Source: Mytilus edulis | Lineage: Eukaryota | DNA: 64,000 nt | NCBI RefSeq assembly: GCF_963676685.1 | Contig: NC_092349.1 | Span: 63,390,924-63,454,923 of the forward strand | Reading direction: 5' to 3' | Made by a program: the position numbers and the translations under genes | Shown here: one piece after another, positions 1 through 64,000 of the stretch | Layout of the letters: every line of letters starts with the position of its first letter | How positions within the stretch are numbered: position 1 is the first letter of the stretch | Notes under the pieces: generated by a model | The model's input: the letters and a program-made list of their open reading frames with translations, nothing else | Databases searched by the model: none | What the model was told of the DNA's origin: nothing

Positions 1-86
1 TTCTCATCATTTCTTCATGATTAATTTGGAAGAATATAATTATATTTTATATATGACGATTTAATTAATGTAATTTTACTTTTCAG

Positions 87-152
87 AAACTGTATTGGGA
101 TGAATTTTGCACAGAATGAAGAAAAAGTGATGATTGCAAGAATAATCAAAAG
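87..152 (+). CDS. Cytochrome P450 (CYP4-like) penultimate coding exon (partial gene, 5' end outside window)
   Basis: Acceptor ttttcag at 81-86, donor ag|gtatga at 152/153. Translation ..NCIGMNFAQNEEKVMIARIIK(R) contains the P450 heme-binding Cys motif (R-N-C-I-G) and the following helix typical of the CYP4 family. Confidence 0.6.
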
Positions 153-525
153 GTATGATTAAATTGTATTTTAACAGTTAGGCAAATAAAAACCTACCAC
201 TTTCAAAATTCAAACTTAGTTAAAATAGTTAGAAAACTGTATTTAAAGTATTTTAATGTTTTTTGTTTGTTTGTTTCTGATATGGATAAGTGCTTAGTTA
301 TGCTTTGAGTCAAAATATAATAAATACAAATAATTCATCATAGATACAAGGATTAAAGTTTTGTACGCCAATTCAAGTAAGAAGTTGAAATAATTGATAG
401 GTTACATTAATTTGTACCTTTTTTACATTACATAAAGTTTAATTGCCCAAAATAACGGATTAAGATACATTCTGTAATGTGTAATTTTAGATCATGAATT
501 ATATAAGTATTTTTGTTTTTAACAG

Positions 526-631
526 ATTTGAAGTATCACTAGATCCATATCATGTTGTTGAACCTTTCATGGAGGTTGTTTTGAGAGCAAAAACTGGTAT
601 CATGGTGAACTTCAAAGAAAGAGACTTGTGA
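526..631 (+). CDS. Cytochrome P450 (CYP4-like) terminal coding exon incl. stop
   Basis: Acceptor tttttaacag|a at 516-525. Phase-1 continuation gives (R)FEVSLDPYHVVEPFMEVVLRAKTGIMVNFKERDL*, matching the CYP4 C-terminal pattern RFE..DP..P..E..L(R/K)..NGI.L.L..R. TGA at 629-631. Confidence 0.6.
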
Positions 632-919
632 AAGACTTTTCAAGATTTTTCTAAAACAGAATTTAGACAATTTCTTATGAATATTATCATTTTTTGAAGC
701 TATAGAATTACCAGGACTTGAACATATTAATGCAAGAATCACATTATCAAGGAGTAAAGAGAGATGTTTACCTAAAATTATTTCAAATAATGTTTTTAAA
801 AATCCATCAACAAGGGAGATAAGTCATGGAAAAAAGTGTTTTATAAATTAATATATAGATTTTAGAACAGAAGATACCATAAAAGAAGATTATTCATTCA
901 TTTTTAATGATATATACTA

Positions 920-1530
920 TTTTTATGCGACCGCAAAAATTGAAAATGTTTTGGTCGTATATTGGAATTCATCAAAAAATGAATCATTGGGGTTCTTTGA
1001 TATGCCGAATCTAACCTTGTATTTAGATTCTTAATATTTGGTCCTGTTTTCAAGTTGGTCTACATTAAGGTCCAAAGGGTCCAAAATTAATCTTAGTTTG
1101 ATTTTAACAAAAATCAAATTCTTTGGGTTCTTTGATATGCTGAAATTAAATATGTACTTAGATTTTTGATTATGGGCCCAGTTTTCAAGTTGGTCCGAAT
1201 CAGGGTCCCAAATTAAAATTTGTTAGATTTCAACAAAAATTGAATTCTTGGGATTCTTTGATATGTTGAATCTAACCATGTATTTAGATTTTTAATATTT
1301 GGGCCTGTTTATCAAATTGGTCCACATTGAGGTCTAAAGGGTCTAATATATAGGAAACGGATTAATATAAGCTAAGAGCTTGTTTCTGGATCCTATTAAT
1401 TATTTCACTTGTATTATTATGTAAATGCCTATGTATGTACCTGAATATAATTAATAAAATATGTTTACACTAAAGGGTCTAAAATTGAACATTATTTGAT
1501 TTCATAAAAAATTGAATTCTTGGGCCTTCT
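920..1530. repeat. Satellite family S1 (about 160-bp unit, core ttggaccctttggaccttaatgtagaccaatttgaaaacgggaccaaaa) block. Other blocks lie at about 23700-23990, 24725-24990, 34790-35060, 35640-36040, 40080-40520, 48385-48545, 49290-49850, 50290-50540, 50690-50935 and 52540-53200.
   Basis: Direct observation of tandem, diverged copies in both orientations across the window. Confidence 0.8.
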
Positions 1531-1559
1531 TTTACTTTAGGGGTCCCAACCCATATAGA

Positions 1560-1680
1560 GCTATACTAAACTATCCCTAACCCCAAACCTTACCCTAACT
1601 GATTCCTAAACCTAGCACTAGCTCTAACCCTAAAACCTAACCCTAACCTAAAACATCTAACCTAACTATAACCATGAAAG
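1560..1680. repeat. Degenerate interstitial telomeric repeat (CCCTAA/TTAGGG-like)
   Basis: ccctaaccccaaaccttaccctaac...ctaaccctaaaacctaaccctaacctaaaacatctaacctaac: imperfect (CCCTAA)n. Confidence 0.6.
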
Positions 1681-3924
1681 AAGTCAATCTCTAAAGTTTA
1701 AGGACCCTTAAAGTAAAATTTTTAAGTTTTTGGGTTAAGTTTAAGTTTCTCAGACCACATTCAATCTGTGTCAGAAACCTATGTTGTATCAACTATTTAA
1801 TCACAATCCAAATTCAGAGCTGTATCAAGCTTAAATGTTGTGTCCATACTTGCCCCAACTGTTCAGAGTTTGACCTCTGTGGTCGTATAAAGCTACGCCC
1901 TGCGGAGCATCTGGTTGTTTTTGTTGTGTGTATTCTCCAAGTTGTGTAGAAAGTTTCGAAATTGTTTTTATGATAGTTTGTTGCTTATCTGATGCATGGA
2001 TTATGCTGGTTATAATGTTTTACTCACATGCTACAATTAGAATGTGCTATATTGGGAAGGATTTTGCTTTGTGCATGGAATTTGTTTGGTATAACATTTA
2101 AGGAGTTTTTCTCCTGTTCAACAAACCTTAAAATTCTATGATTTTAACATAAATGTAAGTACATGTATCAACTCCAAATTTATGAAACATCAACTTATTT
2201 CATAAATATCTCAATTTATAGATATGTACAGCAGAATATATGAAAAATAATGGTTACTATATCCTGGGAACAGTATATATATGTTCCTGCTATATCTTTA
2301 TACCTTTCAACACTTAACATGTTTTATATTACAGCAATAATAATTAATGTTTTTATTTTTCAATGCAAGTTTCCTGATTATATTTTATGTCACAGTCAAT
2401 GCAAGTAATATTTATATCTTATCAACACTATTTGAATATTAAAATGTTTATTGTTTATATTCATGTACATTTATTTGTTTTTGAATGTTTTATTTTTATA
2501 ATTGTTACTGAGACTAGTTGTTGTGGTCTCAGTTTGGTGTAGTGTTTTATATATTATATATTGTCAGTATGTTTGTTAGATTCTTTGTTGATTTATACAT
2601 TCTGGTTAATGTTGTTGTGATACAGTCACATCGACCTAATTTAAAGTCGATTTATATTTTTTTAAGGACATTTTTTGTGAAGTTACAGAATATTACTCTT
2701 AAACTCTTTTTTATTATACATTGAATGTACAAAATATATGAATCTCAATATCATAGTTAAATAAAAAAGATCTGATAAACATACATGTGAAGTTCTTTTC
2801 ATATGAAAATGCAATGTCATTAAAAAGGATACTTTTTTTACATATTTATTTTATTTATTTAAGGAATGACTGTAATATTTTTTATATAGAATAGACTGAC
2901 AAAATATTACATTTATTTCTTAATATAATTTAATTCTAAATTTCATTTTAAACCGGTGTAAATCATGAAAAAAACGTTGATGACATCATGGTCACACGAC
3001 AAAATTGTGTCTATGATATGACAAACGTCAGCCAATCAGAAGACGTGTTACATCCAAAATTATTAGTTTATAATGGTCAGAGAAAACTACTATTGTCAAA
3101 ATTACTGAAATAATAAAATGCATGAAAATAATACAAGAGTAAAAATTCTTACTTAGTTGTGATTGTTTAAGTGATTTTATAAATTTTGTTGAATATTGTA
3201 ACATGATGTAAGTTTAAGAGAAAATAATAAAATTTGTAAAAAGTTATCATAAATTCTAAGCTAATATAATACCCTTAGATATCTAGTTTCTTGTGTCCAT
3301 GATCATCTAGGAATTTGATGAAAGTCAGATCTCTGGTTCTCCCTGTGCAACTTTTCACAGCTGCATGAATATATAGATATATGAAGATGTGGTATAAGTG
3401 CCAATGAGACGACTCTCTATCTAATTCACAATTTATAAAAGTAAACCATTATAGGTCAAAGTACAGTCTTCAACACAAAGCCTTTTCTAGCACTGAACAG
3501 TAAGCTATAAAGGGCCTCAAAATGACTAGTGTAAACCATTCAAACTGGAAAACCAACGGTCCAATCTTTATTAAAAAAAAGGAGAAACACTTACGGGGTA
3601 TGAACCTTATTAAACAAATGACAACTACTGACCATCAGATTCCTGATTGTTTACAAATTTTTGCCATTAAGTTTGTTCTAGTTTAATAGGTATGGTTTGC
3701 AATTCTATGTTTATTGCTTCTTTGTGTGTTATTCCTCTTCGAATACAGTGTAATAGAAATAATAGTATTGTCGATCTTTGAAGATTTATCTGGTACCAAC
3801 TTTACAATGTCAATAAGAAATATTAAGAATAAAGTAATGAAGAGGCAAAACCCCAGAAAATTTAGACCTAAGGGAAAGACTATCACTTTAATCTCAGTCC
3901 TTGACAATGGTTGTTAGTGTCAGA

Positions 3925-4215
3925 GGATAAAACTTTTAACCTTATCTGTAATGTTCATATTTTGAATTTTTATGCCCCATTTATGTTCATCTGTTTGTCT
4001 GTCCCGCTTCAGGTTAAAGTTTTTGGTCGAGGTAGTTTTTGATGAAGTTGAAGTCCAATCAACTTGAAACTTAGTACACATGTCCTTTATGATATGATCT
4101 TTATAATTTTAATGCCCAATTAGAGATTTTCCCCAATTTTCAGTCCACTGAACAAAGAAAATGATAGTGCGGATGGGGCATCCGTGTACTGGGGACACAT
4201 TTTTGTTTCCTGTGT
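3925..4215. repeat. About 290-bp repeat in inverted orientation with a copy at 6665-6955. The latter carries a (GAACGAAC)n microsatellite.
   Basis: gttcatctgtttgtctgtcccgcttcaggttaaagtttttggtcgaggtagtttttgatgaagttgaagtccaatcaacttgaaacttagtacac... is the reverse complement of 6780-6890. Confidence 0.7.
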
Positions 4216-5111
4216 TTTGATTCTTTCTTTGTACCTATTCTTTAATAGATCAAATGGATAAAAATCAGTTAAAATGTCAGGAAAAATGTTGTTTTTATGC
4301 TGTCTGTGCAGAGAATTTGGTTTGTAGCAAACAACAATTTTTGTTCTATGGAAAACAAGCTTATCACAGCACTTCAATAATTTATATATACACCAAAAAT
4401 CAAGACTAGCAAATCAAAACCAGCAGCCGTATTGTGTTTAGTATTAAACTAGTGGCTCTCAAGAGCCTGTGTTGCTCACCTGTGTTTACTGATGCTTTGT
4501 AAATCATGTGAAATTAAAACATAATTAATAGTATTAGATATTAGATATTATCAAATAATATCATGATATCTAAGATAATAACCAAAAACTGCAAAATTTC
4601 CTTAAAATAACATATTCAGGGACAGCAACCCAACAGCGGGATGTTGGATTTGTCTGAAAATTTGTGGGCAGATAGATCTTAATTTGATGAACATACTTAC
4701 CCCATGTCAGATTTGCTCTCTATGCTTTAGTTTCAGAGATTAAAGCCAAAAACTGCATTTTACCCTATGTTCTATTTTTGGCCATGTTGGCCATCTTGGT
4801 TGACAGGCAGGATCATCAGACACATTTTTTAAACTAGATACCCTAGTGATGATTGTGGCCAATATTGGTTAAATTTGGTCAAGGAGTGTCAGAGGAGAAG
4901 ATTTGTGTAAAATTTAACAGACGACAACGATTGACGACAGACACCAAGTGATTTGGGCCAGGTGAGCTAAAAATAAAAACTGACATTTGATCATTTTTTT
5001 TATATGAAAAACATAAACATTAACCAAAAATATCACAAAAGATCATTCAATCTAAGTCAAACTTAACATAGTTAAATTGCAACATATAAATTAAGTCATG
5101 TAGAGAAACTT

Positions 5112-5918
5112 TTAAAATCTTCGTTTTTTGCTTGATGTAAAGGTCATTCTATTACCACCAGGTGGTGCAGTTACTCTTTCTTCAAGTTCTGATACTTGCT
5201 CTCTCAATAGACGAACCTCTCTTTCATACTCGTTTTTCATGTGTTGTAATTTCATTCTGAATATTTCCTGATTTGTTGATGAACCATGTGCTGTTGTACT
5301 TGGTATTTTTTGCCGTAGTTTAGCCAATTTACTCTCATATTCCATTGACACTCTAACGATCTCAGCTTCAGATTCCCTATTTGATGCTTGTAATTTTTCT
5401 TTCAGTTCTTCTACTTCTAAATTCTTTTTTCTTAATGCAATTTCATGACTCTCTTTCTCATTTTCTAATAAAATTTTCATTGAATTTCTAACCTCTTCTT
5501 TCTGTTTTTCATTGTCAATTTCTATTTCTTCTAAAATTCTTGTATGTTGTCTTTCTTTTTCATTCATTTTTAAATTTGAATCTTCAATATCAGATTTTAG
5601 CATTTCTAAATTAGCTTTAATCTCCCTGTTTTCTTCCTCAACGTCACAAATCCTATGTAAACTTTTATGAGTAGAATCCAGAACAGTTTGCAAATGGTCA
5701 ATTTGATTCTCGAGCTCTTCATTTTTTGACGCAAGTTTTTGTTTATCATGAGAAAGTGCATTGACATCCTCCACTAGTTTTGATTTTTGCTTCATTAAAC
5801 TTTCAGTAAAATATTGCCAGTCATCAAAAGATTTCTGAAATTCATCTAAATCATTACTACTTGCAAGTTTTCTTTTCACTGGCCCTGTCCAAGGTTCAGC
5901 TGGTTGTATTTTTTCCAT
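5112..5918 (-). CDS. Single-exon ORF encoding a 268-aa coiled-coil protein (uncharacterised)
   Basis: ATG-to-stop ORF from the track. Heptad-rich, E/K/L/Q-rich sequence (EELENQIDHLQTVLDS..., LENEKESHEIALRKKNLEVEELKEKLQ). No recognisable catalytic motif. Could also be one exon of a larger gene. Confidence 0.4.
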   Translation of the reverse strand: MEKIQPAEPWTGPVKRKLASSNDLDEFQKSFDDWQYFTESLMKQKSKLVEDVNALSHDKQKLASKNEELENQIDHLQTVLDSTHKSLHRICDVEEENREIKANLEMLKSDIEDSNLKMNEKERQHTRILEEIEIDNEKQKEEVRNSMKILLENEKESHEIALRKKNLEVEELKEKLQASNRESEAEIVRVSMEYESKLAKLRQKIPSTTAHGSSTNQEIFRMKLQHMKNEYEREVRLLREQVSELEERVTAPPGGNRMTFTSSKKRRF

Positions 5919-6499
5919 TTTATCTGTAAAAAGAAAAATTAAATTGAAATTTTAATTGCCAGCTCATAAAAATGAAAGAATGAAGATACAATAGACATTC
6001 TAACCCATCAGTCATAGATATAAATAATTTACTGACAACACTATGGCAAAAAAGACCAAAAGACACAACATAGAAATGTTAAGACAGCAACACAAACCCC
6101 ACCAAACCATATAAACAATGTTTATGTTCATGTAAAACTGTTTTCCTCTAATCCTTATACAAATTATCCTTTTCCTGACATATTGATTATTTTTATTCAA
6201 TCAACGATTGATTTGTGTGATCTCAGGACCTGGTCAAAATTTGATTATGACTTCAAATTTGCTTACTTTTCTCTACTTGCTATTGAGACGTCATGACGTT
6301 AGGCGACCATGTCTAAATTAACTTCACATACAAAATGTAGAAAGAACATAATTTTTGCAGATCAATCAAAAAGAAGGACTGAGTTTGTCTAATGTCTGCA
6401 TATTGTTTAAAATTCATCAGAGAAACAGATTCCACCACCAAAACATTTGCAATACAATACTAATCAAATCTCAACAACAAATCTTAATATTTAAAAATG

Positions 6500-7590
6500 A
6501 GTCTAAACAACCTGTGTCGCTCACCTTAATCTTCAACTACAACTATGACCACTTTATAGTAAAAGTCATCATTAAAAGGCAATAATTCTATCAAGAATTG
6601 ACTAGCAATTACAGTCATGTTGACATATTTGAAGATCTTATTCACAAAATATTGGTAACAAGAATGTGTCCTCAGTACACGAATGCCCCACTCGCACTAT
6701 CATTTTCTATGTTCAGTGGACCGTGAAATTGGGGTAAAATCTCTAATTTGGAATTAAAATTAGAAAGATCATATCATAGGGAACAAGTGTACCAAGTTTG
6801 AAGTCGATTGGACTTCAACTTCATCAAAAACTACCTCGACCAAAAACTTTAACCTGAAGCGGGACAGACGGACGAACGAACGAACGAACGGACGCACAGA
6901 CCAGAAAACATAATGCCCCTCTACTATCGTAGGTGGGGCATAAAAATCATCATTAAAGGGCAATAACTCTAATGAGGAGTCAACAGAAGATTTCAGTTAC
7001 CTAACTTATTTGTAGATCTTGTTTTGCTTATCATTTTTGCTATTAAAAATTCTGTCATTTATTGCATTAGTTAGTCCCCTTTCATGACATTATTAACTAT
7101 TTATTTTCCAAGTTGCCCATTATTTGATAAATAGAAACTTTTAAATGAAAAAAATTATCAAGGAAATATCTGCAAGTAGGTCAGCAAAGAGCCTGTGTAG
7201 CTCACCTGTATAGATCTTCAACAATGACCACTTTATAGTAAAAGTCATCAATAAAGGGGAATAACTTTATTAAGAATTATTAAAAGTTCTAACAATTTCA
7301 GTCATATTATATATACCGGTATTTTAAGATCTCATCTGCAACATATTGGTAAAAAATTACATTTAAGGGCAATAACTCTAATGAGAAGTCAATAAATAGG
7401 CGATTTCAGAAGATATCTTCCACTTGACTTCTTTGCAGAACTTGTCTTGCTAAATACCATTTTTGCTATTTAAAGTTTCTTCCTTTTAAATGTATTGTAT
7501 GAGTAAGCGTCCCCGTACATGACATATAAATGCAAAAATGGTCAAGAAAATATCTGCAAATAGGTCAGCTTATATTTTTTATAGGTAAAT
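6500..7590. repeat. About 250-300-bp tandem repeat (about 3-4 units; motifs cctgtgt.gctcacc, gaccactttatagtaaaagtcatca.taaa.gg.aataa)
   Basis: Repeated motifs at about 6505, 6945, 7195 and 7355. Confidence 0.6.
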
Positions 7591-7859
7591 TTGTCCTAAA
7601 GGAGTGGTTGTCTTAAGGTAGCAAAGGTGTATCTTTCAATTGATTGTAAATACTGTAAAGTCAGAAATTATTGTGATGCTTTTACCATTGGGAAAATGAT
7701 ACAGGGTAATAATCGCAAAAATTTATACTCGAATTTTGAAATGTTTTATTTTTAAAAAGTAGACCTGATTTTTCTCAATATCACAAAAGTAAATTTGCCT
7801 TTTAATTCTAAAATGTCAGCGGGGCCGTCATCAGAAGACAGATGGTTTCCAAATAATAA

Positions 7860-8610
7860 CTTTAGAAATCAATAAAATTTTAACTTTATTATTATCACTA
7901 AAAGGAAGGTTGGGATTGATTTTGGGGGTTATGGTCCTAAAGGTTCAGGAATTAGGGGCCCAAAGGGACCCAAAACTAGCATTTATCTATTTTATTTATC
8001 TAGTTTCAGGACAATAAGTTGTGTATAAGTATTTCAATTGCTCTGATATTGTACCAGAATGTTAAATATCATAAGTAGAAGGTAGGGATTTATTTTAAGG
8101 GTTATGGGGCAAACAGTCTAGGAATTAAAGGTCAAAAACTTACAAAGGGGCAAAAAACAAGCATTTTTCTAGTTTCAGGACAATAACTTGTGTGAAACTG
8201 TATGGTTCTCTATTACATTGTACTACAAGGTTCCATATAACAAAGGGAAGGCTGAGATTGAATTTGGGGTTAATTTCCCCAAAAATGTAGGAATAAGGGG
8301 CCAAAAAAGCCCCAAAAAGAAGCATTTTTCTAGTTTACAGACAATAAATTTTATGTTTAGTGTATGGATATCTCTGAAATTATACTATAAGGTTTCTTAC
8401 TACAAAGGAAAGGCTGGAATTGCGTTTTGGATTCTTGCTCCAAGGGGGTTTCAATAAGTTGTGGACCAAAAAAGGGGTGCTTATAAGCATTTTTGTAGTT
8501 TCCAGTCAATAACTTGTGTTTAAGTTTACAAATCTCTCTGAAATTATACCACAAGTAATTATAGTTTCCATACCACAAAGGGATGGTTATGGGGGTTATG
8601 GCTCAAATCA
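7860..8610. repeat. Satellite family S2 (about 165-bp unit, core aaggttgggattgattttgggagttttggtcccaacagtttaggaattaggggccaaaaagggcccaaataagcatttttc) block. Other blocks lie at about 23280-23700, 30520-30780, 34380-34790, 35350-35640, 49850-50270, 50540-50650 and 50940-51200.
   Basis: Tandem diverged units. Often juxtaposed with S1 and with a hairpin+(GAC)n module (ttatacgaccgcaaaaattgaaa..ttttggtcgtata + gtcgtcgtc) at 905-965, 23160-23280, 30420-30520, 33360-33470, 35240-35345, 51200-51320 and 53195-53240. Confidence 0.8.
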
Positions 8611-9774
8611 TTTAGCAAATTTAGCATTTAGTTATATATATATATATATAAAATTGAGAATGGAAATGGGGAATGTGTCAAAGAGACAACAACCCGCCCA
8701 AATAAAAAACAACAGCAGAGGGTCACCAACAGGTCTTCAATGTAGCGAGAAATTCCAGCACCCGGAGGCGTCCTTCAGCTGGCCCCATAACAAATATATA
8801 CTAGTCCAGTGATAATGAACGCCATACTAATTTCCAAATTGTACGCAAGAAACTAAAATTAAAATAATACAAGACTAACAAAGGCCAGAGGCTCCTGACT
8901 TGGGACAGGCGCAAAAATGTGGCGGGGTTAAACATGTTTGTGAGATCTCAACCCTCCCCCTATACCTCTTACCAATGTAGTAAAGTAAACGCATAACAAT
9001 ACGCACATTAAAATTCAGTTCAAGAGAAATCCGAGTCTGATGTCAGAAGATGTAACCAAAGAAAATAAACAAAATGACAATAATACATAAATAACAACAG
9101 ACTACTAGCAGTTAACTGACATGCCAGCTCCAGACTTCAACTAAACTGACTGAAAGATTATGATTTCATCATATGAACATCAGGCACAATCCTTCCCGTT
9201 AGGGGTTTAGTATCATACCATCATAACATATATGAGAAGAACATAACCCATGTCATGCCAACAACTGTTTTTAGAATAAATGTGTTTAGTTCCGATGCAA
9301 AGACCTTATCAGTGACTCAATATTAACGCCAAAATATGCAATCTTTAATGACTTGACAACAGTATCGTAATTATATCCCTTCTTAATAAGTCTATTCAAA
9401 GGTTTTGTAAGTTTCTGAGGTGAATACTGACACCTTTGTGCTTTATAAAGAATATTACCATAAAAAATTGGATGTGAAATACCTGAACGTATAAGAAGTC
9501 TGCATGTTGAGCTATATTTACGAATGATGTCTTTATACCGATGATAAAATTTAGTAAATGTTTTGACTAGTTTGTGATATCGAAAACCCTGGTGTAATAA
9601 TTTTTCAGTAATACATAAATTTCTCTCGTTAAAATCTAAAACATTGTTACATACACGAGCGAATCGTACAAGTTATATATATATATATGTTTGATTACCT
9701 CCTTACACTGATTGAAAATTATGTATGAAGAAATGATGATTGTCTTGAGATTATTAGCTGTAGAAGTTACTTAA

Positions 9775-10090
9775 GGAATGATTGTAATATTTTTACTGTC
9801 TATGAAGAAATAACATAAAAAATTTGGTGCACACTGAATAACGGGTGTAGCGGGTTATTTAACAGTGAGCTCCAGATTTTTTATGTTATTTCAAATAGAC
9901 AGAAAAAATATTATAGTCATTTCTTATAATTTAATTCTAAATTCCATTTTAAACCGTAGAAAACCATGAAAAAACGTTGATGACATCACTGTCACATGAC
10001 TAAATTATGTCTATGGGCTCATAACTAAATTACGTCAGCCAATCAGAAGACGCGTTACATCCAAAATTAAATTATTTAAGGAAGTGTAAT
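9775..10090. mobile_element. Foldback-type element copy 1 (about 135-bp near-perfect hairpin 9775-9905 plus a 150-bp tail containing CCAAT/CRE-like motifs). Copy 2 is at 10550-10865. A related partial copy is at 2830-3065.
   Basis: tgactgtaatatttt..ctgtctatgaagaaataacataaaaaatttggtgcacactgaataacg | cgggttatttaacagtgtgcacca..attttttatgttatttc.aatagacagaaaaaatatta.agtca reads as its own reverse complement. The two copies are direct repeats flanking a 460-bp unique, GC/CpG-rich insert. Confidence 0.6.
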
Positions 10091-11169
10091 GGTGGTCACT
10101 TTGTTTACTTGACTATATTCTATTTATTTGGGGATATTGGTTAACTTTAGAATTACTTATAGTTCCGTAACTCTTTCTTCCGAGACCGGCCATGAAATTA
10201 TCCTTGTCGGGACTTCCTGTTCTGGCACGTGCCCGGCCGGGCTCGTTGTCCATAGGAACTATAAGAATGACGTCACTCACCGGGTTCTGGGCAGTCTACA
10301 TTAAGGATTTGAAATGAGCAGACGCTCATACCGTTTGGCTTTCAAATATGGAACTTTATAAGGACAAGTAGACTAGCCACCACCGTATTTTAGTATATTT
10401 ATTCATGTAATTGTATGTTCAACCATATATGTCTTTAAAATAAACATCTTGTTTATATTTACGTAGTTTTACGTACTTTGTCCAATATCCCAGAACTTGG
10501 GTAGACAACGGGAAAACGAAGCCAGTGGAAACTTCCACTCCCGTTACAGAATGACTGTAATATTTTTTCTGTCTATGAAGAAATAACATAAAAAATTTGG
10601 TGCACACTGAATAACGTGCGTAGCGGGTTATTTAACAGTGTGCACCACATTTTTTATGTTATTTCGAATAGACAGAAAAAATATTACAGTCATTTCTTAT
10701 AATTTAATTCTAAATTCCATTTTAAACCGTAGAAAACCATGAAAAAACGTTGATGACGTCACAGTCACATGACTAAATTATGTCTATGGGCTCATAACAA
10801 AATAACGTCAGCCAATCAGAAGACGCGTTACATCCAAAATTAAATTATTAATAATTAACATCAATTTTAACCATGACTGTATGACATTTGATATTTTAAT
10901 AGTTGATGATGTATTTAAATACATTAGAAATTTGAATTGAGATTATTTTTAGAATAGGGGAAAAGGGGGGGGGGGGTAGAATTTTTAGGGGATTTTAATA
11001 TTCAACAGCATAGTGAATTGCTAAAAAGCAAAAAAAAGGGGGGGTACAATTTTTAGGGGATTTTAATATTCAACAGCATAGTGAATTGCTAAAAAGCCCG
11101 GTTATTACCCATTTTTTATTCATGTTTTTGATAAAGCCAGGGTATAAAATCCTTTTTTGCAAATAATTA

Positions 11170-11330
11170 AAAAATTCTTAGTCCAAATAATTATGACGTC
11201 TTGAAAGGCTATTATAATTTTTTTCTTTGACGCCTTACATCGACGATGTAAGGCGTCAAAGTCGATGTAAGGCGTCAAAGAAAAAAAATATAATAGCCTT
11301 TCAAGACGTCATAATTATTTGGACTAAAAA
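11170..11330. repeat. Long perfect palindrome (about 65-bp arms, including a tandem copy of gatgtaaggcgtcaaag) preceded by an 80-bp tandem duplication with G-tracts (10940-11100)
   Basis: ttagtccaaataattatgacgtcttgaaaggctattataa...ctttgacgccttacatcgac | gatgtaaggcgtcaaag...ttatagcctttcaagacgtcataattatttggactaa. Confidence 0.7.
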
Positions 11331-14300
11331 ATTCTGTGAATTTAAAAATTAAATCTTGCCCCTCCCCCTTAATTTGATGTATTGTGTTTTTAATCTAAAA
11401 TTCTTGCATGATCGTAAGAAACATGGTAAATGCATTTACCGATCAATAATTAGGGCAACACTTGATAATCTTGGTTCTTTTAGTTCATTGACAGTGTTGC
11501 TCACAGTGCTGTCTTCTTAGTTGTGTAAGACATGAATGCAGACGATTTTTCTGAGCAGACATAAAATACAATCTTCAACTTCAAGTGCTATTTTTATAAT
11601 ATTTAAAGCTCTTGGGTAACCATGAATCGGGATTTCCCCTGTGTTGTAATTTCTAAAAATAACTACTTGATGCATTGATTGGCCCAGTAAAACCACGCCT
11701 ACACTGCGGTAAAACCGGAAACAGGTGAAAATAGTGTTAACTGGACTGGTCAGAACAAAGTCAAAAAAGTTCAACCTCGACAAGGTAAGCAGTTTAGTAA
11801 ACGTTTGAAGTATTTACAACCATTGACTCGAATGTCTGGCATAATGTCATAGCATGATACACCCTGTCACAGCAAAATGAAACCGAAAGTAACTTGGCAC
11901 TTGCTGAAGTTGTCGGTTTTCCTAAAACTTTGTGTCGCAGTATCATTTTACTACATGTATATACATGGTCAGATAAAATGCTTTCGTACGTCATATGAAT
12001 TCGTACTATATGCATGCTTTTTTCAATGGAAATTAATAGATATAGGAAGATGTGATGTGAGTGCCAATGAGACAACTCTCCATCCAAATAACAATTTATA
12101 AAAGTAAACCATTATGTTAGATCAATGCACGGCCTTCAACTAAGAGCCTTGGCTCACATCGAAAAACAGACCACTTTCGAGTTTGTCCTTCACAGGAAAT
12201 ACTCGTCAATTATGCGCGCCTTTGTAACTTCATTTACCAGATAGATTGGATCGACTGTATCCCTGTATCCCTGCACTATAAATGGTCATCAAATCGGTAA
12301 AATTATCAATGTGCAAGAACTTTTTAATTGTTCGTTCATTGTGCAATGGCAATTTTATTTTACGTTCTTCCGTGCAGATACACTCCCTATTACGACCCTA
12401 ATTGTTCTGTATGTATACTTAATCACAAGGACAGCTGTGCTGAAAGACAATTTTGAGGATTCGATTTGCTGAACAATTCGTATAATATGGCTTTATAGTT
12501 TTCCAACCACACGCTCAACATTGGAACGAAAGTGACAACGCTCCTAAACGCAAGAATGATGTTCACTAAAACCAAAGTTTTTGACAGAAATGTATCGCGA
12601 CTCGAAAGATGTCTATTGTGATGTCACAATGCAATCTTAATAGTTTGAAAAATGAGCGGAGGATATATATGTGAACTCAAAATAAAAGTTATTGTCGATT
12701 ATTTAACTGTAATCATTTCTAATTAGAACTTTGACATGTCTGAAGCAGTATAATTTATGTTTCTTTTTGTTAATATTCTGTCCCTATACTATCATGAGTC
12801 ATGACTATTGTGATTTGGAGATGAATGACGATTTAATGTGTTAGAAAGTCAAGAGAGTAACAAAGGCCTTAGCGATAATAAAAGTTGGTGAATGTTGGGA
12901 TGCAAATGAGAGTTGAAGGTAGTTAGTGTCATAGAGAATGGATGTGTCTCTTTGTTAAATATGTTTATTATGTAAATTAGTTTTTAAAGCCAGTGTCTAT
13001 GAATAGCTCTATGGCAGTTATTCCTGTTTTAAATGTGTGTTCCCATTTCTTTCTTCAACAGTGTCTGAATGATGACACAATGGTCATAGCTGCACAATGT
13101 ACAGGTGTATGTAGTTTTAAAAAGAAACAAATAATTTGAAGAAAGATTTTCTGTCAAAGTTTCATTTTAGGAAATTTCAATTTTATTCCCAGTCAAGGGT
13201 TGTAACCTGTTGCCTCTAACTTGACTCTAACTGTCAGTGTAACATGTAAACGGCACTTAAAGTGGTCATCTTGTTGTCATCTGTCTATAGGTCACTGTAT
13301 TGCCTTCGACAATGACTCTATGATCATGAGGATTAGCCCATGTTGGTACTGAAGACAATTTGTCATGAGATGATATCATGAAAAAGGTCTCAAATCTGTA
13401 GTGCTTAAGGCTTAAAGGGATAATTCGCGATTTTTCACTTATCATCTTATTATGTTCATAATACCATAAAAAACATATTCACCAAGTTTTATTTTGATAT
13501 GAAATCTAATAAAGAAGAAAATTGGGAATTATTAATTTTATTTCTTGAAGCTTCCTGACTTATGTGACGTAGTTTAAGTCTTTGATGCATGCCGGGAGTG
13601 AAAATATCTCATTTAAGTGTTGTTCGTTAACAATCTAATTACGCGATTTAAAGCGCATCGACGACTTTTGGTGTAGCTATTAACCAACGAAAAATAAGTG
13701 ATAGCCATGCAACTTTTAAAATTAGATCGTGTGGATATTTTAAACGAATTTTAATAATAAAATTAATTCATACATAGAACATTTTTATGATTTGTTTTGT
13801 ACAAATACTTTAAACAAACATATGAAATTGACATGATCAATAGTGTATTAAAAATACATGTTTGTATTCTGACGTTTTTGCTTCATTACAGCAAACATTT
13901 TCACTTGCTTGTACGGTGGAAATAAAATGTGTATTGTTTTGTGACACCTAAAGAATGTTGAATGCGTAGGTTAACTCAAGGTAATTAAAAGATTAGCATT
14001 ATGTAATTCTAATCCTTTGATCCTCATTCAGTGAAATCTAGGCGTCACAGTTCACTGGCATTCAGGTGTGAACAACATAATTGTAAACGGGACTCCGACA
14101 AAATTTCAGACACATGAATGTAAAAAAAAAAATTAAAATTAATTAACGGGAATAATAAGATCGCACAATAACTGGATAGCTGTTGTATATTTTTATATTT
14201 TGCTTAAGATCACTTTTTAATGAATTATGACTTTTGATTACTTTAGTAACGATAAAACACTGAATTATTTTAATTGAAGAATTTATAAATAAAAATAGCC

Positions 14301-17300
14301 TTCTAAACACGAGTTTATGAACTAACAATTGTACTATTTCAAATAAGGATCGGCAGCCTTAAATATTTCAAACAGATCATTAACAATTGCAATTATATAT
14401 TTTAGTCCATCCAAAGTGATCTTTAATTACCTATTTAGAAATTAATGTGCTCATCAAAATATTTTAAATCTGACAACACATGAAGACTTCAGATATTTAA
14501 AAAGAAAAATGTTTAAAAAAATTGACAGGAAATTAAAGGATCTAATTGGAATGGAATCGACAAATTACGAACAGATATGCTTTTCAAGTGCGAAAAACAT
14601 CAACAAAATTTATACATAATCGGGAATATGTCCTTCTTAAAATACTCTTCGTCTCACACCGTAACTATATATAATACTTTAGCTATTTGACCAACGATGT
14701 ATAAAAAAAGACAACGAATTTAATGTCATCCTTCCCTATTTTTTAATGTAATTATAAGTCTGTTTCAACTGGCAAGAATACCACTAAAGCGGACAAGCAG
14801 TTTCTTTAAATATCTAGAGAAAAAATAAATCCCGAAATTGATTTGAAACTTTGATACTCTATAGTTTTCCCGGAAAATATTCACATCCCTCGGTATAAGT
14901 GTACTTCCAGTGGCGTATGCATTTTGGAACAATTGTGACGAAGACGAATTTCTTCCTTTTTTCGAGAACAATCTAATTGAATTATAAATGTCCATAACTT
15001 CGATGAGCCAAATAAAGTTATATATCGACCTGTGTTTAAATCTCTTCTTCTTCTCCTTCTTCGTTTGGTATACAATAATCTATCGACATTTGATGATTAC
15101 TTACTGTTGGCATACGTGGACTTTTCATTTTACAAAACTTTTACCCCAATTTACGCAAAATATATTATTCTTTCTTATGTTCTATGTATAAATGTATATA
15201 TAATTAATTTGCGCTATAGTTCCGTAACTTAGAATCCAGTCGTATATACGAATGGTCGACTAGTGCGTACCTTTTTTTAAATCAATATATTTCTGGTATG
15301 TTCCAATCTGTCCTTCACCATTGACAACGAGTATATATTACATTTTACCAAATTTACTCTTGGATTTTTTTTTTTTATTTCATCAGATCTGTTGGTTTTT
15401 TTTTGGTATTATTTATATTTTTATAAATAATTTTCTTTTAACCAGAAATGTTATTCATAAACAAGCGTATATGTTTAGTAATGACTATATATTATATCAC
15501 TTTCGGACACGCAAGATAGAGATGTATATTATACACCTAATAGTTCAAAATGGAAAGTTATAAGTTATCGGCCGTGTACACTTATCAATACACTAAGAAG
15601 TGAAACGATGCATGAATTTGCAAACTCGACAGGAAATCGCTTGAATACCTGGACGTGTCACCTCACACCCCCTACAATACCTTTGGGAGTAATACCTTTA
15701 GCCATGCGGGTGATCAGTGGAGCGAAGATCCTAATTTATTTGAATAAAGTTTATTACATAAAAGAATTATGAACTAATTAGATTGCCGAAAACAATTCAA
15801 GTTTCACGGAAGACTTATTTATGATTTGAAATTTTGACCTTTTCACTAATTCCTATATTATCAGTCTTAAAATAACAGATCATGGTTATTAAAAAAAAAA
15901 GAAAATTTTCCGTATCAAGTTAACTAGTCGGATAAAACAACCGTACGATTGACGAGATATCGACACGCAATTACGACTACATCGGGTTACTGTAGTTCTG
16001 GTCCTTAGACATATCGCGACTGCAAATCGGACAAGGTGACAAAATGGCCGACCGGAGAGAATTGATACACTAAATTTAAAATCGATGGTGATCTCTTATC
16101 TAGCAGAATAAAACTTTAATACCTATGAATTTGAGCATTTTTATACAGAATAAACATAATATCAATTTTTGATTTTTTTGCGAAGTTTCCCTTTAATGCT
16201 TAAGGCTTAATTGGGTATAAATTTGTTCTGTTGATGTTTTGAGAAATCTAAGATAGGGTTTGAAGATAACTGGTCAAGGAATAACATATGTGAAAATCAG
16301 GCACACATCTAGGAGCTAAATTCATTTAAAACATCATTTTCATGACAACAATTAATGTGTCAGAATTGAATAAATGAGAATTGTCCTACTAGTACCACAT
16401 TAACTTCAATATAATTCACACATGTTCAGGATTGGCCTTTAATCATAATTTAATTAGGTTTTGACCTTGCAGTAAAAAAGCAATTTCAATTTCAGCAATT
16501 CTAATTATGATAAAGAAAATGCACACCCAGGTATGCATTAAAAATCAGATCTGGTGGGAGATGTTATATCATTATTGACCTTGCTGTATAAAGTTAGTTA
16601 CTACTGATATGGTCAAAACTCTGCCAACCATGATTAACATATTTTGAATATAAAATTTTTACTCATAATTTATGAATAATGACATTTCTTTTCTTAATGA
16701 AATTGTCTATATTTTTAAAGACTTCCCATATAGAACCTATGAAAACTATGCACAATCTTTCATTCAGTCAAACAATTCTCTTTACAACTGAAAATAAAAA
16801 TCTTTTCTAAAAAAGCGTCATCTTTAAAATTTATTTTGAAATAAATATGAATTAGTTATAGTTTTTTTTATATATATATATGAATTAGTTATAGTTTTTT
16901 TTTCACTGTTAACCCAGGAGAGATTTTAAGTTTTAACAGTCCTCTCCTGGGGAACTGTTTTAATTAGTTTAATCATAATTATATTCCTTCTCAAAAAAAC
17001 AAAAAAGGGATTGTACTATGTTAATGTTTATCTTATGTCAACTGAATAGTACAAAATGTTTACATTATAAAGATATTTTTTATATGGATAAAATTTTGTT
17101 GTAAACACTATTAGTTTTGACTATTATCTCAGTACTTGTAAACCAAAATCAATTTGATTACATAAACAGTAACTTGTCATAACCAGCACTAAATGAGAAA
17201 TCCAATTGACGTACATGCAAATAGGTAAGCTGGTTGTGAAATCCCCATTTCTATTTTTAGACTTTACTGTTAGAATTGCACCACAGTGCTGACTAAGGTC

Positions 17301-18785
17301 AGATATTTGTTTGAGCCAGCATTTTTATTAGGCATAAATTGGAGAGCTTTTGTGTGAGTAAATTATTTAACAAAATGTTTAGATGGTAGCTACACACATT
17401 TCTTCAACTATTTAAAGTTATAATGTAACCAAGCATGTAGCATTTGACCTACATGGATTATTTGTCAGCACTCTGGAACAAGTTACCAACTGAAAGTAAA
17501 TTTTTGTAAGTTTAGTTACTAATTTTCGACAAATTGTAGTAGGATTAAATTTAAGAAAAAAATTTGAATTGATGAACTTGAAATATTTATATTCCAACTT
17601 GATAATGCTTCAAAGTAAAATTTCTAATTTTAATAGTAGCTTAAGCTAGATTTCTCATAAAAAAAAATTACTGTGATTTTATTTTAGGCAAAATATGACT
17701 GTAAATACATTTTTTCTCAAGCTGATTAATTGCTTAAAGTTTACCACTCATCATGAAAGGTACAAAACAATTTATCTGGTAGACGGAAAATGATTTTTTT
17801 TAATACATTAATAATGCAAGGCCATGACATAGCTGATTTTACCCAATGAAATAATAGCAAATAAAGATAGCTCAAGGAATCAATTTAATACGAATGGAAA
17901 TAAAAACCTTGACTATTTCCTATTTTTTCATTCCAATTCAACATATAACATGTTTTATTTTAACAAATATAATAGGCACACCATGTATTGTCACATGGTG
18001 ATTTAAACATGATTATTATTATGTGTATGTCAAATTATAATCACTAAAATCAATATGTATATATATCCTAGTAAATAACTTGAACGCTTGGTTGGGTATA
18101 TATTGATTAGCTCGAGAAGGTCAAAGTGTACTTATTGTGAATATTATGTTTGGCTTGTATCCAACCAACCTGTAAATCCATTCATTAGCGTCAGCATTTT
18201 TTCAGGTAAGCTCTTGACATAATAAATATATATATGTATGCATAATTTTTCACACATTTTTATCAAATTAGGCAAAAGATATGATGCATTTATTTTTTCC
18301 CCTGTATTCTTAACTGAAAATTAAAGTGAGGTTCAAAATGCAGGACAAAAATTAATGCTGAATTAAGTAAAAACAAATGTAAGGTATATTTCACAATTTT
18401 TCTTTGCCTTTTAAAATTTATGACTTCTTATGGATTTTATAGGTTTAATATTAGGTATTTACATTAGATACTATCTAGGATATCATATAGATAGATAAAA
18501 TGACATATCCCACTCTTCATCTGTCATCTTCTTTTTATGTTAATGCAATAGAGCCTGGGGTTATTTAGGTCATTCAGTCCAAATATATAGTATTGGCCAA
18601 TGCATAATGTTACTTGTTGATCTCAGACTTATGTAGATTATCAAGACACTGTATATCTTAGCATTGGTGACTCTTGGAAATAAACTTTTATATTATTTTT
18701 TCTAAAAGCTACATGCATAAATTTTCATTTGTATTAAGACATCTATATTCATGAGATTTATGTTTTTATTTTATGGTAATTTGCA

Positions 18786-18915
18786 GAGAAACACACTTTT
18801 GATGCACATGATGCAGAGAGACAAAAAGTAACATAAATAATTAAGGCCGTTTATTTTCTCGTTTGAATTGTTTTACATTGTTTTTTCTGTGCCTTTTATA
18901 GCTGACTACACGGTA
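18786..18915. repeat. About 125-bp segment duplicated almost perfectly at 22784-22908 (MVP-A promoter-proximal versus intron 6)
   Basis: gcagagaaacacactttt.gtgcacatgatgcagagagacaaaaagtaacataaataattaaggccgtttattttctcgtttgaattgttttacattgttttttctgtgccttttatagctgactacacggt. One mismatch. Confidence 0.8.
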
Positions 18916-19215
18916 TGCGTTTTGCTCATTGTTGAAGGCTGTAAGGTGACCTTTAGTTGTTAATTTGTGGGTCATTTTGGTCTTGTGGAGAGTTGTCTCA
19001 TTTGCAATCATACCACATCTTCTTTTTTTTTTAAATCTGCTCAAATTTAACAAGTCACAGTTGACATGTGTTCTCTTTGAATTCATGTACAAAACAGTCC
19101 TGTCAAAGCTAAACCTAGCAGATGTTCTGAATGGTGTCACATATGACATGACAAAATGTCTAAATGATAAAATATTTTTAATTATAGATAATATTGTAAT
19201 ACATCCACCATCATC

Positions 19216-19355
19216 ATGTCCGCACCAAGGAGATCAGCCGATGAGCCTATCTACAGAATACCACCATATTACTATCTACATGTATTGGACCAAAATCTTA
19301 ACATCACAAGACTAGAGATAGGTCCACAGACCTTCATTAGACAAGACAATGAAAG
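19216..19355 (+). CDS. MVP: MVP paralog A exon 1 (start codon)
   Basis: ATG at 19216. [46 protein letters not shown] + ag|gtaagg donor. Matches the vertebrate MVP N-terminus (..[35 protein letters not shown]). Confidence 0.85.
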
Positions 19356-19741
19356 GTAAGGAATTTTTCTATAGAGTGCTTCCACGTAACAAAAGGACCA
19401 CCTACATATCTTGGACATATGTTTGATCGGAACCTTGATAATACAGAACTAGAAAAAGTTCCATAGACCTTTCTTTTTAATGTAAGGCCATGTGTAATCA
19501 CTACTAGTGTTCATTATATACAATGAACAATTCTTAATATTATTCTGCCATTTTTAATTCACAGAATGAAGAAATTGTTTATAGTTAATGAAAATTATAT
19601 TTGAAGGTTTTTTTTACATGTTTAAATAAACTCATCATAGATACAATAAATTATTATTCTTACATTTCTCTAAGCTATTATTGTAATCCAAAGGGAAAAG
19701 CTACTGTAAAACGTGTATCATATGTGCAATTTTACTTACAG

Positions 19742-19937
19742 AGTTGTATATGGACCAGAGCGTATGATCACTGTCCCCCCAAGGCATTATTGTATTATTG
19801 AAAACCCAGTACTGAAAGACAAAGAATGTAAAGTTGTCTTTGACGAAAGTGGACAGGCCAAACTTGTACATGCTGACCAGGAGATAAGATTGGCACAGGA
19901 TCCTTTCCCACTGTACCCTGGGGAAATACTAAAACAA
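19742..19937 (+). CDS. MVP: MVP paralog A exon 2
   Basis: Acceptor ttacttacag. (R)[65 protein letters not shown], donor caa|gtatga. Frame anchored to track ORF 19713..19943. Confidence 0.9.
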
Positions 19938-20710
19938 GTATGATGTACCATTATGCTACACTTTGTTTTCATGTATTACCGTATGGCACTTATTTTCGCA
20001 GGGTGTAAATTTTTGCTTATTTTCTTGGATAGAACAAAATTGTCCAAATAAATTCCTCCTATATAAAAGTTAACATGCAAATGTATTGATAAAATGGTTG
20101 AATCCACCATAACAATCACCACCAAAATATTTCGTATACCATGTATACCTTATTCAATGAAAATCGCAAAATCTGGCATAATTGCTCCATTGCAAGGGAT
20201 TTTGTAAGCATTTATCTGCTAGTCAGATGATAACATCTGCTTTTGAAATATTCACAGATATAGTTTGAATGAGATCTGAGAAAATTGACTTTTTTGAAAC
20301 TTAAATAGTCTTGGTTTCGTTACATATGCATGAGAAAATCATCCAGGAGGAAGAAAACAAAATTTGTAAAATTGAAATTGAAAAGGAAGTAATCATATGT
20401 TTACAAGGTCTTGTTTCTATCATTGTCTATCCAGTACAGGTAACATTTAAGATTTGTTATTAAATCAACATTGATCAGTAGAGTGACAAGGAAGTAAGAT
20501 GTCTTAGACGTTTTACTTGATATCACACACCTTTAAATGTCGTTCTCCAAATTATAATGACTTGTTTGATAGTTAAACTAGTATCTTCAAGGTTAACAAT
20601 GTATGATTTAAATCTTCTTTTCATTTTTTGATACTCATAATATTAGGCCTAGTTTATATAACGTGAAAAGTGTTAGCAGCAAATTTTATTATCTCCCTTT
20701 TTGTTTATAG

Positions 20711-21061
20711 GTTGTAACTCCCTTGAAAGTGGTAGCAGCCAACTCAGCCCTTCGGCTCAGAGCTATTCTAGACTTTGAAGATGACGATGAGGAAAAGAGA
20801 ACAGCTGGGGATGAGTGGCTATTTGAAGGACCAGGAACATATATCCCAAGGAAAGAGGTTGTTATTGAGGAGACTGTCAGAGCCACAGTCATTAGACCTA
20901 ACCAGGCCATTAGACTGAGGGCCAGGAAAGAGACTATTGACAGACAAGGTGTTGCTAGGGTAACTGGTGAGGAATGGCTGGTGAAGAAGACTGGAGCTTA
21001 CCTCCCAGGAGCTTATGAAGAAGTTGTGGATGTTGTCAACGCCTATGTTCTAACAGATAAG
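20711..21061 (+). CDS. MVP: MVP paralog A exon 3
   Basis: Acceptor ttgtttatag. [50 protein letters not shown]...[32 protein letters not shown], donor aag|gtaaag. Track ORF 20723..21076. Confidence 0.9.
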
Positions 21062-21414
21062 GTAAAGAGGCTGTAGAGGGTGCATAAAATGTCTTTTTGT
21101 GGAAACATGAAAGTAAAAAAATCAAATTTACAGTGAAATTATATAAGCACATTATTGTACCAGCACAAAATTTAGGTAAATTTTAATTTAGAAAAAAATA
21201 GATGGCATTTGATGTTTGTTTAGGCAAGATCCTACGATACGTTAAAAAAGGTTACTATCTATAATACATGTTATTGAGAGGAGAAAACCCTATAGAATAA
21301 AGAGTAAATCACACAAAAAATATACAGTACTCCTAATTTAATTGATCATTCTCAATATGTTTGGAGGAAATATGTATATTAAAGTTATTAAATATTTTCT
21401 TTCACATCTTGCAG

Positions 21415-21540
21415 AAAGCCCTTCATATGAGGTCATTGAGAACTTTTAAAGATGACTTTGGTGTAACAAGAAAGAATGGAGAGGAATGGCTGATCAAAAT
21501 GACAGACACAGAAACACACATACCTAATGTGTATGAAGAG
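21415..21540 (+). CDS. MVP: MVP paralog A exon 4
   Basis: Acceptor cttgcag. KALHMRSLRTFKDDFGVTRKNGEEWLIKMTDTETHIPNVYEE, donor gag|gtatgt. Track ORF 21361..21573. Confidence 0.9.
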
Positions 21541-22013
21541 GTATGTATCTCTATGGTGTATAATAACAGATAATGAGGCTACAGCCATATGTTCTATGTG
21601 TCAGATCAATATTACCCTACTGTATATGTACATACCAGTAAATCTTATGTTTCCCATTACTGAAAACCAGCTGGTAATCTGGAACCATTTATACTTTTGC
21701 ATTACAAAATGATCGGGAAAAGTGTCAATCTTATGCAAAGTTTTATAGAAAATGTAATTATAGATTGTACAAAATTGTCTGAAAAAGACTTATCCTTAAA
21801 AACTATCTCTGAAAAAAATTGGTAACCTTTTTCCTTGTTTTAATCTCTAGAACCTCAGTTGATTGCACAGGGATCATTTTCGATAACCATGATTGACAAA
21901 TGATTTACCTTAATTTTAAATACCGGTAAGGAACATTAAAAGTCATTTATTTATGGAATGATACCAATGTCTAGCTTCTGACTTTAATGTACACAACTTT
22001 ATTTTTTCCTCAG

Positions 22014-22124
22014 GTTGTTGGAGTTGTGAATATTACCACATTAACCAGCAGACAATACTGTATTATCCTTGATCCTTCAGATGAGCATGGCAGACCACAA
22101 CTTGGTAGAAAGAAATTAGTCAAG
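22014..22124 (+). CDS. MVP: MVP paralog A exon 5
   Basis: Acceptor ttttttcctcag. [37 protein letters not shown], donor aag|gtatgg. 111 nt, phase 0. Confidence 0.85.
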
Positions 22125-22325
22125 GTATGGTGAAAATTTGTTTCAAGGGAATTTACCCCTTTATTTATTCTATTATCATGATTATAATACAATATTCAAT
22201 GTCAATTTTTACTTAACTGTGGGAACTGTGAAAATAATGCAAACTTGGTGTGTACTTCAAAATTAGAAAGAAAGAAATATTTGGTACATGTAGCAGTATT
22301 ACTAATTTCAATGTATTTTTGGTAG

Positions 22326-22451
22326 GGTGAGTGTTCCTTCTTTTTGTTACCTGGAGAACGATTTGAGAGAGGAATCCAGAATGTCTATGTACTGGGAGAA
22401 GATGAAGGAGTTATACTCAGAGCTACAGAATCATTCAAAGATACAGATGCT
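22326..22451 (+). CDS. MVP: MVP paralog A exon 6
   Basis: Acceptor tttttggtag. [42 protein letters not shown], donor gct|gtaagt. 126 nt. Confidence 0.85.
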
Positions 22452-25400
22452 GTAAGTTTTTTGCCTATTTGAAAAAAAAAATCTGGAAAGACATAAATTG
22501 ATATTCGTGTCTTGGTCGTATAAGCCTCCTAGGTAGCTGGAATATATTTAACAAAGATTACAGCTGTGTCTGCCCATCTAACAGGGTATAAGTCAGCTTT
22601 GTATGATACAGTTTGTCAGTTACTTGTAGATAGAAGGTTGGTTTTATCAGGTCACTGCATTTCCCTCAATAAAACATAAATTTCCTAAAAAGCATGACTA
22701 TGATGACTACAAAAAACAAAACAAAGAAAAAAATCAAAAAAGAGACTGAATTTCATGTTTATTTCTCATTCAATTGCAGAGAAACACACTTTTGGTGCAC
22801 ATGATGCAGAGAGACAAAAAGTAACATAAATAATTAAGGCCGTTTATTTTCTCGTTTGAATTGTTTTACATTGTTTTTTCTGTGCCTTTTATAGCTGACT
22901 ACACGGTCAATTCATTTTTGCATCATGTGTCTTGATGTTGACTATTTCTATATTTCTTGCATGCTCTCTGAATATTATCATGATTGTTGAATAAAAAGGT
23001 CTTGAATTTGAAACAACTTTGAAATAATTTCAAAAGCACTTATTTATTAATGATGGGAATCTGGTTTGGTTTGTAATTCAAAGAAATAGCATTGAAAGAA
23101 GACAACAAGACAAACTAATGCTAAAATAAAAAAAAATAAAAACAAGCCTTGACTATAATAGTTACGCCTTTTTATACGATCACAAAAATTGAAATTGTTT
23201 TGGTCATATATTGGTATGACGTTGGCATTGTCGTCGTCATTGTCGTCATCGTCCGAAGACATTTGGTTTTTGCACTATAACTGTAGTGTTAGATAGAAAT
23301 CTATGAAATTTAAACACAAGGTTTATGACCATAAATGGAAGGTTGGGATTGATTTTGGAAGTTTTGGTCCAAACAGTTTAGGAATTAGGGGCCAAAAAGG
23401 GCCTACATAAGCATTTTTCTTGGGTTTTCGCACACAATAACTAGTTTAAGTAAACAGAAATCTATGAAAATTTAACATAAGGTCTATGACCACAAAAGGA
23501 AGGTTGGGATTGATTTTGGGAGAGTTTTTGTCCCAACAGTTTAGGAATTAGGGGCAAAAAACAGGTCCCAAGTAGGCATTTTTCTTGGTTTTTGCACAAT
23601 AACTTTAGTATAAGTTAATAGAAATCTATGAAATTTTAACACAAGGGTTATGACCACAAAAGGTAAGGTTGGGATTGATTTTAGGAGTTTTGGTCCCAAC
23701 GGATTAGGGGCCACAAGGGTCCAAAATTAAACTTTGTTTAATTTCATCAAAAATGTATTATTTGGGTTCTCTGATATGCCAAATCTGACCGTGTATTCAG
23801 ATTCTTAATTGTTTGTCCTGTTTTCAAATTGGTCTACATTAAGGTCCAATGGGTTCAAAATTTAATTTAGCTTGATTTTAACAAAAATTGAATTCTTGGG
23901 GTTCTTTGATATGCTGAATCTAAACATGTACTATGGGCCCAGTTTTCAAGTTGGTCCAAATCAGGGTCCAAAATTATTATATTAAGTATTGTGCAATAGC
24001 AAAAAAAATTCAATTGCACAATATTGTGCAATAGCAAGAAATCTTCAATTGCACAGTATTGTGCAATAGCAAGAAATTTTCAATTGCACAGTATTGTGCA
24101 ATAGCAAGAAATCTTCAATTGCACAATTTTGCGCAATAGCAAGAAATTTTCAATTACAGTTTTGCGCAATAACAAGAAATATTCAATTGCACAGTATTGT
24201 CCCGTTTTCAAATTGAAACTTCAAATTAAAATAAAATGTGCATATGTTTTTATAACTAAATGGATAGTTTTCATTATATAACTTATGCACATATACTTTT
24301 TTCTGAAGAAAATTCTTTAATTTGTCCACATTTAGAAGAAGTTTACTTTTTTTTTAATTGCTTGCTTCCAGGAAGCAATTTGCGGACATATTTTCCATAT
24401 GCATAGTGACCTTAGCGTGACCCTCCTCATAAAAATCCAGTGATTGTAATTCGCATGGATTTGTCTTTAAAATAAACAATTATCTGATTGTACATGTTAA
24501 ACACAAGCTCAATACCCATGCTTTTTTGTTGTTTGTTTAATATAAGGTAACAATCGGTTAACTTCGAGCCAGCCATATTTTTTAAATCTTAACAGACAGA
24601 GAGAAAAAATTGATGATTCTACAATATATTTGCGTAAAAAATGATAAAATCGTGCACAGAAGACTTAGTTTATAATATATACATGCATTGGTTCAAGAAT
24701 TGGATAAACATTATTTTTCACTAGTCACTCGTTTCATGACTATAAGGTCCAAATGGTCAAAAATTAAACTTTGTTTGATTTCAACAAAAATTGAATATAT
24801 GGGGTTCTTCAATATGCTAAAACTAACCATGTATTTAGATTTTTAATATTTGCGCCCAGTTATCAAATTGGTCCACATTGAGGTCTGAAGGGTCTAAAAT
24901 TGAACATTATTTGTTTTTATCTAAAATTGAATTCTTGGGGTTTTATGATCTGCTGAATCTAACCATGTATTAAGATTTTGGATATTGGACCATTATAGGT
25001 AAATGTCCAATTTAAAATTTTTAACTTTTTAAGTTTAAGTTCTTAGACCACATTCATTCTGTGTCAGAAACCTATGTTGTGTCAACTATTTAATCACAAT
25101 CTAAATTCAGAGCTGTATGAAGCTTAAATGTTGTGTCCATACTTGCCCCAACTGTTCAGGGTTCAACCTCTGCGGTCGTATAAAGCTGCGCCTGCGAAGC
25201 ATCTGGTTTATAGAAGTGTTTAAATTCAGTACACTATGCAGTGAACATATATTTTTCAAAGTTATGTCAAAAGATTAGATTGTTTTGTTGTATAACATTT
25301 ATTTACTCTGCATGTTAATATTTTGTTGCATACCATAATATTAAAAGTCTGCTTATGTTAATTCTGTCTGTCTCTCTGTGACTGATTTGCCATTTCAGGA

Positions 25401-25635
25401 TCTAAGCGACTCTAAGGTATTTTTAAGCTGTTCAAACACCTAAGTAAAGTGTACATTACACCTTTGGTTGGAAATCCATTATTTTCTGGAAAAACAAATT
25501 GCATTTTTGGCATTTTTAATTTGTTTTTACCCAAAATGCATTACTGGTAGATTCTGAAATGGTAAAATGTCAAATAACATTAAAGTGTAAAGCAGAGAAG
25601 AGAAAAGGTGAATATTACCTTTTTGTTTATTTCAG

Positions 25636-25647
25636 CCTGATGAAAAA
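25636..25647 (+). CDS. MVP: MVP paralog A putative 12-nt micro-exon (PDEK)
   Basis: tttttgtttatttcag|cctgatgaaaaa|gtaagtc has a strong polypyrimidine tract, AG and a GTAAGT donor. It is phase-neutral and fills the acidic linker between ..KDTDA and [10 protein letters not shown] (compare vertebrate ..EEGEDEEK..). Not required for frame, so it could be alternative. Confidence 0.45.
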
Positions 25648-27126
25648 GTAAGTCAGCAAGTGCACTTAATGCTTTCAGTGCTTTGATCTAACTGTGATTC
25701 TTGTCATACACATTAGATATAAGTAATGTGCTAGCTGCTTCAGAATAGGAAGTGCTTTCTTTGATTATCTAGTGTTTTTAATGTGTGTTTGTCCTTTAAT
25801 CCCTGTTTTGCTAATGTGTTTTACTAATGTGTTTTGCTAATGCCTTAAATTGTCCAGTGTTTTTTCTCATCATTAAAGGGAATCATGAAAACAAACCATG
25901 CTTTTTATTTGAAACTAGATCGATTAATTAAAGACAATGAAAAAAGAACAAATTATTTATAGTTCAATAAACAAAGACATTTAACTTTTTCAAAACATAA
26001 TTTAGTTGTTAATTTGTAAATTTCCTGAATGATATGTAATTCAGCTGTTTGCATTGCAAAGTGCTACAATTTGTATAAATGTACTAAATAATAACAAAAG
26101 ATTTCTTATAATGTGTGCTTCAATAACATAAGTATGCTTTATATTAGGTTCATATTTCAACCTCAATTCCATTGGGAGACTCCTATACTGTTTATACAAA
26201 AGTAAGTCACAGTGACTTCGCTTTGTAAATAGATATTTAAAAATTCAATGTTGTTTGAATATATTATTTTAATAATCTTTTGTTCAAGTTTTCAAAAGAA
26301 ATTTTAAAATCAAGGATTTGAATAAGTTATTTTCTACATAATAAATATTAATAAGCTTTATTTTCAAGAACAAATTCTTGATACAAAATAAATCAGTTAT
26401 TTTCATGCTGTCATCTATTATTCATATCTCATTAGCCTTTTATTGGTCCCAATATCTATGTAATACTTGCCACTGGACATTAAGAAGCAATACTCTATCA
26501 TTCGTTTGATACCAACCTTCATGGGTTTTGTGGGTACAGGTGAACTACAAATTCAAATGTTCAACACATTACAAATTTTTTAATGACTTCAAAATATCTG
26601 CTTGAACATAATAGTATTTTCATTTTTTACATTTTCAAGACTTACATGTTTGAGATTTCTATTCATTCAAATTTCAATACACATTTCATCAAACTCCTTT
26701 ACTAATAGATACTTGTTTTCTGTGTACTTAATCTGGCTTTAAAGATGATTTATTTTGAGTTTACAACATATAATAGCCTTAATGTAGCTTCAAAGGGGTT
26801 CTATCTCTGCATGAGCAATAAAATATTTTTCATGAAGTACAAGTTCAGTCCTTTGACAAAGTTTTTCTCAGTGCATTTACCATGCTTATTGACTTAAGTT
26901 TTTGCACTAACAAGTTTTTCATTTCAACTTTATACTTTTATGGCTGCTTTTTAATGTAGAACTGTTGGTAGTTTTATAAATACTATCAGTTTAAGTCTTC
27001 AGAAGTCATTTCATTTCATACTAGCACATAAAAAGATAGTCAAAACAAGATTTACAAAATCAAGATTCTGTTGGGAAAGATTTTTTGTGACAACAAAGTT
27101 ATTTATTATCAAACTTTTTATTTAAG

Positions 27127-27276
27127 GATGTTGAAAGGAAACCAGGAGATAAATGGATGATCAGGGGACCAGCAGAATATGTACCACCTGTAGAGGTCGA
27201 GGTCATCATGAAGAGAACTGCAATCCCATTGGACGAAAATGAGGGAATCTATGTCAGAGATATTAAAACTGGAAAG
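27127..27276 (+). CDS. MVP: MVP paralog A exon 8
   Basis: Acceptor tttatttaag. [50 protein letters not shown], donor aag|gttggt. 150 nt. Confidence 0.85.
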
Positions 27277-27712
27277 GTTGGTGTTACACATATATATATA
27301 TATACTAACATTAAAACTTGAAATCAACAATAACAAATTCATTTTTTTTTTAAATTCAAAAGAAAGATAAAAAATCTTTTTTAAATGGAATATTTAGCAA
27401 AATGAAGTTATTTTTTGAAGTGAGGATTTTTTCATGAATTTTGTTAAACAAAAAACAACCTATTTTGTAACTGAACAATTCCGAGAATTTTGTGTATGTT
27501 ATGAAACACCGGGGATCTCTATTTTGACCAAAAATTATGAATTAAGATTTGATGTATTGTTATGTTTTTTAAAATACACTGGGTACTGTATATCATTATT
27601 GAGAGAACACACAAACCATTTAAATAGTAACATCTCCCATCATCCATCAACGTTTGATATTGTCTTTACACTAGTGAAGTTTTGACTAAGATTAACATTA
27701 TACATATTATAG

Positions 27713-27951
27713 GTCAGAGCTGTAACTGGAGAAACCTATATGTTAAACCAAGATGAGGAATTATGGGCCAAAGAACTTCCTCCTGCAGTTGAGACCCTTC
27801 TTGCCCAAGGAAAAGACCCTATGGCAGACAGGAGTGATAGGTCCAAATCAAGTGATTCATCCAAACCACGCGACAAGACTCGTGTTGTCACATTCAGAGT
27901 TCCACACAATGCTGCAGTACAGATTTATGATTATAAAGAAAAGAAAGCCAG
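27713..27951 (+). CDS. MVP: MVP paralog A exon 9
   Basis: Acceptor tattatag. [79 protein letters not shown] + ag|gtaaat. Track ORF 27740..27955. Confidence 0.9.
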
Positions 27952-28545
27952 GTAAATAGTGTTTCATACTCAGTGTATACATTCCCATATCCAACAGGCC
28001 ATGAGCAGAATCAGGCTAGTCATTTGATTCATAACAATCTATGAATATTGATTGAGTAGAAAGTACACATTGTAAACCAACTTCTTCAGGGCTTTAGTGG
28101 CCTAATGGGCTAAGAGGTTCATATACAATCATCACAATCTTTTAATTTAAGGTTGCGAGTTCAAACTCAGCGGGTTCCAAGTAAGTTAGACATCAATCTT
28201 AATCAACAAGAAATGCCAGTTTTCCTGCTGAATATCAATGGTTCTTTATGGTTACTCCTGCTTTCTCAATTAATTAAATCTGACCACTGTGGTATGGCAA
28301 ATTTTGCTGAAACTGGAATCAAATATCTAAAAAGAAACAAACAAAGTTCTTTATGTAAATCTTTGATAATTGTTGAATGATCCAGACAATTTTGGTAAAA
28401 TTTAGATTTTATTGAAAACTTATAATTCACAAATTTAATCATTACCCTTGAAATCCAACAAAATTAGTATCAAACAAGTTGTAATGATTGCACAGTAGTT
28501 AGTTACATAGAAATAATACCACTTGTAATTTTCTTTCCTTTATAG

Positions 28546-28888
28546 AGTTGTGTTTGGTCCAGAATTAGTTATGTTGGGTCCAGATGAACAATTCACACAG
28601 CTTAGTCTCTCTGGAGGTAAACCAAAGAAACAAAACGTTATCAAATCATTGTGTTTACTTCTTGGACCTGATTTCTGTACTGACATTATCACCGTAGAAA
28701 CAGCCGATCACGCTAGGTTGTCACTTCAGCTGTCATACAACTGGCACTTTGATATTAAAAATAAAGAAGATAAGACAGAGGCATCTAAGATTTTCAGTGT
28801 ACCAGATTTTGTTGGGGATGCCTGCAAGGCCATTGCCTCCCGGATTAGAGGAGCTGTGGCTCAAGTTCAGTTTGATGATTTCCACAAG
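28546..28888 (+). CDS. MVP: MVP paralog A exon 10
   Basis: Acceptor cctttatag. (R)[28 protein letters not shown]...[31 protein letters not shown], donor aag|gtatga. Track ORF 28550..28894. Confidence 0.9.
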
Positions 28889-29506
28889 GTATGATTAATA
28901 ATCTGTACAAGTGTAGATCTTAATAGACACATGCATTATCACTGAAATTTTTTTATAGGTCAAACTCATAAAATTATTGTTCTATTCATAAATATTACGC
29001 ATATAAAAATTGTTTTAGCTGTTGAGAAAATATTCATAAATATTGCGCAAATAAAAATAAATGTGTGGTATGATTGGCAATTTGAGTACTCTCCACCAGA
29101 GACAAAAGTGGCATAGAATTTAACCTTGAATTATAATTTTATGAACAAATAAACATGAGCTAAAAATTGTCTTTCAAAATTATACTAAAGAATTATTTCC
29201 AGGTTTTTCTCAAAATCCAGGGGTGGTGCTAAAAACTCCAGAGTGTAAGAGAACCACTCTGGAATATCCTTTGATGTTCCGTGAGGCATATTGATAGATA
29301 CGAAACCTTATGTTTATACATGTATCACTGCATAATATAATTTTTTCTCATCAGGGCAAGGAGTGAATCAATCCTATTAAATGAAGAAAAAATATATTAT
29401 GCCATATAGAATAAAAAATACAATCACAAATAATCAGTACAAACTGAAAATTATCTACTGTGGACAGAAAAAAAATCAAAATTAAGAAATCTGCATTATG
29501 TTACAG

Positions 29507-29718
29507 AATTCTGCTAGGATCATCAGATCTTCTGTGTTTGGTTTTGATGACAAAGACAAAGTGCGTGAAGTTTTCAAATTCCCACAAAACAACTTGGTAT
29601 TCACCAGTATTGATATCCAGTCTGTAGAACCTGTAGATCAGAGAACTAGAGATGCCTTACAGAAGTCTGTACAACTGGCCATTGAAATCACAACAAACTC
29701 ACAGGAAGCTGCTGCAAG
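29507..29718 (+). CDS. MVP: MVP paralog A exon 11
   Basis: Acceptor tatgttacag. [70 protein letters not shown] + ag|gtagat. Track ORF 29498..29722. Confidence 0.9.
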
Positions 29719-30129
29719 GTAGATAACTCTACAATAACTTCTACTGGTATCATAAAAACACACAAATTATTGTACAGGAGAAAACTGCAAAGTAGTTATG
29801 AAAACACAGTTCAATTTTAGATGACAAGGCATTTATAAAAATGAAGAAATGGTTTCATTTGCCAATGAAACAATTCTCCACCAGAGACCAAATGACATGA
29901 AGATTAACTACTATGGGTCACCATTCTGACTTCAGTACCTTATCATTATAAATGGCAATGGTCCTGCTCCCTAATGTTGGGAACCTGTACATGATTTGTT
30001 TGTTCATCTGTGCTGGTGTTTATCATTTAGATAGTTCATGCCAGAAATAAGAATTATATTGGAAGTAATCTGCAAAACACAAATTGATGAATATAAGTGA
30101 AGAGTTTTATCAATATATATTTTTTTCAG

Positions 30130-30373
30130 GCATGAAGCAGAAAGATTAGAACAGGAAGCTAAAGGAAGATTAGAGAGACAAAAGATATCAGATGAAGCAG
30201 AAGCTGAGAAATCCAGGAAGCAATTGTTAGAACTACAGGCAAACAGTGCTGCAGTAGAAAGTACTGGTCAGGCTAAAGCAGAGGCACAGTCCCGAGCTGA
30301 AGCTGCTAGGATTGAGGGTGAGGCAGCTGTAGATCAAGCCAAACTGAAATCACAGGCCATGAAGATTGAGGCA
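30130..30373 (+). CDS. MVP: MVP paralog A exon 12 (coiled-coil cap helix)
   Basis: Acceptor ttttttcag. (R)[81 protein letters not shown], donor gca|gtaagt. Track ORF 30224..30409. Confidence 0.9.
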
Positions 30374-31274
30374 GTAAGTATAAAAATGTGTTGCTCTGTC
30401 AGAATATAACATTCACTAATTATACAACTGCAAAAATTGAAAATTTTTGGTCGTATATTGGTACGACATTGTTGTCAACGTCGTCAACGTCCGAAGACAT
30501 TTAGTTTTCGCACTATAACTTTAGTATGAGTAGATAGAAATCTATGAAATTTAAAAACAAGGTTTATGACCATAAAAGGAAGGTTGAGATTGATTTTGGA
30601 AATTTTGGTCCCAACAGTTTAGGAATAAGGTGCCAAAAAGGGCCCAAATAAGCATTTTTCTTTGTTTTCGCACAATAACTTTAGTATAAGTGAACAGAAA
30701 TCTATGACATTTTAACATAAGATTTATGACCACAAAAGGAAGGTTGAGATTGATTTTGAAAATTATATACCAAAGATAATGCATACTGTGGACTAATTAT
30801 TATTCCCTGGATACTTATTTTCGTGTATTTCCTCAGGAGAGAAAAATAACAAATTTAAATGTTCAACAAAACCTCAGATTTCCTATTGGCTTGTCTAGAG
30901 ATTTTTTGAATCCATGGATATTGCTATCTATAAAAAGAAAGTATATCTCAGCATATAAATAATATAATATAATGAATATAAAGAGATTTTGAAAGATTGT
31001 CAATTACTATAATTTCAAATTGAGACGAATGGATAAGGATGTTACCACCACTGGGAACCATATGCCCTTCAACAATTAACAAAACACATAGCTTGACCTT
31101 TTAGAAAGTTTTGTCAAATATGTCAAAGAGACAACAGCCATACTGAAGAGTAGATAACAGCCAAAGGCCACCCAAACTTGTCTAACAAAATGAATTCTTG
31201 ATTATTCTCATCCAAACCTCTAGGTTATGCAAATGTTTGAGATCATATCTTCAAATTCTTTGTTGACTTTGTAG

Positions 31275-31613
31275 GAGTCCGAATTAGAAAGACTTACACA
31301 AGCCAGAGAGGCAGAACTTAAATATGTGAGAGAGCAGAACGACATGGAACTTTCAAAATCAAAAGAAATGTCAACTATCGAAACAACAAAATTCAAGAAC
31401 ATGGTGGATGCTATTGGAGCAAATACCTTGGCAACCATGGCTTCAGCTGGACCAGACCAACAGGTCCGTATGTTGCAGTCCCTTGGCCTGAAATCAACCC
31501 TTATCACAGACGGTAGTACACCAATAAATCTGTTTAATACAGCCAACGGATTGGTTGGAGGTATGATGCCAGCGAAGAGGAGCAGACGATCGGATGAGGA
31601 AGATGATGATTAA
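31275..31613 (+). CDS. MVP: MVP paralog A exon 13 incl. stop
   Basis: Acceptor ctttgtag. [112 protein letters not shown]. The motif [24 protein letters not shown] is the conserved MVP C-terminus. Track ORF 31326..31613. Confidence 0.9.
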
Positions 31614-33479
31614 AACGTTGTATTAAACTGTTGCGTAAAAACACCAAAATGAAGTTTGAAGTTTGACCTTTACTTACTTAACTTAACGATAAAATCCTTG
31701 GTGAAACTGTAATGTTTATTTTTTGTTGTACACATTTTGTCGGAATTTATTTCATTATCTTCTTTCATATTTTGTTGAATATAATTTTGTTACTTTTTGT
31801 TATATTTTTTTTTATTTGAATGGACAAAATGTTTGAGTGATAAGAAAAGATGTGTTAGTGATACTTGGAATTTTTAGTGAAAGAGGAGTGAAAATTATAT
31901 TTTGATAAAATCAATGGACCAAGTATGTGATAAAATTTCATAGTGTTTTCCTATCTTCATTGTATAGTTTTATATCATTTTCATATCCAAACTATTACTA
32001 GGAAATAATGGTTATCTTTATTTATTTTGATTATTTAATCACTTTTATATACTGTTTAAAACATACAAAGGACACAAAATGTTTGTGCAATAATTATTGT
32101 CTTACTCTTCTATGTGCTGTGAGTAAGTTATATATGTCTGCTATTTATATTATACACTGTTTACATACAGTCAGTTTTATATTGACCATTGTAAGCTTCT
32201 TAAACAATCATAACTGTAAATACCGTGATTATATATTGTTATAAATCATGTGATGTATGGTTAGTTGTAGTGGATTTGAAAAAAAAAGAAGTAAAAAACA
32301 TTTAACAGAAAAGTTAATAAAAAATTAAATATAATCTCCTTTTCTTATTTCAGTACTATTTGTTTTTCATTAGTGAACACAAAAAAAAGAAGACTTTGAA
32401 ATACCGATATAATACCCTAACAAAGAATTTACTAATCACATACTTAAAGTAACAAAATCTTTTGGACAAAAAATGAACAAAACAGAACATATTACAAGTT
32501 ATTTAGTTTGACTTCTCCCATGCATAAGACCAAATGTTAAAATTGTTTTTCTGGATACCCAAAAACCTGCTTATGACACCATATAAAAGAAAGAAGCAAC
32601 AAACACAATACATGCCACACAAATGTGGATGACTGCAAACAAATTAATTTGTGCTACTCACAAGAGTAGAAAAAAATTAATTTTCCATTCTTAACTACAT
32701 CAAATAAATTTGTGAATTGCAAAGAAAGGGTTGGCAAACCAAAGCAGTGGAGGACGATCAATGCATTTGAATGGGGATATATAGTTGGAACCCCCCTTTA
32801 TCATGCATATATGGGTTGGGACCCCCCCTTTTTTTTTTAAAATGGCTGGATTCGCCCCTGCAAAATATCTGCTAAACAATACAATGGTTTACAGTATCAT
32901 ATGAAGTGTGGCAGTTGGCTCGTTGTCAATTATATTCACCACTACACATGCTCAGAAAAGCTGACCAACTTCAACCAGTGCACATCACTAACCACATCAA
33001 TCGCAGTATACTATGTAGATTTATAGTAGAGACCATTATTTGAAGACTTTTGAAAGGAAGTTAACAAAGTTACTGTTTCAGTTAATTGTCATAGACATTC
33101 CCTGGAACTTCTATTATAGAATCTGTACCTGGGCATTATTACCAGACCCTGTAACTAGCTAATATTACCAGTTGTAGCGTATTTAAGTTTACCTTGCAAT
33201 TATTATAAGGTATTTAAAAGATACAACATCCCTGTACCTAGCTAATATTTACAGGGGATGATTGAGATAACAAACAAAATATATCAGGAACCTTGTCAGT
33301 TTTTCTTGCATGTCATTTCTTGATGCATTTTGCTATTTGGAGAATTGGTTGTTATTGACAAATTTTTATATGACCACAAAATTTTGCTGTCGTATATTGG
33401 TATGACGTTGGCCTCGTCGTCATCATCGTCCAAAGACACATTGGTTTTTAACCGGATTTTTGTGACAAAAATGTCGGTT

Positions 33480-34330
33480 ATTGATTTGGGGATGTACGGC
33501 GGGCGGGCGGGCGGGCGGGCGGGAATCAAATATTGTCCGTGCATTAACTCATGAACCGTTCAACCGAAGCTTTTAAAATTTTAATATGTTGTTACTGACA
33601 ACTAAATGAAGGTCAAGTTCAATAATGGCGATTTTTACTTTTACCGTTCAGGAGTTATGGTTCTTGAAAGATTGAAAAATGGAGTTTCCAGTCGTGTACG
33701 TGCATAAACTCATGAACCGATCAACCAAAGCTTTTAAAATTTTAATATGTTGTTACTGACAACTAAATGAAGGTCAAGTTCAATAATGGCGAGTTTGACT
33801 TTTACCGTTCAGGAGTTATGGTTCTTGAAAGATTAAAAAATGGAGTTTCCAGTCATGTCCGTGCATTAACTCAGGAACCGTTCAACCAAAGCTTTTAAAA
33901 TTTTAATATGTTGTTACTGACAACTAAATGAAGGTCAAGTTCAATAATGGCGATTTTGATTTTTACCGTTCAGGAGTTATGGTTCTTGAAAGATTGAAAA
34001 ATGGTGTTTCGAGTCGTGTCCGTGCATTTTCTCATGAACCATTCAACCAAAGCTTTTGAAATTTATATATGTTGTTACTGATGACAAAATAGAGGTCAAG
34101 TTCAATAATGACGATTTTGACTTTTACCGTTCAGGAGTTATGGTTCTTGAAAGATCGTAAAATGGCGTTTCCATTCACGTTGTTGCATTTACTCATGAAC
34201 CATTCAATCTAAGCTTTTCAAATTTTAATATGTTGATACTGATGACAAAATGGAGGTCAAATTTGATATTGGCGATTTTAACTTCACATTCATCAGTAAT
34301 GGTTCTTGTGATTTTGCCAGGACACAAATA
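33480..34330. repeat. (GGGC)6 microsatellite followed by an about 155-bp tandem array (about 5 units: ..catgaaccgttcaaccaaagcttttaaaattttaatatgttgttactgacaactaaatgaaggtcaagttcaataatggcgattttgacttttaccgttcaggagttatggttcttgaaagattgaaaaatgg..)
   Basis: Direct tandem copies visible. Confidence 0.8.
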
Positions 34331-36938
34331 AATGTTAATAAATCCGGTTTGCTGTCGTTGTGACAGCCTCTTGTTGCACTATAACTTTAGTTTAAGTAAA
34401 TATAAATCTATAAAATTTAAACACAAGGTTTATGACCACAAAAGAAGGTTGGGATTGATTTTGGGGGTTTTGGTCCCAACAGTTTAGGAATAAGGGGCCA
34501 AAAACTGGCCCAAATAAGCATTTTTCTTGGTTTTCGCACAAAAACTTTAATATAAGGAAGTAGAAATCTATGAAATTTAAACAAGGTTTATGAACACAAA
34601 AGAAAGGTTAGAATTGATTTTGGGAGTTTTGGTCCCAACAGTTTAGGAATTAGGGGCCAAAAAGGGCCCAAATAAGCATTTTTCTTGGTTTTCGCACCAT
34701 AACTTTAGTATAAACTAATAGAAATCTATGAAATTTAAACACAAGGTTTATGACCATAAAAAGAAGGTTGGGATTGATTATGGGAGTTTTGGTCCCCACA
34801 GTTTAGGAAATTAAACTTTGTTTGATTTCATTAAAAATTGAATAATTGGGGTTATTTGATATGCTGAATCTAACTGTGAATGTAGATTCTTAATTTTTGG
34901 TCCCGTTTTCAAATTGGTCTACATTAAGGTCCAAAGGGTCCAAAATTAAACTTAGTTTGATTTTAACAAAAATTGAATCCTGGGGTTCTTTGATATGCTG
35001 AATCTAAAAATGTACTTAGATTCTTTTTTATTGGCCCAGTTTTCATTTGGTACAAATTGGGGTAGTCCGAGATTACTCTGATGTCCAACGGCTGTTTTGC
35101 CAGACAAGCTAGGGCCGTGGGACTTCAGAGCTCGTCCCATATCAAAAAGTTGATATTTGCCCACCCAAAATAGATGCACTGCTTCGTCGTTCTGGTGTCG
35201 ATTGAGGGCCTCAGAATTATATAAATCGGGCATCAATCTATTCATTTTTATACAACCGCAAAAATTGAAAATTTTTTGGTCGTATATTGATGTCACGTTG
35301 GCGTCGTCGTCTGCGTCGTCGTCATCGTCGTCGTCCGAATACTTTTAGTTTTCGCACTCTAACTTTAGTTTAAGTAATTTGAAATCAATGAAATTTAAAC
35401 ACAAGGTTTATGACCACAAAATGAAGGTTGGGATTGATTTTGGGAGTTGAGGTCCCAACAGTTAAGGAATTAGGGGCAAAAAAGGGGCCCAAATAAGCAT
35501 TATTCTTGGTTTTCGCACCATAACTTTAGTATAAATAAATAGAAATCTATGAAATTAAAACACAAGGTGTATGACCATAAAAGGAAGGTTGGGTTTGATT
35601 TTGAGAGTTTTGGTCCCAACAGTTTAGGAATAAGGGGCCCAAAGGGTCCAAAATTAAACTTAGTTTGATTTTAACAAAAATTGAATCCTTGGGGTTCTTT
35701 GATATGCTGAATCTAAAAATGTACTTAGATTTTTTATTATTGGCCCAGTTTTCAAGTTGGTCCAAATCGGGGTCCAAAATTAAACTTTGTTTGATTTCAT
35801 CAAAAATTGAATAATTGGGGTTCTTTGATATGCAAAATCTAACTGTGTATGTAGATTCTTAATTTTTGGTCCCGTTTTCAAATTGGTCTACATTAAAGTC
35901 CAAAGTGTCCAAAATTAAACTAAGTTTGATTTTAACAAAAATTGAATTTTTGGGCTTCTTTGATATGCTGAATCTAAACATGTACTTAGATTTTTGATTA
36001 TGGGCCCAGTTTTCAAGTTGGTCTAAATCAGGATCCAAAATTATTATATTAAGTATTGTGCAATAGCAAGAAATTTTCAATTGCACAGTATTCAGCAATA
36101 GCAAGAAATCTTCAGTTGCACAGTATTCAGCAATAGCAAGAAATTTTCAATTGTACAGTATTGCGCTATAGCACGAAATCTTCAATTGCACACTATTGTG
36201 CAATAGCAAGTATTTTCAATTGCACAGTATTGCGCAATAGCAAGACATATCTAATTGCACAATATTGCGCAATAGCAAGAAATTTTCAACTGGAGTTATC
36301 TTTCTTTGTCAAGAATAGTAGTTGAATCGACTTAAATCATTGTTTTACACAATATACAATGTATATTCACTTTTACTACCAACTGATAAATTAAAACAAT
36401 CTTTACCATTCAGTGATAACAAGCACTTTTTTTACATTTTAATATTTTATGATGTATTTAAATGAGTGGTTATTGTTGCAAACTCCATTAGAAATTTGAA
36501 TTGAGATCAGTTTTGGAATAAGGGAAAGGGGATGTGAAAAAAAAATAGGGGTGGGGGTGGAGAGAGAATCAATTTTTCTCATTCATTTCAGATTTCATAA
36601 ATAGAAAAAAAATTCTTCAAACAAGTTTTTGAGAGGATTAATATTCAACAGCATAGTTAATTGCTCAAAGGGAAAAAAAATCAGTTAATTAGACCACATT
36701 CATTCTGTGTCAGAAACCTATGCTGTGTCAACTATTTAATCACAATCCAAATTTAGAGCTGAATCCATCTTGAATGCTGTGTCCATACTTACCCCAACCG
36801 TTCAGGGTTCAACCTCTGAGGTCGTATAAAGCTGCACCCTGCGGAGCATCTGATTTTAAATGAATATCAATAAAAAGTTGTTAGTTATAGTACATGTATC
36901 AAATTTAGGTAAAATCATTGGACTTCCCAGTGTATATT

Positions 36939-38603
36939 TCATTCAGATGATAAATTAAATTTTGTCAAATATGTGTCTTTGCCACTGACATCACAAATGA
37001 AACCTGAAGATTCACAATGTTTCAAACAAATACAAGTAGGATTCTCCAGTCCATCACTGAGCAGTACTTTACTCTCCTCTCCATCTTTTGATATTACTAT
37101 TATTCTATGAGTGTTAATGTCTGCTACAGAAATGTTACCATAAGTATCTGTACAAAGTCCATGAGGTCCTGATAAATCCTGTGTATATTGCCAGATATGT
37201 TTACCTGATTGATCAACACAGTAAACTGCATTACCACTGTAGTCATTATAGATTACTCTGTCATTACAGTAAACAAGGTGCCACATGTTTGTTTTACTCT
37301 GAACTTGTATTGACTTCAGTGTATTTCCTTCTAAGTCTATTAAACGGATTTCATCATCATTCAAACCTACAACAAGAGAATCATCTGATGATGATAATCC
37401 CCAGCAAAGTGTGTCTAATGAGATAACTTTGGTTACTGTTTCATTCTCCATATTGAAGATCTTAATGGCTTTCTCATAAGGATAAGTTATGGCAATAGTG
37501 TTCTGATTGATCTGTGTAACACTCCAAGCATTACCAGGTATAGATAGCTTTTTCAGTAGTTTGCCATCAGGAGTAAGTAGGTTAACACCCCATTCCACTA
37601 TTATAAGTCTTCCATCCATCAGACAGGTCATGTCACTTATACTTCCCATGTTGATCTCTATCTTATTTTCAATGTTCATGGTCATGCTGTTTATGTTTGA
37701 TTGTTTTCGTGATTCTACTTGTGCTTCCCTTCTCACACTTGTTTCTTTCTTCAAATCCATATCTGTTTTAACAACAGTTAATTCTCCTAAGGATTCTAAC
37801 TTTTTTATTATCTTTTCTGTCTCATTATTTTGCTCCATTTTGATGTGAAATTCTTTTGCCCTGTCGTCTTTGTCCAGATTATCTATGTATCGTTGACATT
37901 GATGTACATGTTGTTCAATCTGATGTACCCCTAGAAATGATTGGAGTTTGGAGGCATGTGGTATGACGGTATGTAACTGGTCTTGCATTTTCTTTAAGTT
38001 TTTCTATTTTTCTCCAATTTCAGCAATTAAATCTTTGGCTTTTGATTTTTGTTCATTTAGGATGGTATCTGCCTCTTTGCATATCCTCTTCTCTAGGTGG
38101 GTTAAATGTTTATCTATTTCATTGCGAATTTTCACAATTAATTTTTTAATGCTTTCATATTCTTCTTCTCCTCTTTTAATGTTTTGTGATTTGTTATTTA
38201 CAATTTCATCTAAGAGTTGTAAGATGGAGTTGATATCTTTCTCTACGGATTCTTTAGATTTTTCAATCTTGGTTTTCTCCACAACACTAGCTAAACTTTT
38301 TATTTCGGTACATTTTGAATGACTATTGGAAATACATTTATCACAGCAAGGCATCAAATGACTGGGGCAATACAAGTTGAGCTGTTGACCATGTTTGTCA
38401 CATTCCGTTTTGATAGCTTTGATGGAGGGTTTATAACTTTTAATATCAATAGTCTTATGATCACATGTTCCTTTGGATCTTTTGTGATGACCAGAACATG
38501 TTGAGCACAATCCTTCATCACAGTTGTAACACCAGATGACAGCTTTAGTGTTCACTTTTCCTTCTATACAAGGTCCACATGGAATAGGTTTACTTGATGC
38601 CAT
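36939..38603 (-). pseudogene. Intronless B-box1/B-box2/coiled-coil/NHL-repeat (TRIM-NHL-like, RING-less) gene interrupted by one in-frame TAG (38004-38006). Possible pseudogene or nonsense allele.
   Basis: Track ORFs 38004..38603 (199 aa) and 36939..37988 (349 aa) are in the same frame, separated only by TAG plus 5 codons (..AEIGEK*KNLKKMQDQ..). No GT..AG pair is present that could splice the stop out. The N-terminus has two B-box Cys/His patterns. The centre is a long heptad coiled coil. The C-terminus has NHL-like repeats (..GPHGLCTDTYGNISVADINTHRIIVISKDGE..). A ttttcag acceptor sits directly 5' of the ATG, so an upstream exon (UTR or RING) is possible. Confidence 0.55.
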
Positions 38604-41600
38604 GATCTGAAAATATCCATGATAAAAGTTATATTTGGCCTAAATTTATGTACAAAACAATGAAGGAAAAACAAATATAATGTAGAACAAACTAAAACCA
38701 CTGCTTGACTACCAGCTCCTGACTTCGGACAAGCACGTGTTGGATTCTTCAATGGTTGTCGTTAGTTGCTGTATATTGTATTTGATTATCATGTATTCAC
38801 CCTGTTGTATTGGTAACTTCTTGTGCTTCTTGTTTATAACATACAACAAAATTAATTTGAATATATAATTCTCAATCACACAGGTAAAAATGGTGGATGA
38901 CATTGTTGATTATAATAGAGTTAGTTCGGTAAGGGCAATATTTGACCCTGATTATAAAGTTCAATGTTACAAGACAAAAAATGTTTTAAGTTGACCTTAG
39001 AGACATGTGAGAAAGTTAAATAGAACTATTTTTGTCAAGGTTTAATTCTAACACGTTGATTTTTACATCCCAAAAAGGTTAAGATAAGAGATTTTGCTGA
39101 AAATCTGCTGGATTTCAACTAAATTAAGGACCAGGAAACATAGAGTGCAGGCGTTGACAAACTAAATATTCAAATAACACATGAAATGCATTATTTTAAA
39201 AGATCTTTGTTGTCGATGTATGAGCTCTATGTTTCCTGTCCGATAATCTATGGAAATTTGCCTATTTTGATTGGTTTTCGTGGAAATATAATATGAAAAC
39301 AACTTGTGACGTCATAATAAAACTCAGAAACGTAAATTTTCAACAAAATGGTTTATTTCTTATCTAATCACTGTCTTATCTATGATTTATTGTGATACTG
39401 CTCAATAAATCCAAACTTGAAATTTACGCTAAAAAAGGGGGCTATTTTAGGACCTTACCGAACCTACTCCTTTGAACAATAAGGCATTTTTTTTTACAAT
39501 GTATGGACATAGGTTACATACACATAACTCTGCATTTTATACTTAGTCATTAAATAGAATAACTAATAATTTAACCAAATACCTGTTGATTTTGTTATGA
39601 CAAAAGTTTAGTTCTCTATCACCATTTATTCAATGTCAACCAACCAGGAAGGTATTATGGACATGTCAATAACTGATTCAGCTAATTATTAAATATTTAA
39701 ATGACATAGAAAATAACTGACCCAAAAAATAAAAGTTCAAAATAAACTTTTGTCATAAAGACATCAGTGGGATTTCAATTTTCTATTAGAGAAAAATGGT
39801 GTATGCTATTAAACAGATCTTTATAACAATGTTTCTAAATACAGAAAAAAATCTTTTGGAAGAATCTGGATATATTTTGTCTCTCATCTTATTTGTATGA
39901 TAACAAAATATTTACTATTTTGTATTATAGTGTGATTTTGCTCTGATTTTAACCTTGTCTATATGTGGAATCAATGTTTTCTATGCAATAACATTTGTTT
40001 CATTTTAAGAATCATCCTATCAATACATATTTCAATGAGCTTCATTAATAAGACTAAATATTTTTTTGTTAAATGACTATATGTTCTATGATATACCGAA
40101 TCTAACCGTGTATTTAGATTCTTAATTTTGGTCCCGTTTTCAAATTGGTCTACATTAAGGTCCAAAGGGTCCAAAATTAAACTTAGTTTGATTTTAACAA
40201 AAATTGAATTATTGGGGTTCTTTGATATGCTGAATCTAAACATATACTTAGTGTTTTTATTATGGGCCCAGTTTCAAGTTGGTCCAAATCGAGGTCGAAA
40301 ATTAAATTAACTTCGTTTGATTTCAACAAAAATTCAATAAATGGGGTTCTTCAATATGCTTAATCTAACCATGTATTTAGATTTTTAATATTTAGGACTG
40401 GTTATCAAATTGGCTCACATTGAGGTCTAAAGGGTCCAAAATTGAACTTTATTTGATTTTATCAAACATTGAATTCTTGGGTTTTTTTGATTTGATGAAT
40501 CTAACCATGTATTTAGATTTTGGATATTGGAATACCACAAAGGGATGGTAAGAATTGTCTTTGGGAGTTATGGCTCAAACCGTTAAGGAATAAGGTACAA
40601 AAGGGGGGGGAGGGTTTCCAGGTTAATGGAGAATTACTTAAGTATAAAACATAATTTAAAAGCAGTATAAGGTTGGTAATTGAAACTCATTTTAATAGCT
40701 CACCTAAACTGCTCTTAAATTATGTATGTTGGAAATTTGCCAAAAGCTTTGTTATTAATAAATTCCATTGGAAATTTGCCAAAAACTTAAGTTTAATGAA
40801 CTTTATTGAAAATTTGCCAATATAAAATGTTGCATTGGAGTTATCTTTTTTTGTCCAGAATAGTAGTCAAATCAATTTAAATCATGACTGTATGACATTT
40901 TATATTTTATGATGTATTTAAATGAGTAGTTATTGTTGAAAACTCCATAAGAAATTTAAATTGAGATCATTTTTGGAATTAGGGAAAGGGGGAAGTGAAA
41001 AAAAATTGGTGGGGTTCAAATTTTTCTATTTCAGATTTCAGAAATGAAAAAAAGAAAATTTCTTCAAATATCAAAGGATTAATAATCAACAGCTTAGTGA
41101 ATTGCTCAAAAGCAAAAAAAAAAAAAACATTTTAAGTTCAATAGACCAAATTCATTCTGTGTCAGAAACCGATGCTGTGTCATCTTTTTAATCACAATCC
41201 AAATTAAGAGCTGTATCCAGTTTGAATGTTGTGTCCATACTAGCCCCAACTGTTCAGGGTTCGACCTCTGCGGTCGTATAATGCTGCGGAGCATCTGGCT
41301 TGATTGGCTATCGTAGAGTGTTCCTGATAACCACTATTGAATTGGACAATTTGCAATGGGAATCATCATTTGTATGAACTGACTATAATTGGTATGCCGC
41401 TTTTCGTTTACAAAAGAATGAGCTTCATATTTTGAGCAAGCAACAAACTAGCAAATAATAAATCAACCAAGCGAATTTGACCCACAATAAACCAAGGTTG
41501 ACTACATTTTTGCGTTTTACTTTTAATACTAGTTTTAGATACCTCTTTTGCTGAACTGTTGTTTGCCGAAGGTATCAACAATACCTATCCTTCCTTGGTC

Positions 41601-42025
41601 ATGGTTTTACGAAATATATTTTTATAGAGAAAGTAACTCTAGATTGTTGATTATACTGTTATTCGTTCTTGCTTGTTTCTGGTTATACAGACATCCGATT
41701 CCTTTTCCTAGATTAACTTTACTTTTGGTACTTTTTTTTGTTTTATCGGCTCTTCAACGTTCAATAATAATTGTATACAGTTATTGCATGAAGTTCGAAC
41801 TTGCATGTTTGTTACGTAGGTACGTCACTTTGTGATGTCCTGCAGTTATATTTCTGTCGTTGATAAAAGATGTTCGATGTTGTTCTGTGGTTTGCATGAT
41901 TATATACTGTATATATTGTGTGTTTGTGTTGTTTGTCACATGAACTGTAGAACGACGCTAGATTAAAACTGACGTGGAAATGTAACACCCCGTCACCGAA
42001 AGCTTCATTTTATGAAGCCCATGTG

Positions 42026-42112
42026 GTCGTGTGGTCTAGTGGAACGGCTACAATGCAGGCGATTTGGTGTCACGACATCTTAGTAGCATGGGTTCGAATC
42101 CCGGCGAGGGAA
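42026..42112 (+). ncRNA. tRNA-Glu-like pol III element (box A TGGTCTAGTGG, box B GGTTCGAATCC). Degenerate tRNA pseudogene, SINE head or other small pol III RNA.
   Basis: The D-arm (GTGGTCTAGTGG) and the 3' end (GGTTCGAATCCCGG-CGAGGGAA) closely resemble tRNA-Glu. The 5' acceptor half does not pair with the 3' half, and the box A to box B spacing is about 48 nt, too long for a canonical tRNA. The first T4 run downstream is at about 42153. Confidence 0.4.
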
Positions 42113-44088
42113 GAACAAAAACAATTGCGAAAGCAAGTTTAAAGATCTAACATTTTGGGTTGATGTTTAGACGAGTTGTATATTATATTAACTTTATTAT
42201 ATTTATTACAATAACTTAATTATTGTATTAACTTTGGCATACAAGCAGTAGGTTTGGCTAGACATGCAACTAGATTTAACCCACTTTTTTCTTGAAATGT
42301 CCCATACCAGGTCAGAAATATGGCAATTGTTATTTAAAAATAGTTCGTTTCTATGTATCTTGGCGTTTGTTTTTGTTGCACTGGAGTGTTTTAGCTCTTT
42401 TGGCTTCCTCTTATAGCTGATGTGTTTCCTAGGTTTTAGATTGTTACCCGGATTTGTCTTATCTCAATCGAGTTGTGACTTTTGAACGGTATACTACTGT
42501 TGCCTTTATTTTTTTTTAAAAGGTTTTCGACTTTCTAATATTTTGGTCTCGAGCATCATTGAAGAAACTTAACTGTCTAAATACGAGCATCTGGTAAATT
42601 AAAATTGGAACCATTAATGTTACTACAACTGGCTCGATACCTCTGCTGGTGGACCATAATGCCATAAAATTATCCCCAATTTAGTTTTCATAACTTCTGT
42701 ATTAGCCTGAACTTACGGATATTCTTCTACTAAATTTTACAGTTTTTCGCTTTTCGAAATCATTATAAAATCAGGAATGTTTCTTGTGTGGGTTTGTGTA
42801 TACTGTTTGTTCATTTTTTGTGTTATCGAACAAGCAACCTTGGTATTAAGTTTTGAATTTTTAAAAGTTATAGTTTTGGCCTCGGGCATCACTTAGAGAC
42901 ATGTACTGTTGAAATTCGTATCTTAAGCAATATAATTGATACCCTTTATGTTGTTACTACCAATGTTTTTATTATTTCATGTTTGCCGGTCGAACGTTAG
43001 AATTACTGTTCATCCAATCATGGACACTCGTACATTATGTTTAATCCGAACGATTAGCAAAGGAAACAAGACGTTGTCCAAAGTTTTAATACTTGTCTCA
43101 TTATGGTTATTTTTACATGACACATGTATTTCTACCAAACTTTAATAGTTTCATCGTGCATGATAACACTTTTTCGAAGCACGTTTTTTAACTATCATTT
43201 GTTCTTTATTTTGTAAAATCTCATCACGGCATGTAATCATATTCGAGGATCATAGACCTGCAGAGTCAACGGCGACGCCTTATACATTCCATTATGTTAT
43301 CACTTGAGTGGTATGAATTCATTATTGAACGTAAAAGATGTAAATGAATAACAAATTCCACATTATAAAATTATGAATTCATGATATTTCATTTCATTGC
43401 TAATATGTTTTTGTAACGTTTGTGAATTTTGCACCAAAACAAACGTTCCAGAGAATTTGCCGAATAATTAAGACCTTGTTTGGAAGGGTTTATATTTCGT
43501 GTTCCCACTATGCCAGTGACAAACGCGACAAGATAAATTATTAATAAAAAATTTATTGTTAAATAACATATTCCAACATAACTCATGGACATTGATCTCT
43601 GAAAAAATGAGTAATACACAATGGTGTGATAAAGAAAATTATAAAATACAAAAGAAATGTATTGCACATATACTAAATTTTGATAAATTAGTGTATAAAA
43701 GGTTATCATAGATTAAATACCTTAATACATGGTAACAAACAAACCCTATCAAATATACAGAACGTACATATTCAACAACTTTTAAAGTATACAAAACATT
43801 TTACACTCTGACGCTATTCCCTTCACATCTAAACAATAAACAACTGTGCACGCCTCTATCACACTAGGTATCAAAGTCTATAAAGTGTATACAACGTCAT
43901 CAGAAAATAATAACAATAAATACACAAAAATATACTATGGTATACTTCAATTGTTAATAATGCTAGTAACAATAAGATGTTACTTTCTCAACTGGTCATT
44001 TTTTTCCAAAACAAAGTACTCACTCCACATTGTTTCGCAAGCACAAAAGTCAATAACTAATGTTAAGAAGAAAAGCACATTCCAATAT

Positions 44089-44433
44089 TTATTCATAACA
44101 ATCATCGTCGTCGTCATGGCGTTTCCCCCTCTTTGCTGGCATCATACCTCCAATCAATCCATTAGCTGTATTAAACAGATTAATTGGTGTGCTACCGTCC
44201 GTGATGAGGGTTGATTTCAGGCCGAGGGACTGCAACATACGGACCTGTTGGTCTGGTCCAGCTGAAGCCATGGTTGCTAAGGTATTTGCTCCAATAGCAT
44301 CCACCATGTTCTTGAACTTTGTTGTTTCGATGGCTGACATTTCTCTAGATTTGCTTAGTTCCATTTCATCTTGTTCTCGAACATATTTTAATTCTGCCTC
44401 TCTGGCTTGTGTAAGTCTTTCCAATTCAGATTC
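44089..44433 (-). CDS. MVP: MVP paralog B exon 13 incl. stop
   Basis: Acceptor cttattttag. [114 protein letters not shown]. Track ORF 44089..44424. AATAAA overlaps the stop. Confidence 0.9.
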
Positions 44434-44807
44434 CTAAAATAAGATTTAAAATATTTTACCAACATTATCTACAATAATACAACATATCAGCTAAGTTGAG
44501 TTCTATAAATAGATAGCATATAATTTTGGTGAAACATACCATTATATGTCAACACCGTAAAGATAATTTCAGATAATAACAGGATAAAAACAGAAACATG
44601 GGACACATACAAACTTGGAAACAGCATCATTTAAAATTCTACGATATACTGAAATTATTTCAAATATTCTTCGAGTGCGAGCAATTCTACACACCTTTAT
44701 CAAATGCAAACAGTGAAATGGTAAAAAAGCAAGGTTAAAGCATATGACCTATAAACCACTTATGCCATCAAATTTCATTGAAAAATTACATAAACCCTGC
44801 TACTTAC

Positions 44808-45051
44808 TGATTCAATCTTCATGGCTTGTGATTTTAGTTTAGCTTGGTCTACAGCTGCCTCGCCTTCAATCCTTGAGGCTTCAGCTCGGGACTGTGCCTC
44901 TGCCTTAGCCTGGCCAGTACTTTCTACTGCAGCACTGTTTGCTTGTAATTCTAACAATTGTTTCCTGGATTTTTCAGCCTCTGCTTCATCTGAAATCTTC
45001 TGTCTTTCTAATCTTCCTTTAGCTTCTTGTTCTAATCTCTCTGCTTCATGT
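44808..45051 (-). CDS. MVP: MVP paralog B exon 12
   Basis: Acceptor ccattctag. (R)[81 protein letters not shown], donor tca|gtaagt. Track ORF 44775..45104. 244 nt as in A. Confidence 0.9.
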
Positions 45052-45313
45052 CTAGAATGGGAAAACAAACGTTGATTAACAATGATGAACTTAATCTGAA
45101 TCAATCAACATTTCATATGCCTTTGTGTCACTTACCATGCTTGTACGACATGGTTAATGCATATGATTGTATTGATCAAATATGGTTCAGCTTCTTGCGA
45201 GTTAGTCGTGACTAAATACCCTGGTTTGCAAAATTAACTACATTGAAGCGGCTTCCTCTGAGTTAAATGTGCATTCGATGGCTAGCAGTAAAGATTTCTA
45301 TAGAGTAACTCAC

Positions 45314-45525
45314 CTTGCAGTAGCTTCTTGTGAGTTTGTGGTAATTTCAATGGCCAGCTGTACAGATTTTTGTAAGGCATCTCTTGTTCTCTGATCTACA
45401 GGCTCAACAGATTGAATATCAATACTGGTGAATACCAAATTGTTTTGTGGAAATCTGAAAGTCCCTCGAACTTTTCCTTTCTCATCAAAACCAAATACTG
45501 ATGATCTGATGATTCTTGCCGAATT
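45314..45525 (-). CDS. MVP: MVP paralog B exon 11
   Basis: Acceptor cattttag. [70 protein letters not shown] + ag|gtgagt. Hand-translated. 212 nt as in A. Confidence 0.85.
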
Positions 45526-45780
45526 CTAAAATGAAAGATTGTCTATCTTTTAGCTGACTTTTTTTATATTTCTACGTTTTCACAAATACATGGCTTTTAA
45601 ACATTTTGAAGATGAAGGTAAATCCAGAAAAGCGATTAGAACACACCAAATTTATAAAGTCAAAAACTGATGCATTTAAGAAAAGGTTTCAGGTTTCCAT
45701 CATCTTTGGGTTAGTGTATGCCCTCACTCGAATTTCATATCTTTAAACCAAACTATTTCCTGTATAAAGATAATGCTAAC

Positions 45781-46123
45781 CTTATGGAAGTCATCAAACT
45801 GTACTTGTGCCACGGCCCCTCTGACTCGGGAAGCTATAGCCTTGCAGGCATCTCCAATGAAATCTGGTACACTGAAAATCTTAGCAGCCTCGACTTTATC
45901 CTCTTTGCTTTCAATTTCAAAGTGCCAGTTGTACGACAGCTGTAAAGACAGTCTTGCATGGTCAGATGTTTCTACTGTAATGATGTCAGTACTGAAGTCT
46001 GGTCCCAGAAACAAACATAGTGATTTAATGACATTGTTTTTCTTTGGTTTGCCACCAGAAAGGCTAAGCTTTGTAAATTGTTCATCAGGACCTAATAAAA
46101 CCAACTCGGGACCAAAAACAACT
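45781..46123 (-). CDS. MVP: MVP paralog B exon 10
   Basis: Acceptor ctttacag. (R)[114 protein letters not shown], donor aag|gttagc. Track ORF 45724..46104. Confidence 0.9.
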
Positions 46124-46359
46124 CTGTAAAGAAAAGCAAAATTGAAGATAAGTTAAGATTTTATCACATGATTTACATATTAGTATCTTGTTAGTACATT
46201 GTATTGCTCTAATAAACAGACTTATCAAACCCCTTTCACCAATTGAAATAAGGTACAATTAAGAACAGTATTATGATGACATTATCAATTCTAAACATAA
46301 AACTTAACGCTTAAATTAAATCTCACTTTAAGTACCAATAACACATTTTATCAATATAC

Positions 46360-46601
46360 CTTGCTTTCTTTTCTTTATAATCGTAAATCTGTACAGCAGC
46401 ATTGTGTGGAACTCGGAAAGTGATCACACGTGTTTTGTCACGTGGTTTAGCAGCCTCACTTCCTGGTTTTGGTCCTCTCTCACCAAAGGCCTGTGGGTTT
46501 TTAGCCTCAGCCAGGAGAGTCTCGACTGCAGGAGGAAGTTCTTTAGCCCATAGTTCCTCATCCTGATTTAACATGTATGTCTCTCCAGTTACAGCTCTGA
46601 C
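46360..46601 (-). CDS. MVP: MVP paralog B exon 9
   Basis: Acceptor cattttag. [80 protein letters not shown] + ag|gtatat. Track ORF 46323..46574. 242 nt versus 239 in A. Confidence 0.9.
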
Positions 46602-46855
46602 CTAAAATGTGTATTTTAAAATATTTGATATCACAAGGTAACAAATATATATGTTCAATTCACAACTCTATTCAGTTAATATATTCTTATAGATCACCGA
46701 AAATTACATTTGATGTGTTAAATGAATTTGCATTTTACACAAAGATGTTTGATAGAATTTCATTACATAATATGAGACTATCAACTGACTGACATCTTTA
46801 AGAAAAATACACATGTATATGATTATTTGTGGAAAATAGAAACTGTATGACATAC

Positions 46856-47005
46856 CTTTCCAGTTTTAATACATCTGACATAGATACCCTCATTTTCATC
46901 TAGTGGTAGTGCAGTTCTCTTCATGGTCACCTCAACCTCCACTGGTGGAACGTATTCTGCTGGTCCCCGAATCATCCATTTATCTCCTGGTTTTCGTTCT
47001 ATCTT
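46856..47005 (-). CDS. MVP: MVP paralog B exon 8 (no micro-exon 7 equivalent located)
   Basis: Acceptor ttatttccag. [50 protein letters not shown], donor aag|gtatgt. Track ORF 46823..47062. Confidence 0.9.
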
Positions 47006-47504
47006 CTGGAAATAAAAGAACATGTCAATAGAAATATTATCGTGTAAAACAAAGCAAAACAATCATATCAATAGTAATTTGGATTTCATACCAAAGACAC
47101 CTTCAATAGGAAATAATTGTCAAACTGTTTTAAACAGGTGGAACTAGTTTGCATTTTACATTTACCACAGATAAAAGGGTTCCCAGAATAACTATTAACC
47201 TGAAATGTTTGAGCAAAAACAGTATCATTCAGGCTTACATAAAGGTCATTTTTATAAATTTCCTGTTTACAAAATTTTGAATTTTTCAAAAAACTAAGGA
47301 TTTTCTTATCCCAGGCATAGATTACCTTAGCCGTATTTGGCATAACTTTTCGAATTTTTGATCCTCAATGCTCTTCAACTTTGTACTTGTTTGGCTTTAT
47401 AAATATTTTGATATGAGCGTCACTGATGAGTCTTATGTAACCGAAACGCGCGTCTGGCGTACTAAATTATAATCCTGGTACCTTTGATAACTATTTGCAA
47501 TAAC

Positions 47505-47650
47505 AGTATGACAACCAGGTGCTCCGCAGGGCGCAGCTTTATACGACCGCAGAGGTCGATCCCTGAACAGTTGGGGCAGGTATGGACAAAAAATTTAAGC
47601 GTGATACAGCTCTGAATTTGGATTGTGATCAAATTTTTGACATTATATGG
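47505..47650 (+). mobile_element. SINE-like about 180-bp element (ccagatgctccgcagggcg.agctttatacgaccgcagaggttgaaccctgaacagttggggcaagtatggacac...) with a box-B-like GGTTGAACCC. Copies are at 48555-48720(+), 52315-52500(+), 1741-1925(-), 25043-25210(-), 36690-36865(-) and 41140-41300(-).
   Basis: Seven copies at about 85-95% identity in both orientations. Three (36690, 41140, 48555) are fused to an about 250-bp A-rich module (..atgatgtatttaaatgag..attcaacagcatagtgaattgctcaaaag), giving a composite about 450-bp element (36440-36865, 40890-41300, 48555-48960). Confidence 0.6.
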
Positions 47651-50600
47651 GTTTTTTACACAAAACAAATGTCAAGCCATTCCATCATCATCATCATCTC
47701 AATTCAAATTTTAAATGGACTTTGCAACCATAAACACTCATTTAAATACATCAGAAAATTATAAAAATAGAAAATGACATGATAGTCATGTCTGGCAAAT
47801 TTCCAACATACATTATCTAAAAACATTTTAGAAAAGATAAGGGAAAAAAGCTTCATCAGCAACATTTTATATTGGCAAATTTCCAATGAAGTTATTTACA
47901 TAAAGTTATTGGCAAATAAAAATAGAAAATGACATCATAGTCATATCTGGCAAATTTCCAACATATATTATCTAAAAATATTTTAGATAAGATAAGGAAA
48001 AAAAAACTTCATTAGCAACATTTTATATTGGCAAATTTCCAATGAAGTTATTTACATAAAGTTATAGGCAAATAAAAATAGAAAATGACATCATAGTCAT
48101 GTCTGGCAAATGTCCAACATACATTATCTAAAAACATTTTAGATAAGATAAGGAAAAAAAGCTTCATCAGCAACATTTTATATTGGCAAATTTCCAATGA
48201 AGTTATTTACATAAAGTTATTGGCAAATTTCCAACATATATTATCAACTACTACTCTATACAAAGAAAGATAACTCCAATTGAAAATTAATTGCTATTAC
48301 ACAATATTGTGCAATTAGATATTTCTTGCTATTGTGCAATACTGTGCAATTGAAAATTTCTTGCTATTGCACAATACTTGATATGGAATCCTGATTTGGA
48401 CCAACTTGAAAACTGGACCCATAATCAAAAATCAAAGTACATGTTTAGATAAAGCATATCAAATAAGCCAAAGAATTTAATTTTTGTTAAAATCAAACTT
48501 AGTTTAATTTTGGACCCCCATTTGGACCAACTTGAAAACTAGGCCAATAATTAACCAGATGCTCCGCAGGGCGTAGCTTTATACGACCGCAGAGGTTGAA
48601 CCCTGAACGGTTGGGGCAAGTATGGACACAACATTCAAGCTGGATTCAGCTCTAAATTTGGATTGTGATTAAATAGTTGACACAGCATAGGTTTCTGACA
48701 CAGAATGAATGTGTTCTAATGAACTTAAAATTTTTGTTTTCTCTTAGAGCAATTCACTATGCTGTTGAATATTAATCCTCTCAAAAAAATGTTTGAAGAA
48801 ATTTTCTTTTTTATTTATGAAATTTCAAATGAGAAAAATTGAACCCAATTTTTTTAATCACATCCCCCTTTCCTTTATTCCAAAACTAATCTCAATTAAA
48901 ATTTCTAATGGAGTTTGCAACAATAACTACTCATTTAAATACATCATAAAATATTAAGATGTAAAAAAACTGCTTGTTATCACTGAATGGTAAAGATTAT
49001 TTTAATTTATCAGTTGGTAGTAAAAAGTGAATATACATTGTATATTGTATATAACAAAGATTTAAGTTGATTCTGGACAAAGAAAGATAACTCCAATTAA
49101 AAAAAATCTTGCTATTGCACAATATTTTGCAATTAGATATTTCTTGCTTACTATTCTGGACAAAGAAAGATAACTCTAATTAAAAAAAAAATTTGCTATT
49201 TCACAATATTGTGCAATTAAATATTTCTTGCCATTGCGCAATACTGTGCAATTGAAAAGACTTGCTATTGCACAATACTTAATATAATAATTTTAGATCC
49301 TGATTTGGACCAACTTGAAAAGTGGGCCCATAATAAAAAATCTAAGAACATTTTTGGATTCAGCATATCAAAGAACCCCAAGATTTCAATTTTTGTTAAA
49401 ATCAGACTAAGTTTAATTTTGGACCCTTTGGACTTGATGGTAGACCAATTTGAAAACAGCACCAAAAATGAAGAATCTACATACACAGTAAGATTTGGTA
49501 TATCAAAGAACCCCATTTATTCAATTTTTGATGAAATCAAACAAAGTTTAATTTTGGACCCCGATTTGGACCAACTTGAAAACTGGGCCAATAATCAAGA
49601 ATCTAAGTACATTTTTAGATTCAGCATATCAAAGAACCTAACTGATTCATTTTTTGTCAAAATCAAACTAAGTTTAATTTTGGACCCTTTGGACCTTAAT
49701 GTAGACCAATTTGAAAACGGGACCAAAAGTTAAGAATCTACATACACAGTCATGACAGTTAGATTCGGCATATCAAAGAACCCCAATTATTCAATTTTGA
49801 TGAAATCAAACAAAGTTTAATTTTGGACCCTTTGGGCCCCTTATTCTGTTGGGACCAAAACTCCCAAAATCAATACAAACCTTCCTTTTATGGTCATAAA
49901 CCTTGTGTTTAAATTTCATAGATTTCTATTTACTTAAACTAAAGTTATTGTGCGAAAACCATGAATAATGCTTATTTGGGCCCTTTTTTGGCCCCTAATT
50001 CCTAAACTGTTGAAACCAAAACTCCCAAAATCAATCCCAACCGTTCTTTTGTGGTCATAAACCTTGTGTCAAAATTTCATAGATTTCTATTAACTTAAAC
50101 TAAAGTTATAGTGCGAAAACAAAGAAAATGCTTATTTGGGCCCTTTTTGGCCCCTAATTCCTAAAATGTTGGGACCAAAACTCCCAAAATCAATACCAAC
50201 CTTCCTTTTGTGGTCATAAACCTTGTGTTAAAATTTCATAGATTTCCATTCACTTTTACTAAAGTTAGAGTGCGAAAAGTTTTTCAAATTTTGCGGTCGT
50301 ATAAAAATCTAAGTACATTTTTAAATTCAGCATATCAAAGAACCCCAAGGATTCAATTTTTGTTAAAATCAAACTAAGTTTAATTTTGGACCCTTTGGAC
50401 CTTAATGTAGACCAATTTGAAAACGGGACCAAAAATTAAGAATCTACATACATAGTTAGATTCGGCATATCAAAGAACCCCAATTATTCAATTTTTGATG
50501 AAATCACACAAAGTTCAATTTTGGACCCTTTGGGCCCCTTATTCCTAAACTGTTGGAACCAAAACTCCCAAAATCAAACCCAACCTTCCTTTTGTGGTCA

Positions 50601-51445
50601 TAAACCTTGTGTTAAAATTTCATAGATTTCCATTCACTTTTACTAAAGTTAGAGTGCGAAAAGTTTTTCAAATTTTGCGGTCGTATAAAAATCTAAGTAC
50701 ATTTTTAAATTCAGCATATCAAAGAACCCCAAGGATTCAATTTTTGTTAAAATCAAACTAAGTTTAATTTTGGACCCTTTGGACCTTAATGTAGACCAAT
50801 TTGAAAACGGGACCAAAAATTAAGAATCTACATACATAGTTAGATTCGGCATATCAAAGAACCCCAATTATTCAATTTTTGATGAAATCACACAAAGTTC
50901 AATTTTGGACCCTTTGGGCCCCTTATTCCTAAACTGTTGGAACCAAAACTCCCAAAATCAAACCCAACCTTCCTTTTATGGTCATAAACCTTGTGTTTAA
51001 ATTTCATAGATTTCTATTTACTTATACTAAAGTTATGGTGCCAAAAATAATGCTTATTTGGGCCCCTTTTTGGCCCCTAATTCATAAACTGTTGTGACCT
51101 CAACTCCAAAAATCAATCCCAAGATTTTGGGAGTTTTGGTCCCAACATTTTAGGAATTTGGGGCCATATTCATTGATTTCTATTCACTTTTACTAAAGTT
51201 AGAGTGCGAAAACTAAAAGTATTCGGACGACGACGACGCAGGACGACGACGACGACGCCAACGTGATAGCAGTATACGACCAAAAAATTAAAATTTTTGC
51301 GGTCGTATAAAAAGCATAGGCCATTTTCTGTGTTAACTTAAAATAATTTTGTTGAACAGTTTTGATATAGATACAGACATCCAATCATAAAACAAAAAGA
51401 AAACACGTGATATAAATACTTAATAGTGTTCACAGTTCAACTTAC

Positions 51446-51571
51446 AGCATCTTTATCAATGAATGATTCTGTTGCTCGTAGAATAACACCTTCATCTTCT
51501 CCCAGTACATAGACATTCTGGATTCCTCTCTCAAATCGTTCTCCGGGTAACAAAAAGAAGGAACACTCACC
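51446..51571 (-). CDS. MVP: MVP paralog B exon 6
   Basis: Acceptor tttttatag. [42 protein letters not shown], donor gct|gtaagt. 126 nt. Confidence 0.85.
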
Positions 51572-52173
51572 CTATAAAAATACAATTATATAAAATGAGA
51601 ATAATTATATACTCGGGGAATAAGAAAGATGCCTTCAATGAAAACGTTAAAGTTAAGTTAAAGATCAGCTTTCAGCTGTTGAGTTGTATTGACATTGAGA
51701 GAAAAAAGAATGTTTTCTGTAAAATACACAATGTAAAGAATTCTGATCCGAACGCCGACTTATTAATTGACATTTCACCGTTTCAGAATCTAATGCACCC
51801 TGAGTAATATTTTCCAAAGTGTACGCCAGAAACGTCGTGATTGGTTAAAAATGTCATTAACAATGGAAATTCAACCAATGACGTGACGCTATTTTCATTT
51901 TGGGTACGAACAATGAAATTACCCATGATTCTTTAGATTTTGAAACGGCCAATTACTAAGTACTCTTTTAGAGATGGTGCAATAGGAAATACACCGTACA
52001 TATGACATAATAACAGGGCGTTTTCGTCACTGTTCAAAATACTTTATTCACATAAGCTTGTTGCATGCCAATTTATTAATATAAACTTGGTATATACTAT
52101 GCAACAGCATACATTGATGAAACTTAGTTATACAGAATATTATCTATGCTAATTCATCTAACATTGTATTTAC

Positions 52174-52284
52174 CTTAACTAATTTCTTTCTACCCAGCTG
52201 AAGTCTGCCATGTTCATCGGAAGGGTCAAGAATGATACAATATTGTCTTGAGGTAAGTGTGGTGATGTTGATGACTCCAACAAC
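52174..52284 (-). CDS. MVP: MVP paralog B exon 5
   Basis: Acceptor gatttcag. [37 protein letters not shown], donor aag|gtaaat. 111 nt. Confidence 0.85.
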
Positions 52285-53614
52285 CTGAAATCAAACCGTA
52301 AGTATATTACAAACCAGATGCTCCGCAGGCCGCAGCTTTATACGACCGCAGAGTTTGAACCCTGAACATTTGGGCAAGTATGGACACAACATTCAAACTT
52401 GATACAGCTCTGAATTTGGATTGTGATTAAAAAGTTAACACAACACAGGTTTCTGACACATAATGAATGTGGTTTAAGAACTTAAACTTAAAAACTTTAA
52501 ATTTTAAATTGTACATTACCTATTATGGTCCAATATCCAAATTCTAAATACATGGTTAGATTAAGCATATCAAAGAACCCCAAGAATTCAATTTTTGATG
52601 AAATCAAATAAAGTTCAATTTTGGACCCTTTACACCTCAATGTGGACCAATTTGATAACCGGACCAAAACATCAAAAATCTAAACATGGTTAGATTAAGC
52701 ATATATCAAAGAACCCTAATATAGACAATTTTTGTTGAAATCAAACAAAGTTTAATTTTGGACCCCAATTTGGACCAACCTGAAAACTGGGCCTATAATC
52801 AAAAATCTAAATACATGTTTAGATTCAGCATATCAAAGAACCCCAAGGATTCAAAATCTAAATACATGTTTAGATTCAGCATATCAAAGAACCCCAAGGA
52901 TTCATTTTTTGTTGATATCAAACAAAGTTTAATTTTGGACCCCGATTTGGTCCAACTTGAAAAATTGGGCCAATAGTAAAAAATATACGTAAATGTTTAG
53001 ATTCAGCACATCAAAGAACCCCAAGGATTCAATTTTTGTTAAAATCAAACTTAGTTTAATTTTGGACCCTTTGGACCTTAATGTAGACCAATTTGAAAAC
53101 GGGACCAAAAATTAATAATCTACATACACAGTTAGATTCGGCATATCAAAGAACCCCAATTATTAAATTTTTGAAGAAATCAAACAGCTTGATACCAATA
53201 TACGACCAAAACATTTTCAATTTTAGCGGTCGTATAAAAATTGGAAACTGTTTTTCAACCACCGCAACATTAACATTTCTTTTCAGTAGGCGTTAAGTTT
53301 CAAAAACAATGGCAATTACTTAAGTATTGGTCCATTGCTGCATTGTTTGAACAGAACTTAAGCGAATCTGAGCTGTACTCAAATTGAATATTATCATAAC
53401 TTGTAAAATGAAACTCGGAAGAGTGCATGAGTATGAACTGCACTGAGTCAGAATCATATTTTGTTGATTAAAAGTGAAATAGAAAGGAAGTAAGGAAAGG
53501 ATTTGAAGAAATCAAAGTGAAGATGTGTTCCCCAGACACGTTTTTCTTTTATTCATAAAAGGAAAACAATAAGTGTTTATTCCATATTTCATTCCCTGTT
53601 ACATCAGTACATAC

Positions 53615-53740
53615 CTCTTCATACACATTAGGTATGTGTGTTTCTGTGTCTGTCATTTTGATCAACCATTCCTCTCCATTCTTTCTTGTTACACCAAAGT
53701 CGTCTTTAAATGTTCTCAATGATATCATATGGAGGGCTTT
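53615..53740 (-). CDS. MVP: MVP paralog B exon 4
   Basis: Acceptor tatcttgcag. KALHMISLRTFKDDFGVTRKNGEEWLIKMTDTETHIPNVYEE, donor gag|gtatgt. Track ORF 53549..53746. Confidence 0.9.
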
Positions 53741-54130
53741 CTGCAAGATAACAAATTAGATTGATTGTTGGTTGCTTAACGTCCAGTGGCAAATGAACAA
53801 ATAAGATGATAATGTCTTGTCTAATTACGTTGTACATTACTAGTATTTGAAAGGTGAATAATATGACCAGATAACTCTAAGAAATATTTTTAAAATTGTT
53901 TGTTCCTATTATGCTACGTTTTCTTTCTCTATTTTATATAACGTTTTTATGGTGTACTAGTTTATCATCTATTTATTCCTCCGCAAATTTAAATAAACAT
54001 GCAAAATATTTTTTAAATACGAAAATTCAAACGATCGCATCAACAAAAGAAACACGAAACATGCACCAATAGATCAACGATCAATTTATCTTCTTTTTAT
54101 CGTCATTCCACTGATTGGAACTATATTTAC

Positions 54131-54481
54131 CTTATCTGTTAGAACATAGGCGTTGACAACATCTACAACTTCTTCATAGGCTCCTGGGAGATAAGCTCCG
54201 GTCTTCTTCACCAGCCATTCCTCACCGGTTACCCTAGCAACACCTTGTCTATCAATAGTCTCCTTCCTAGCCCTCAATCTAATGGCCTGGTTAGGTCTAA
54301 TGACTGTGGCTCTGACAGTCTCCTCAATAACAACCTCTTTCCTTGGGATATATGTTCCTGGTCCTTCAAATAGCCACTCATCCCCAGCTGTTCTCTTTTC
54401 TTCATCATCGTCTTCAAAGTCTAGAATAGCTCTGAGCCGAAGAGCGGAGTTGGCTGCTACCACCTTCAGGGAGGTTACAAC
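54131..54481 (-). CDS. MVP: MVP paralog B exon 3
   Basis: Acceptor ttcgtag. [50 protein letters not shown]...LTDK, donor aag|gtaaat. Track ORF 54086..54463. 351 nt as in A. Confidence 0.9.
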
Positions 54482-55392
54482 CTACGAACAAATGAGAAAT
54501 TCAAATCGGCTGCTACCTAATATCAAGGGTTTCCACCTTTAATCCACAATGGTGAAAATCAAATAAAATGCTACCATTTTAAATGGTGGTATACTTATCA
54601 TCAATTAAATTAGCTCCTAATACTTTTTACTACCAATAAACAACAAAGAAGATGCCGAAACCAGCTGCAACTACAGTCATGGCAGGGCTACAACAAATAA
54701 GTGAGATAACTCAAACTCAGGTGCTACTACAGTTTAGGGAGGGTTACAACCAATTAACAACACTTGGAAGGTCAAATCAAATCAGTTGCGTATAGAACAG
54801 CTTCAACCTTCAAGCAACGAGGGAGGAAATCAAATATGTAGCTACCACTGTCAGGGGACGGTTGAAACCAATAAACAACAATTAAATGAAAAAAAAAATC
54901 AACTGCTTTTAAGTAAGCTACAACCTCTAAACAACAAGGGAGGGAATCAAATTATCTGCTACCACTGACAGAAGGGATGGTTAAGACCAGTAACCAACAC
55001 TTAAAAGGAGAAAAAGCAAATCGGTCACTGCCACTTATGGGTTACAACGAATAAGTCATCCGTGGATGTTATATCATTGAAAGTCAATAAGTGATCAATA
55101 TAACATTTTTTCCTTAACTTCATTATGTATTATTGAAAAAATTAGATTATTTCATGCAATCGATAAGTCGTAAATCTGTAGGTAATAACGCATACAATCC
55201 CTGATTACTTATACATTACTGGATTTACTGGCTAGATGCTCAAAATAATTGTTTACTGGGAAATCGTGCCTAGAAGCTGAAATCAAAACAACTCATATAT
55301 TTTTGACAAGTAATAATGAATTAAATATTGTAACTACTTTGTTCTGTTCATTGTTATATCAAAACTTGAACCTATAGCCACGAATATCATAC

Positions 55393-55588
55393 CTGTTTCA
55401 GTATTTCCCCAGGGTACAGTGGGAAAGGATCCTGTGCCAATCTAATCTCCTGGTCAGCATGTACAAGTTTGGCCTGTCCACTTTCGTCAAAGACAACTTT
55501 ACATTCTTTGTCCTTTAGTACAGGGTTTTCTACGATACAATAATGCCTTGGGGGCACTGTGATCATACGCTCTGGTCCATATACCACT
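55393..55588 (-). CDS. MVP: MVP paralog B exon 2
   Basis: Acceptor tttacag. (K)[65 protein letters not shown], donor caa|gtatga. Track ORF 55387..55608. Same 196-nt length as A exon 2. Confidence 0.9.
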
Positions 55589-55981
55589 CTGTAAATATCA
55601 ATGCGCAATATTTGTATCCAGCTTATTACGGTATTGACTTTTAAGAATATATCCTGTCAGATTAATATCTGGTTGAACATGGTCTGGCCTATCTGACAAA
55701 TGAAATGCAAGAAAATCTTGTCATTCCAAAACTTGTTACTAACTAGTATATTTAGTTGTCAGTTCTATGATATTCTAAAAATAAATAGTTTCATATAACA
55801 TTGGGTAATTTTCACTTCAAGTGTACTCTGCCTTTTGGTGTAAACAAAAATCCATAATACTTTTTTCTTTTCTTTTTAAGGTTGTTCTTCTGATGGAATA
55901 GTGTGGGGATTATATGCACCAGAAAATTTATCTAGGCAGACATTCTACTCACGGGAATAAAAAGGCTATAGTTATACTTAC

Positions 55982-56112
55982 TTTTCATTGTCTTGTCTGA
56001 CAAATGTCTGTGGACCAATCTCAAGTCTTGTTACATTGAGGTTCTGGTCTAGAACATGGAGGTAAAAATAAGGAGGGATTCTGTATAGTGATTCGTCTCC
56101 CCGTCTTGACAT
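55982..56112 (-). CDS. MVP: MVP paralog B exon 1 (start codon)
   Basis: Reverse strand ATG at 56112-56110. [43 protein letters not shown] + aa|gtaagt donor. Confidence 0.8.
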
Positions 56113-59100
56113 GGTGGATGAGGGTCTGTTTAGCTCTGAAATAATAAAAGTTCATTTTAAATTATTGATTTAAAATTCTCGAAGTCTTGTTAACTTCTGA
56201 GCAGAAATTAATAATTTCATAAAGTTTATTTTTAAAAAGTAAAATCACAAAAATACTGAACTTAGAGGAAAATCAATTCGGAAAGTCCATAATCACATCA
56301 AAATCATATAACAATACACATCAAAAACGAATGGACAAGAACTGTCATATTCCTGACTTGGTACAGACATTTTCACATTTAGAAAATGGTGGATTAAACC
56401 TGGTTTTATAGCGATAACCCTCTCACTTTGATGACAGTCTCATCAAATTCCGTTATATATTACATTGATGCGTTAACTAAACAGACACAAAAAATAAAAT
56501 GGTCAGAATATGGGTACATTATTCATCATCGTATAACAATTTTAAAAGGAACAATTTAACACAACACAAAAACATCTATCTACAAACACATTCATTGATT
56601 TGTGTGTCTGACGTCAGAAAATTTTATACGTTGCATAGATTTGTCGTTCAATGTGCATACAAACAATTTTAAAATTTACATAGGCAATGTTAGCATACAG
56701 GGTTAAAAAATCAAAAGTATGTAAGAATAAATTTCAGAAATAGACCGAGATTTAAAATAGTTCAAAAGTTATATAATAGAATTTATAAGAATCCACAAAT
56801 AGTTCATTCCACTACGCGATTGAATGATTTTGACGTTTGTGGTTCAACGTATTTTGAAATTCATAATAGAAATATATCATATTAATGACATAAAATAGAA
56901 CACTATCAGACTTGACGGGATCTCTTAAAGTACAGAGTCACGTTATAAGAACCAAAGAAATACATATGCAATTTTTTTTATAATTAATTTTTTTTGGGGG
57001 GGGGGGGGGGATTGGTAAAAACGACAAACCGTAAGATGCATAGTAAGGTATGACAACTTTGGAAAAGCCAGTTTTCCAAGCACAAAATATGTTACTAGAT
57101 AGACCCCCCCCCCCTTGAAACCATCCACCTACCAATGGAGCAATCTCGTATACAACCATCCGGTATCAAGAAAATGTATTAACCTGTTAAGCCTCAATTG
57201 CAATTAGTGATATTTTCCCTCAAATCCACAATTATGATTTTCAGCAAAGTAAATCCACATCCCGTTAAGATTGATGGATTGCTCTTTACGTATCGTCCAG
57301 TGACAGATAGTTCATGCATGTTTGTGCAAAATCACATTTGGAGGAAGTGATTTAAAATATTGGATTTGTGAAATTGAAGGTTTCTTAGGAATTCTCACTG
57401 TTACATGTATGTGCATTGATTGGTTGTCGGATATGAGGAAATTAAATATTCAATTGAAGGAAGGAAGACGTGTCTTTAGAACCCATTTAGTAAGGATGAC
57501 TTAATATGAGTGGCGTGTTGAAAAGTGCATTTATCAAAATGTGAGATTTTCAATAAAATTAAAAGTTATTGCACAACACAAAATGTCGTCTCATCGATAG
57601 TGTGTGTCGTAACAAGTTGGTTGAATATTACATTCAGCAAAAATTAAGTAAATACAAAGACAAGTCGCAAATCTACAATAATACGGTTTATACTTGTCTT
57701 ATGTACGTATTTAAATCTGTATAATATCGTACCTGAATAAATCTTTACCTACATCTTCATTTATCATGTTTATAATATTTTACTTACCTTATTTATTCAA
57801 TTTACTGCTTGAAACTTAAAAACAAGATCTAAATATAGGAATGACCGACAAATATTCTTACCTGGATAAAAAAAATGCTGACGGTATTGGCTATACCCTA
57901 GCTATGTTGGCTGGATACAAGCCAAACAATTAGATCAATATAAATGTATTAATATACGTGTTCATAACCACTCAGGTGTTTAATTGTTTACATTTAAAGT
58001 ACTTTCAAATTTAACATTTTTCACATTGTTTAAACGAGGAAGTTGCGTTGGTTCTGCATTGATTTAAAAGATACATTGCACGCCCCTGTTTAACATAAAT
58101 TGAAAGTAAATAGTAGATGTATAGTAAATAAGATTACGATAACTGAATAGCATATGTTGTTTTTACCTTATTTAGACAGACATGTGTACCCGGTCATGAC
58201 CAGGCATGACCAAAGACTTTAAGTAATGTTCTAATGTTTCATTCCTTTAATTTTCTGCACATTTTTTTCAATCAGCATTTTAATTTTACTCTGTACATTT
58301 TTAGCAAACCCATTCATTGCAAACCACTCTGGGCCCTTACATTATATACATATATACCCAACAATTACACCCATTACAATATCGAAACACGTTATAAGGG
58401 TTTTATTGAAGAAAAAATTACAGCGAACATGTACATTTCAATTACATACTATATAACTTTTCAATCAACTATAGAGTGTGCTAATCTTCAATGAATATTT
58501 TATCTAGTATCGGTAGGTTATTTAACTCTCGATTTATCTAATAATGTATACTTGTGTATATATATATTTAATCAATAAGATGAGAAATAAGCAAAAATCC
58601 ATAGGATATATTATAGTTACTAAACCTTACCTTTTCAATCAGAGCTGCACGAAGAATAGTCTTATCAAAATAGAAATCTCGAATTAAGTAAATGTTGATT
58701 GAGATTTGCTGACTGTTAGAGTGGTGCAATCGAAAGAAATAGAGTAAAGGCTAAAAATAGAAACTGGGGATTTCACAACCGGATACAAATAATATATATG
58801 CGTCACAATGTTTATTTCAAATGTGAGTTTTACAGTGCTTTTTGTCTCGCCTGGGACGAAATTCTCAGTGTCACTGTGAGATACAAGTGGAATTTACTAT
58901 TTATTTCCTGCGGTGCCGTCTTCACAGCCTGAACTATGTGTTTCAAGCTTAACTTGTTTCAAATGATGTGCTTCAATTATAAATTAAGTGAGGGCTATTC
59001 GCCTCAAAATTTTACTATCCAAATTGAATTTTTCTCATGTTTAAGAAAATCAAAAACTTTATTTAAAAAACGACAATGAAGGTTTATACAATATATTTGG

Positions 59101-59789
59101 GAAAACTCTCTGATGAGAATTATATCAATATTATAAATACGGATTTAAGTTAAAAACTAACAGAAAATACATTAATTTTGATCGCCTATTTCACCCTGCT
59201 CATAAGAGGGAGGAGGGCATTTTTACATTTGTTGTTAACTGTTCAACGGACCCTCTATTGCCTCCCCTCTTATATCAGCGATGTGTGAGGGAACGTATTC
59301 AAATTTATTTACTTTTATCAAGTATAAAACTGTCTAATGGGAGGGTGAAATACTAGTAATAATAGACCAATAAACAGATAATAGGGTTTTCATCATGATA
59401 TGTACCGTAAAATAGTAGCTGTGAAGTTCAATCACCAAATATAAACCAAAATAAAAAGATTTTCCTTTATGCAATATAGAGGCGGAAGATTAATTCCATT
59501 TTGTCATAATGTGTGCACAACTCAGAACGAAAAAGTTTATAGATATTTCTTATACTCTAGTTTTAATTCAATAGTGTCAAGCTATCCAGCAATTCTCATC
59601 CAGATATTCTCTTTATAAAAAGTTATCCTGCAATTGTGTTTGGAATACTACTTGAACGACAATTTTTTTTCCCTTCATAACTCATAGTTTTTGACTATTT
59701 TTGTTGAAAGAACGAATAATAAAGACTAGTTTCTCAATTGTTTGTAAAACAATTGAAAGGTCTTTCCTGTAAAAGTGATGTTTTCTTAT

Positions 59790-60330
59790 TGTACTTTGTA
59801 CGACCTTTCGTTTGATATACGACAAGCATACCTTCTGAAACTTTTACACTTAATGACCTCATCCGCCTACATTTTTGAGATCGGAATTATGATGTATGGA
59901 ACAGAGTAGATGAGCTTTCATTTGATAGGTGACAACACCATGTTCTAGAAAGTTTGATTTTTGCACTTAATTACCCTATCCAACTAATTTTTGGAGGTCG
60001 GGAATTTGATATTTCAAATGTACACATCATGACCTATCATTTGATATACAACCCTATCTTAAAAGAACATTTATTTTTTGCACTCAATGACCCCATCCAA
60101 CCCATTTTTGGAAGACGTCAATTTGAAATTTGAAATGTACGCTTTATGTTCTTTCATTTGATATGCGACAACCTTACTATCTGAGAAATTTGAATGTTTT
60201 GCACTAAATGACCCCACCCGTCCCCCTGGGATGAAAAGGGGGTTTAAAATTTTCATTTTTAAGTAGAGTTTATTAAGACCTTCAATTTGATATATCAGAT
60301 GACCCCATTTGACAAAGTGCAAATAATGAT
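59790..60330. repeat. About 120-bp minisatellite (about 4 units: ttgcacttaatgaccccatccaac.aatttttggag..cg..aatttga.at.tcaaatgtac...ctatcatttgatat.c.acaac)
   Basis: Tandem diverged units visible. Confidence 0.7.
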
Positions 60331-60464
60331 GCAATATCAACTATATAAATAGAAGTTATGAAACTTACAAAGTCTATGCAAAACTTGAAAATTTCAAATT
60401 GATTTTTTGATGTTTTTTTTCCATGGAATGTTTTTGGTATTTGGTAAAACATATAAGGGAGCTA

Positions 60465-60742
60465 CCATTTGATTTTTATGGGGGCTAGGATGAAAAATGT
60501 TGTCCTGCATTTTTTTTTAGCTGTAATCTCTGTCCTGCCTTTTTATTTTTCACTGTGTTCGGTCCTGTCTTTTTTTTTTTTTAGTTTATCCTGACTTTTT
60601 TTTACCCAAATTGTCGTCCTGACTTTTTTTTTTGCAAGTGTCTCATCCTGCCTTTTTTTTTACTCAAAACTCCTGTCCTGCCTATTTTTTCAAATTTCAT
60701 CCTAGCCCCCCCATAAAAATCAAATGGTAGCTCCCTAACTAT
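60465..60742. mobile_element. MITE: about 40-bp terminal inverted repeats (agggagctaccatttgatttttatgggggctaggatgaaa / tttcatcctagcccccccataaaaatcaaatggtagctccct) enclosing seven tcctg(c/a)c-T(8-12) internal repeats
   Basis: TIRs read directly from the sequence. TSD not resolvable by eye. Confidence 0.6.
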
Positions 60743-61429
60743 GTTAACCTCTTCAATTTCTAAAACATTTTAAGTTGTAAGCTCTTGTTGATTCAGAAAC
60801 ACATGCCTCCGCTCGCAAAACTTCAAACTGCATTATCTCTAAAACGACAATAGATACCTCAAATCTGTTAAATGATAAATGATCTACAGTTGAAGGACAT
60901 CATTATAGAAAAGGAAATGGGACAATTTCAAAGTTGACCAAGGTCACAATTAATCATCAAATATATGATGCAATACCAAACTTAAGAACCGGAAGTCGTA
61001 GAAACATGGGACTATCACCATTCAACTCAGGACCACTTGACCTTTCAAATATCACAAGGTCAAAATCAAGGTGAAATTTCATCATGACCAGACATTGACC
61101 TCAAATTGAAGGTCTTGAATAACTGATCATCTTTGCAGTTTATAGTAGGTTGATATCTGTTACCTTTTAAAAGATATACACATGTCACTATAGTGTTAAG
61201 AGTTATGTTGACGTAACTATTGAACAGACGGTCGGGCATTTTTTTAGCTTCTATACTATTAAACGAGAAGACCTCATTTTGGGTGTCGCTTCTCCTCCTT
61301 CCACAATAAATTAATCATCATGCCTCTGTGTCCTATAGGTAACATGTATAGTCGCATTTGTCATCCATTCTTATGATCGTTATTTTGGGATAAAAACGAA
61401 AAAGAATGCGTCCGGATATTTTCCCGTCA

Positions 61430-62290
61430 TTGGACAAAACTTTAAGTCAGATTAGACTTCCGGTTTGTGTTTTTCTGTACTTTGAACATACAAAGACTAT
61501 GAATAAAGTATATAAATTTGCTTTCTGCTGTCATTTTGAGTTCTAGCATGTATCATCGTGTTTCAGTTTGGGTTATTGTGGGAGGAAAACGAAAATGAAT
61601 AATATTTGCTATTTACTATCAATTAGTTTACAGTGGCGGATCCAGAACTTTTCATCATGAATGAGAGGGCACTGACTGACCTAAAAGGGAGGGGGGGCGT
61701 TCCTCTCATGCTTCAGTGATTCCCCATATAATCAACATTTTTTTTCAACGAAAACGGGGGCAGGGCCTCCAGGCCCCCAATGGGATCCGCCTATGGTTTA
61801 TAATCAACGGCGGTCACTGCGGATATATTTCTGTACATACTTACATACATTTACTATGAATAACTGTATTTGTTATAATTTATTACTATAAAAAATTCCT
61901 TTTCTGTACCTTGAACATACAAAGACTATGAATAAAGTATATAAATTTGCTTTCTGCTATCATTTTGAGTTCTAACATTTATCATACTTGCTTAACGTGT
62001 TTCAGTTTGGGTTATTTTGGGAGGAAAACGAAAATGAATAATATTTGTTATTTACTATCAGTTAGTTTACAGTGGCCGATTCAGAACTTTTCATAAGGGG
62101 GTGGACGTGGGCGTTCCTCTCATGCTTCAGTGATTCCCCATATAATCAACAAAATTTTTTTCAACGCCCCCCCCCCCCCCCCCCCCACCTTGGGATCCGC
62201 CTATGGTTTACTATCAACGGCGGTCACTGCGGATATATTTCTGTATCCATACATTTACTATGAATAACGGTATTTGTTATAATTTACTAT
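61430..62290. repeat. Tandem duplication of an about 430-bp unit (61430-61860, 61880-62290). Each unit contains a GGCGGATCC...GGATCCGCC inverted repeat. The second unit has a C20 homopolymer. A (TA)16 tract follows at 62349-62381.
   Basis: Near-identical units. Poly-C at 62167-62186. Confidence 0.75.
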
Positions 62291-62346
62291 AAATTCCAAT
62301 GGTTATCTTGGGGGAGGGGGGGCTCTTTACTATTCATGGCGTTCAC

Positions 62347-62385
<39 letters not shown>

Positions 62386-64000
62386 AGTACCTTTGACTTT
62401 TGATACCTCTCCTGAAATTCTCTGTATAGTAATTAAAGTATATATGCATGTTCATAGAGTACATAGAGTACAGATAAACAGAAGGTATAAAAATCGGTAT
62501 TTGGAAAATAGGGGGAGTGCAAAAAAATGTGCCCAATCCCAAAGTACCTTTGACTTTTGATATCTCTCCTGAAATTCTCCAGTCAGTATATTTTTTTTAC
62601 AGTTTACGTACGCTCTATTTCCCCGCGATTTCGCGGGTGTGTTCTAGTAATGTATAAAATGTAGAGCTCGTCAAGAGAAACATTTCATACACAGTATGTA
62701 TGCATCAAACTCTTATCGTTTTCTTAATATGCAAGCTTGAAATTGCAGCGTAATTTGATTTTGCACTCGGTGACCTTTGACCTTGGGTGCATATTGAAGG
62801 TCACGCGAACATAAGATTACTGGTGTAGGTCCCAAGTCTCTATGACTTACGGTTCTCGAAATACAATTTTTCAAAAATTGTGTACAATATTTCAAGGGGA
62901 ATAACTCCTTATAAGGGTTGATAACAAAATGATTGTATACGTTCATTAACATTGCCATATGTTCCTGTACATTTTGCCGTTTTTAAATCGATTCTATCTC
63001 TAATACTTTTTGAGAAAAATGCAAAGGAAAGAAATTGTTTCAAGGGGATATAAATCTCATAGGGGACGATGAAATCCTATTCAGTCTCATATGGTAATAC
63101 ATCATGATGAGATCTACCTATGGTCCAAATAAGGTCATGATATCTTTAAAAAAAAAACGAGGGGGGGGGTCATGTTGAAAAAAGTCAATAAAAGGGAGAT
63201 AACTTCTTAAGGGAATGATGAAATCCTTAACCGGGTCATCTGGTAATACTTCATGATGAGGTCTATCAATGGTCCATATTTGGTCTTCATAGCTTCAACA
63301 GAAACAAGAGGCGGGCATGTCAAACAAATGTTGGAAGAAAAAAAAGAAAAAGAAAAAAAAACATTAGAAAATCAATAAGGTCTTTCCTGGCGTAGAGGAA
63401 AGACAAGGTCTTTCCTCGCGGAGAGGAAAGACCTTAAAAACCAAAGATTTGTATATCTCATTACCAAATTTCTAACTTTAGTTTACAGATTGCTATCTCA
63501 TGTTTTCGGTTTTGTAACTAGCAATTAAAAAAAATCATTTTGGCGATTCAAATATGATAGTATTATCTGTTAAGGTAGCACAATACACAGATTTTATAAC
63601 TCCAACTCCCAAGTTTTAAAATGCTGTAACTTTCTTAATAATGCTTGGAAATTTATAAAAGTGGTAGTTATGGATAGCTAACAGATTACTCTTTCCAATT
63701 AATGCAATGTTAGTTTTATGCAACACATATGTAACCAATTATAATGTTTACTGTGTCTAAAATATTTTTCACCAAATTTCCACTTTCAATTGAAATTAGC
63801 ATAGGTATTCCTAGAGGGTTGATTTTATTATATGTTGTTCCTATGGCCATTATCTACAAAAGGGTGTCTCAGATTTCAGATAGAATGTATAGAACAAATT
63901 TTACACCTAATTGAACATTTACTTCTTTTATGTGTTAAGGATGTTTACACTAATTAGAGATTTATGAGAGAATGGAATACCATAGGGACAATTTGAGACA

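Follow-up and report, generated by a model that had tools for sequence, protein, structure and literature searches.

A convergent pair of major vault protein paralogues in Mytilus edulis, probably an old inverted duplication with exons 2-4 evolving in concert

Two complete major vault protein (MVP) genes lie tail-to-tail in the window, which is the whole 64-kb stretch of Mytilus edulis DNA analysed here, and their spliced models bear out the original prediction in position, strand and completeness (Table 1). No third MVP copy or fragment was found in the 64-kb window. The coding sequence is 2577 nt in both A and B with no internal stops in the spliced models, and the introns are GT-AG throughout (11 of 11 in A; 11 of 11 in B). 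As expected for the pair, exon number is the same (12 vs 12), exon length is equal in 9 of 12 exons, and intron phases are identical because the three unequal exons differ by multiples of 3. The introns are of very different lengths in A and B. The proteins share 786 of 853 residues (92%) with one gap, so the high identity claimed for them stood, at a measured value slightly under the 93% or so first given. In exon 3, 116 of 117 aa are identical, exon 11 has a dN of 0.011, and exons 11-12 of B have 91-96% protein identity to A. The A protein is exactly XP_071180012.1 (M. edulis RefSeq, MVP-like isoform X2) and the B protein is exactly XP_071180003.1 (M. edulis RefSeq).

Table 1. Features of the MVP locus, in window positions (minus-strand features are given from high to low).
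Feature	Position	Strand	Remarks
MVP copy A	19216-31613	+	12 coding exons, 858 aa; read as the conservative paralogue
Copy A exons 1-12	19216-19355, 19742-19937, 20711-21061, 21415-21540, 22014-22124, 22326-22451, 27127-27276, 27713-27951, 28546-28888, 29507-29718, 30130-30373, 31275-31613	+	
Copy A exons 2-4	19742-21540	+	aa 47-271, repeat domains R1-R5; apparently homogenised with B
Alternative 12-nt microexon of A	25636-25647	+	CCTGATGAAAAA = PDEK; copy A intron 6
MVP copy B	56112-44089	-	12 coding exons, 858 aa; read as the derived, faster-evolving paralogue
Copy B exons 1-12	56112-55982, 55588-55393, 54481-54131, 53740-53615, 52284-52174, 51571-51446, 47005-46856, 46601-46360, 46123-45781, 45525-45314, 45051-44808, 44433-44089	-	
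Copy B exons 2-4	55588-53615	-	partner segment of the putative conversion tract(s)
Likely 3' UTR of A	31614-32639	+	77% to M. californianus and 84% to M. trossulus sequence directly after the A stop
Likely 3' UTR of B	44088-43284	-	73-75% to the sequence that follows the B stop in M. californianus and M. trossulus
Satellite-bearing repeat block	33534-36289		Tandem Repeats Finder; units of ~160 bp, 126 bp and 35 bp
B-box / coiled-coil / NHL-like beta-propeller ORF	38603-36939	-	single exon, 554 codons, one in-frame stop (38006-38004)
tRNA-derived, SINE-like element	42020-42110	+	A box TGGTCTAGTGG, exact B box GGTTCGAATCC

Both proteins match Vault, Vault_2, Vault_3, Vault_4 and MVP_shoulder in Pfam, and both are far over the cut-offs of the vault repeat families (PF01505, PF17794, PF17795 and PF17796). 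For example, the Vault family scores 237.7 bits in A and 236.1 bits in B against a cut-off of 27, and the shoulder domain PF11978 follows repeat R9 with 180.2 bits in A (residues 520-638) and 178.3 bits in B (518-636). When aligned with reference MVPs as the original prediction had advised, residues 8-841 of A run without large gaps along residues 3-850 of the solved rat/human MVP chain, through the C-terminal cap-helix/cap-ring region. By their domains and collinearity, A and B are classed as MVP family members, and their self-assembly into 78-subunit vault particles is predicted.

The 3' ends of the two genes face each other across a spacer (31614-44088) of 12,475 bp, matching the 12.5 kb given before. 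Satellites had been noticed in it, and Tandem Repeats Finder detects such arrays; the same families recur in A introns 6 and 11 and B introns 4-6, and in many copies at the M. californianus and M. trossulus loci. The spacer ORF had been described as a TRIM-NHL-like pseudogene. Its B-box (zf-B_box PF00643, 27.1 bits vs a cut-off of 24.1) and its in-frame stop were confirmed, but Pfam finds no RING domain, the N-terminus consisting of B-box-type zinc fingers, and the NHL match (17.5 bits) is under the cut-off of 20, as weak SGL and Mala_s_1-like beta-propeller matches are under theirs. This ORF is not present at the M. californianus or M. trossulus loci, and it is likely a pseudogene or null allele, a passenger unrelated to MVP. 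The element described as tRNA-like and pol III-type does contain tRNA-type A and B boxes, but it is not called as a tRNA by ARAGORN and has no Rfam match at gathering scores (no tRNA or Vault match at E<=1 in the spacer). It appears SINE-like, since 2-3 copies with 89-93% identity exist in the M. trossulus spacer; there are none at the M. californianus loci.

Heterozygosity is high in Mytilus genomes, which readily yield haplotig duplications, and exons 2-4 are 93-96% identical between A and B, so that the pair might be suspected to be allelic haplotypes of a single MVP gene joined head-to-head by the assembly. However, DNA alignment of A with B gives matches only in exons and shared interspersed repeats, while the introns, with their unequal lengths, are unalignable and the upstream (promoter-side) flanks have no similarity. 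Paralogue dS is about 0.65 over the whole gene and over 1 in several exons. Moreover, the convergent arrangement recurs in two independent chromosome assemblies, from M. californianus (GCA_021869535.1; A at 40055885-40071599 on the plus strand, B at 40090184-40098396 on the minus strand) and M. trossulus (GCA_036588685.2; A at 33611151-33626301, plus, and B at 33636840-33651015, minus). The orthologues of A and those of B form one cluster each, spanning five Mytilus species; 52 A/B differences are fixed across these species, and trees of exons 7, 9 and 10 resolve an A clade and a B clade, each in 500 of 500 bootstraps. These comparisons argue firmly that A and B are genuine paralogues in a real tail-to-tail arrangement, as originally proposed, and a haplotig mis-join, with practically no chance of being correct, is regarded as already refuted by the missing intron and flank identity and the recurrence in the two further species.

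Divergence between the paralogues is distributed very unevenly along the gene. Paralogue dS is 0.18-0.32 in exons 2-4 against about 1 or more in exons 1, 5, 8 and 9 (0.96-1.74 in exons 8-9), though each per-exon value comes from 37-117 codons and is noisy, and several are saturated. Orthologue dS is even over the exons (0.25-0.5), with 0.30-0.43 in exons 2-4. Within exons 2-4, 12 sites have the species pattern and 5 the paralogue pattern, compared with 9 and 162 elsewhere (Fisher p = 5e-10), and the exon 2-4 tree places all A copies in one clade in only 6 of 500 bootstraps, while McalA and McalB are grouped in 319 of 500 (64%, a moderate signal). Low divergence of a segment, substitutions shared within species and a topology that depends on the segment, three marks of gene conversion, are thus all found here. 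We infer that gene conversion has homogenised exons 2-4, whereas exons 1, 5 and 7-10 remain paralogue-specific.

DNA similarity ends 5-37 bp from the edges of exons 2-4, and introns 2 and 3, which lie within this span, are not homogenised and have no similarity between A and B. Homogenisation of three exons with dissimilar introns between them therefore points to several very short tracts, not one long arm-to-arm conversion. Short, exon-limited, non-allelic conversion between the inverted copies would hold exons 2-4 near-identical. As a separate observation, PARP4 docks on R3-R5 in the human vault (PMC12280208), and the region corresponding to this dock, by comparison with the human vault only, is included in the converted segment.

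The age of the duplication was approached through outgroup sequences and a small alternative exon. Contig L009, from a species more distant than the Mytilus sampled, carries the B-specific motifs (a 10-letter stretch (…489), K498, N509, S524 and I569) without F518 and S533, both of which are common to all Mytilus B copies; its dN is 0.033 to B vs 0.063 to A, and a split of B plus L009 from A plus P0147 has a nucleotide bootstrap of 73%. The microexon in intron 6 of A has a canonical AG acceptor and a GTAAGT donor and encodes the PDEK insert seen in RefSeq isoform X1 (862 aa), while no counterpart was detected in B. A homologous microexon (ADHK; L010 5058-5069) exists in the outgroup A-type gene (P0147/L010) and also in transcripts of that species. 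Because a B-type gene is present in the more distant species, the duplication appears to be older than the genus Mytilus.

A younger event, just before the Mytilus radiation, would instead explain the exon contrasts by relaxed or positive selection on B and not by conversion in exons 2-4. Whole-protein NJ trees do recover A and B as sister groups to the exclusion of P0147, and the stem branch of B is long, with most of the derived substitutions falling on this copy. However, the contrast sits at synonymous sites (dS of 0.2-0.3 vs >1) while orthologue dS is even, and in exons 2-4 the substitutions shared within species outnumber those shared within paralogues, with a tree that does not recover the paralogues. 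With the B-specific motifs in a more divergent species and the A-specific microexon common to P0147 also against it, we consider a young duplication unlikely.

Both copies are under strong purifying selection. For the orthologues of M. edulis and M. californianus, dN/dS is 0.004/0.34 (0.012) for A and 0.009/0.36 (about 0.025) for B, and B orthologues have evolved about twice as fast as those of A. At the 52 fixed differences, A holds the outgroup state at 36 and B at 10 (chi-square 14.7), which marks A as the conservative, ancestral-type gene and B as the derived, faster-evolving copy. The amino-acid changes of B cluster in the N-terminal tip, the R8 loop, the shoulder domain and the C-terminal tail. 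B gained most of the fixed amino-acid changes that separate the copies and has since been under strong purifying selection. Its higher rate could also be taken as a sign that one copy, most likely B, is non-expressed or decaying, leaving effectively one functional MVP. In the protein collection, no spliced B transcript was recovered, none of the retrieved database fragments of B spanning a splice junction. However, the 858-codon ORF and all 11 splice-site pairs of B are intact in M. edulis, M. californianus and M. trossulus, and for M. galloprovincialis and M. coruscus the annotation includes B-cluster proteins close to full length (857-907 aa). An orthologue dN/dS of about 0.025 and a full set of Pfam domains with scores equal to those of A likewise make decay of B very improbable. 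The selection signatures and existing RefSeq models indicate that both copies are functional and probably expressed.

Both proteins would assemble into vault shells, in which the surfaces that differ between A and B are the peripheral loops and the shoulder. If co-expressed, they probably could co-assemble, B then contributing a specialised surface; this is a guess from the Dictyostelium and Trypanosoma precedent. Alternatively, strict sub-functionalisation would keep A and B in separate homomeric vaults by tissue, stage or stress, without any mixing. Their regulation can differ, since the promoter-side flanks are dissimilar, and polyribosome templating would give one-mRNA particles, a model that favours homomeric over mixed shells. 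Polyribosome-templated vault assembly is mentioned in PMC11219742, where the three salmon-louse paralogues are also described as differing in tissue expression. However, mixed-paralogue shells are reported in T. brucei despite far more divergent paralogues and inferred in Dictyostelium (PMC12547018, PMC3762200), and the cap-helix and barrel segments of A and B are near-identical, therefore presenting no obvious obstacle to mixing. Strict separation is a serious candidate that we place a little short of an even chance, and mixed A/B shells as opposed to separate homomeric particles would, by analogy, stand at about even odds. In M. edulis gill, a 2-DE study resolved four spots of MVP without separating the A and B paralogues.

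In summary, the whole locus is best explained as an old inverted MVP duplication in the mussel lineage, with both copies kept functional as a conserved convergent pair and exons 2-4 evolving in concert, a reading that we hold with considerable confidence. Both genes are already annotated (RefSeq, several Mytilus species), as each paralogue has orthologues in five Mytilus species, and no paper describing Mytilus MVP paralogy was found in the literature. What is new here is the apparent pre-genus age, the probable homogenisation of exons 2-4, the faster B, the A microexon and the strong purifying selection on both copies.

Inverted duplicate genes in general can undergo gene conversion (concerted evolution). 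The mussel pair resembles such duplicates in region-specific homogenisation, species-shared substitutions and segment-dependent topology, but differs in that homogenisation is limited to three exons with dissimilar introns between them. Compared with vertebrate MVP (rat/human; 4V60, 7PKR), mussel A is collinear from end to end, the domain order is the same (repeats, shoulder, cap-helix/cap-ring), and identity per exon to the human guide sequence is about 65-75%. However, the insertion of about 10 aa after the shoulder of mammalian MVP is missing in the mussel, whose C-terminal tail is short, acidic and unlike that of vertebrates, and vertebrates have one MVP gene while the mussel has two, in convergent orientation. 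The original prediction called the duplicate unusual for this last reason, a yardstick that does not apply because the sequence comes from a bivalve, and previous work has described MVP paralogues in Dictyostelium, kinetoplastids, Paramecium and, within Metazoa, in the salmon louse (PMC12547018, PMC3762200, PMC11219742).

Like the mussel pair, LsMVP1-3 of the salmon louse are a lineage-specific metazoan duplication, and two of the three are highly similar copies on one chromosome. They come from another phylum and an independent event, the genes have three exons, and one product is enriched in extracellular cement; concerted evolution or an inverted layout is not described in the part of the source available (PMC11219742). 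Dictyostelium (MvpA/MvpB) and T. brucei (MVP1-3) also have more than one full-length paralogue per genome, as the mussel does with its two conserved full-length genes and their orthologues in five Mytilus species. Paralogues are reported in one shell in these organisms (PMC12547018, PMC3762200), and those of the mussel may likewise co-assemble. The mussel copies are far closer to each other (92% identity vs 52-58% similarity among T. brucei MVPs) and, unlike those of Dictyostelium and T. brucei, are linked tail-to-tail and probably subject to gene conversion.

Two complete major vault protein (MVP) genes were modelled in the window, copy A at 19216-31613 on the plus strand and copy B at 56112-44089 on the minus strand, and the start and stop coordinates of the original prediction were reproduced exactly. 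MVP-like exons appeared in six-frame ORFs on the plus strand at 19.2-31.6 kb. Exons were searched by tblastn with a human MVP guide sequence (used for seeding only), junctions were tuned for GT/AG, frame and score, and the models were validated afterwards by RefSeq identity and PDB alignments. Each copy contains 12 coding exons, all splice sites are canonical, and the 2577-nt CDS specifies a protein of 858 aa. As predicted, exon number and phases are the same and most exon lengths are equal (9 of 12); in the remaining three the length differences of 9, 3 and 6 nt leave every phase intact. The two proteins are indeed highly similar, at 92% identity (786 of 853) rather than the ~93% first estimated. 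Vault, Vault_2, Vault_3, Vault_4 and MVP_shoulder domains are present in both, and alignment to reference MVPs, which had been proposed as a check, places residues 8-841 of A collinearly with solved rat and human chains. No further MVP fragments were found in the spacer or flanks across the whole window.

Exact-sequence look-up identifies both proteins as M. edulis RefSeq entries: XP_071180012.1 (“major vault protein-like isoform X2”) for A and XP_071180003.1 (“major vault protein-like”) for B. They fall in separate 90%-identity clusters, each with proteins of M. trossulus, M. galloprovincialis, M. californianus and M. coruscus. Among the best 120 full-length matches, two distinct clusters are found in Mytilus only and other named molluscs appear once each, a count that would not separate paralogues above 90% identity. 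Given the RefSeq entries, the pair was annotated before, and single-copy vertebrate MVP, by which it had been judged unusual, is the wrong yardstick. Two database proteins named “MVP [Mytilus edulis]” (P0148 and P0149; 94-96% identity to A) look like a third paralogue, a reading that was rejected. Both are earlier, faulty annotations of copy A in which exon 1 was read in the wrong frame at the N-terminus and 27 aa of exon 9 are missing.

A convergent pair of this kind could also be produced by a haplotig or mis-join. Alignment of A against B at the DNA level is limited to exons (77-96% identity) and shared interspersed repeats, while the introns are otherwise unalignable and unequal in length. 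The upstream flanks, 1-19215 and 56113-64000, share no similarity, which also rejects a duplication reaching into the promoters. The same tail-to-tail layout is found in three independent assemblies, of M. edulis, M. californianus and M. trossulus. An artefact is ruled out by the unalignable introns, the paralogue dS and the convergent layout in the other species; the inversion is real and the copies are true paralogues.

Features of the MVP loci, and site counts by exon or protein region (window coordinates unless another sequence is named)
Feature	Location	Strand	Remarks
M. californianus A (GCA_021869535.1)	40055885-40071599	+	spacer to B 18.6 kb
M. californianus B (GCA_021869535.1)	40090184-40098396	-
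M. trossulus A (GCA_036588685.2)	33611151-33626301	+	spacer to B 10.5 kb
M. trossulus B (GCA_036588685.2)	33636840-33651015	-
Alternative 12-nt microexon, copy A intron 6	25636-25647	+	encodes PDEK; matches RefSeq isoform X1, 862 aa
Homologous 12-nt microexon, A-type gene of P0147	L010 5058-5069		encodes ADHK; also in transcripts
Conserved sequence after A stop codon	31614-32639		probably 3' UTR
Conserved sequence after B stop codon	43284-44088		probably 3' UTR
Satellite arrays	33534-36289		units ~160 bp, 126 bp, 35 bp
Satellite-bearing interspersed repeats	1076-1323, 23263-24200, 30420-30758, 33534-36289, 40083-40530, 47761-53032
B-box/coiled-coil/NHL-like ORF	38603-36939	-	single exon, 554 codons; in-frame stop 38006-38004
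tRNA-derived element	~42020-42110	+	A box and exact B box
Coiled-coil ORF upstream of A	5112-5918	-	268 aa
MIR408-like Rfam match	39112-39258	-
Direct repeat	10970-11097		68 bp, 98%, 1.9 copies
Fixed A/B differences	residues 1-66		10
Fixed A/B differences	residues 113-271		1
Fixed A/B differences	residues 272-378		5
Fixed A/B differences	R8 region 383-442		11
Fixed A/B differences	residues 489-518		4
Fixed A/B differences	shoulder 524-618		12
Fixed A/B differences	cap-helix		5
Fixed A/B differences	C-terminal tail		4
M. edulis / M. californianus quartet	exons 2-4		12 species-shared, 5 paralogue-shared sites
M. edulis / M. californianus quartet	all other exons		9 species-shared, 162 paralogue-shared sites

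The loci of M. californianus and M. trossulus supplied orthologous CDS. In the comparison of M. edulis with M. californianus, dS is 0.34 and dN 0.004 for A, and 0.36 and 0.009 for B. Strong purifying selection acts on both copies and counts against a dead one; no transcript evidence for B was found in the database fragments, which are single genomic exons. Across five species, 52 amino-acid differences are fixed between the A and B clades, concentrated in the N-terminal tip, R8 loop, shoulder and C-terminal tail. A carries the outgroup-majority state at 36 of these and B at 10, so B is the derived, faster copy.

The divergence between the paralogues is mosaic. Paralogue dS is lowest in exons 2-4 (0.21-0.32) and exon 6 (0.27), intermediate in exons 7 and 10-12 (0.5-0.8), and above 1 or saturated in exons 1, 5, 8 and 9. 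Local synonymous constraint does not explain this pattern, since orthologue dS is even across exons (0.25-0.5). The site patterns of exons 2-4 differ from those of the other exons (Fisher's exact p = 5e-10). In nucleotide NJ trees of exons 2-4, an all-A clade is recovered in 6 of 500 bootstraps and the two M. californianus copies group together in 319 of 500, while exons 7, 9 and 10 give the A clade and the B clade in 500 of 500. Site patterns and bootstraps support gene conversion between A and B in exons 2-4. Such conversions must be short and exon-limited, because A/B similarity ends within 5-37 bp of the exon boundaries and is absent from introns 2 and 3. The locus is a clean, small case of concerted evolution restricted to exons in a pair of inverted duplicates. 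Repeat domains R1-R5 (residues 47-271) are the part encoded by exons 2-4. The MINT domain of PARP4 docks on R3-R5 of the human vault (PMC12280208), and by analogy the converted segment would overlap the equivalent region.

In whole-protein trees, A and B are sisters and P0147, an A-type MVP from an outgroup relative (transcripts L002-L005 and genomic contig L010), lies outside, a topology due to the converted exons. Exons 1, 5 and 7-10 instead join P0147 to A and leave B outside. Moreover, A and the gene of P0147 share a microexon whose 4-aa insert is lacking in B and other molluscs. A genomic contig from a distant species (L009; Logan SRR26215655) covers exons 8-10 and carries the B-specific signatures, namely a ten-residue signature at 489, K498, N509, S524 and I569. 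It is without F518 and S533, which are common to all B genes of Mytilus (5 of 5), and differs at many further sites; its dN is 0.033 to B versus 0.063 to A, and the split of B and L009 from A and P0147 has 73% bootstrap. Judged from these sequences, the grouping of P0147, the shared microexon and the B signatures of L009 indicate that the duplication most likely predates the genus Mytilus. At the same exon 6/7 junction as the microexon, isoform X1 of M. californianus A (P0124, 876 aa) has an 18-aa insert, VHISTSIPLGDSYTVYTK, which hints that this species has a further alternative exon or retains a segment there.

The spacer between the convergent genes is 12,475 bp long, and its originally predicted contents (a TRIM-NHL-like pseudogene, a tRNA-like element and satellites) were each located and are essentially right. 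The ~160/126/35-bp satellite families recur in the introns of both copies, in the spacer and upstream, and the loci of M. californianus and M. trossulus are also rich in them. The B-box/NHL-like ORF contains no RING domain. It is absent from the loci of both other species and may therefore be a lineage-specific insertion, a presence/absence variant or a null allele. For the tRNA-derived element, a genuine tRNA or vault RNA was considered and rejected: neither ARAGORN nor Rfam gave a model match, and the M. trossulus spacer holds 2-3 copies at 89-93% identity (L008 28029-29038). No copy was found in the M. californianus loci. The element is probably a SINE-like repeat, and what lies in the spacer seems to be made up of passengers, not of components of a system.

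Several other sequences were noticed. The coiled-coil ORF upstream of A has no confident Pfam match; its counterpart upstream of M. trossulus A (L007 2-676), where a 272-aa gene product is called, shows 94.7% identity over 225 aa. The Rfam hit to the plant MIR408 precursor is weak (28.6 bits, gathering score 64, E = 0.0012) and almost certainly reflects a hairpin formed by chance within repeat sequence. The direct repeat has a G run at its start and an A run at its end.

No description of two Mytilus MVP genes was found in the literature searched, where MVP appears as a biomarker and on 2-DE gels. For example, a 2-DE map of M. edulis gill contains four MVP spots (pI 5.48-5.61), ascribed to phosphorylation (PMC5302490). 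The predicted pI of A is 5.50 without and 5.46 with the microexon, and that of B is 5.63. Paralogues and isoforms may therefore contribute to the spot train. In mussel ecotoxicology, qPCR primers, antibodies and 2-DE spot trains for this biomarker may mix two genes.

Vault function is still unclear, and nearly all structural and cell-biological work concerns single-MVP vertebrates. The mussel, with its two conserved, close MVP genes, is common and accessible to experiment and offers a natural test of whether animal shells can be heteromeric, and the A/B pair one of which MVP surfaces tolerate divergence. By analogy with other multi-MVP systems, heteromeric mussel vaults and tissue- or condition-specific homomeric particles appear about equally probable. 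A more specific proposal, which we consider rather doubtful, is that A and B form mixed shells in which selection, acting through exon-limited conversion, would keep R1-R5, the half with the barrel and the PARP4-docking region, interchangeable; divergence of the R8 loop, shoulder and tails would give vaults that contain B a surface of their own. If true, Mytilus would be the first animal system with both a heteromeric vault and a genomic mechanism preserving subunit compatibility.

The original prediction stands in that the copies are true paralogues, but the pair is not anomalous for eukaryotes. Dictyostelium has alpha and beta MVP forms, and knockout of either gives distorted vaults; Paramecium and kinetoplastids have MVP paralogues too (PMC3762200). 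T. brucei has three divergent paralogues that occur together in one shell (PMC12547018), and the salmon louse also has three paralogues (PMC11219742). Since both mussel genes were annotated before and MVP paralogy was known elsewhere, current understanding is not overturned; added here are a probably old duplication, asymmetric evolution of the copies, an A-specific microexon and exon-restricted concerted evolution of R1-R5.

What the first reader, a model, noticed from the sequence alone, without database searches (positions are those of the whole stretch)
19742..55588. Exon-restricted sequence homogenisation between the MVP paralogs (introns unalignable, exons 94-97% identical including synonymous sites)
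Exon 2 and exon 3 of A versus B differ at only about 12/196 and about 17/351 nt, with runs of 55-125 identical nucleotides. The flanking introns differ in length (e.g. intron 2 is 773 versus 911 nt) and I could not align them by eye. This fits inter-paralog gene conversion in an inverted repeat, or a recent duplication followed by very rapid intron turnover driven by TE and satellite insertion. It is not consistent with simple ancient divergence.
Basis: seen in the sequence. Interest (0 to 1): 0.7.

Follow-up and report, generated by a model that had tools for sequence, protein, structure and literature searches.

The report
Patchy gene conversion between mussel MVP paralogs
Two old, tail-to-tail copies of the major vault protein gene in the blue mussel have repeatedly copied short stretches of a few exons onto each other while their introns diverged beyond recognition; this is a clean example of a well-known process, not a new one.

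Summary
The window is Mytilus edulis. It holds two intact, convergent 12-exon MVP genes: A at 19216-31613 (+) and B at 56112-44089 (-). My gene models equal RefSeq XP_071180012 and XP_071180003.

But 94-95% identity holds only for exons 2-4 (exon 6 is 92.9%). The other exons are 73-90% identical and the CDS overall is 86.8%.

- **Paralog dS** ranges from 0.21-0.32 (exons 2, 3, 4, 6) to above 1 or saturated (exons 1, 5, 8, 9).
- **Ortholog dS** is uniform along the gene, so synonymous constraint is excluded.
- **Age:** both copies exist in five Mytilus species, so the duplication is ancient.
- **Introns:** orthologous introns at dS about 0.34 align well. Paralogous introns score like shuffled sequence.
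- **Exons 2-4:** paralog-specific fixed differences vanish (3 in 672 nt, against 60 in 579 nt of exons 8-9) and the A and B clades collapse.
- **Lineage-specific tracts** of 80-125 nt are visible.
- **Template:** an M. californianus tract carries A-type intron sequence into B, so the template there was genomic DNA.

Verdict: ancient duplication plus recurrent, short, homology-limited interlocus gene conversion. This is a new member of a known kind, of moderate-to-low interest.

The parts
19216..31613 (+). MVP paralog A. It has 12 coding exons: 19216-19355, 19742-19937, 20711-21061, 21415-21540, 22014-22124, 22326-22451, 27127-27276, 27713-27951, 28546-28888, 29507-29718, 30130-30373 and 31275-31613. 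The product is 858 aa.
   Evidence: All splice sites are GT-AG and the ORF is intact. The translation is identical to M. edulis XP_071180012. Pfam finds the Vault repeats plus MVP_shoulder.
44089..56112 (-). MVP paralog B, convergent with A. It has 12 coding exons: 56112-55982, 55588-55393, 54481-54131, 53740-53615, 52284-52174, 51571-51446, 47005-46856, 46601-46360, 46123-45781, 45525-45314, 45051-44808 and 44433-44089. The product is 858 aa.
   Evidence: All splice sites are GT-AG and the ORF is intact. The translation is identical to M. edulis XP_071180003. Pfam finds the Vault repeats plus MVP_shoulder.
19742..21540 (+). Homogenised block in A: exons 2-4 with the non-homologous introns 2 and 3 between them.
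   Evidence: Exon identity to B is 93.8-95.2% and dS is 0.21-0.32. Only 3 fixed A-versus-B differences occur in 672 nt across four species. Introns 2 and 3 score like shuffled sequence.
53615..55588 (-). Homogenised block in B: exons 2-4 with the non-homologous introns 2 and 3 between them.
   Evidence: Same evidence as for the A block. In this block the A clade has 4% bootstrap and the B clade 18%, against 100% each in exons 1+8+9.
20792..20914 (+). Most recent conversion tract in exon 3, A side (exon positions 82-204). The partner in B is 54400-54278.
   Evidence: There are 0 differences in 123 nt between A and B of M. edulis, and also M. galloprovincialis B. Over the same stretch M. edulis B differs at 5 sites from M. 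trossulus B. A Sawyer-type run of 11 concordant polymorphic sites gives P=0.003 uncorrected.
54278..54400 (-). Most recent conversion tract in exon 3, B side.
   Evidence: as for the A side.
22326..22408 (+). Conversion tract covering the 5' 83 nt of exon 6, A side. The partner in B is 51571-51489.
   Evidence: In nt 1-83, M. edulis B differs from A at 1 site but from the B orthologs of M. trossulus, M. californianus and M. coruscus at 7, 11 and 9 sites. In nt 84-126 the relation is reversed: 8 differences to A and 4 to the B orthologs.
51489..51571 (-). Conversion tract in exon 6, B side. The likely direction is A to B.
27713..28888 (+). Exons 8-9 of A, which are unconverted and anciently diverged. 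The partner in B is 46601-45781. Exon 1 (A 19216-19355, B 56112-55982) behaves the same way.
   Evidence: dS is 1.1-1.7 in exons 8-9 and saturated in exon 1. Fixed A-versus-B differences number 27, 33 and 24 in exons 8, 9 and 1. The A and B clades each have 100% bootstrap.
29719..29843 (+). The 5' end of intron 10 in A: a decayed tandem copy of the 3' end of exon 10 plus its donor site. This is the only intronic A/B homology in the window. The partner in B is 45313-45189.
   Evidence: An nhmmer profile built from the A introns hits intron 10 of B collinearly at E=7e-13. The alignment is shown. Similarity of the intron segment to the end of its own exon 10 gives z=12 in B and z=2 in A.

Best explanation
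An ancient inverted (tail-to-tail) duplication of the MVP gene predates the radiation of the genus Mytilus. Since then, recurrent short-tract (about 80-125 nt) non-allelic gene conversion has kept some exons similar: strongly exons 2-4 and 6, partly exons 5, 11 and 12. Exons 1 and 7-10 and all introns have diverged freely.

What is shown:
- The duplication is old.
- The synonymous rate is uniform along the gene between orthologs.
- The mosaic divergence is specific to the paralog comparison.
- Conversion events occurred after speciation in several lineages.
- Introns that would still be alignable at the age of the exons are not alignable.
- At least one tract, in M. californianus, copied intron sequence, so its template was genomic DNA.

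What is inferred: homogenisation looks 'exon-restricted' because strand invasion and heteroduplex extension need near-identical sequence. Between these copies only exons still offer that, so tracts start and end inside exons or stop within a few bases of the splice junctions. Why exons 1 and 7-10 escaped is not settled. Selection for A/B-specific residues, or chance loss of the identity threshold, are both possible.
For: 1. **dS mosaic.** Per-exon dS between A and B is 0.21-0.32 in exons 2, 3, 4 and 6. It is 0.48-0.79 in exons 7, 10, 11 and 12, 1.1-1.7 in exons 5, 8 and 9, and saturated in exon 1. The broad contrast between exons 2-4 and exons 1, 8 and 9 recurs in M. trossulus, M. californianus and M. 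coruscus, while exons 5 and 6 differ between lineages.
2. **Heterogeneity tests.** pS varies among exons with chi2 of 73-100 (p from 1e-11 to 1e-16) for paralog pairs in all four species. Four of five Win/Mtro-versus-Mcal/Mcor ortholog pairs are homogeneous with p of 0.14-0.95; MtroB-McalB is at p=0.009. Ortholog dS in exons 2-4 (0.25-0.48) is as high as in exons 8-9, which excludes synonymous constraint. GC3 is about 0.35 in all exons.
3. **Fixed differences.** A-versus-B fixed differences across four species are 1/195, 1/351 and 1/126 in exons 2-4. They are 24/132, 27/237 and 33/342 in exons 1, 8 and 9. Other variation is similar in both sets.
4. **Trees.** NJ trees give 100% bootstrap for the A and B clades in exons 1+8+9, but 4% and 18% in exons 2-4.
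5. **Lineage-specific events.**
   - Exon 3 nt 82-204 and exon 6 nt 1-83 in the edulis/galloprovincialis lineage.
   - Exon 3 nt 251-351 in M. californianus.
   - Four sites in exon 2 where both paralogs of one clade share a state.
6. **Intron control.** Orthologous introns at dS about 0.34 mostly align over the majority of their length at 60-80% identity. Paralogous introns give no hits, although exonic dS between paralogs is lower, at 0.2-0.3.
7. **Genomic template.** In M. californianus, intron 4 of B begins with 117 nt that match A at 113/117. This stretch includes A-type intron sequence, then switches to B-type intron.
8. **Precedent.** Concerted evolution restricted to coding sequence, with homology undetectable in non-coding DNA, is described in the literature (PMC3924837, PMC3966223).
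Against: - Individual tracts are only marginally significant in a Sawyer-type permutation (best P=0.003, uncorrected for 16 pairs).
- Conversion status of an exon does not correlate with its general protein constraint (Spearman rho about 0). A simple rule that 'the most conserved exons keep converting' therefore does not explain which exons escaped.
- There is no GC-biased signature.
- Incomplete lineage sorting or introgression within the M. edulis complex blurs the timing of events. For example, the 3' half of M. galloprovincialis B is nearly identical to M. trossulus B.
- The genomic-DNA template is shown in M. californianus, not in the window's own lineage.
Confidence: 0.85

Rival explanations
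1. Conversion is templated by spliced RNA or cDNA. A processed transcript of one paralog repairs the other, so only exon sequence is ever transferred and introns are untouched.
For: In the window the identity drop coincides with the splice junctions to within 10-30 nt at almost all of them, the intron 10 donor being the one exception. dS far below intron divergence has been read as evidence for a cDNA donor in fungal ribosomal-protein genes (bioRxiv 10.1101/751792). One concordant run in M. trossulus spans the exon 4/exon 5 junction (P=0.06).
Against: The M. californianus tract carries 2 x 28 nt of A-type intron 4 into B, which a spliced template cannot do. Adjacent exons have different histories: exon 5 has dS 1.13 between exons 4 and 6 at 0.21 and 0.27. 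The recent tracts (exon 3 nt 82-204, exon 6 nt 1-83) are sub-exonic and need no special template. No intron has been lost from either copy in any of the five species.
Confidence: 0.08
2. There was no conversion. Exons 2-4 and 6 are under unusually strong constraint at synonymous sites (splicing enhancers, RNA structure or codon bias), so they simply diverged more slowly after the ancient duplication.
For: These exons also have very low dN between A and B, at 0.004-0.026.
Against: Ortholog dS in exons 2-4 (0.25-0.48 between M. edulis and M. californianus or M. coruscus) equals that of exons 8-9, and pS is homogeneous among exons for orthologs. dS to the outgroup transcript is 0.8-2.7 in these exons. 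GC3 is no different. The paralog clades collapse and lineage-specific shared variants exist.
Confidence: 0.02
3. The duplication is recent (or is an assembly or haplotype artefact), and introns were scrambled quickly by transposon and satellite insertion.
For: Introns 4 and 6 of B and intron 6 of A carry large satellite or transposon arrays. Intron 6 of B is 4440 nt here against 255-601 nt in the other species.
Against: Both copies exist in five species with the same orientation. Exons 1, 8 and 9 have dS above 1 in most comparisons, the lowest being 0.74. Introns of each copy align with their orthologs, so turnover is not unusually fast. Even short introns without repeats, such as intron 1 (386 versus 393 nt) and intron 3 (353 versus 390 nt), are unalignable between paralogs.
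Confidence: 0.01
4. Conversion is potentially gene-wide, but selection removes converted alleles in exons 1 and 7-10 because A and B have diverged in function there. The mosaic would then reflect selection against homogenisation rather than a homology threshold.
For: Fixed amino-acid differences concentrate in exons 1, 8, 9 and 12: dN is 0.06-0.11 there against 0.004-0.015 in exons 2-4. B has a long non-synonymous stem branch. Exon 9 is well conserved between the outgroups yet strongly diverged between A and B. Opsin-type 'islands of divergence' are a known pattern (PMC3924837).
Against: Synonymous sites in these exons are near saturation, so at present they lack the identity needed for conversion regardless of selection. 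This idea does not explain why the introns escaped. No functional data exist for A versus B. It complements the main explanation rather than replacing it.
Confidence: 0.3

Closest known systems
Concerted evolution of old duplicates restricted to coding sequence (for example yeast whole-genome-duplication paralogs and ribosomal-protein gene pairs)
   Same: Paralog dS is far below the divergence of non-coding DNA. Homology is undetectable outside coding sequence. Concerted evolution lasted long and ended at different times in different segments (PMC3924837; bioRxiv 10.1101/751792).
   Different: Here the genes have 11 introns each, so the coding-only pattern is broken into separate exon-sized islands. 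Only about a third of the CDS is affected. One tract demonstrably used a genomic template, not cDNA.
Mosaic divergence by interlocus gene conversion in animal paralogs (Caenorhabditis paralogs, primate opsins and globins, Tigriopus GOT1)
   Same: Tracts are short. Paralogs are physically close, including inverted ones. Conversion depends on sequence identity. Islands of divergence sit next to homogenised segments (PMC3966223; PMC3924837; PMC3728101, abstract).
   Different: In the opsins and in many C. elegans cases introns are converted as well or even preferentially. Here introns are excluded because they had already diverged beyond the identity threshold.
Major vault protein gene family
   Same: Both genes encode full-length MVP with Vault repeats and the shoulder domain. 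They are 75-85% identical to MVP of other metazoans.
   Different: In one search the non-Mytilus species that appear are represented by one cluster, or by isoforms on a single contig; copy number was not counted systematically. Mytilus carries a retained, convergent pair. No paper on this pair turned up.

Membership tests
Interlocus (non-allelic) gene conversion / concerted evolution | Divergence between paralogs varies by region while divergence between orthologs is uniform along the same gene | tested here: met
   Paralog pS heterogeneity has p from 1e-11 to 1e-16 in four species. Four of five comparable ortholog pairs give p of 0.14-0.95; one gives 0.009.
Interlocus (non-allelic) gene conversion / concerted evolution | Tree topology changes along the gene, with paralog clades lost in converted segments | tested here: met
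   The A and B clades have 100% bootstrap in exons 1+8+9. They have 4% and 18% in exons 2-4.
Interlocus (non-allelic) gene conversion / concerted evolution | Some segments are closer to the paralog in the same genome than to the ortholog, and both paralogs of a lineage share derived variants | tested here: met
   Exon 6 nt 1-83 shows 1 difference against 7-11. Exon 3 nt 82-204 shows 0 against 5. M. californianus exon 3 nt 251-351 shows 3 against 8. Four clade-pattern sites occur in exon 2.
Interlocus (non-allelic) gene conversion / concerted evolution | Statistically significant tracts in a runs test (GENECONV or Sawyer type) | tested here: inconclusive
   My own implementation gives a best paralog fragment at P=0.003 (M. 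edulis, exon 3) and 0.006 (M. trossulus, exon 2), uncorrected for 16 pairs. The longest identical run of 123 nt exceeds all 5000 random placements.
Interlocus (non-allelic) gene conversion / concerted evolution | GC-biased signature in converted segments (frequent, but not obligatory) | tested here: not met
   GC3 is 0.34-0.36 in converted exons and 0.32-0.36 in unconverted exons.
Interlocus (non-allelic) gene conversion / concerted evolution | Polymorphisms shared between paralogs, or events observed directly in populations | not testable with these tools
   Only one haplotype per species was available.
cDNA/RNA-templated gene conversion | Transferred tracts never contain donor intron sequence | tested here: not met
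   M. californianus B intron 4 starts with A-type intron sequence (113/117 identical to A) before switching to B-type. No informative tract exists in the window's own lineage.
cDNA/RNA-templated gene conversion | Tracts run continuously across exon-exon junctions, or introns are lost | tested here: inconclusive
   No intron is lost in any of 10 gene copies. Neighbouring exons 4, 5 and 6 have dS of 0.21, 1.13 and 0.27. One junction-spanning run has P=0.06.
Major vault protein | Vault repeat domains plus the shoulder domain in an intact ORF of about 850-870 aa | tested here: met
   Pfam PF01505, PF17794, PF17795, PF17796 and PF11978 all score above their cut-offs in both copies. Both ORFs are 858 aa and identical to the RefSeq models.
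Recent segmental inverted duplication | Uniformly low divergence including introns and flanks, and restriction to one lineage | tested here: not met
   Introns and flanks are non-homologous. Both copies occur in five species.

The most novel reading that the evidence does not exclude
The tandem duplications of 'exon end + intron start' could be scars of how conversion tracts are resolved. They sit exactly at donor junctions: intron 10 in all copies, and intron 4 in both M. californianus copies. A strand newly synthesised on the paralog may run past the exon into non-homologous intron, and can then re-anneal only through exon homology, which duplicates the junction. If so, this locus would record physically that the exon-intron boundary is where heteroduplex formation fails. 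It would also suggest a general route by which conversion between old paralogs creates tandem alternative donor sites.
Probability: 0.15. Interest if true: 0.55.

Novelty: new member of a known kind. Interest (0 to 1): 0.33.

Why it matters
This is a well-controlled case study, not a discovery of principle. Ten gene copies from five Mytilus species show the following:

- Paralog similarity at synonymous sites cannot be used to date this duplication.
- Conversion between old duplicates can persist for a long time in exon-sized islands after introns have lost homology.
- Such tracts are short and use genomic DNA as template in at least one case.

In practice, mussel MVP is widely used as a stress and proteomic marker. 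Primers, probes or peptides placed in exons 2-4 will not separate the two genes, while exons 1, 8 and 9 will. Phylogenies or dS-based duplication dating built from the whole CDS would also be misleading.

Tried and rejected
- **Synonymous constraint:** rejected by the uniform ortholog dS and by GC3.
- **Recent duplication or assembly artefact:** rejected by presence in five species and dS above 1 (lowest 0.74) in exons 1, 8 and 9.
- **'The most constrained exons keep converting':** there is no correlation between an exon's conversion status and its dN between two outgroup transcripts.
- **gBGC signature:** none found.
- **Dating the duplication against the nearest outgroup transcript (P0002, species unknown):** unresolved. 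The A+B clade gets 80% with all codon positions but 35% with positions 1+2.
- **Sawyer-type tract detection:** only marginal significance.
- **More sensitive search for intron homology (nhmmer profiles of A introns against B introns):** nothing found except the exon-derived segment at the start of intron 10, repeat-related hits in introns 6 and 11, and two borderline 42-44-nt hits in intron 2 (E about 0.006).
- **Literature search for a description of the Mytilus MVP pair:** none found among 12 papers that mention both terms.
- **A look-up of the 858-aa M. californianus A isoform (P0127):** failed because only the longest isoform is on record. P0122 was used instead.

Full report
**What is there.** The window is AT-rich eukaryotic DNA. 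A blastn comparison of the two halves of the window, on opposite strands, gives a collinear chain of 12 short matches between 19.2-31.6 kb (+) and 56.1-44.1 kb (-). Dispersed repeats give many further matches. Translating these matches and reading the junctions gave two complete 12-exon genes. All introns are GT-AG and each product is 858 aa. Both products carry the full set of major vault protein domains. They are identical to the RefSeq proteins XP_071180012 (copy A) and XP_071180003 (copy B) of Mytilus edulis. The genes are convergent, with 12.5 kb between their stop codons.

**Check of the observation.**
- Exon 2 is 196 nt with 12 differences.
- Exon 3 is 351 nt with 18 differences.
- The longest identical runs are 68 and 123 nt.
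- Intron 2 is 773 versus 911 nt.

A 123-nt identical run was never reached in 5000 random placements of the 337 CDS differences.

The introns really cannot be aligned:
- Local alignment scores for the 10 intron pairs tested equal those of shuffled controls.
- blastn at word size 9 finds nothing except shared repeat families in intron 6.
- Identity drops from about 87-100% to the random level within 10-30 nt of almost every splice junction; the intron 10 donor side is the exception.

The title over-generalises, however. Only exons 2, 3 and 4 are 94-95% identical, and exon 6 is 92.9%. The other eight exons are 73-90% identical and the CDS as a whole is 86.8%.

**The divergence is a mosaic.** Nei-Gojobori dS between A and B by exon:

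| Exon | 1 | 2 | 3 | 4 | 5 | 6 | 7 | 8 | 9 | 10 | 11 | 12 |
|---|---|---|---|---|---|---|---|---|---|---|---|---|
| dS | saturated | 0.32 | 0.23 | 0.21 | 1.13 | 0.27 | 0.78 | 1.05 | 1.74 | 0.79 | 0.58 | 0.48 |

Overall dN is 0.046, and both copies are under purifying selection.

**Comparative test.** Both paralogs are annotated in M. trossulus, M. californianus, M. coruscus, M. galloprovincialis and M. edulis. I fetched both loci from the first four species. The convergent arrangement is the same in all of them. I recovered all 12 exons of each copy. Two outgroup transcripts of unknown mytilid origin were added. Three results follow.
1. Ortholog dS is uniform along the gene. For M. edulis versus M. 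californianus it is 0.43, 0.30 and 0.36 in exons 2-4, and 0.33 and 0.36 in exons 8-9. Heterogeneity tests give p of 0.14-0.95 for four of the five ortholog comparisons of this depth (the fifth, MtroB-McalB, gives 0.009), against 1e-11 to 1e-16 for paralogs in each of four species. Exons 2-4 therefore have no special synonymous constraint. GC3 is also flat.
2. In exons 2-4, paralogs within a genome (dS 0.1-0.3) are as close as, or closer than, orthologs across the deepest Mytilus split. In exons 1, 8 and 9, A-versus-B dS exceeds 1 in most comparisons (lowest 0.74, M. coruscus exon 8), so the duplication is much older than the genus crown.
3. Fixed A-versus-B differences across four species number 1, 1 and 1 in exons 2-4 (672 nt). 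They number 24, 27 and 33 in exons 1, 8 and 9 (711 nt). Other variation is comparable in the two sets. NJ trees give 100% bootstrap for separate A and B clades in exons 1+8+9, but 4% and 18% in exons 2-4.

**Individual events.**
- In exon 3, nt 82-204, M. edulis A, M. edulis B and M. galloprovincialis B are identical. M. trossulus B differs from them at 5 sites.
- In exon 6, nt 1-83, M. edulis B differs from A at 1 site but from the other B orthologs at 7-11 sites. In nt 84-126 it is B-like.
- In M. californianus, exon 3 nt 251-351 of B carries variants specific to the A copies of M. californianus and M. coruscus. These variants are absent from M. coruscus B.
- Four sites in exon 2 have a state shared by both paralogs of one clade and a different state in both paralogs of the other clade.

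Tracts are thus short, roughly 80-125 nt, and recurrent. They arose in different lineages after speciation. A Sawyer-type permutation supports single tracts only marginally (best P=0.003 uncorrected). The regional evidence is the stronger argument.

**Why introns are excluded.** The decisive control is the orthologous introns. At dS of about 0.34, introns of M. edulis A mostly align with those of M. californianus or M. coruscus A over the majority of their length at 60-80% identity, and the same holds for B. Paralogous introns give no hit at all, even though the flanking exons 2-4 are less diverged (dS 0.2-0.3) than those orthologs. The exons therefore coalesce much more recently than the introns between them. 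A single long tract or a recent duplication cannot produce this.

The simplest mechanism is homology-limited conversion. Introns lost identity long ago, so only exons can support strand invasion and heteroduplex formation. This is the pattern described for old yeast duplicates and discussed for animal paralogs (PMC3924837; PMC3966223).

The alternative of a spliced cDNA template has been proposed for fungal ribosomal-protein genes (bioRxiv 10.1101/751792). It is disfavoured here for three reasons:
- In M. californianus, intron 4 of B starts with 117 nt that are 113/117 identical to A. This stretch consists of A-type intron sequence plus tandem copies of the exon 4 end, and it then switches to B-type intron.
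- Neighbouring exons have unrelated histories. Exon 5 has dS 1.13 between exons 4 and 6 at 0.21 and 0.27.
- No intron has been lost in any of the ten gene copies.

That the template in the M. edulis lineage was also genomic DNA is an inference.

**What remains unexplained.** Which exons escaped conversion does not track general protein constraint. Exon 9 is conserved between the outgroups yet is the most diverged between A and B. Selection for paralog-specific residues, such as the variable loop in exon 8 and the N and C termini, is a plausible but untested complement. The age of the duplication relative to the nearest outgroup transcript is unresolved. Haplotype sharing within the M. edulis complex means the timing 'after the M. 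trossulus split' should be read as haplotype-based. For example, M. galloprovincialis B exons 9-12 are almost identical to M. trossulus B.

**A profile search for residual intron homology.** nhmmer profiles of the A introns against the B introns found only the first ~125 nt of intron 10 as collinear intron homology; the remaining hits were repeat-related or borderline. This segment is a decayed tandem copy of the last ~60 nt of exon 10 plus its donor site. It is present in all copies and nearly perfect in the A copies of M. californianus and M. coruscus. Together with the intron 4 junction repeat in M. californianus, it hints that conversion or slippage at the edge of homology duplicates donor junctions. 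This is speculation.

**Verdict.** Gene conversion is the right reading, and the 'recent duplication with fast intron turnover' alternative is wrong. The phenomenon is a textbook kind: concerted evolution of old paralogs confined to coding islands. It has not been described for this gene pair as far as the searched literature shows. It is a tidy, multi-species example with practical consequences for distinguishing the two mussel MVP genes, and its interest is moderate to low.

Noticed in passing
window 25634-25649 (+); microexon at 25636-25647: A 12-nt microexon CCTGATGAAAAA (PDEK) with AG and GT flanks lies in intron 6 of copy A. It matches the 4-aa insert (…[17 protein letters not shown]…) in a 2021 M. 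edulis annotation (P0005), and the 862-aa isoform X1 models of M. edulis and M. galloprovincialis are 4 aa longer than the 858-aa forms. The pattern occurs once in the window and is not expected by chance. No equivalent was found in copy B.
   Followed up: partly
window 36939-38603 (-): The spacer between the two MVP genes holds two adjacent ORFs. One (199 aa) has B-box zinc-finger matches. The other (349 aa) has weak beta-propeller matches (SGL/NHL-like). Together they look like one of the TRIM-like genes that are expanded in bivalves, either split over two exons or frameshifted.
   Followed up: partly
window 23168-25212, 33534-36855, 40052-41307, 47500-53240; also 962-1916 and 7901-8354: Composite dispersed repeat and satellite arrays (periods of about 35, 126-135, 155-164 and 384 nt) occur on both strands. 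They lie in intron 6 of A, introns 4 and 6 of B, the spacer and upstream DNA. They account for nearly all non-exonic A/B BLAST hits. Intron 6 of B is 4440 nt here but 255-601 nt in the other four species, so this is a recent insertion.
   Followed up: partly
window 29719-29843 (+) and 45189-45313 (-); also L002, L003, L001 and L004 intron 10: Intron 10 begins with a tandem copy of the last ~60 nt of exon 10 plus the donor site. The copy is decayed in M. edulis (z=2 in A, z=12 in B). It is 69/72 and 71/72 identical to the exon in M. californianus A and M. coruscus A, which carry two such copies and so have tandem pseudo-donor sites.
   Followed up: partly
L002 about 12777-12893 and L001 about 12367-12483 (M. 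californianus intron 4): A 54-nt unit made of the last 26 nt of exon 4 and the first 28 nt of A-type intron 4 is tandemly repeated at the start of intron 4 in both paralogs of M. californianus only. The copy in B is followed by B-type intron sequence. It is the clearest conversion tract that crosses an exon-intron boundary.
   Followed up: yes
exons 9-12 of copy B: window 46123-44089 versus L012 and L006: M. galloprovincialis B is almost identical to M. trossulus B in exons 9-11 (2, 5 and 1 differences). M. edulis B differs from both at 13-21 sites. Exon 12 of A differs at 25 of 300 sites between M. edulis and M. galloprovincialis. This suggests deep haplotype lineages or introgression at the 3' ends within the M. 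edulis species complex.
   Followed up: no
L003 about 21384-21623 (M. coruscus A, exon 8): There is a single-base insertion relative to all other copies. It would shift the reading frame, and the annotated M. coruscus protein is shorter (843 aa). It is probably an assembly error but could be a real lesion. I removed it for the codon analyses.
   Followed up: no
window 19216-19355 versus 56112-55982 (exon 1): Synonymous sites of exon 1 differ at 26 of about 29 sites (pS 0.9-0.95), which is above the 0.75 expected at saturation, while most of the encoded peptide is conserved. Four-fold degenerate sites (8 of 11) are consistent with plain saturation, so this may be a counting artefact.
   Followed up: partly
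window 5112-5918 (-): An ORF of 268 aa rich in coiled-coil-like sequence lies upstream of copy A and has no Pfam match. A gene called at the corresponding position in M. trossulus (L005 1-4257, - strand, 272 aa) suggests it is a real neighbouring gene.
   Followed up: no

Follow-up and report, generated by a model that had tools for sequence, protein, structure and literature searches.

The stretch of DNA analysed here (64,000 nucleotides of Mytilus edulis contig NC_092349.1, hereafter the window) carries two convergent genes for the major vault protein (MVP), and the question that it raises is whether 12 nucleotides lying in an intron of one of them, at 25636-25647 (+), constitute an exon. 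From the letters of the window and their comparison with related sequences, we consider it highly probable that this segment is a genuine, alternatively spliced cassette micro-exon of the first gene, MVP-A, and that it is specific to this paralogue.

The exons of both genes were mapped from six-frame open reading frames, an A-versus-B blastn comparison and splice signals. The coding region of MVP-A spans 19216-31613 (+) and comprises 12 constitutive exons plus cassettes, while that of the convergent MVP-B spans 44089-56112 (-) and comprises 12 exons, with no cassette. Both products belong to the MVP family: each has an identical MVP-like protein in RefSeq, MVP chains of the PDB match the segment surrounding the cassette with E-values of 1e-91 to 6e-95, and the Pfam set PF01505, PF17794-6 and PF11978 is recorded for identical or near-identical database proteins. 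An Rfam scan of the window returned no matches. The window also holds, at 5115-5951 (-), a 279-codon open frame, coiled-coil-like and rich in Glu, Lys and Leu, which is likely to be an exon of an unrelated neighbouring gene.

Splice signals and conservation of the 12-nt segment

The segment (CCTGATGAAAAA, encoding Pro-Asp-Glu-Lys or PDEK) is hosted by intron 6 of MVP-A, a 4.7-kb phase-0 intron that separates exon 6 (22326-22451 (+), GECSFF..SFKDTDA, with its donor GTAAGT at 22452) from the next constitutive exon (27127-27276 (+), where tatttaag precedes GAT GTT GAA and the protein resumes as DVERKP). It is immediately preceded by tttcag and followed by gtaagt, the wider context being cctttttgtttatttcag on the upstream side and gtaagtcag on the downstream side. 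The 3' splice region (25616-25635 (+)) consists of a pyrimidine tract and CAG (ttacctttttgtttatttcag), whose AG is kept in four species, and the donor GTAAGT opens a stretch of about 90 nt of conserved downstream intron (25648-25737 (+)) containing AGTGCTTTCAGTGCTTTG. Since exon 6 ends in phase 0 and the next constitutive exon starts in phase 0, the segment is phase-neutral, and the direct join of exon 6 to 27127 is in frame too. With at most 30 nt between AG and GT, an orientation on the sense strand of its gene and a frame that is kept whether it is included or skipped, the segment has the format of a cassette micro-exon.

Splice signals were scored with position weight matrices trained on the 22 donors and 22 acceptors of both MVP genes. 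The acceptor of the micro-exon obtained a score of 6.2, which falls in the lower third of the leave-one-out scores of real sites, and its donor a score of 10.1, which falls in the upper third. When the whole window was scanned on both strands (128 kb), the micro-exon was the sole AG..GT pair, 3-30 nt apart, at or above both scores; judging from site densities, about 0.005 stop-free, phase-neutral pairs of this kind are expected by chance in intron 6. That splice-signal scores alone can mislead became clear from a well-scoring 18-nt look-alike located 220 bp upstream (25399-25416 (+), DLSDSK), which appears at slightly looser thresholds and in which GATCTAAGCGACTCTAAG is framed by ccatttcag and gtattt. 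This candidate was rejected: three species (M. trossulus, M. californianus and M. coruscus) have no GT at the donor, M. coruscus has also lost the AG of the acceptor, and the DLSDSK peptide occurs in no database protein. It is probably a species-specific pseudo-exon. We therefore dropped an argument from clustering, according to which half of the four good candidates found in 128 kb lay within this one intron.

We aligned the orthologous MVP-A loci of M. trossulus, M. californianus and M. coruscus over the unique part of the intron. The tttcag, the 12-nt length, the GTAAGT and the open frame are kept in all four Mytilus genomes. The exon encodes TDEK in the other three species, as ACTGACGAAAAA in M. 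californianus and as ACTGATGAAAAA in M. trossulus and M. coruscus; the sole changes across the four species are a synonymous GAT to GAC and a C to A at base 1, which replaces Pro by Thr. In the region spanning -20 to +90, 74% of the positions are identical in all four species, compared to an intron mean of 55%, which places this region at about the 90th percentile of the intron; overall, conservation at the exon lies at the 80th-90th percentile. This conservation is supportive rather than decisive because the four species are closely related (their MVP-A proteins are 99% identical). The conserved 90 nt or so past the donor, with AGTGCTTTCAGTGCTTTG, would make a plausible splicing enhancer for such a short exon.

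Included and skipped forms in mytilids

The 12-exon model of MVP-A is identical over 858/858 residues to the RefSeq "major vault protein-like isoform X2" (XP_071180012.1 and others, P0249), and the same model with the 12 nt added is identical over 862/862 residues to isoform X1 (XP_071180006.1 and others, P0248), of which the segment is exon 7. X1 (862 residues) and X2 (858 residues) are thus products of the same locus whose sole difference is PDEK. In an independent annotation of M. edulis (ENA), CAG2185674 (P0128) reads KDTDA-PDEK-DVERKP and CAG2185673 skips PDEK. Support for inclusion in M. edulis is indirect, consisting of the 862/862 identity to RefSeq X1 and of the PDEK in the ENA model CAG2185674. 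The same KDTDA-PDEK-DVERKP is found in isoform X1 of M. galloprovincialis, where the skipped isoform is present as well, and KDTDA-TDEK-DVGRKP is found in M. californianus X2 and in M. coruscus CAC5419289, each with a skipped partner. In M. trossulus, the exon is intact in the genome, yet the annotation holds the skipped 858-residue form only. The sequence-only reading of this locus had described a pyrimidine tract and AG upstream of the segment, a GTAAGT downstream, a phase-neutral insertion and a possible alternative splicing event; the signals are indeed present, both flanking exons are in phase 0 with both products equal to annotated proteins, and X1 on the one hand, X2 and CAG2185673 on the other, as well as the isoform pairs of M. 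galloprovincialis, M. californianus and M. coruscus, bear out the alternative splicing.

It follows from this public annotation, in RefSeq and ENA and in several Mytilus species, that the PDEK micro-exon is not novel. In the library that we searched, no paper links MVP to a micro-exon beyond an incidental mention, and the isoforms, although present in databases, do not seem to have been studied themselves. Further searches brought no additional case. The exact X1 protein has no record in the contig index. A protein search with a chimeric query containing both cassettes of the intron (the second is described below) returned no Mytilus sequence, and PDEK, TDEK and VHISTS occurred in no new protein. 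Scans of metagenome DNA with the spliced inclusion junction and with the genomic exon gave 0 matches each. A protein query spanning exons 5-9 retrieved only fragments of at most 77% identity, with the insert absent at the junction; it is likewise absent at the exon 6 junction in the closest non-mytilid homologues.

Contigs assembled from samples of another, more distant mytilid (ERR33424xx runs, ERZ272292xx analyses), whose A-like protein is approximately 93% identical to that of M. edulis, contain both forms. Four contigs of 3.0-3.8 kb harbor an uninterrupted 863-residue open reading frame in which GCTGACCACAAA (ADHK) stands between GATGCT and GATATGGAA (GATATG...). In two further contigs, whose run numbers belong to the same series, the open reading frame has 859 residues and precisely those 12 nt are missing; outside the cassette, the two kinds of contig differ at 11-12 of 2580 positions. 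We take these contigs to be transcripts on account of their mRNA-like size and their lack of introns, not on the basis of run metadata. The 12-nt cassette is therefore both included and skipped in these assemblies, with the proviso that the contigs with and without it come from different runs and that their origin from one species or individual is not established. The included form is the commoner, with six 863-residue sequences and one 809-residue fragment as opposed to two 859-residue sequences.

These data bear on two readings that deny the segment the status of an alternative exon. According to one, it is a chance pseudo-exon, a fortuitous AG/GT pair in an AT-rich intron that annotation pipelines have propagated. 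The look-alike at 25399-25416, which scores similarly and is not conserved, lends this reading some credit, as does the fact that the M. edulis support rests on annotation models; against it stand the lack of any other pair of such quality in 128 kb, the agreement of two independent annotation systems over four species, the retention of splice sites and frame in four genomes and, finally, the intron-free contigs of the other mytilid, which hold a 12-nt cassette at the identical junction. We regard this reading as largely refuted already and give it hardly any weight. According to the other, the exon is constitutive and its absence from the skipped forms is an artefact of aligners that overlook very short exons. 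Exons below about 15 nt are often lost by spliced aligners and by gene predictors, a weakness that could account for the M. trossulus and X2 models. However, de novo contigs are independent of spliced alignment and show both forms in the other mytilid, and the closest non-mytilid homologues as well as paralogue B manage without the insert; a constitutive exon is thus very improbable too. The preferred reading remains that of a cassette that is alternatively included in MVP-A.

The scan of intron 6 also brought out a second, phase-neutral cassette exon of 54 nt at 26148-26201 (+), which encodes VHISTSIPLGDSYTVYTK and whose ends, GTTCAT and ACAAAA, are bordered by tattag and gtaagt. Its peptide is identical to the 18-residue insert of the M. 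californianus MVP-like isoform X1 (XP_052073489, P0246). The exon is 96% identical in four Mytilus genomes, with AG and GT kept and with one synonymous and one Asp-to-Gly change. It is absent from both M. edulis isoforms X1 and X2, and the peptide is hydrophobic and strand-like, unlike PDEK.

Two repeats were noted in the same intron. A satellite or dispersed repeat of about 2 kb occupies 23168-25212 (+); arrays related to it occur in the B intron and at other places in the window. In blastn comparisons, the unique segments that flank the block lie no more than about 90-190 bp apart in the orthologous introns of M. trossulus, M. californianus and M. coruscus, so that the M. edulis lineage has probably gained the block by a recent insertion. 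In addition, a 134-bp segment at 22774-22907 (+) is 99% identical to 18781-18914, some 300 bp upstream of the MVP-A start codon; the pair goes back either to a local duplication of very recent date or to a mobile element.

The paralogue without the cassette

Exon 6 of MVP-B (51446-51571 (-)) and the following exon (46856-47005 (-)) are separated by an intron, 47006-51445 (-), that is rich in tandem repeats and has no PDEK-like micro-exon. The MVP-B model is identical over 858/858 residues to M. edulis XP_071180003 (P0275), the only B product listed in RefSeq. With the donor at 51445 and the next exon starting at 47005, SFIDKDA joins KIERKP in frame, and the length equals that of the direct join in A. 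The insert is absent from the B orthologues of all five species considered (M. edulis, M. galloprovincialis, M. trossulus, M. californianus and M. coruscus), in which the junction reads SFIDK, Asp or Ala, AK, Ile or Val, ERKP.

A scan of B intron 6 with the weight matrices yielded, as its best stop-free candidates, only weak segments located in repeats and unrelated to PDEK. The A and B introns could not be aligned, the exons alone being alignable, and the absence of the cassette from B hence rests on this signal scan and on the annotated B products. Within these terms, what the sequence-only reading had said of copy B holds: the frame is preserved without the micro-exon, the intron has no equivalent of it, the description of that intron as mostly satellite is fair (tandem repeats make up about 2.6 of its 4.4 kb), and the suggestion of a paralogue-specific exon agrees with the B orthologues of the five Mytilus species and with the single RefSeq product. 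The two convergent mussel MVP paralogues differ in their splicing repertoire.

In a neighbour-joining tree, the Mytilus A and B genes pair to the exclusion of the gene of the other mytilid. This topology suggests, albeit weakly, that the cassette is older than the A/B duplication and that B then lost it; the weakness lies in the long branch of B and in the patchy identity between A and B exons, maybe due to gene conversion. At the nucleotide level, exons 2, 3, 4, 6 and 11 are 90-96% identical between the two copies, and exons 1, 5, 7-10 and 12 are 79-87% identical. This patchwork, along with the unalignable introns, suggests episodic gene conversion between the convergent copies.

The R7 loop and comparison with known systems

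We propose the following course of events. In the skipping event, the spliceosome would join 22451 directly to 27127, which would give the 858-residue isoform X2; in the other, the 12 nt would be included and the 862-residue isoform X1 would result. As both junctions are in phase 0, inclusion would merely insert Pro-Asp-Glu-Lys. The alignment described below puts the insert in the acidic loop of vault repeat R7, shortly ahead of the conserved GDxW motif of the repeat, and would lengthen this solvent-exposed, flexible loop by four charged or polar residues with the fold left undisturbed, presumably on each of the 78 MVP copies of a vault shell. The conserved 90 nt or so past the donor may help the spliceosome to recognize so short an exon.

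The placement in the loop follows from a HMMER alignment in which PDEK is set against residues 344-347 (E-D-E-E) of human MVP, within PLEEGEDEEKVSHQAGD, in agreement with the sequence-only reading, which had located the insertion at the acidic linker of vertebrate MVP. The same alignment relates the site, by way of the internal repeats, to the acidic loop of R3. At the cassette site, the loop measures 14-39 residues in 120 homologues. Homology did not demand the exon: even without it, the direct join matches most relatives in loop length. An AlphaFold2 model of CAG2185674 was too poor for use (mean pLDDT 56.5, pTM 0.26); in this low-confidence model, two short predicted strands flank PDEK (residues 374-377). 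For the human cryo-EM structure, backbone gaps are reported at residues 429-449 and 608-619 only, from which it can be deduced that the human counterpart of the loop was traced.

Whether inclusion matters to the vault is a separate issue, and a reading that accepts the exon in RNA but takes it to be functionally neutral, a tolerated or low-level variant kept by drift and short divergence times and not by selection, has a substantial though minority share of our confidence. It draws on the wide range of loop lengths among homologues, on the shifts between Pro, Thr and Ala at codon 1 and between Glu and His at codon 3 among mytilids, on a conservation that merely reaches the 80th-90th percentile of the intron, on the annotation of the skipped form alone in M. 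trossulus and on paralogue B, which manages without the exon. By contrast, the 12-nt length, the splice sites and the x-D-x-K pattern persist as far as the mytilid whose protein is about 93% identical, the inclusion form makes up most of the contigs of that mytilid, and some 90 nt of downstream intron are conserved, all of which speak against neutrality. Under the reading that we prefer, namely an alternatively spliced cassette of MVP-A, the exon has little significance beyond annotation quality; it shows that a 12-nt exon can be called correctly from the raw sequence alone. Should the cassettes prove to be regulated, they would give natural access to the loop of R7, the one vault repeat without lateral contacts (PMC2752026), in a particle whose cellular function is still described as unclear (PMC13347060).

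Apart from the RefSeq isoforms X1 and X2 of the same locus, from which nothing differs, the cassette can be compared with known systems at four levels. The orthologous mytilid cassettes are alike in their 12-nt length, phase 0, identical junction, included and skipped forms and x-D-x-K peptide; they differ at codon 1 (Pro, Thr or Ala) and codon 3 (Glu or His), and in that M. trossulus has no annotated inclusion isoform. As regards vertebrate MVP, PDEK aligns with E344-E347 of the human protein, in the beta2-beta3 loop of R7. This loop is the most variable part of the repeats according to the crystal study of R1-R7 (Querol-Audi et al. 2009, PMC2752026), which also found it partially disordered in R7, the only vault repeat lacking lateral contacts.

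At a third level, the micro-exon can be set beside the SRRM3/4 (eMIC) programme.

The neural micro-exons of this programme, in bilaterians, are frame-preserving cassettes of at most 27 nt that fall in surface loops and have conserved flanking intron, and those that depend on SRRM4 typically have a UGC motif that separates the pyrimidine tract from the 3' splice site. The MVP-A micro-exon resembles them in being very short, frame-preserving, located in a surface loop and flanked by conserved intron. It differs with respect to the motif: TGC is absent within 45 nt upstream of the micro-exon (25590-25635 (+)) and occurs only downstream of the donor, and the comparison does not support membership of the programme.

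The fourth comparison is with amphioxus (Branchiostoma), whose MVP-like RefSeq isoforms differ by a cassette at this junction, between KDMDA and KDGVERKPGD, as exemplified by TDDEEADEEVSSKPAGAQ. Variation at this junction was recorded in six isoforms (P0205, P0209, P0212, P0214, P0219 and P0233), and it is because these isoforms differ there that we consider the same loop and intron position to be alternatively spliced in a distant phylum. As a speculative extension, which we think improbable as a whole, intron 6 of mytilid MVP-A could be a small alternative-splicing module, in which the PDEK and VHISTSIPLGDSYTVYTK cassettes would remodel the beta2-beta3 loop of R7 and thereby give rise to structurally distinct vault shells; the site would then be one of recurrent vault-surface diversification in animals, amphioxus included, with paralogue B fixed in the short form. 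The 54-nt cassette might, in that case, add a beta-hairpin like that of R3-R5 in the same loop. The amphioxus inserts differ from those of mussels in their length (about 18-21 residues as opposed to four for PDEK), their more strongly acidic character and their unrelated sequence, and the amphioxus and mussel cassettes presumably arose independently.

Follow-up and report, generated by a model that had tools for sequence, protein, structure and literature searches.

A long reading frame resembling a TRIM-NHL gene in the mussel Mytilus edulis is interrupted by a single in-frame TAG, raising the question of whether the locus is one gene, two genes, or a gene that has been lost. It lies in a stretch of 64,000 nucleotides of contig NC_092349.1 (assembly GCF_963676685.1), referred to here as the window, from whose first nucleotide all unattributed coordinates are counted. 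The initial annotation, which left the strand unstated, described a continuous intronless frame and offered four options: a very young pseudogene of a massively expanded bivalve family, a segregating nonsense allele, a sequencing error, or a candidate for read-through.

A coding region interrupted once

Translation of the minus strand gives a coding region at 36939-38603 (38603→36939) of 555 codons, including an internal TAG and a terminal TGA; the start ATG is at 38603-38601 and the TGA at 36941-36939. Read on the plus strand, the interval contains stops throughout, and the gene is not on that strand. The only internal stop is the TAG at 38006-38004, which is codon 200 and has the context GAA AAA TAG AAA AAC. 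The next ATG is Met206, with five codons (KNLKK) in between, the frame is identical on both sides of the TAG, and there are no frameshifts. Stops make up 7.6% of random codons at the base composition of the window, and the chance of finding open runs of these lengths is 1.5e-7 for 199 codons and 7e-13 for 354 codons. The N-terminal ORF (38007-38603, or 38004-38603 with its stop) encodes 199 aa, and the downstream ORF from Met206 (36939-37988) encodes 349 aa followed by its stop.

The disrupted region as a whole is a single coding exon with 84% identity over 554 aa to intact paralogs that are also single-exon. The paralog DNA was read at two loci (L001 and L002) of the M. edulis assembly GCA_905397895.1, both with single-exon coding sequences, and positions 5970-7747 of L001 align to 38634-36851 of the window at 89% identity. 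A paralog-homologous 3' flank, the start of the 3'UTR, thus occupies 36851-36938 in the nucleotide alignment, and an interspersed repeat then begins at ~36858. An intron that could remove the stop was considered and rejected, since the paralogs align without gaps across the site and their coding sequences are single exons. The description of an intronless 555-codon frame that is broken by one TAG, resumes five codons later at the ATG of codon 206, carries no other defect (there being no frameshift, and the zinc ligands described below being kept) and has no intron through which the stop might be lost therefore stands.

The gene lies, as had been stated, between two MVP (major vault protein) genes, with exons recognized on both sides from the Vault repeat and MVP shoulder domains of Pfam. 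The two are convergent, at 19733-31611 on the plus strand and 44100-55597 on the minus strand, and the gene sits between their 3' ends. Only the exons of the two MVP copies match one another (nucleotide identity of 80-94%; the centres of symmetry fall at 37.2-37.9 kb), which argues for an old duplicate pair; an assembly fold-back was considered and rejected because the similarity is confined to exons. The Vault-repeat exon at 20723-21076 and its counterpart at 54086-54463 encode almost identical protein, whereas the other MVP exons are at ~80-83%, and this suggests either local gene conversion or uneven constraint.

Several other features of the window were observed. A high-copy interspersed and partly tandem repeat is present at ~960-1350 and at 23.2-25.2, 34.4-36.9, 40.0-41.3 and 47.5-53.2 kb. 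The same repeat family is found beside the paralogs (L001 9560-12130 and L002 11370-13210) and abuts the 3' flank of the gene at ~36858; it carries short ORFs such as '...FRFSISKNPK.SIFVKIKLSLILDPLD...' and has no Pfam match. At 5112-5918 on the minus strand there is a 268-aa ORF that is rich in charged residues and resembles a coiled-coil exon of another gene; it has no Pfam family above threshold.

Annotation and family membership

Both halves of the frame are present in RefSeq. By exact look-up the N-terminal ORF is identical to the 199-aa M. edulis protein XP_071177803.1, named 'E3 ubiquitin-protein ligase TRIM39-like', and the downstream ORF to the 349-aa M. edulis protein XP_071177802.1, named 'uncharacterized protein'; a protein search likewise returned a 349-aa M. 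edulis protein (P0101) that is 100% identical to the downstream ORF. The window is therefore nuclear DNA of the blue mussel, and the locus is already in the public annotation, as two fragment models; we infer that it was the nonsense codon that gave rise to the two adjacent models, and that they do not represent two real genes. The reconstructed intact version, with Q200, is absent from a collection of ~15 billion proteins searched by exact look-up.

When joined across the stop, the frame matches more than 120 full-length Mytilus proteins at 63-85% identity with E-values down to 0, from M. edulis, M. galloprovincialis, M. trossulus, M. californianus and M. coruscus, so that membership in a massively expanded family is confirmed for Mytilus. 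Except for a few shorter fragments and a single chimera of 683 aa, the matched proteins have lengths of 545-587 aa, and they carry varied names: 'TRIM2/3', 'TRIM56', 'TRIM71-like', 'tripartite motif-containing protein 2-like' and 'B box-type domain-containing protein'. For close comparison we used 24 full-length paralogs, the nearest to the gene at 78-85% identity, drawn from three species (M. edulis, M. galloprovincialis and M. trossulus). A bivalve-expanded orthogroup of 'B-box-type zinc finger' proteins has been listed previously (PMC8382680), and we found no paper that deals with the mussel B-box/coiled-coil/NHL family. The gene adds a new member, disrupted by a nonsense codon, to a mussel family that was already known and is heavily expanded.

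No close relative in the same position was found. The protein search gave no full-length match above 85% identity in any other Mytilus annotation, and tblastn of the 64-kb window revealed no paralog besides the gene itself. A 116-aa diagnostic query spanning the stop retrieved only seven candidates, none of them orthologous, which with so few retrieved is a weak negative. No positional ortholog was found in the other Mytilus annotations, and neither the M. galloprovincialis protein P0023 nor the M. trossulus protein P0012 is encoded beside MVP. With no positional ortholog and best matches at ~85%, the history of this copy is reconstructed from its paralogs only. These observations would be compatible with a dispensable locus that is variable in presence and absence.

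Other members of the family were seen in various states. Three of them (P0122, P0123 and P0126, from M. edulis and M. galloprovincialis annotations) are short and decayed, with an internal deletion and N- or C-terminal truncations, and P0023 (L003 11572-11660) has an apparent frameshift near its C-terminus; gene decay thus seems common in the family. The 683-aa M. edulis protein P0099 is an annotation chimera, in which the N-terminal ~120 residues are the propeller end of a neighbour and are followed by the complete next member, a fusion that implies tandem head-to-tail paralogs at the locus of P0099. P0012 (L004, M. trossulus CM071709.1, 57.69-57.71 Mb) is nested in an intron of a gene for a BCDHK/HATPase_c kinase, which lies on the other strand. 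Members of the family are both scattered and clustered.

Domain architecture

The encoded protein has two B-boxes, a long predicted coiled coil and a C-terminal propeller, and analyses with Pfam, AlphaFold2 (AF2) and Foldseek support the order B-box/B-box/coiled-coil/NHL that had been proposed. B-box 1 (residues 9-51; 38451-38579, minus strand) scores 25.7 bits against PF22586 (ANCHR-like_BBOX), just under the cut-off of 27; its ligands C9, C12, C25, C28, C33, C36, H40 and H49 are conserved across the paralogs, and it is poorly modelled by AF2, with low confidence. B-box 2 (residues 66-98; 38310-38408, minus strand) exceeds the PF00643 (zf-B_box) cut-off of 24.1 with a score of 27.1 bits, matching best over residues 66-96, and is modelled with moderate confidence (pLDDT 73-79); its ligands C68, H71, C79, H82, C86, C87, C90, H95 and C98 are also conserved. 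All of these zinc-ligand cysteines and histidines, which are invariant or nearly so in the paralogs, are kept in the disrupted gene. The protein thus has the B-box zinc fingers, one or two in number, that characterize the TRIM/RBCC family.

A long helical region, a putative coiled coil, follows (residues ~104-270; 37794-38294, minus strand), delimited by AF2 helices, and it is this region that is cut by the TAG. The model of the 199-aa N-terminal fragment contains helices at residues 104-111 and 117-198, the latter reaching the truncation point, with a block-mean pLDDT of 61 at residues 111-120 and 81-97 from residue 121. Further helices are predicted in the C-terminal fragment at its residues 14-65 (~219-270 of the full frame) with low confidence. 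Because the long helix runs to the truncation point, the TAG cuts it roughly mid-way.

The C-terminal part of the protein (residues ~305-554; 36942-37691, minus strand) is predicted to form a six-bladed NHL-type beta-propeller by AF2, Foldseek and a PDB sequence search. The AF2 model of the 349-aa fragment, made with 38 sequences, contains 24 strands at fragment residues ~100-349, which fits six four-stranded blades, with block-mean pLDDT values of 84-96 that exceed 90 except in the last ~20 residues. The best PDB matches in Foldseek are the NHL domains of TRIM2, TRIM3, Drosophila Thin and Mei-P26, with TM-scores of 0.69-0.75 (on the target) and rmsd of 3.0-3.3 Å. By sequence the top PDB match is the YWTD propeller of LRP4 (1.8e-11), with the NHL domain of PknD at 2.9e-9 and TRIM3, TRIM71 and TRIM2 at 1e-6 to 1e-5. 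The Pfam propeller scores of this copy are below threshold (NHL 17.5 against 20, SGL 24.3 against 26.3); over 26 aligned family sequences a B-box was found in 25 and NHL in 18, with a best E-value of 8e-8. Between the coiled coil and the NHL region no filamin/Ig domain was matched by Pfam, and the linker is disordered in the AF2 model. A C-terminal six-bladed propeller of NHL repeats, as in the TRIM-NHL (class VII) proteins, is therefore present, on the evidence of both the structural model and the sequence matches.

The upstream region and the absence of a RING domain

The initial annotation had pointed out a splice acceptor abutting the ATG and proposed that an upstream exon might encode the missing RING. 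The acceptor is indeed there: tggatattttcag, at 38619-38607 on the minus strand, ends 3 nt before the start codon and is followed by ATC ATG, and its ttt(t/c)cag is retained in both L001 and L002. The co-linear upstream homology extends ~1.3 kb, to roughly 39933, and the region from 38604 to 39933 on the minus strand, at 80-85% identity to the paralogs, is presumed to comprise a 5'UTR intron, a non-coding exon 1 and the promoter. The duplication that produced this copy took place at the DNA level and covered ~3.1 kb (39933-36851), including the intron upstream of the ATG. Approximately 85 bp of the intron just upstream of the acceptor, present in both L001 and L002, is absent from this copy (at 38644-38649).

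The suggestion of a RING-encoding exon found no support. All 24 close paralogs start at MASSKPIPCGPC, in gene models from four independent annotations. No Pfam RING family was matched in the protein at E<=1, and none was found in the 25 other aligned family sequences at E<=0.01. The longer members P0034, P0099, P0065 and P0086 also have no RING by Pfam; P0034 is lengthened by an insertion within the protein, and P0099 by its chimeric joining to the C-terminal end of an adjacent paralog. Finally, a regular expression for the C3HC4 consensus, which would miss a RING split across several small exons, found none in any frame of 38604-44100 or 31600-36938. The shared start and the lack of either a RING in the paralogs or a RING consensus nearby suggest that the upstream exon is non-coding, and the simplest reading of the intron before the ATG is that it lies in the 5'UTR. 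On this evidence, the B-box/coiled-coil/NHL family of Mytilus is RING-less.

Origin and age of the premature stop

The comparison with the closest paralogs that the initial annotation had recommended identifies the ancestral codon. Column 200 of the alignment is Gln in 24/24 of these proteins, within the conserved motif ...(E/G)(K/N)QK(N/I)L(K/E/R)KM..., and both paralog DNAs read AAA CAG AAA AAC where this copy reads AAA TAG AAA AAC. The stop thus derives from a CAG (Gln) by one C→T transition, which is not at a CpG, and the T is flanked by two A5 runs. The gene accordingly carries a disabling mutation relative to its functional relatives, CAG>TAG, of the type by which pseudogenes are recognized.

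Constraint appears to have been maintained until recently. The dN/dS of the gene against two paralogs is 0.45-0.48, compared with 0.465 for the intact pair, and dS to the nearest paralogs is 0.186. In 3/3 comparisons the N-terminal half has a lower dN/dS (0.26-0.35) than the propeller half (0.57-0.69). Private codon changes, counted by three-way parsimony among this gene and two intact paralogs, give a synonymous to nonsynonymous ratio of 22:36 in its lineage and 35:62 in the intact paralogs pooled (Fisher p=0.86), and the corresponding counts downstream of the stop are 12:24 and 17:31 (p=1.0). Only two alignment gap positions are private to the gene. Apart from the stop it has nine private replacements at sites invariant in the 24 paralogs (V61I, F155L, K173R, E185Q, N306S, I327T, I425L, L444M and K513E), mostly conservative, and this number is in the range of the 7-15 such replacements in intact paralogs with similar terminal branch length. 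Neither dN/dS, nor the private changes, nor those at conserved sites reveal relaxed constraint relative to the intact paralogs, as expected if inactivation is very recent; a gene that still functions would show the same.

A bound on the time for which the frame could have drifted is given by the proportion of possible substitutions in the ORF that create stops, which is 4.4%-5.8%. The probability of acquiring no more than one stop is 0.05-0.12 at 0.05 neutral substitutions per site and 0.01-0.04 at 0.07, so neutral drift of the open frame amounts to at most about 0.05-0.07 substitutions per site, a figure that ignores indels, which would tighten it. Compared with the dS of 0.186, this bound indicates that selection continued to act on the gene through most of the period after its divergence from the nearest paralogs, and that the stop is recent.

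Interpretation of the disrupted gene

We consider it very probable that the locus is a recently inactivated copy of a RING-less B-box1/B-box2/coiled-coil/NHL gene, whether an incipient pseudogene or a null allele present in the reference animal. One C>T transition changed the family-invariant CAG of Gln200 to TAG in the middle of the predicted coiled-coil helix, such that translation would end at codon 200 and yield at most a 199-aa stub containing the B-boxes and half of the coiled coil, and without the propeller. The propeller is the presumed target-binding domain, and with its loss from the product the allele would be functionally null for the presumed recognition function of the family, with or without nonsense-mediated decay (NMD). 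Re-initiation at Met206 after an ORF of 200 codons is not expected to be efficient in eukaryotes. Because the single coding exon contains the stop, no exon junction lies downstream, and the mRNA could escape EJC-dependent NMD; NMD triggered by a long 3'UTR might still occur. Two of the four options initially put forward, a young pseudogene and a segregating nonsense allele, are consistent with this interpretation, and the other two, sequencing error and read-through, are disfavoured for the reasons that follow.

If the TAG were an assembly or base-calling error, the true genome would have CAG and the gene would be intact. One base separates the TAG from the family-invariant CAG, the rest of the ORF looks fully functional, and the T lies between two A5 runs; however, the difference is a C>T substitution and not a change in homopolymer length, with the same frame on either side. 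Moreover, every paralog examined has Q at this position, and the two whose DNA was read encode it with CAG; paralog reads mis-mapped during polishing would therefore restore a C and not create a T. In a species as polymorphic as Mytilus, real variants generally far outnumber the substitution errors of consensus assemblies made from modern long reads, and we regard an error as quite unlikely. Read-through or recoding of the UAG to give the full-length protein, whether by near-cognate suppression or by A-to-I editing of UAG to UGG, is the least probable of the explanations we have weighed, even though the downstream frame is open for 354 codons and looks conserved, and adenines precede the stop. 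The context is UAG-A, and a purine at the +4 position favours efficient termination. No known leaky motif of the CARYYA or CUAG type is present at the stop, and the 128 nt around and downstream of it fold less stably than shuffled sequences (z=+1.56, with 191/200 shuffles folding at least as well). In all 24 paralogs the codon at this position specifies an ordinary Gln, which argues against a recoding site at the level of the family.

Two further explanations suppose that the interrupted locus is still in use. It could be functionally split into a 199-aa B-box/half-coiled-coil protein and a 349-aa half-coiled-coil/NHL protein translated from Met206 or from its own transcript; both products are in RefSeq, both halves still look constrained, and an ATG is located five codons past the stop. 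Yet none of the 24 close paralogs is split at codon 200, the stop bisects a long predicted coiled-coil helix, a separate promoter is not evident, and the constraint signal is fully explained by the recency of the stop. Eukaryotic re-initiation after a 200-codon ORF is inefficient, and such a division of the gene seems less likely again than an error in the assembly. It is also conceivable, with a probability that we place slightly lower still, that the nonsense allele is tolerated or used, with an mRNA that escapes EJC-dependent NMD and a stable 199-aa stub that could co-assemble with intact paralogs through its coiled coil and act as a dominant-negative modulator. In that case the allele would not be a dead gene but a variant with a regulatory role, in a gene family of putative immune type.

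Relationship to other TRIM-NHL proteins

The closest relatives are the RING-less Mytilus paralogs (for example P0001 and P0004 in M. edulis GCA_905397895.1), which are ~552-560 aa long, start at MASSKPIPCGPC and have the same domain order. As in the disrupted gene, their coding sequence occupies a single exon, an acceptor precedes the ATG and the upstream region is co-linear; they are 78-85% identical to it in protein and 89% in DNA. The copy in the window differs in having TAG for CAG, and in standing alone between two MVP genes rather than beside family members.

Drosophila Brat is a TRIM-NHL protein without a RING, and consists of two B-boxes, a coiled coil and a C-terminal six-bladed NHL propeller; it is a conserved, single-copy developmental RNA-binding regulator. 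The mussel family shares this RING-less architecture. The Brat NHL domain (PDB 1q7f, 4zlr and 5ex7) is matched by sequence at E ~2e-3, and overall similarity between Brat and the mussel family is very low. Unlike the single-copy Brat, the mussel family has more than 100 fast-diverging copies, with the faster evolution in the propeller half (dN/dS 0.57-0.69, against 0.26-0.35 in the B-box half). Among the vertebrate class VII TRIM-NHL proteins (TRIM2, TRIM3, TRIM32 and TRIM71), TRIM2 and TRIM3 have the NHL domains onto which the propeller model fits best (TM 0.72, rmsd 3.0-3.3 Å), and in the mussel gene, as in these proteins, B-box and putative coiled-coil regions precede the propeller. In contrast to them, the mussel gene has no RING and so no canonical E2-recruiting ligase module; it also has no filamin/Ig domain, and its propeller is only 14-17% identical to those of the vertebrate proteins. 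The filamin/Ig domain is found in TRIM2, TRIM3 and TRIM71, and not in all class VII members.

The locus also resembles the young unitary pseudogenes or null alleles of expanded mussel families, in belonging to a large lineage-specific family with other decayed copies. As might be expected of a mussel gene that varies in presence and absence, it has no close ortholog among the annotated genes of the other Mytilus genomes. Gene families that vary in presence and absence are described for the M. galloprovincialis pan-genome (PMC7653742), and a search of that paper found no mention of TRIM, B-box or NHL genes.

Implications

XP_071177803.1 and XP_071177802.1 are best read as one nonsense-disrupted gene, which is mainly a matter of annotation hygiene. 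Since the mussel B-box/NHL proteins have no RING, E3 ligase activity cannot be assumed for them. The locus illustrates, on a small scale, the turnover of a mussel B-box/NHL family that is large and evolves fast; should the TAG prove to be a segregating null allele, the locus would join the cases of functional presence/absence variation already described for mussels.
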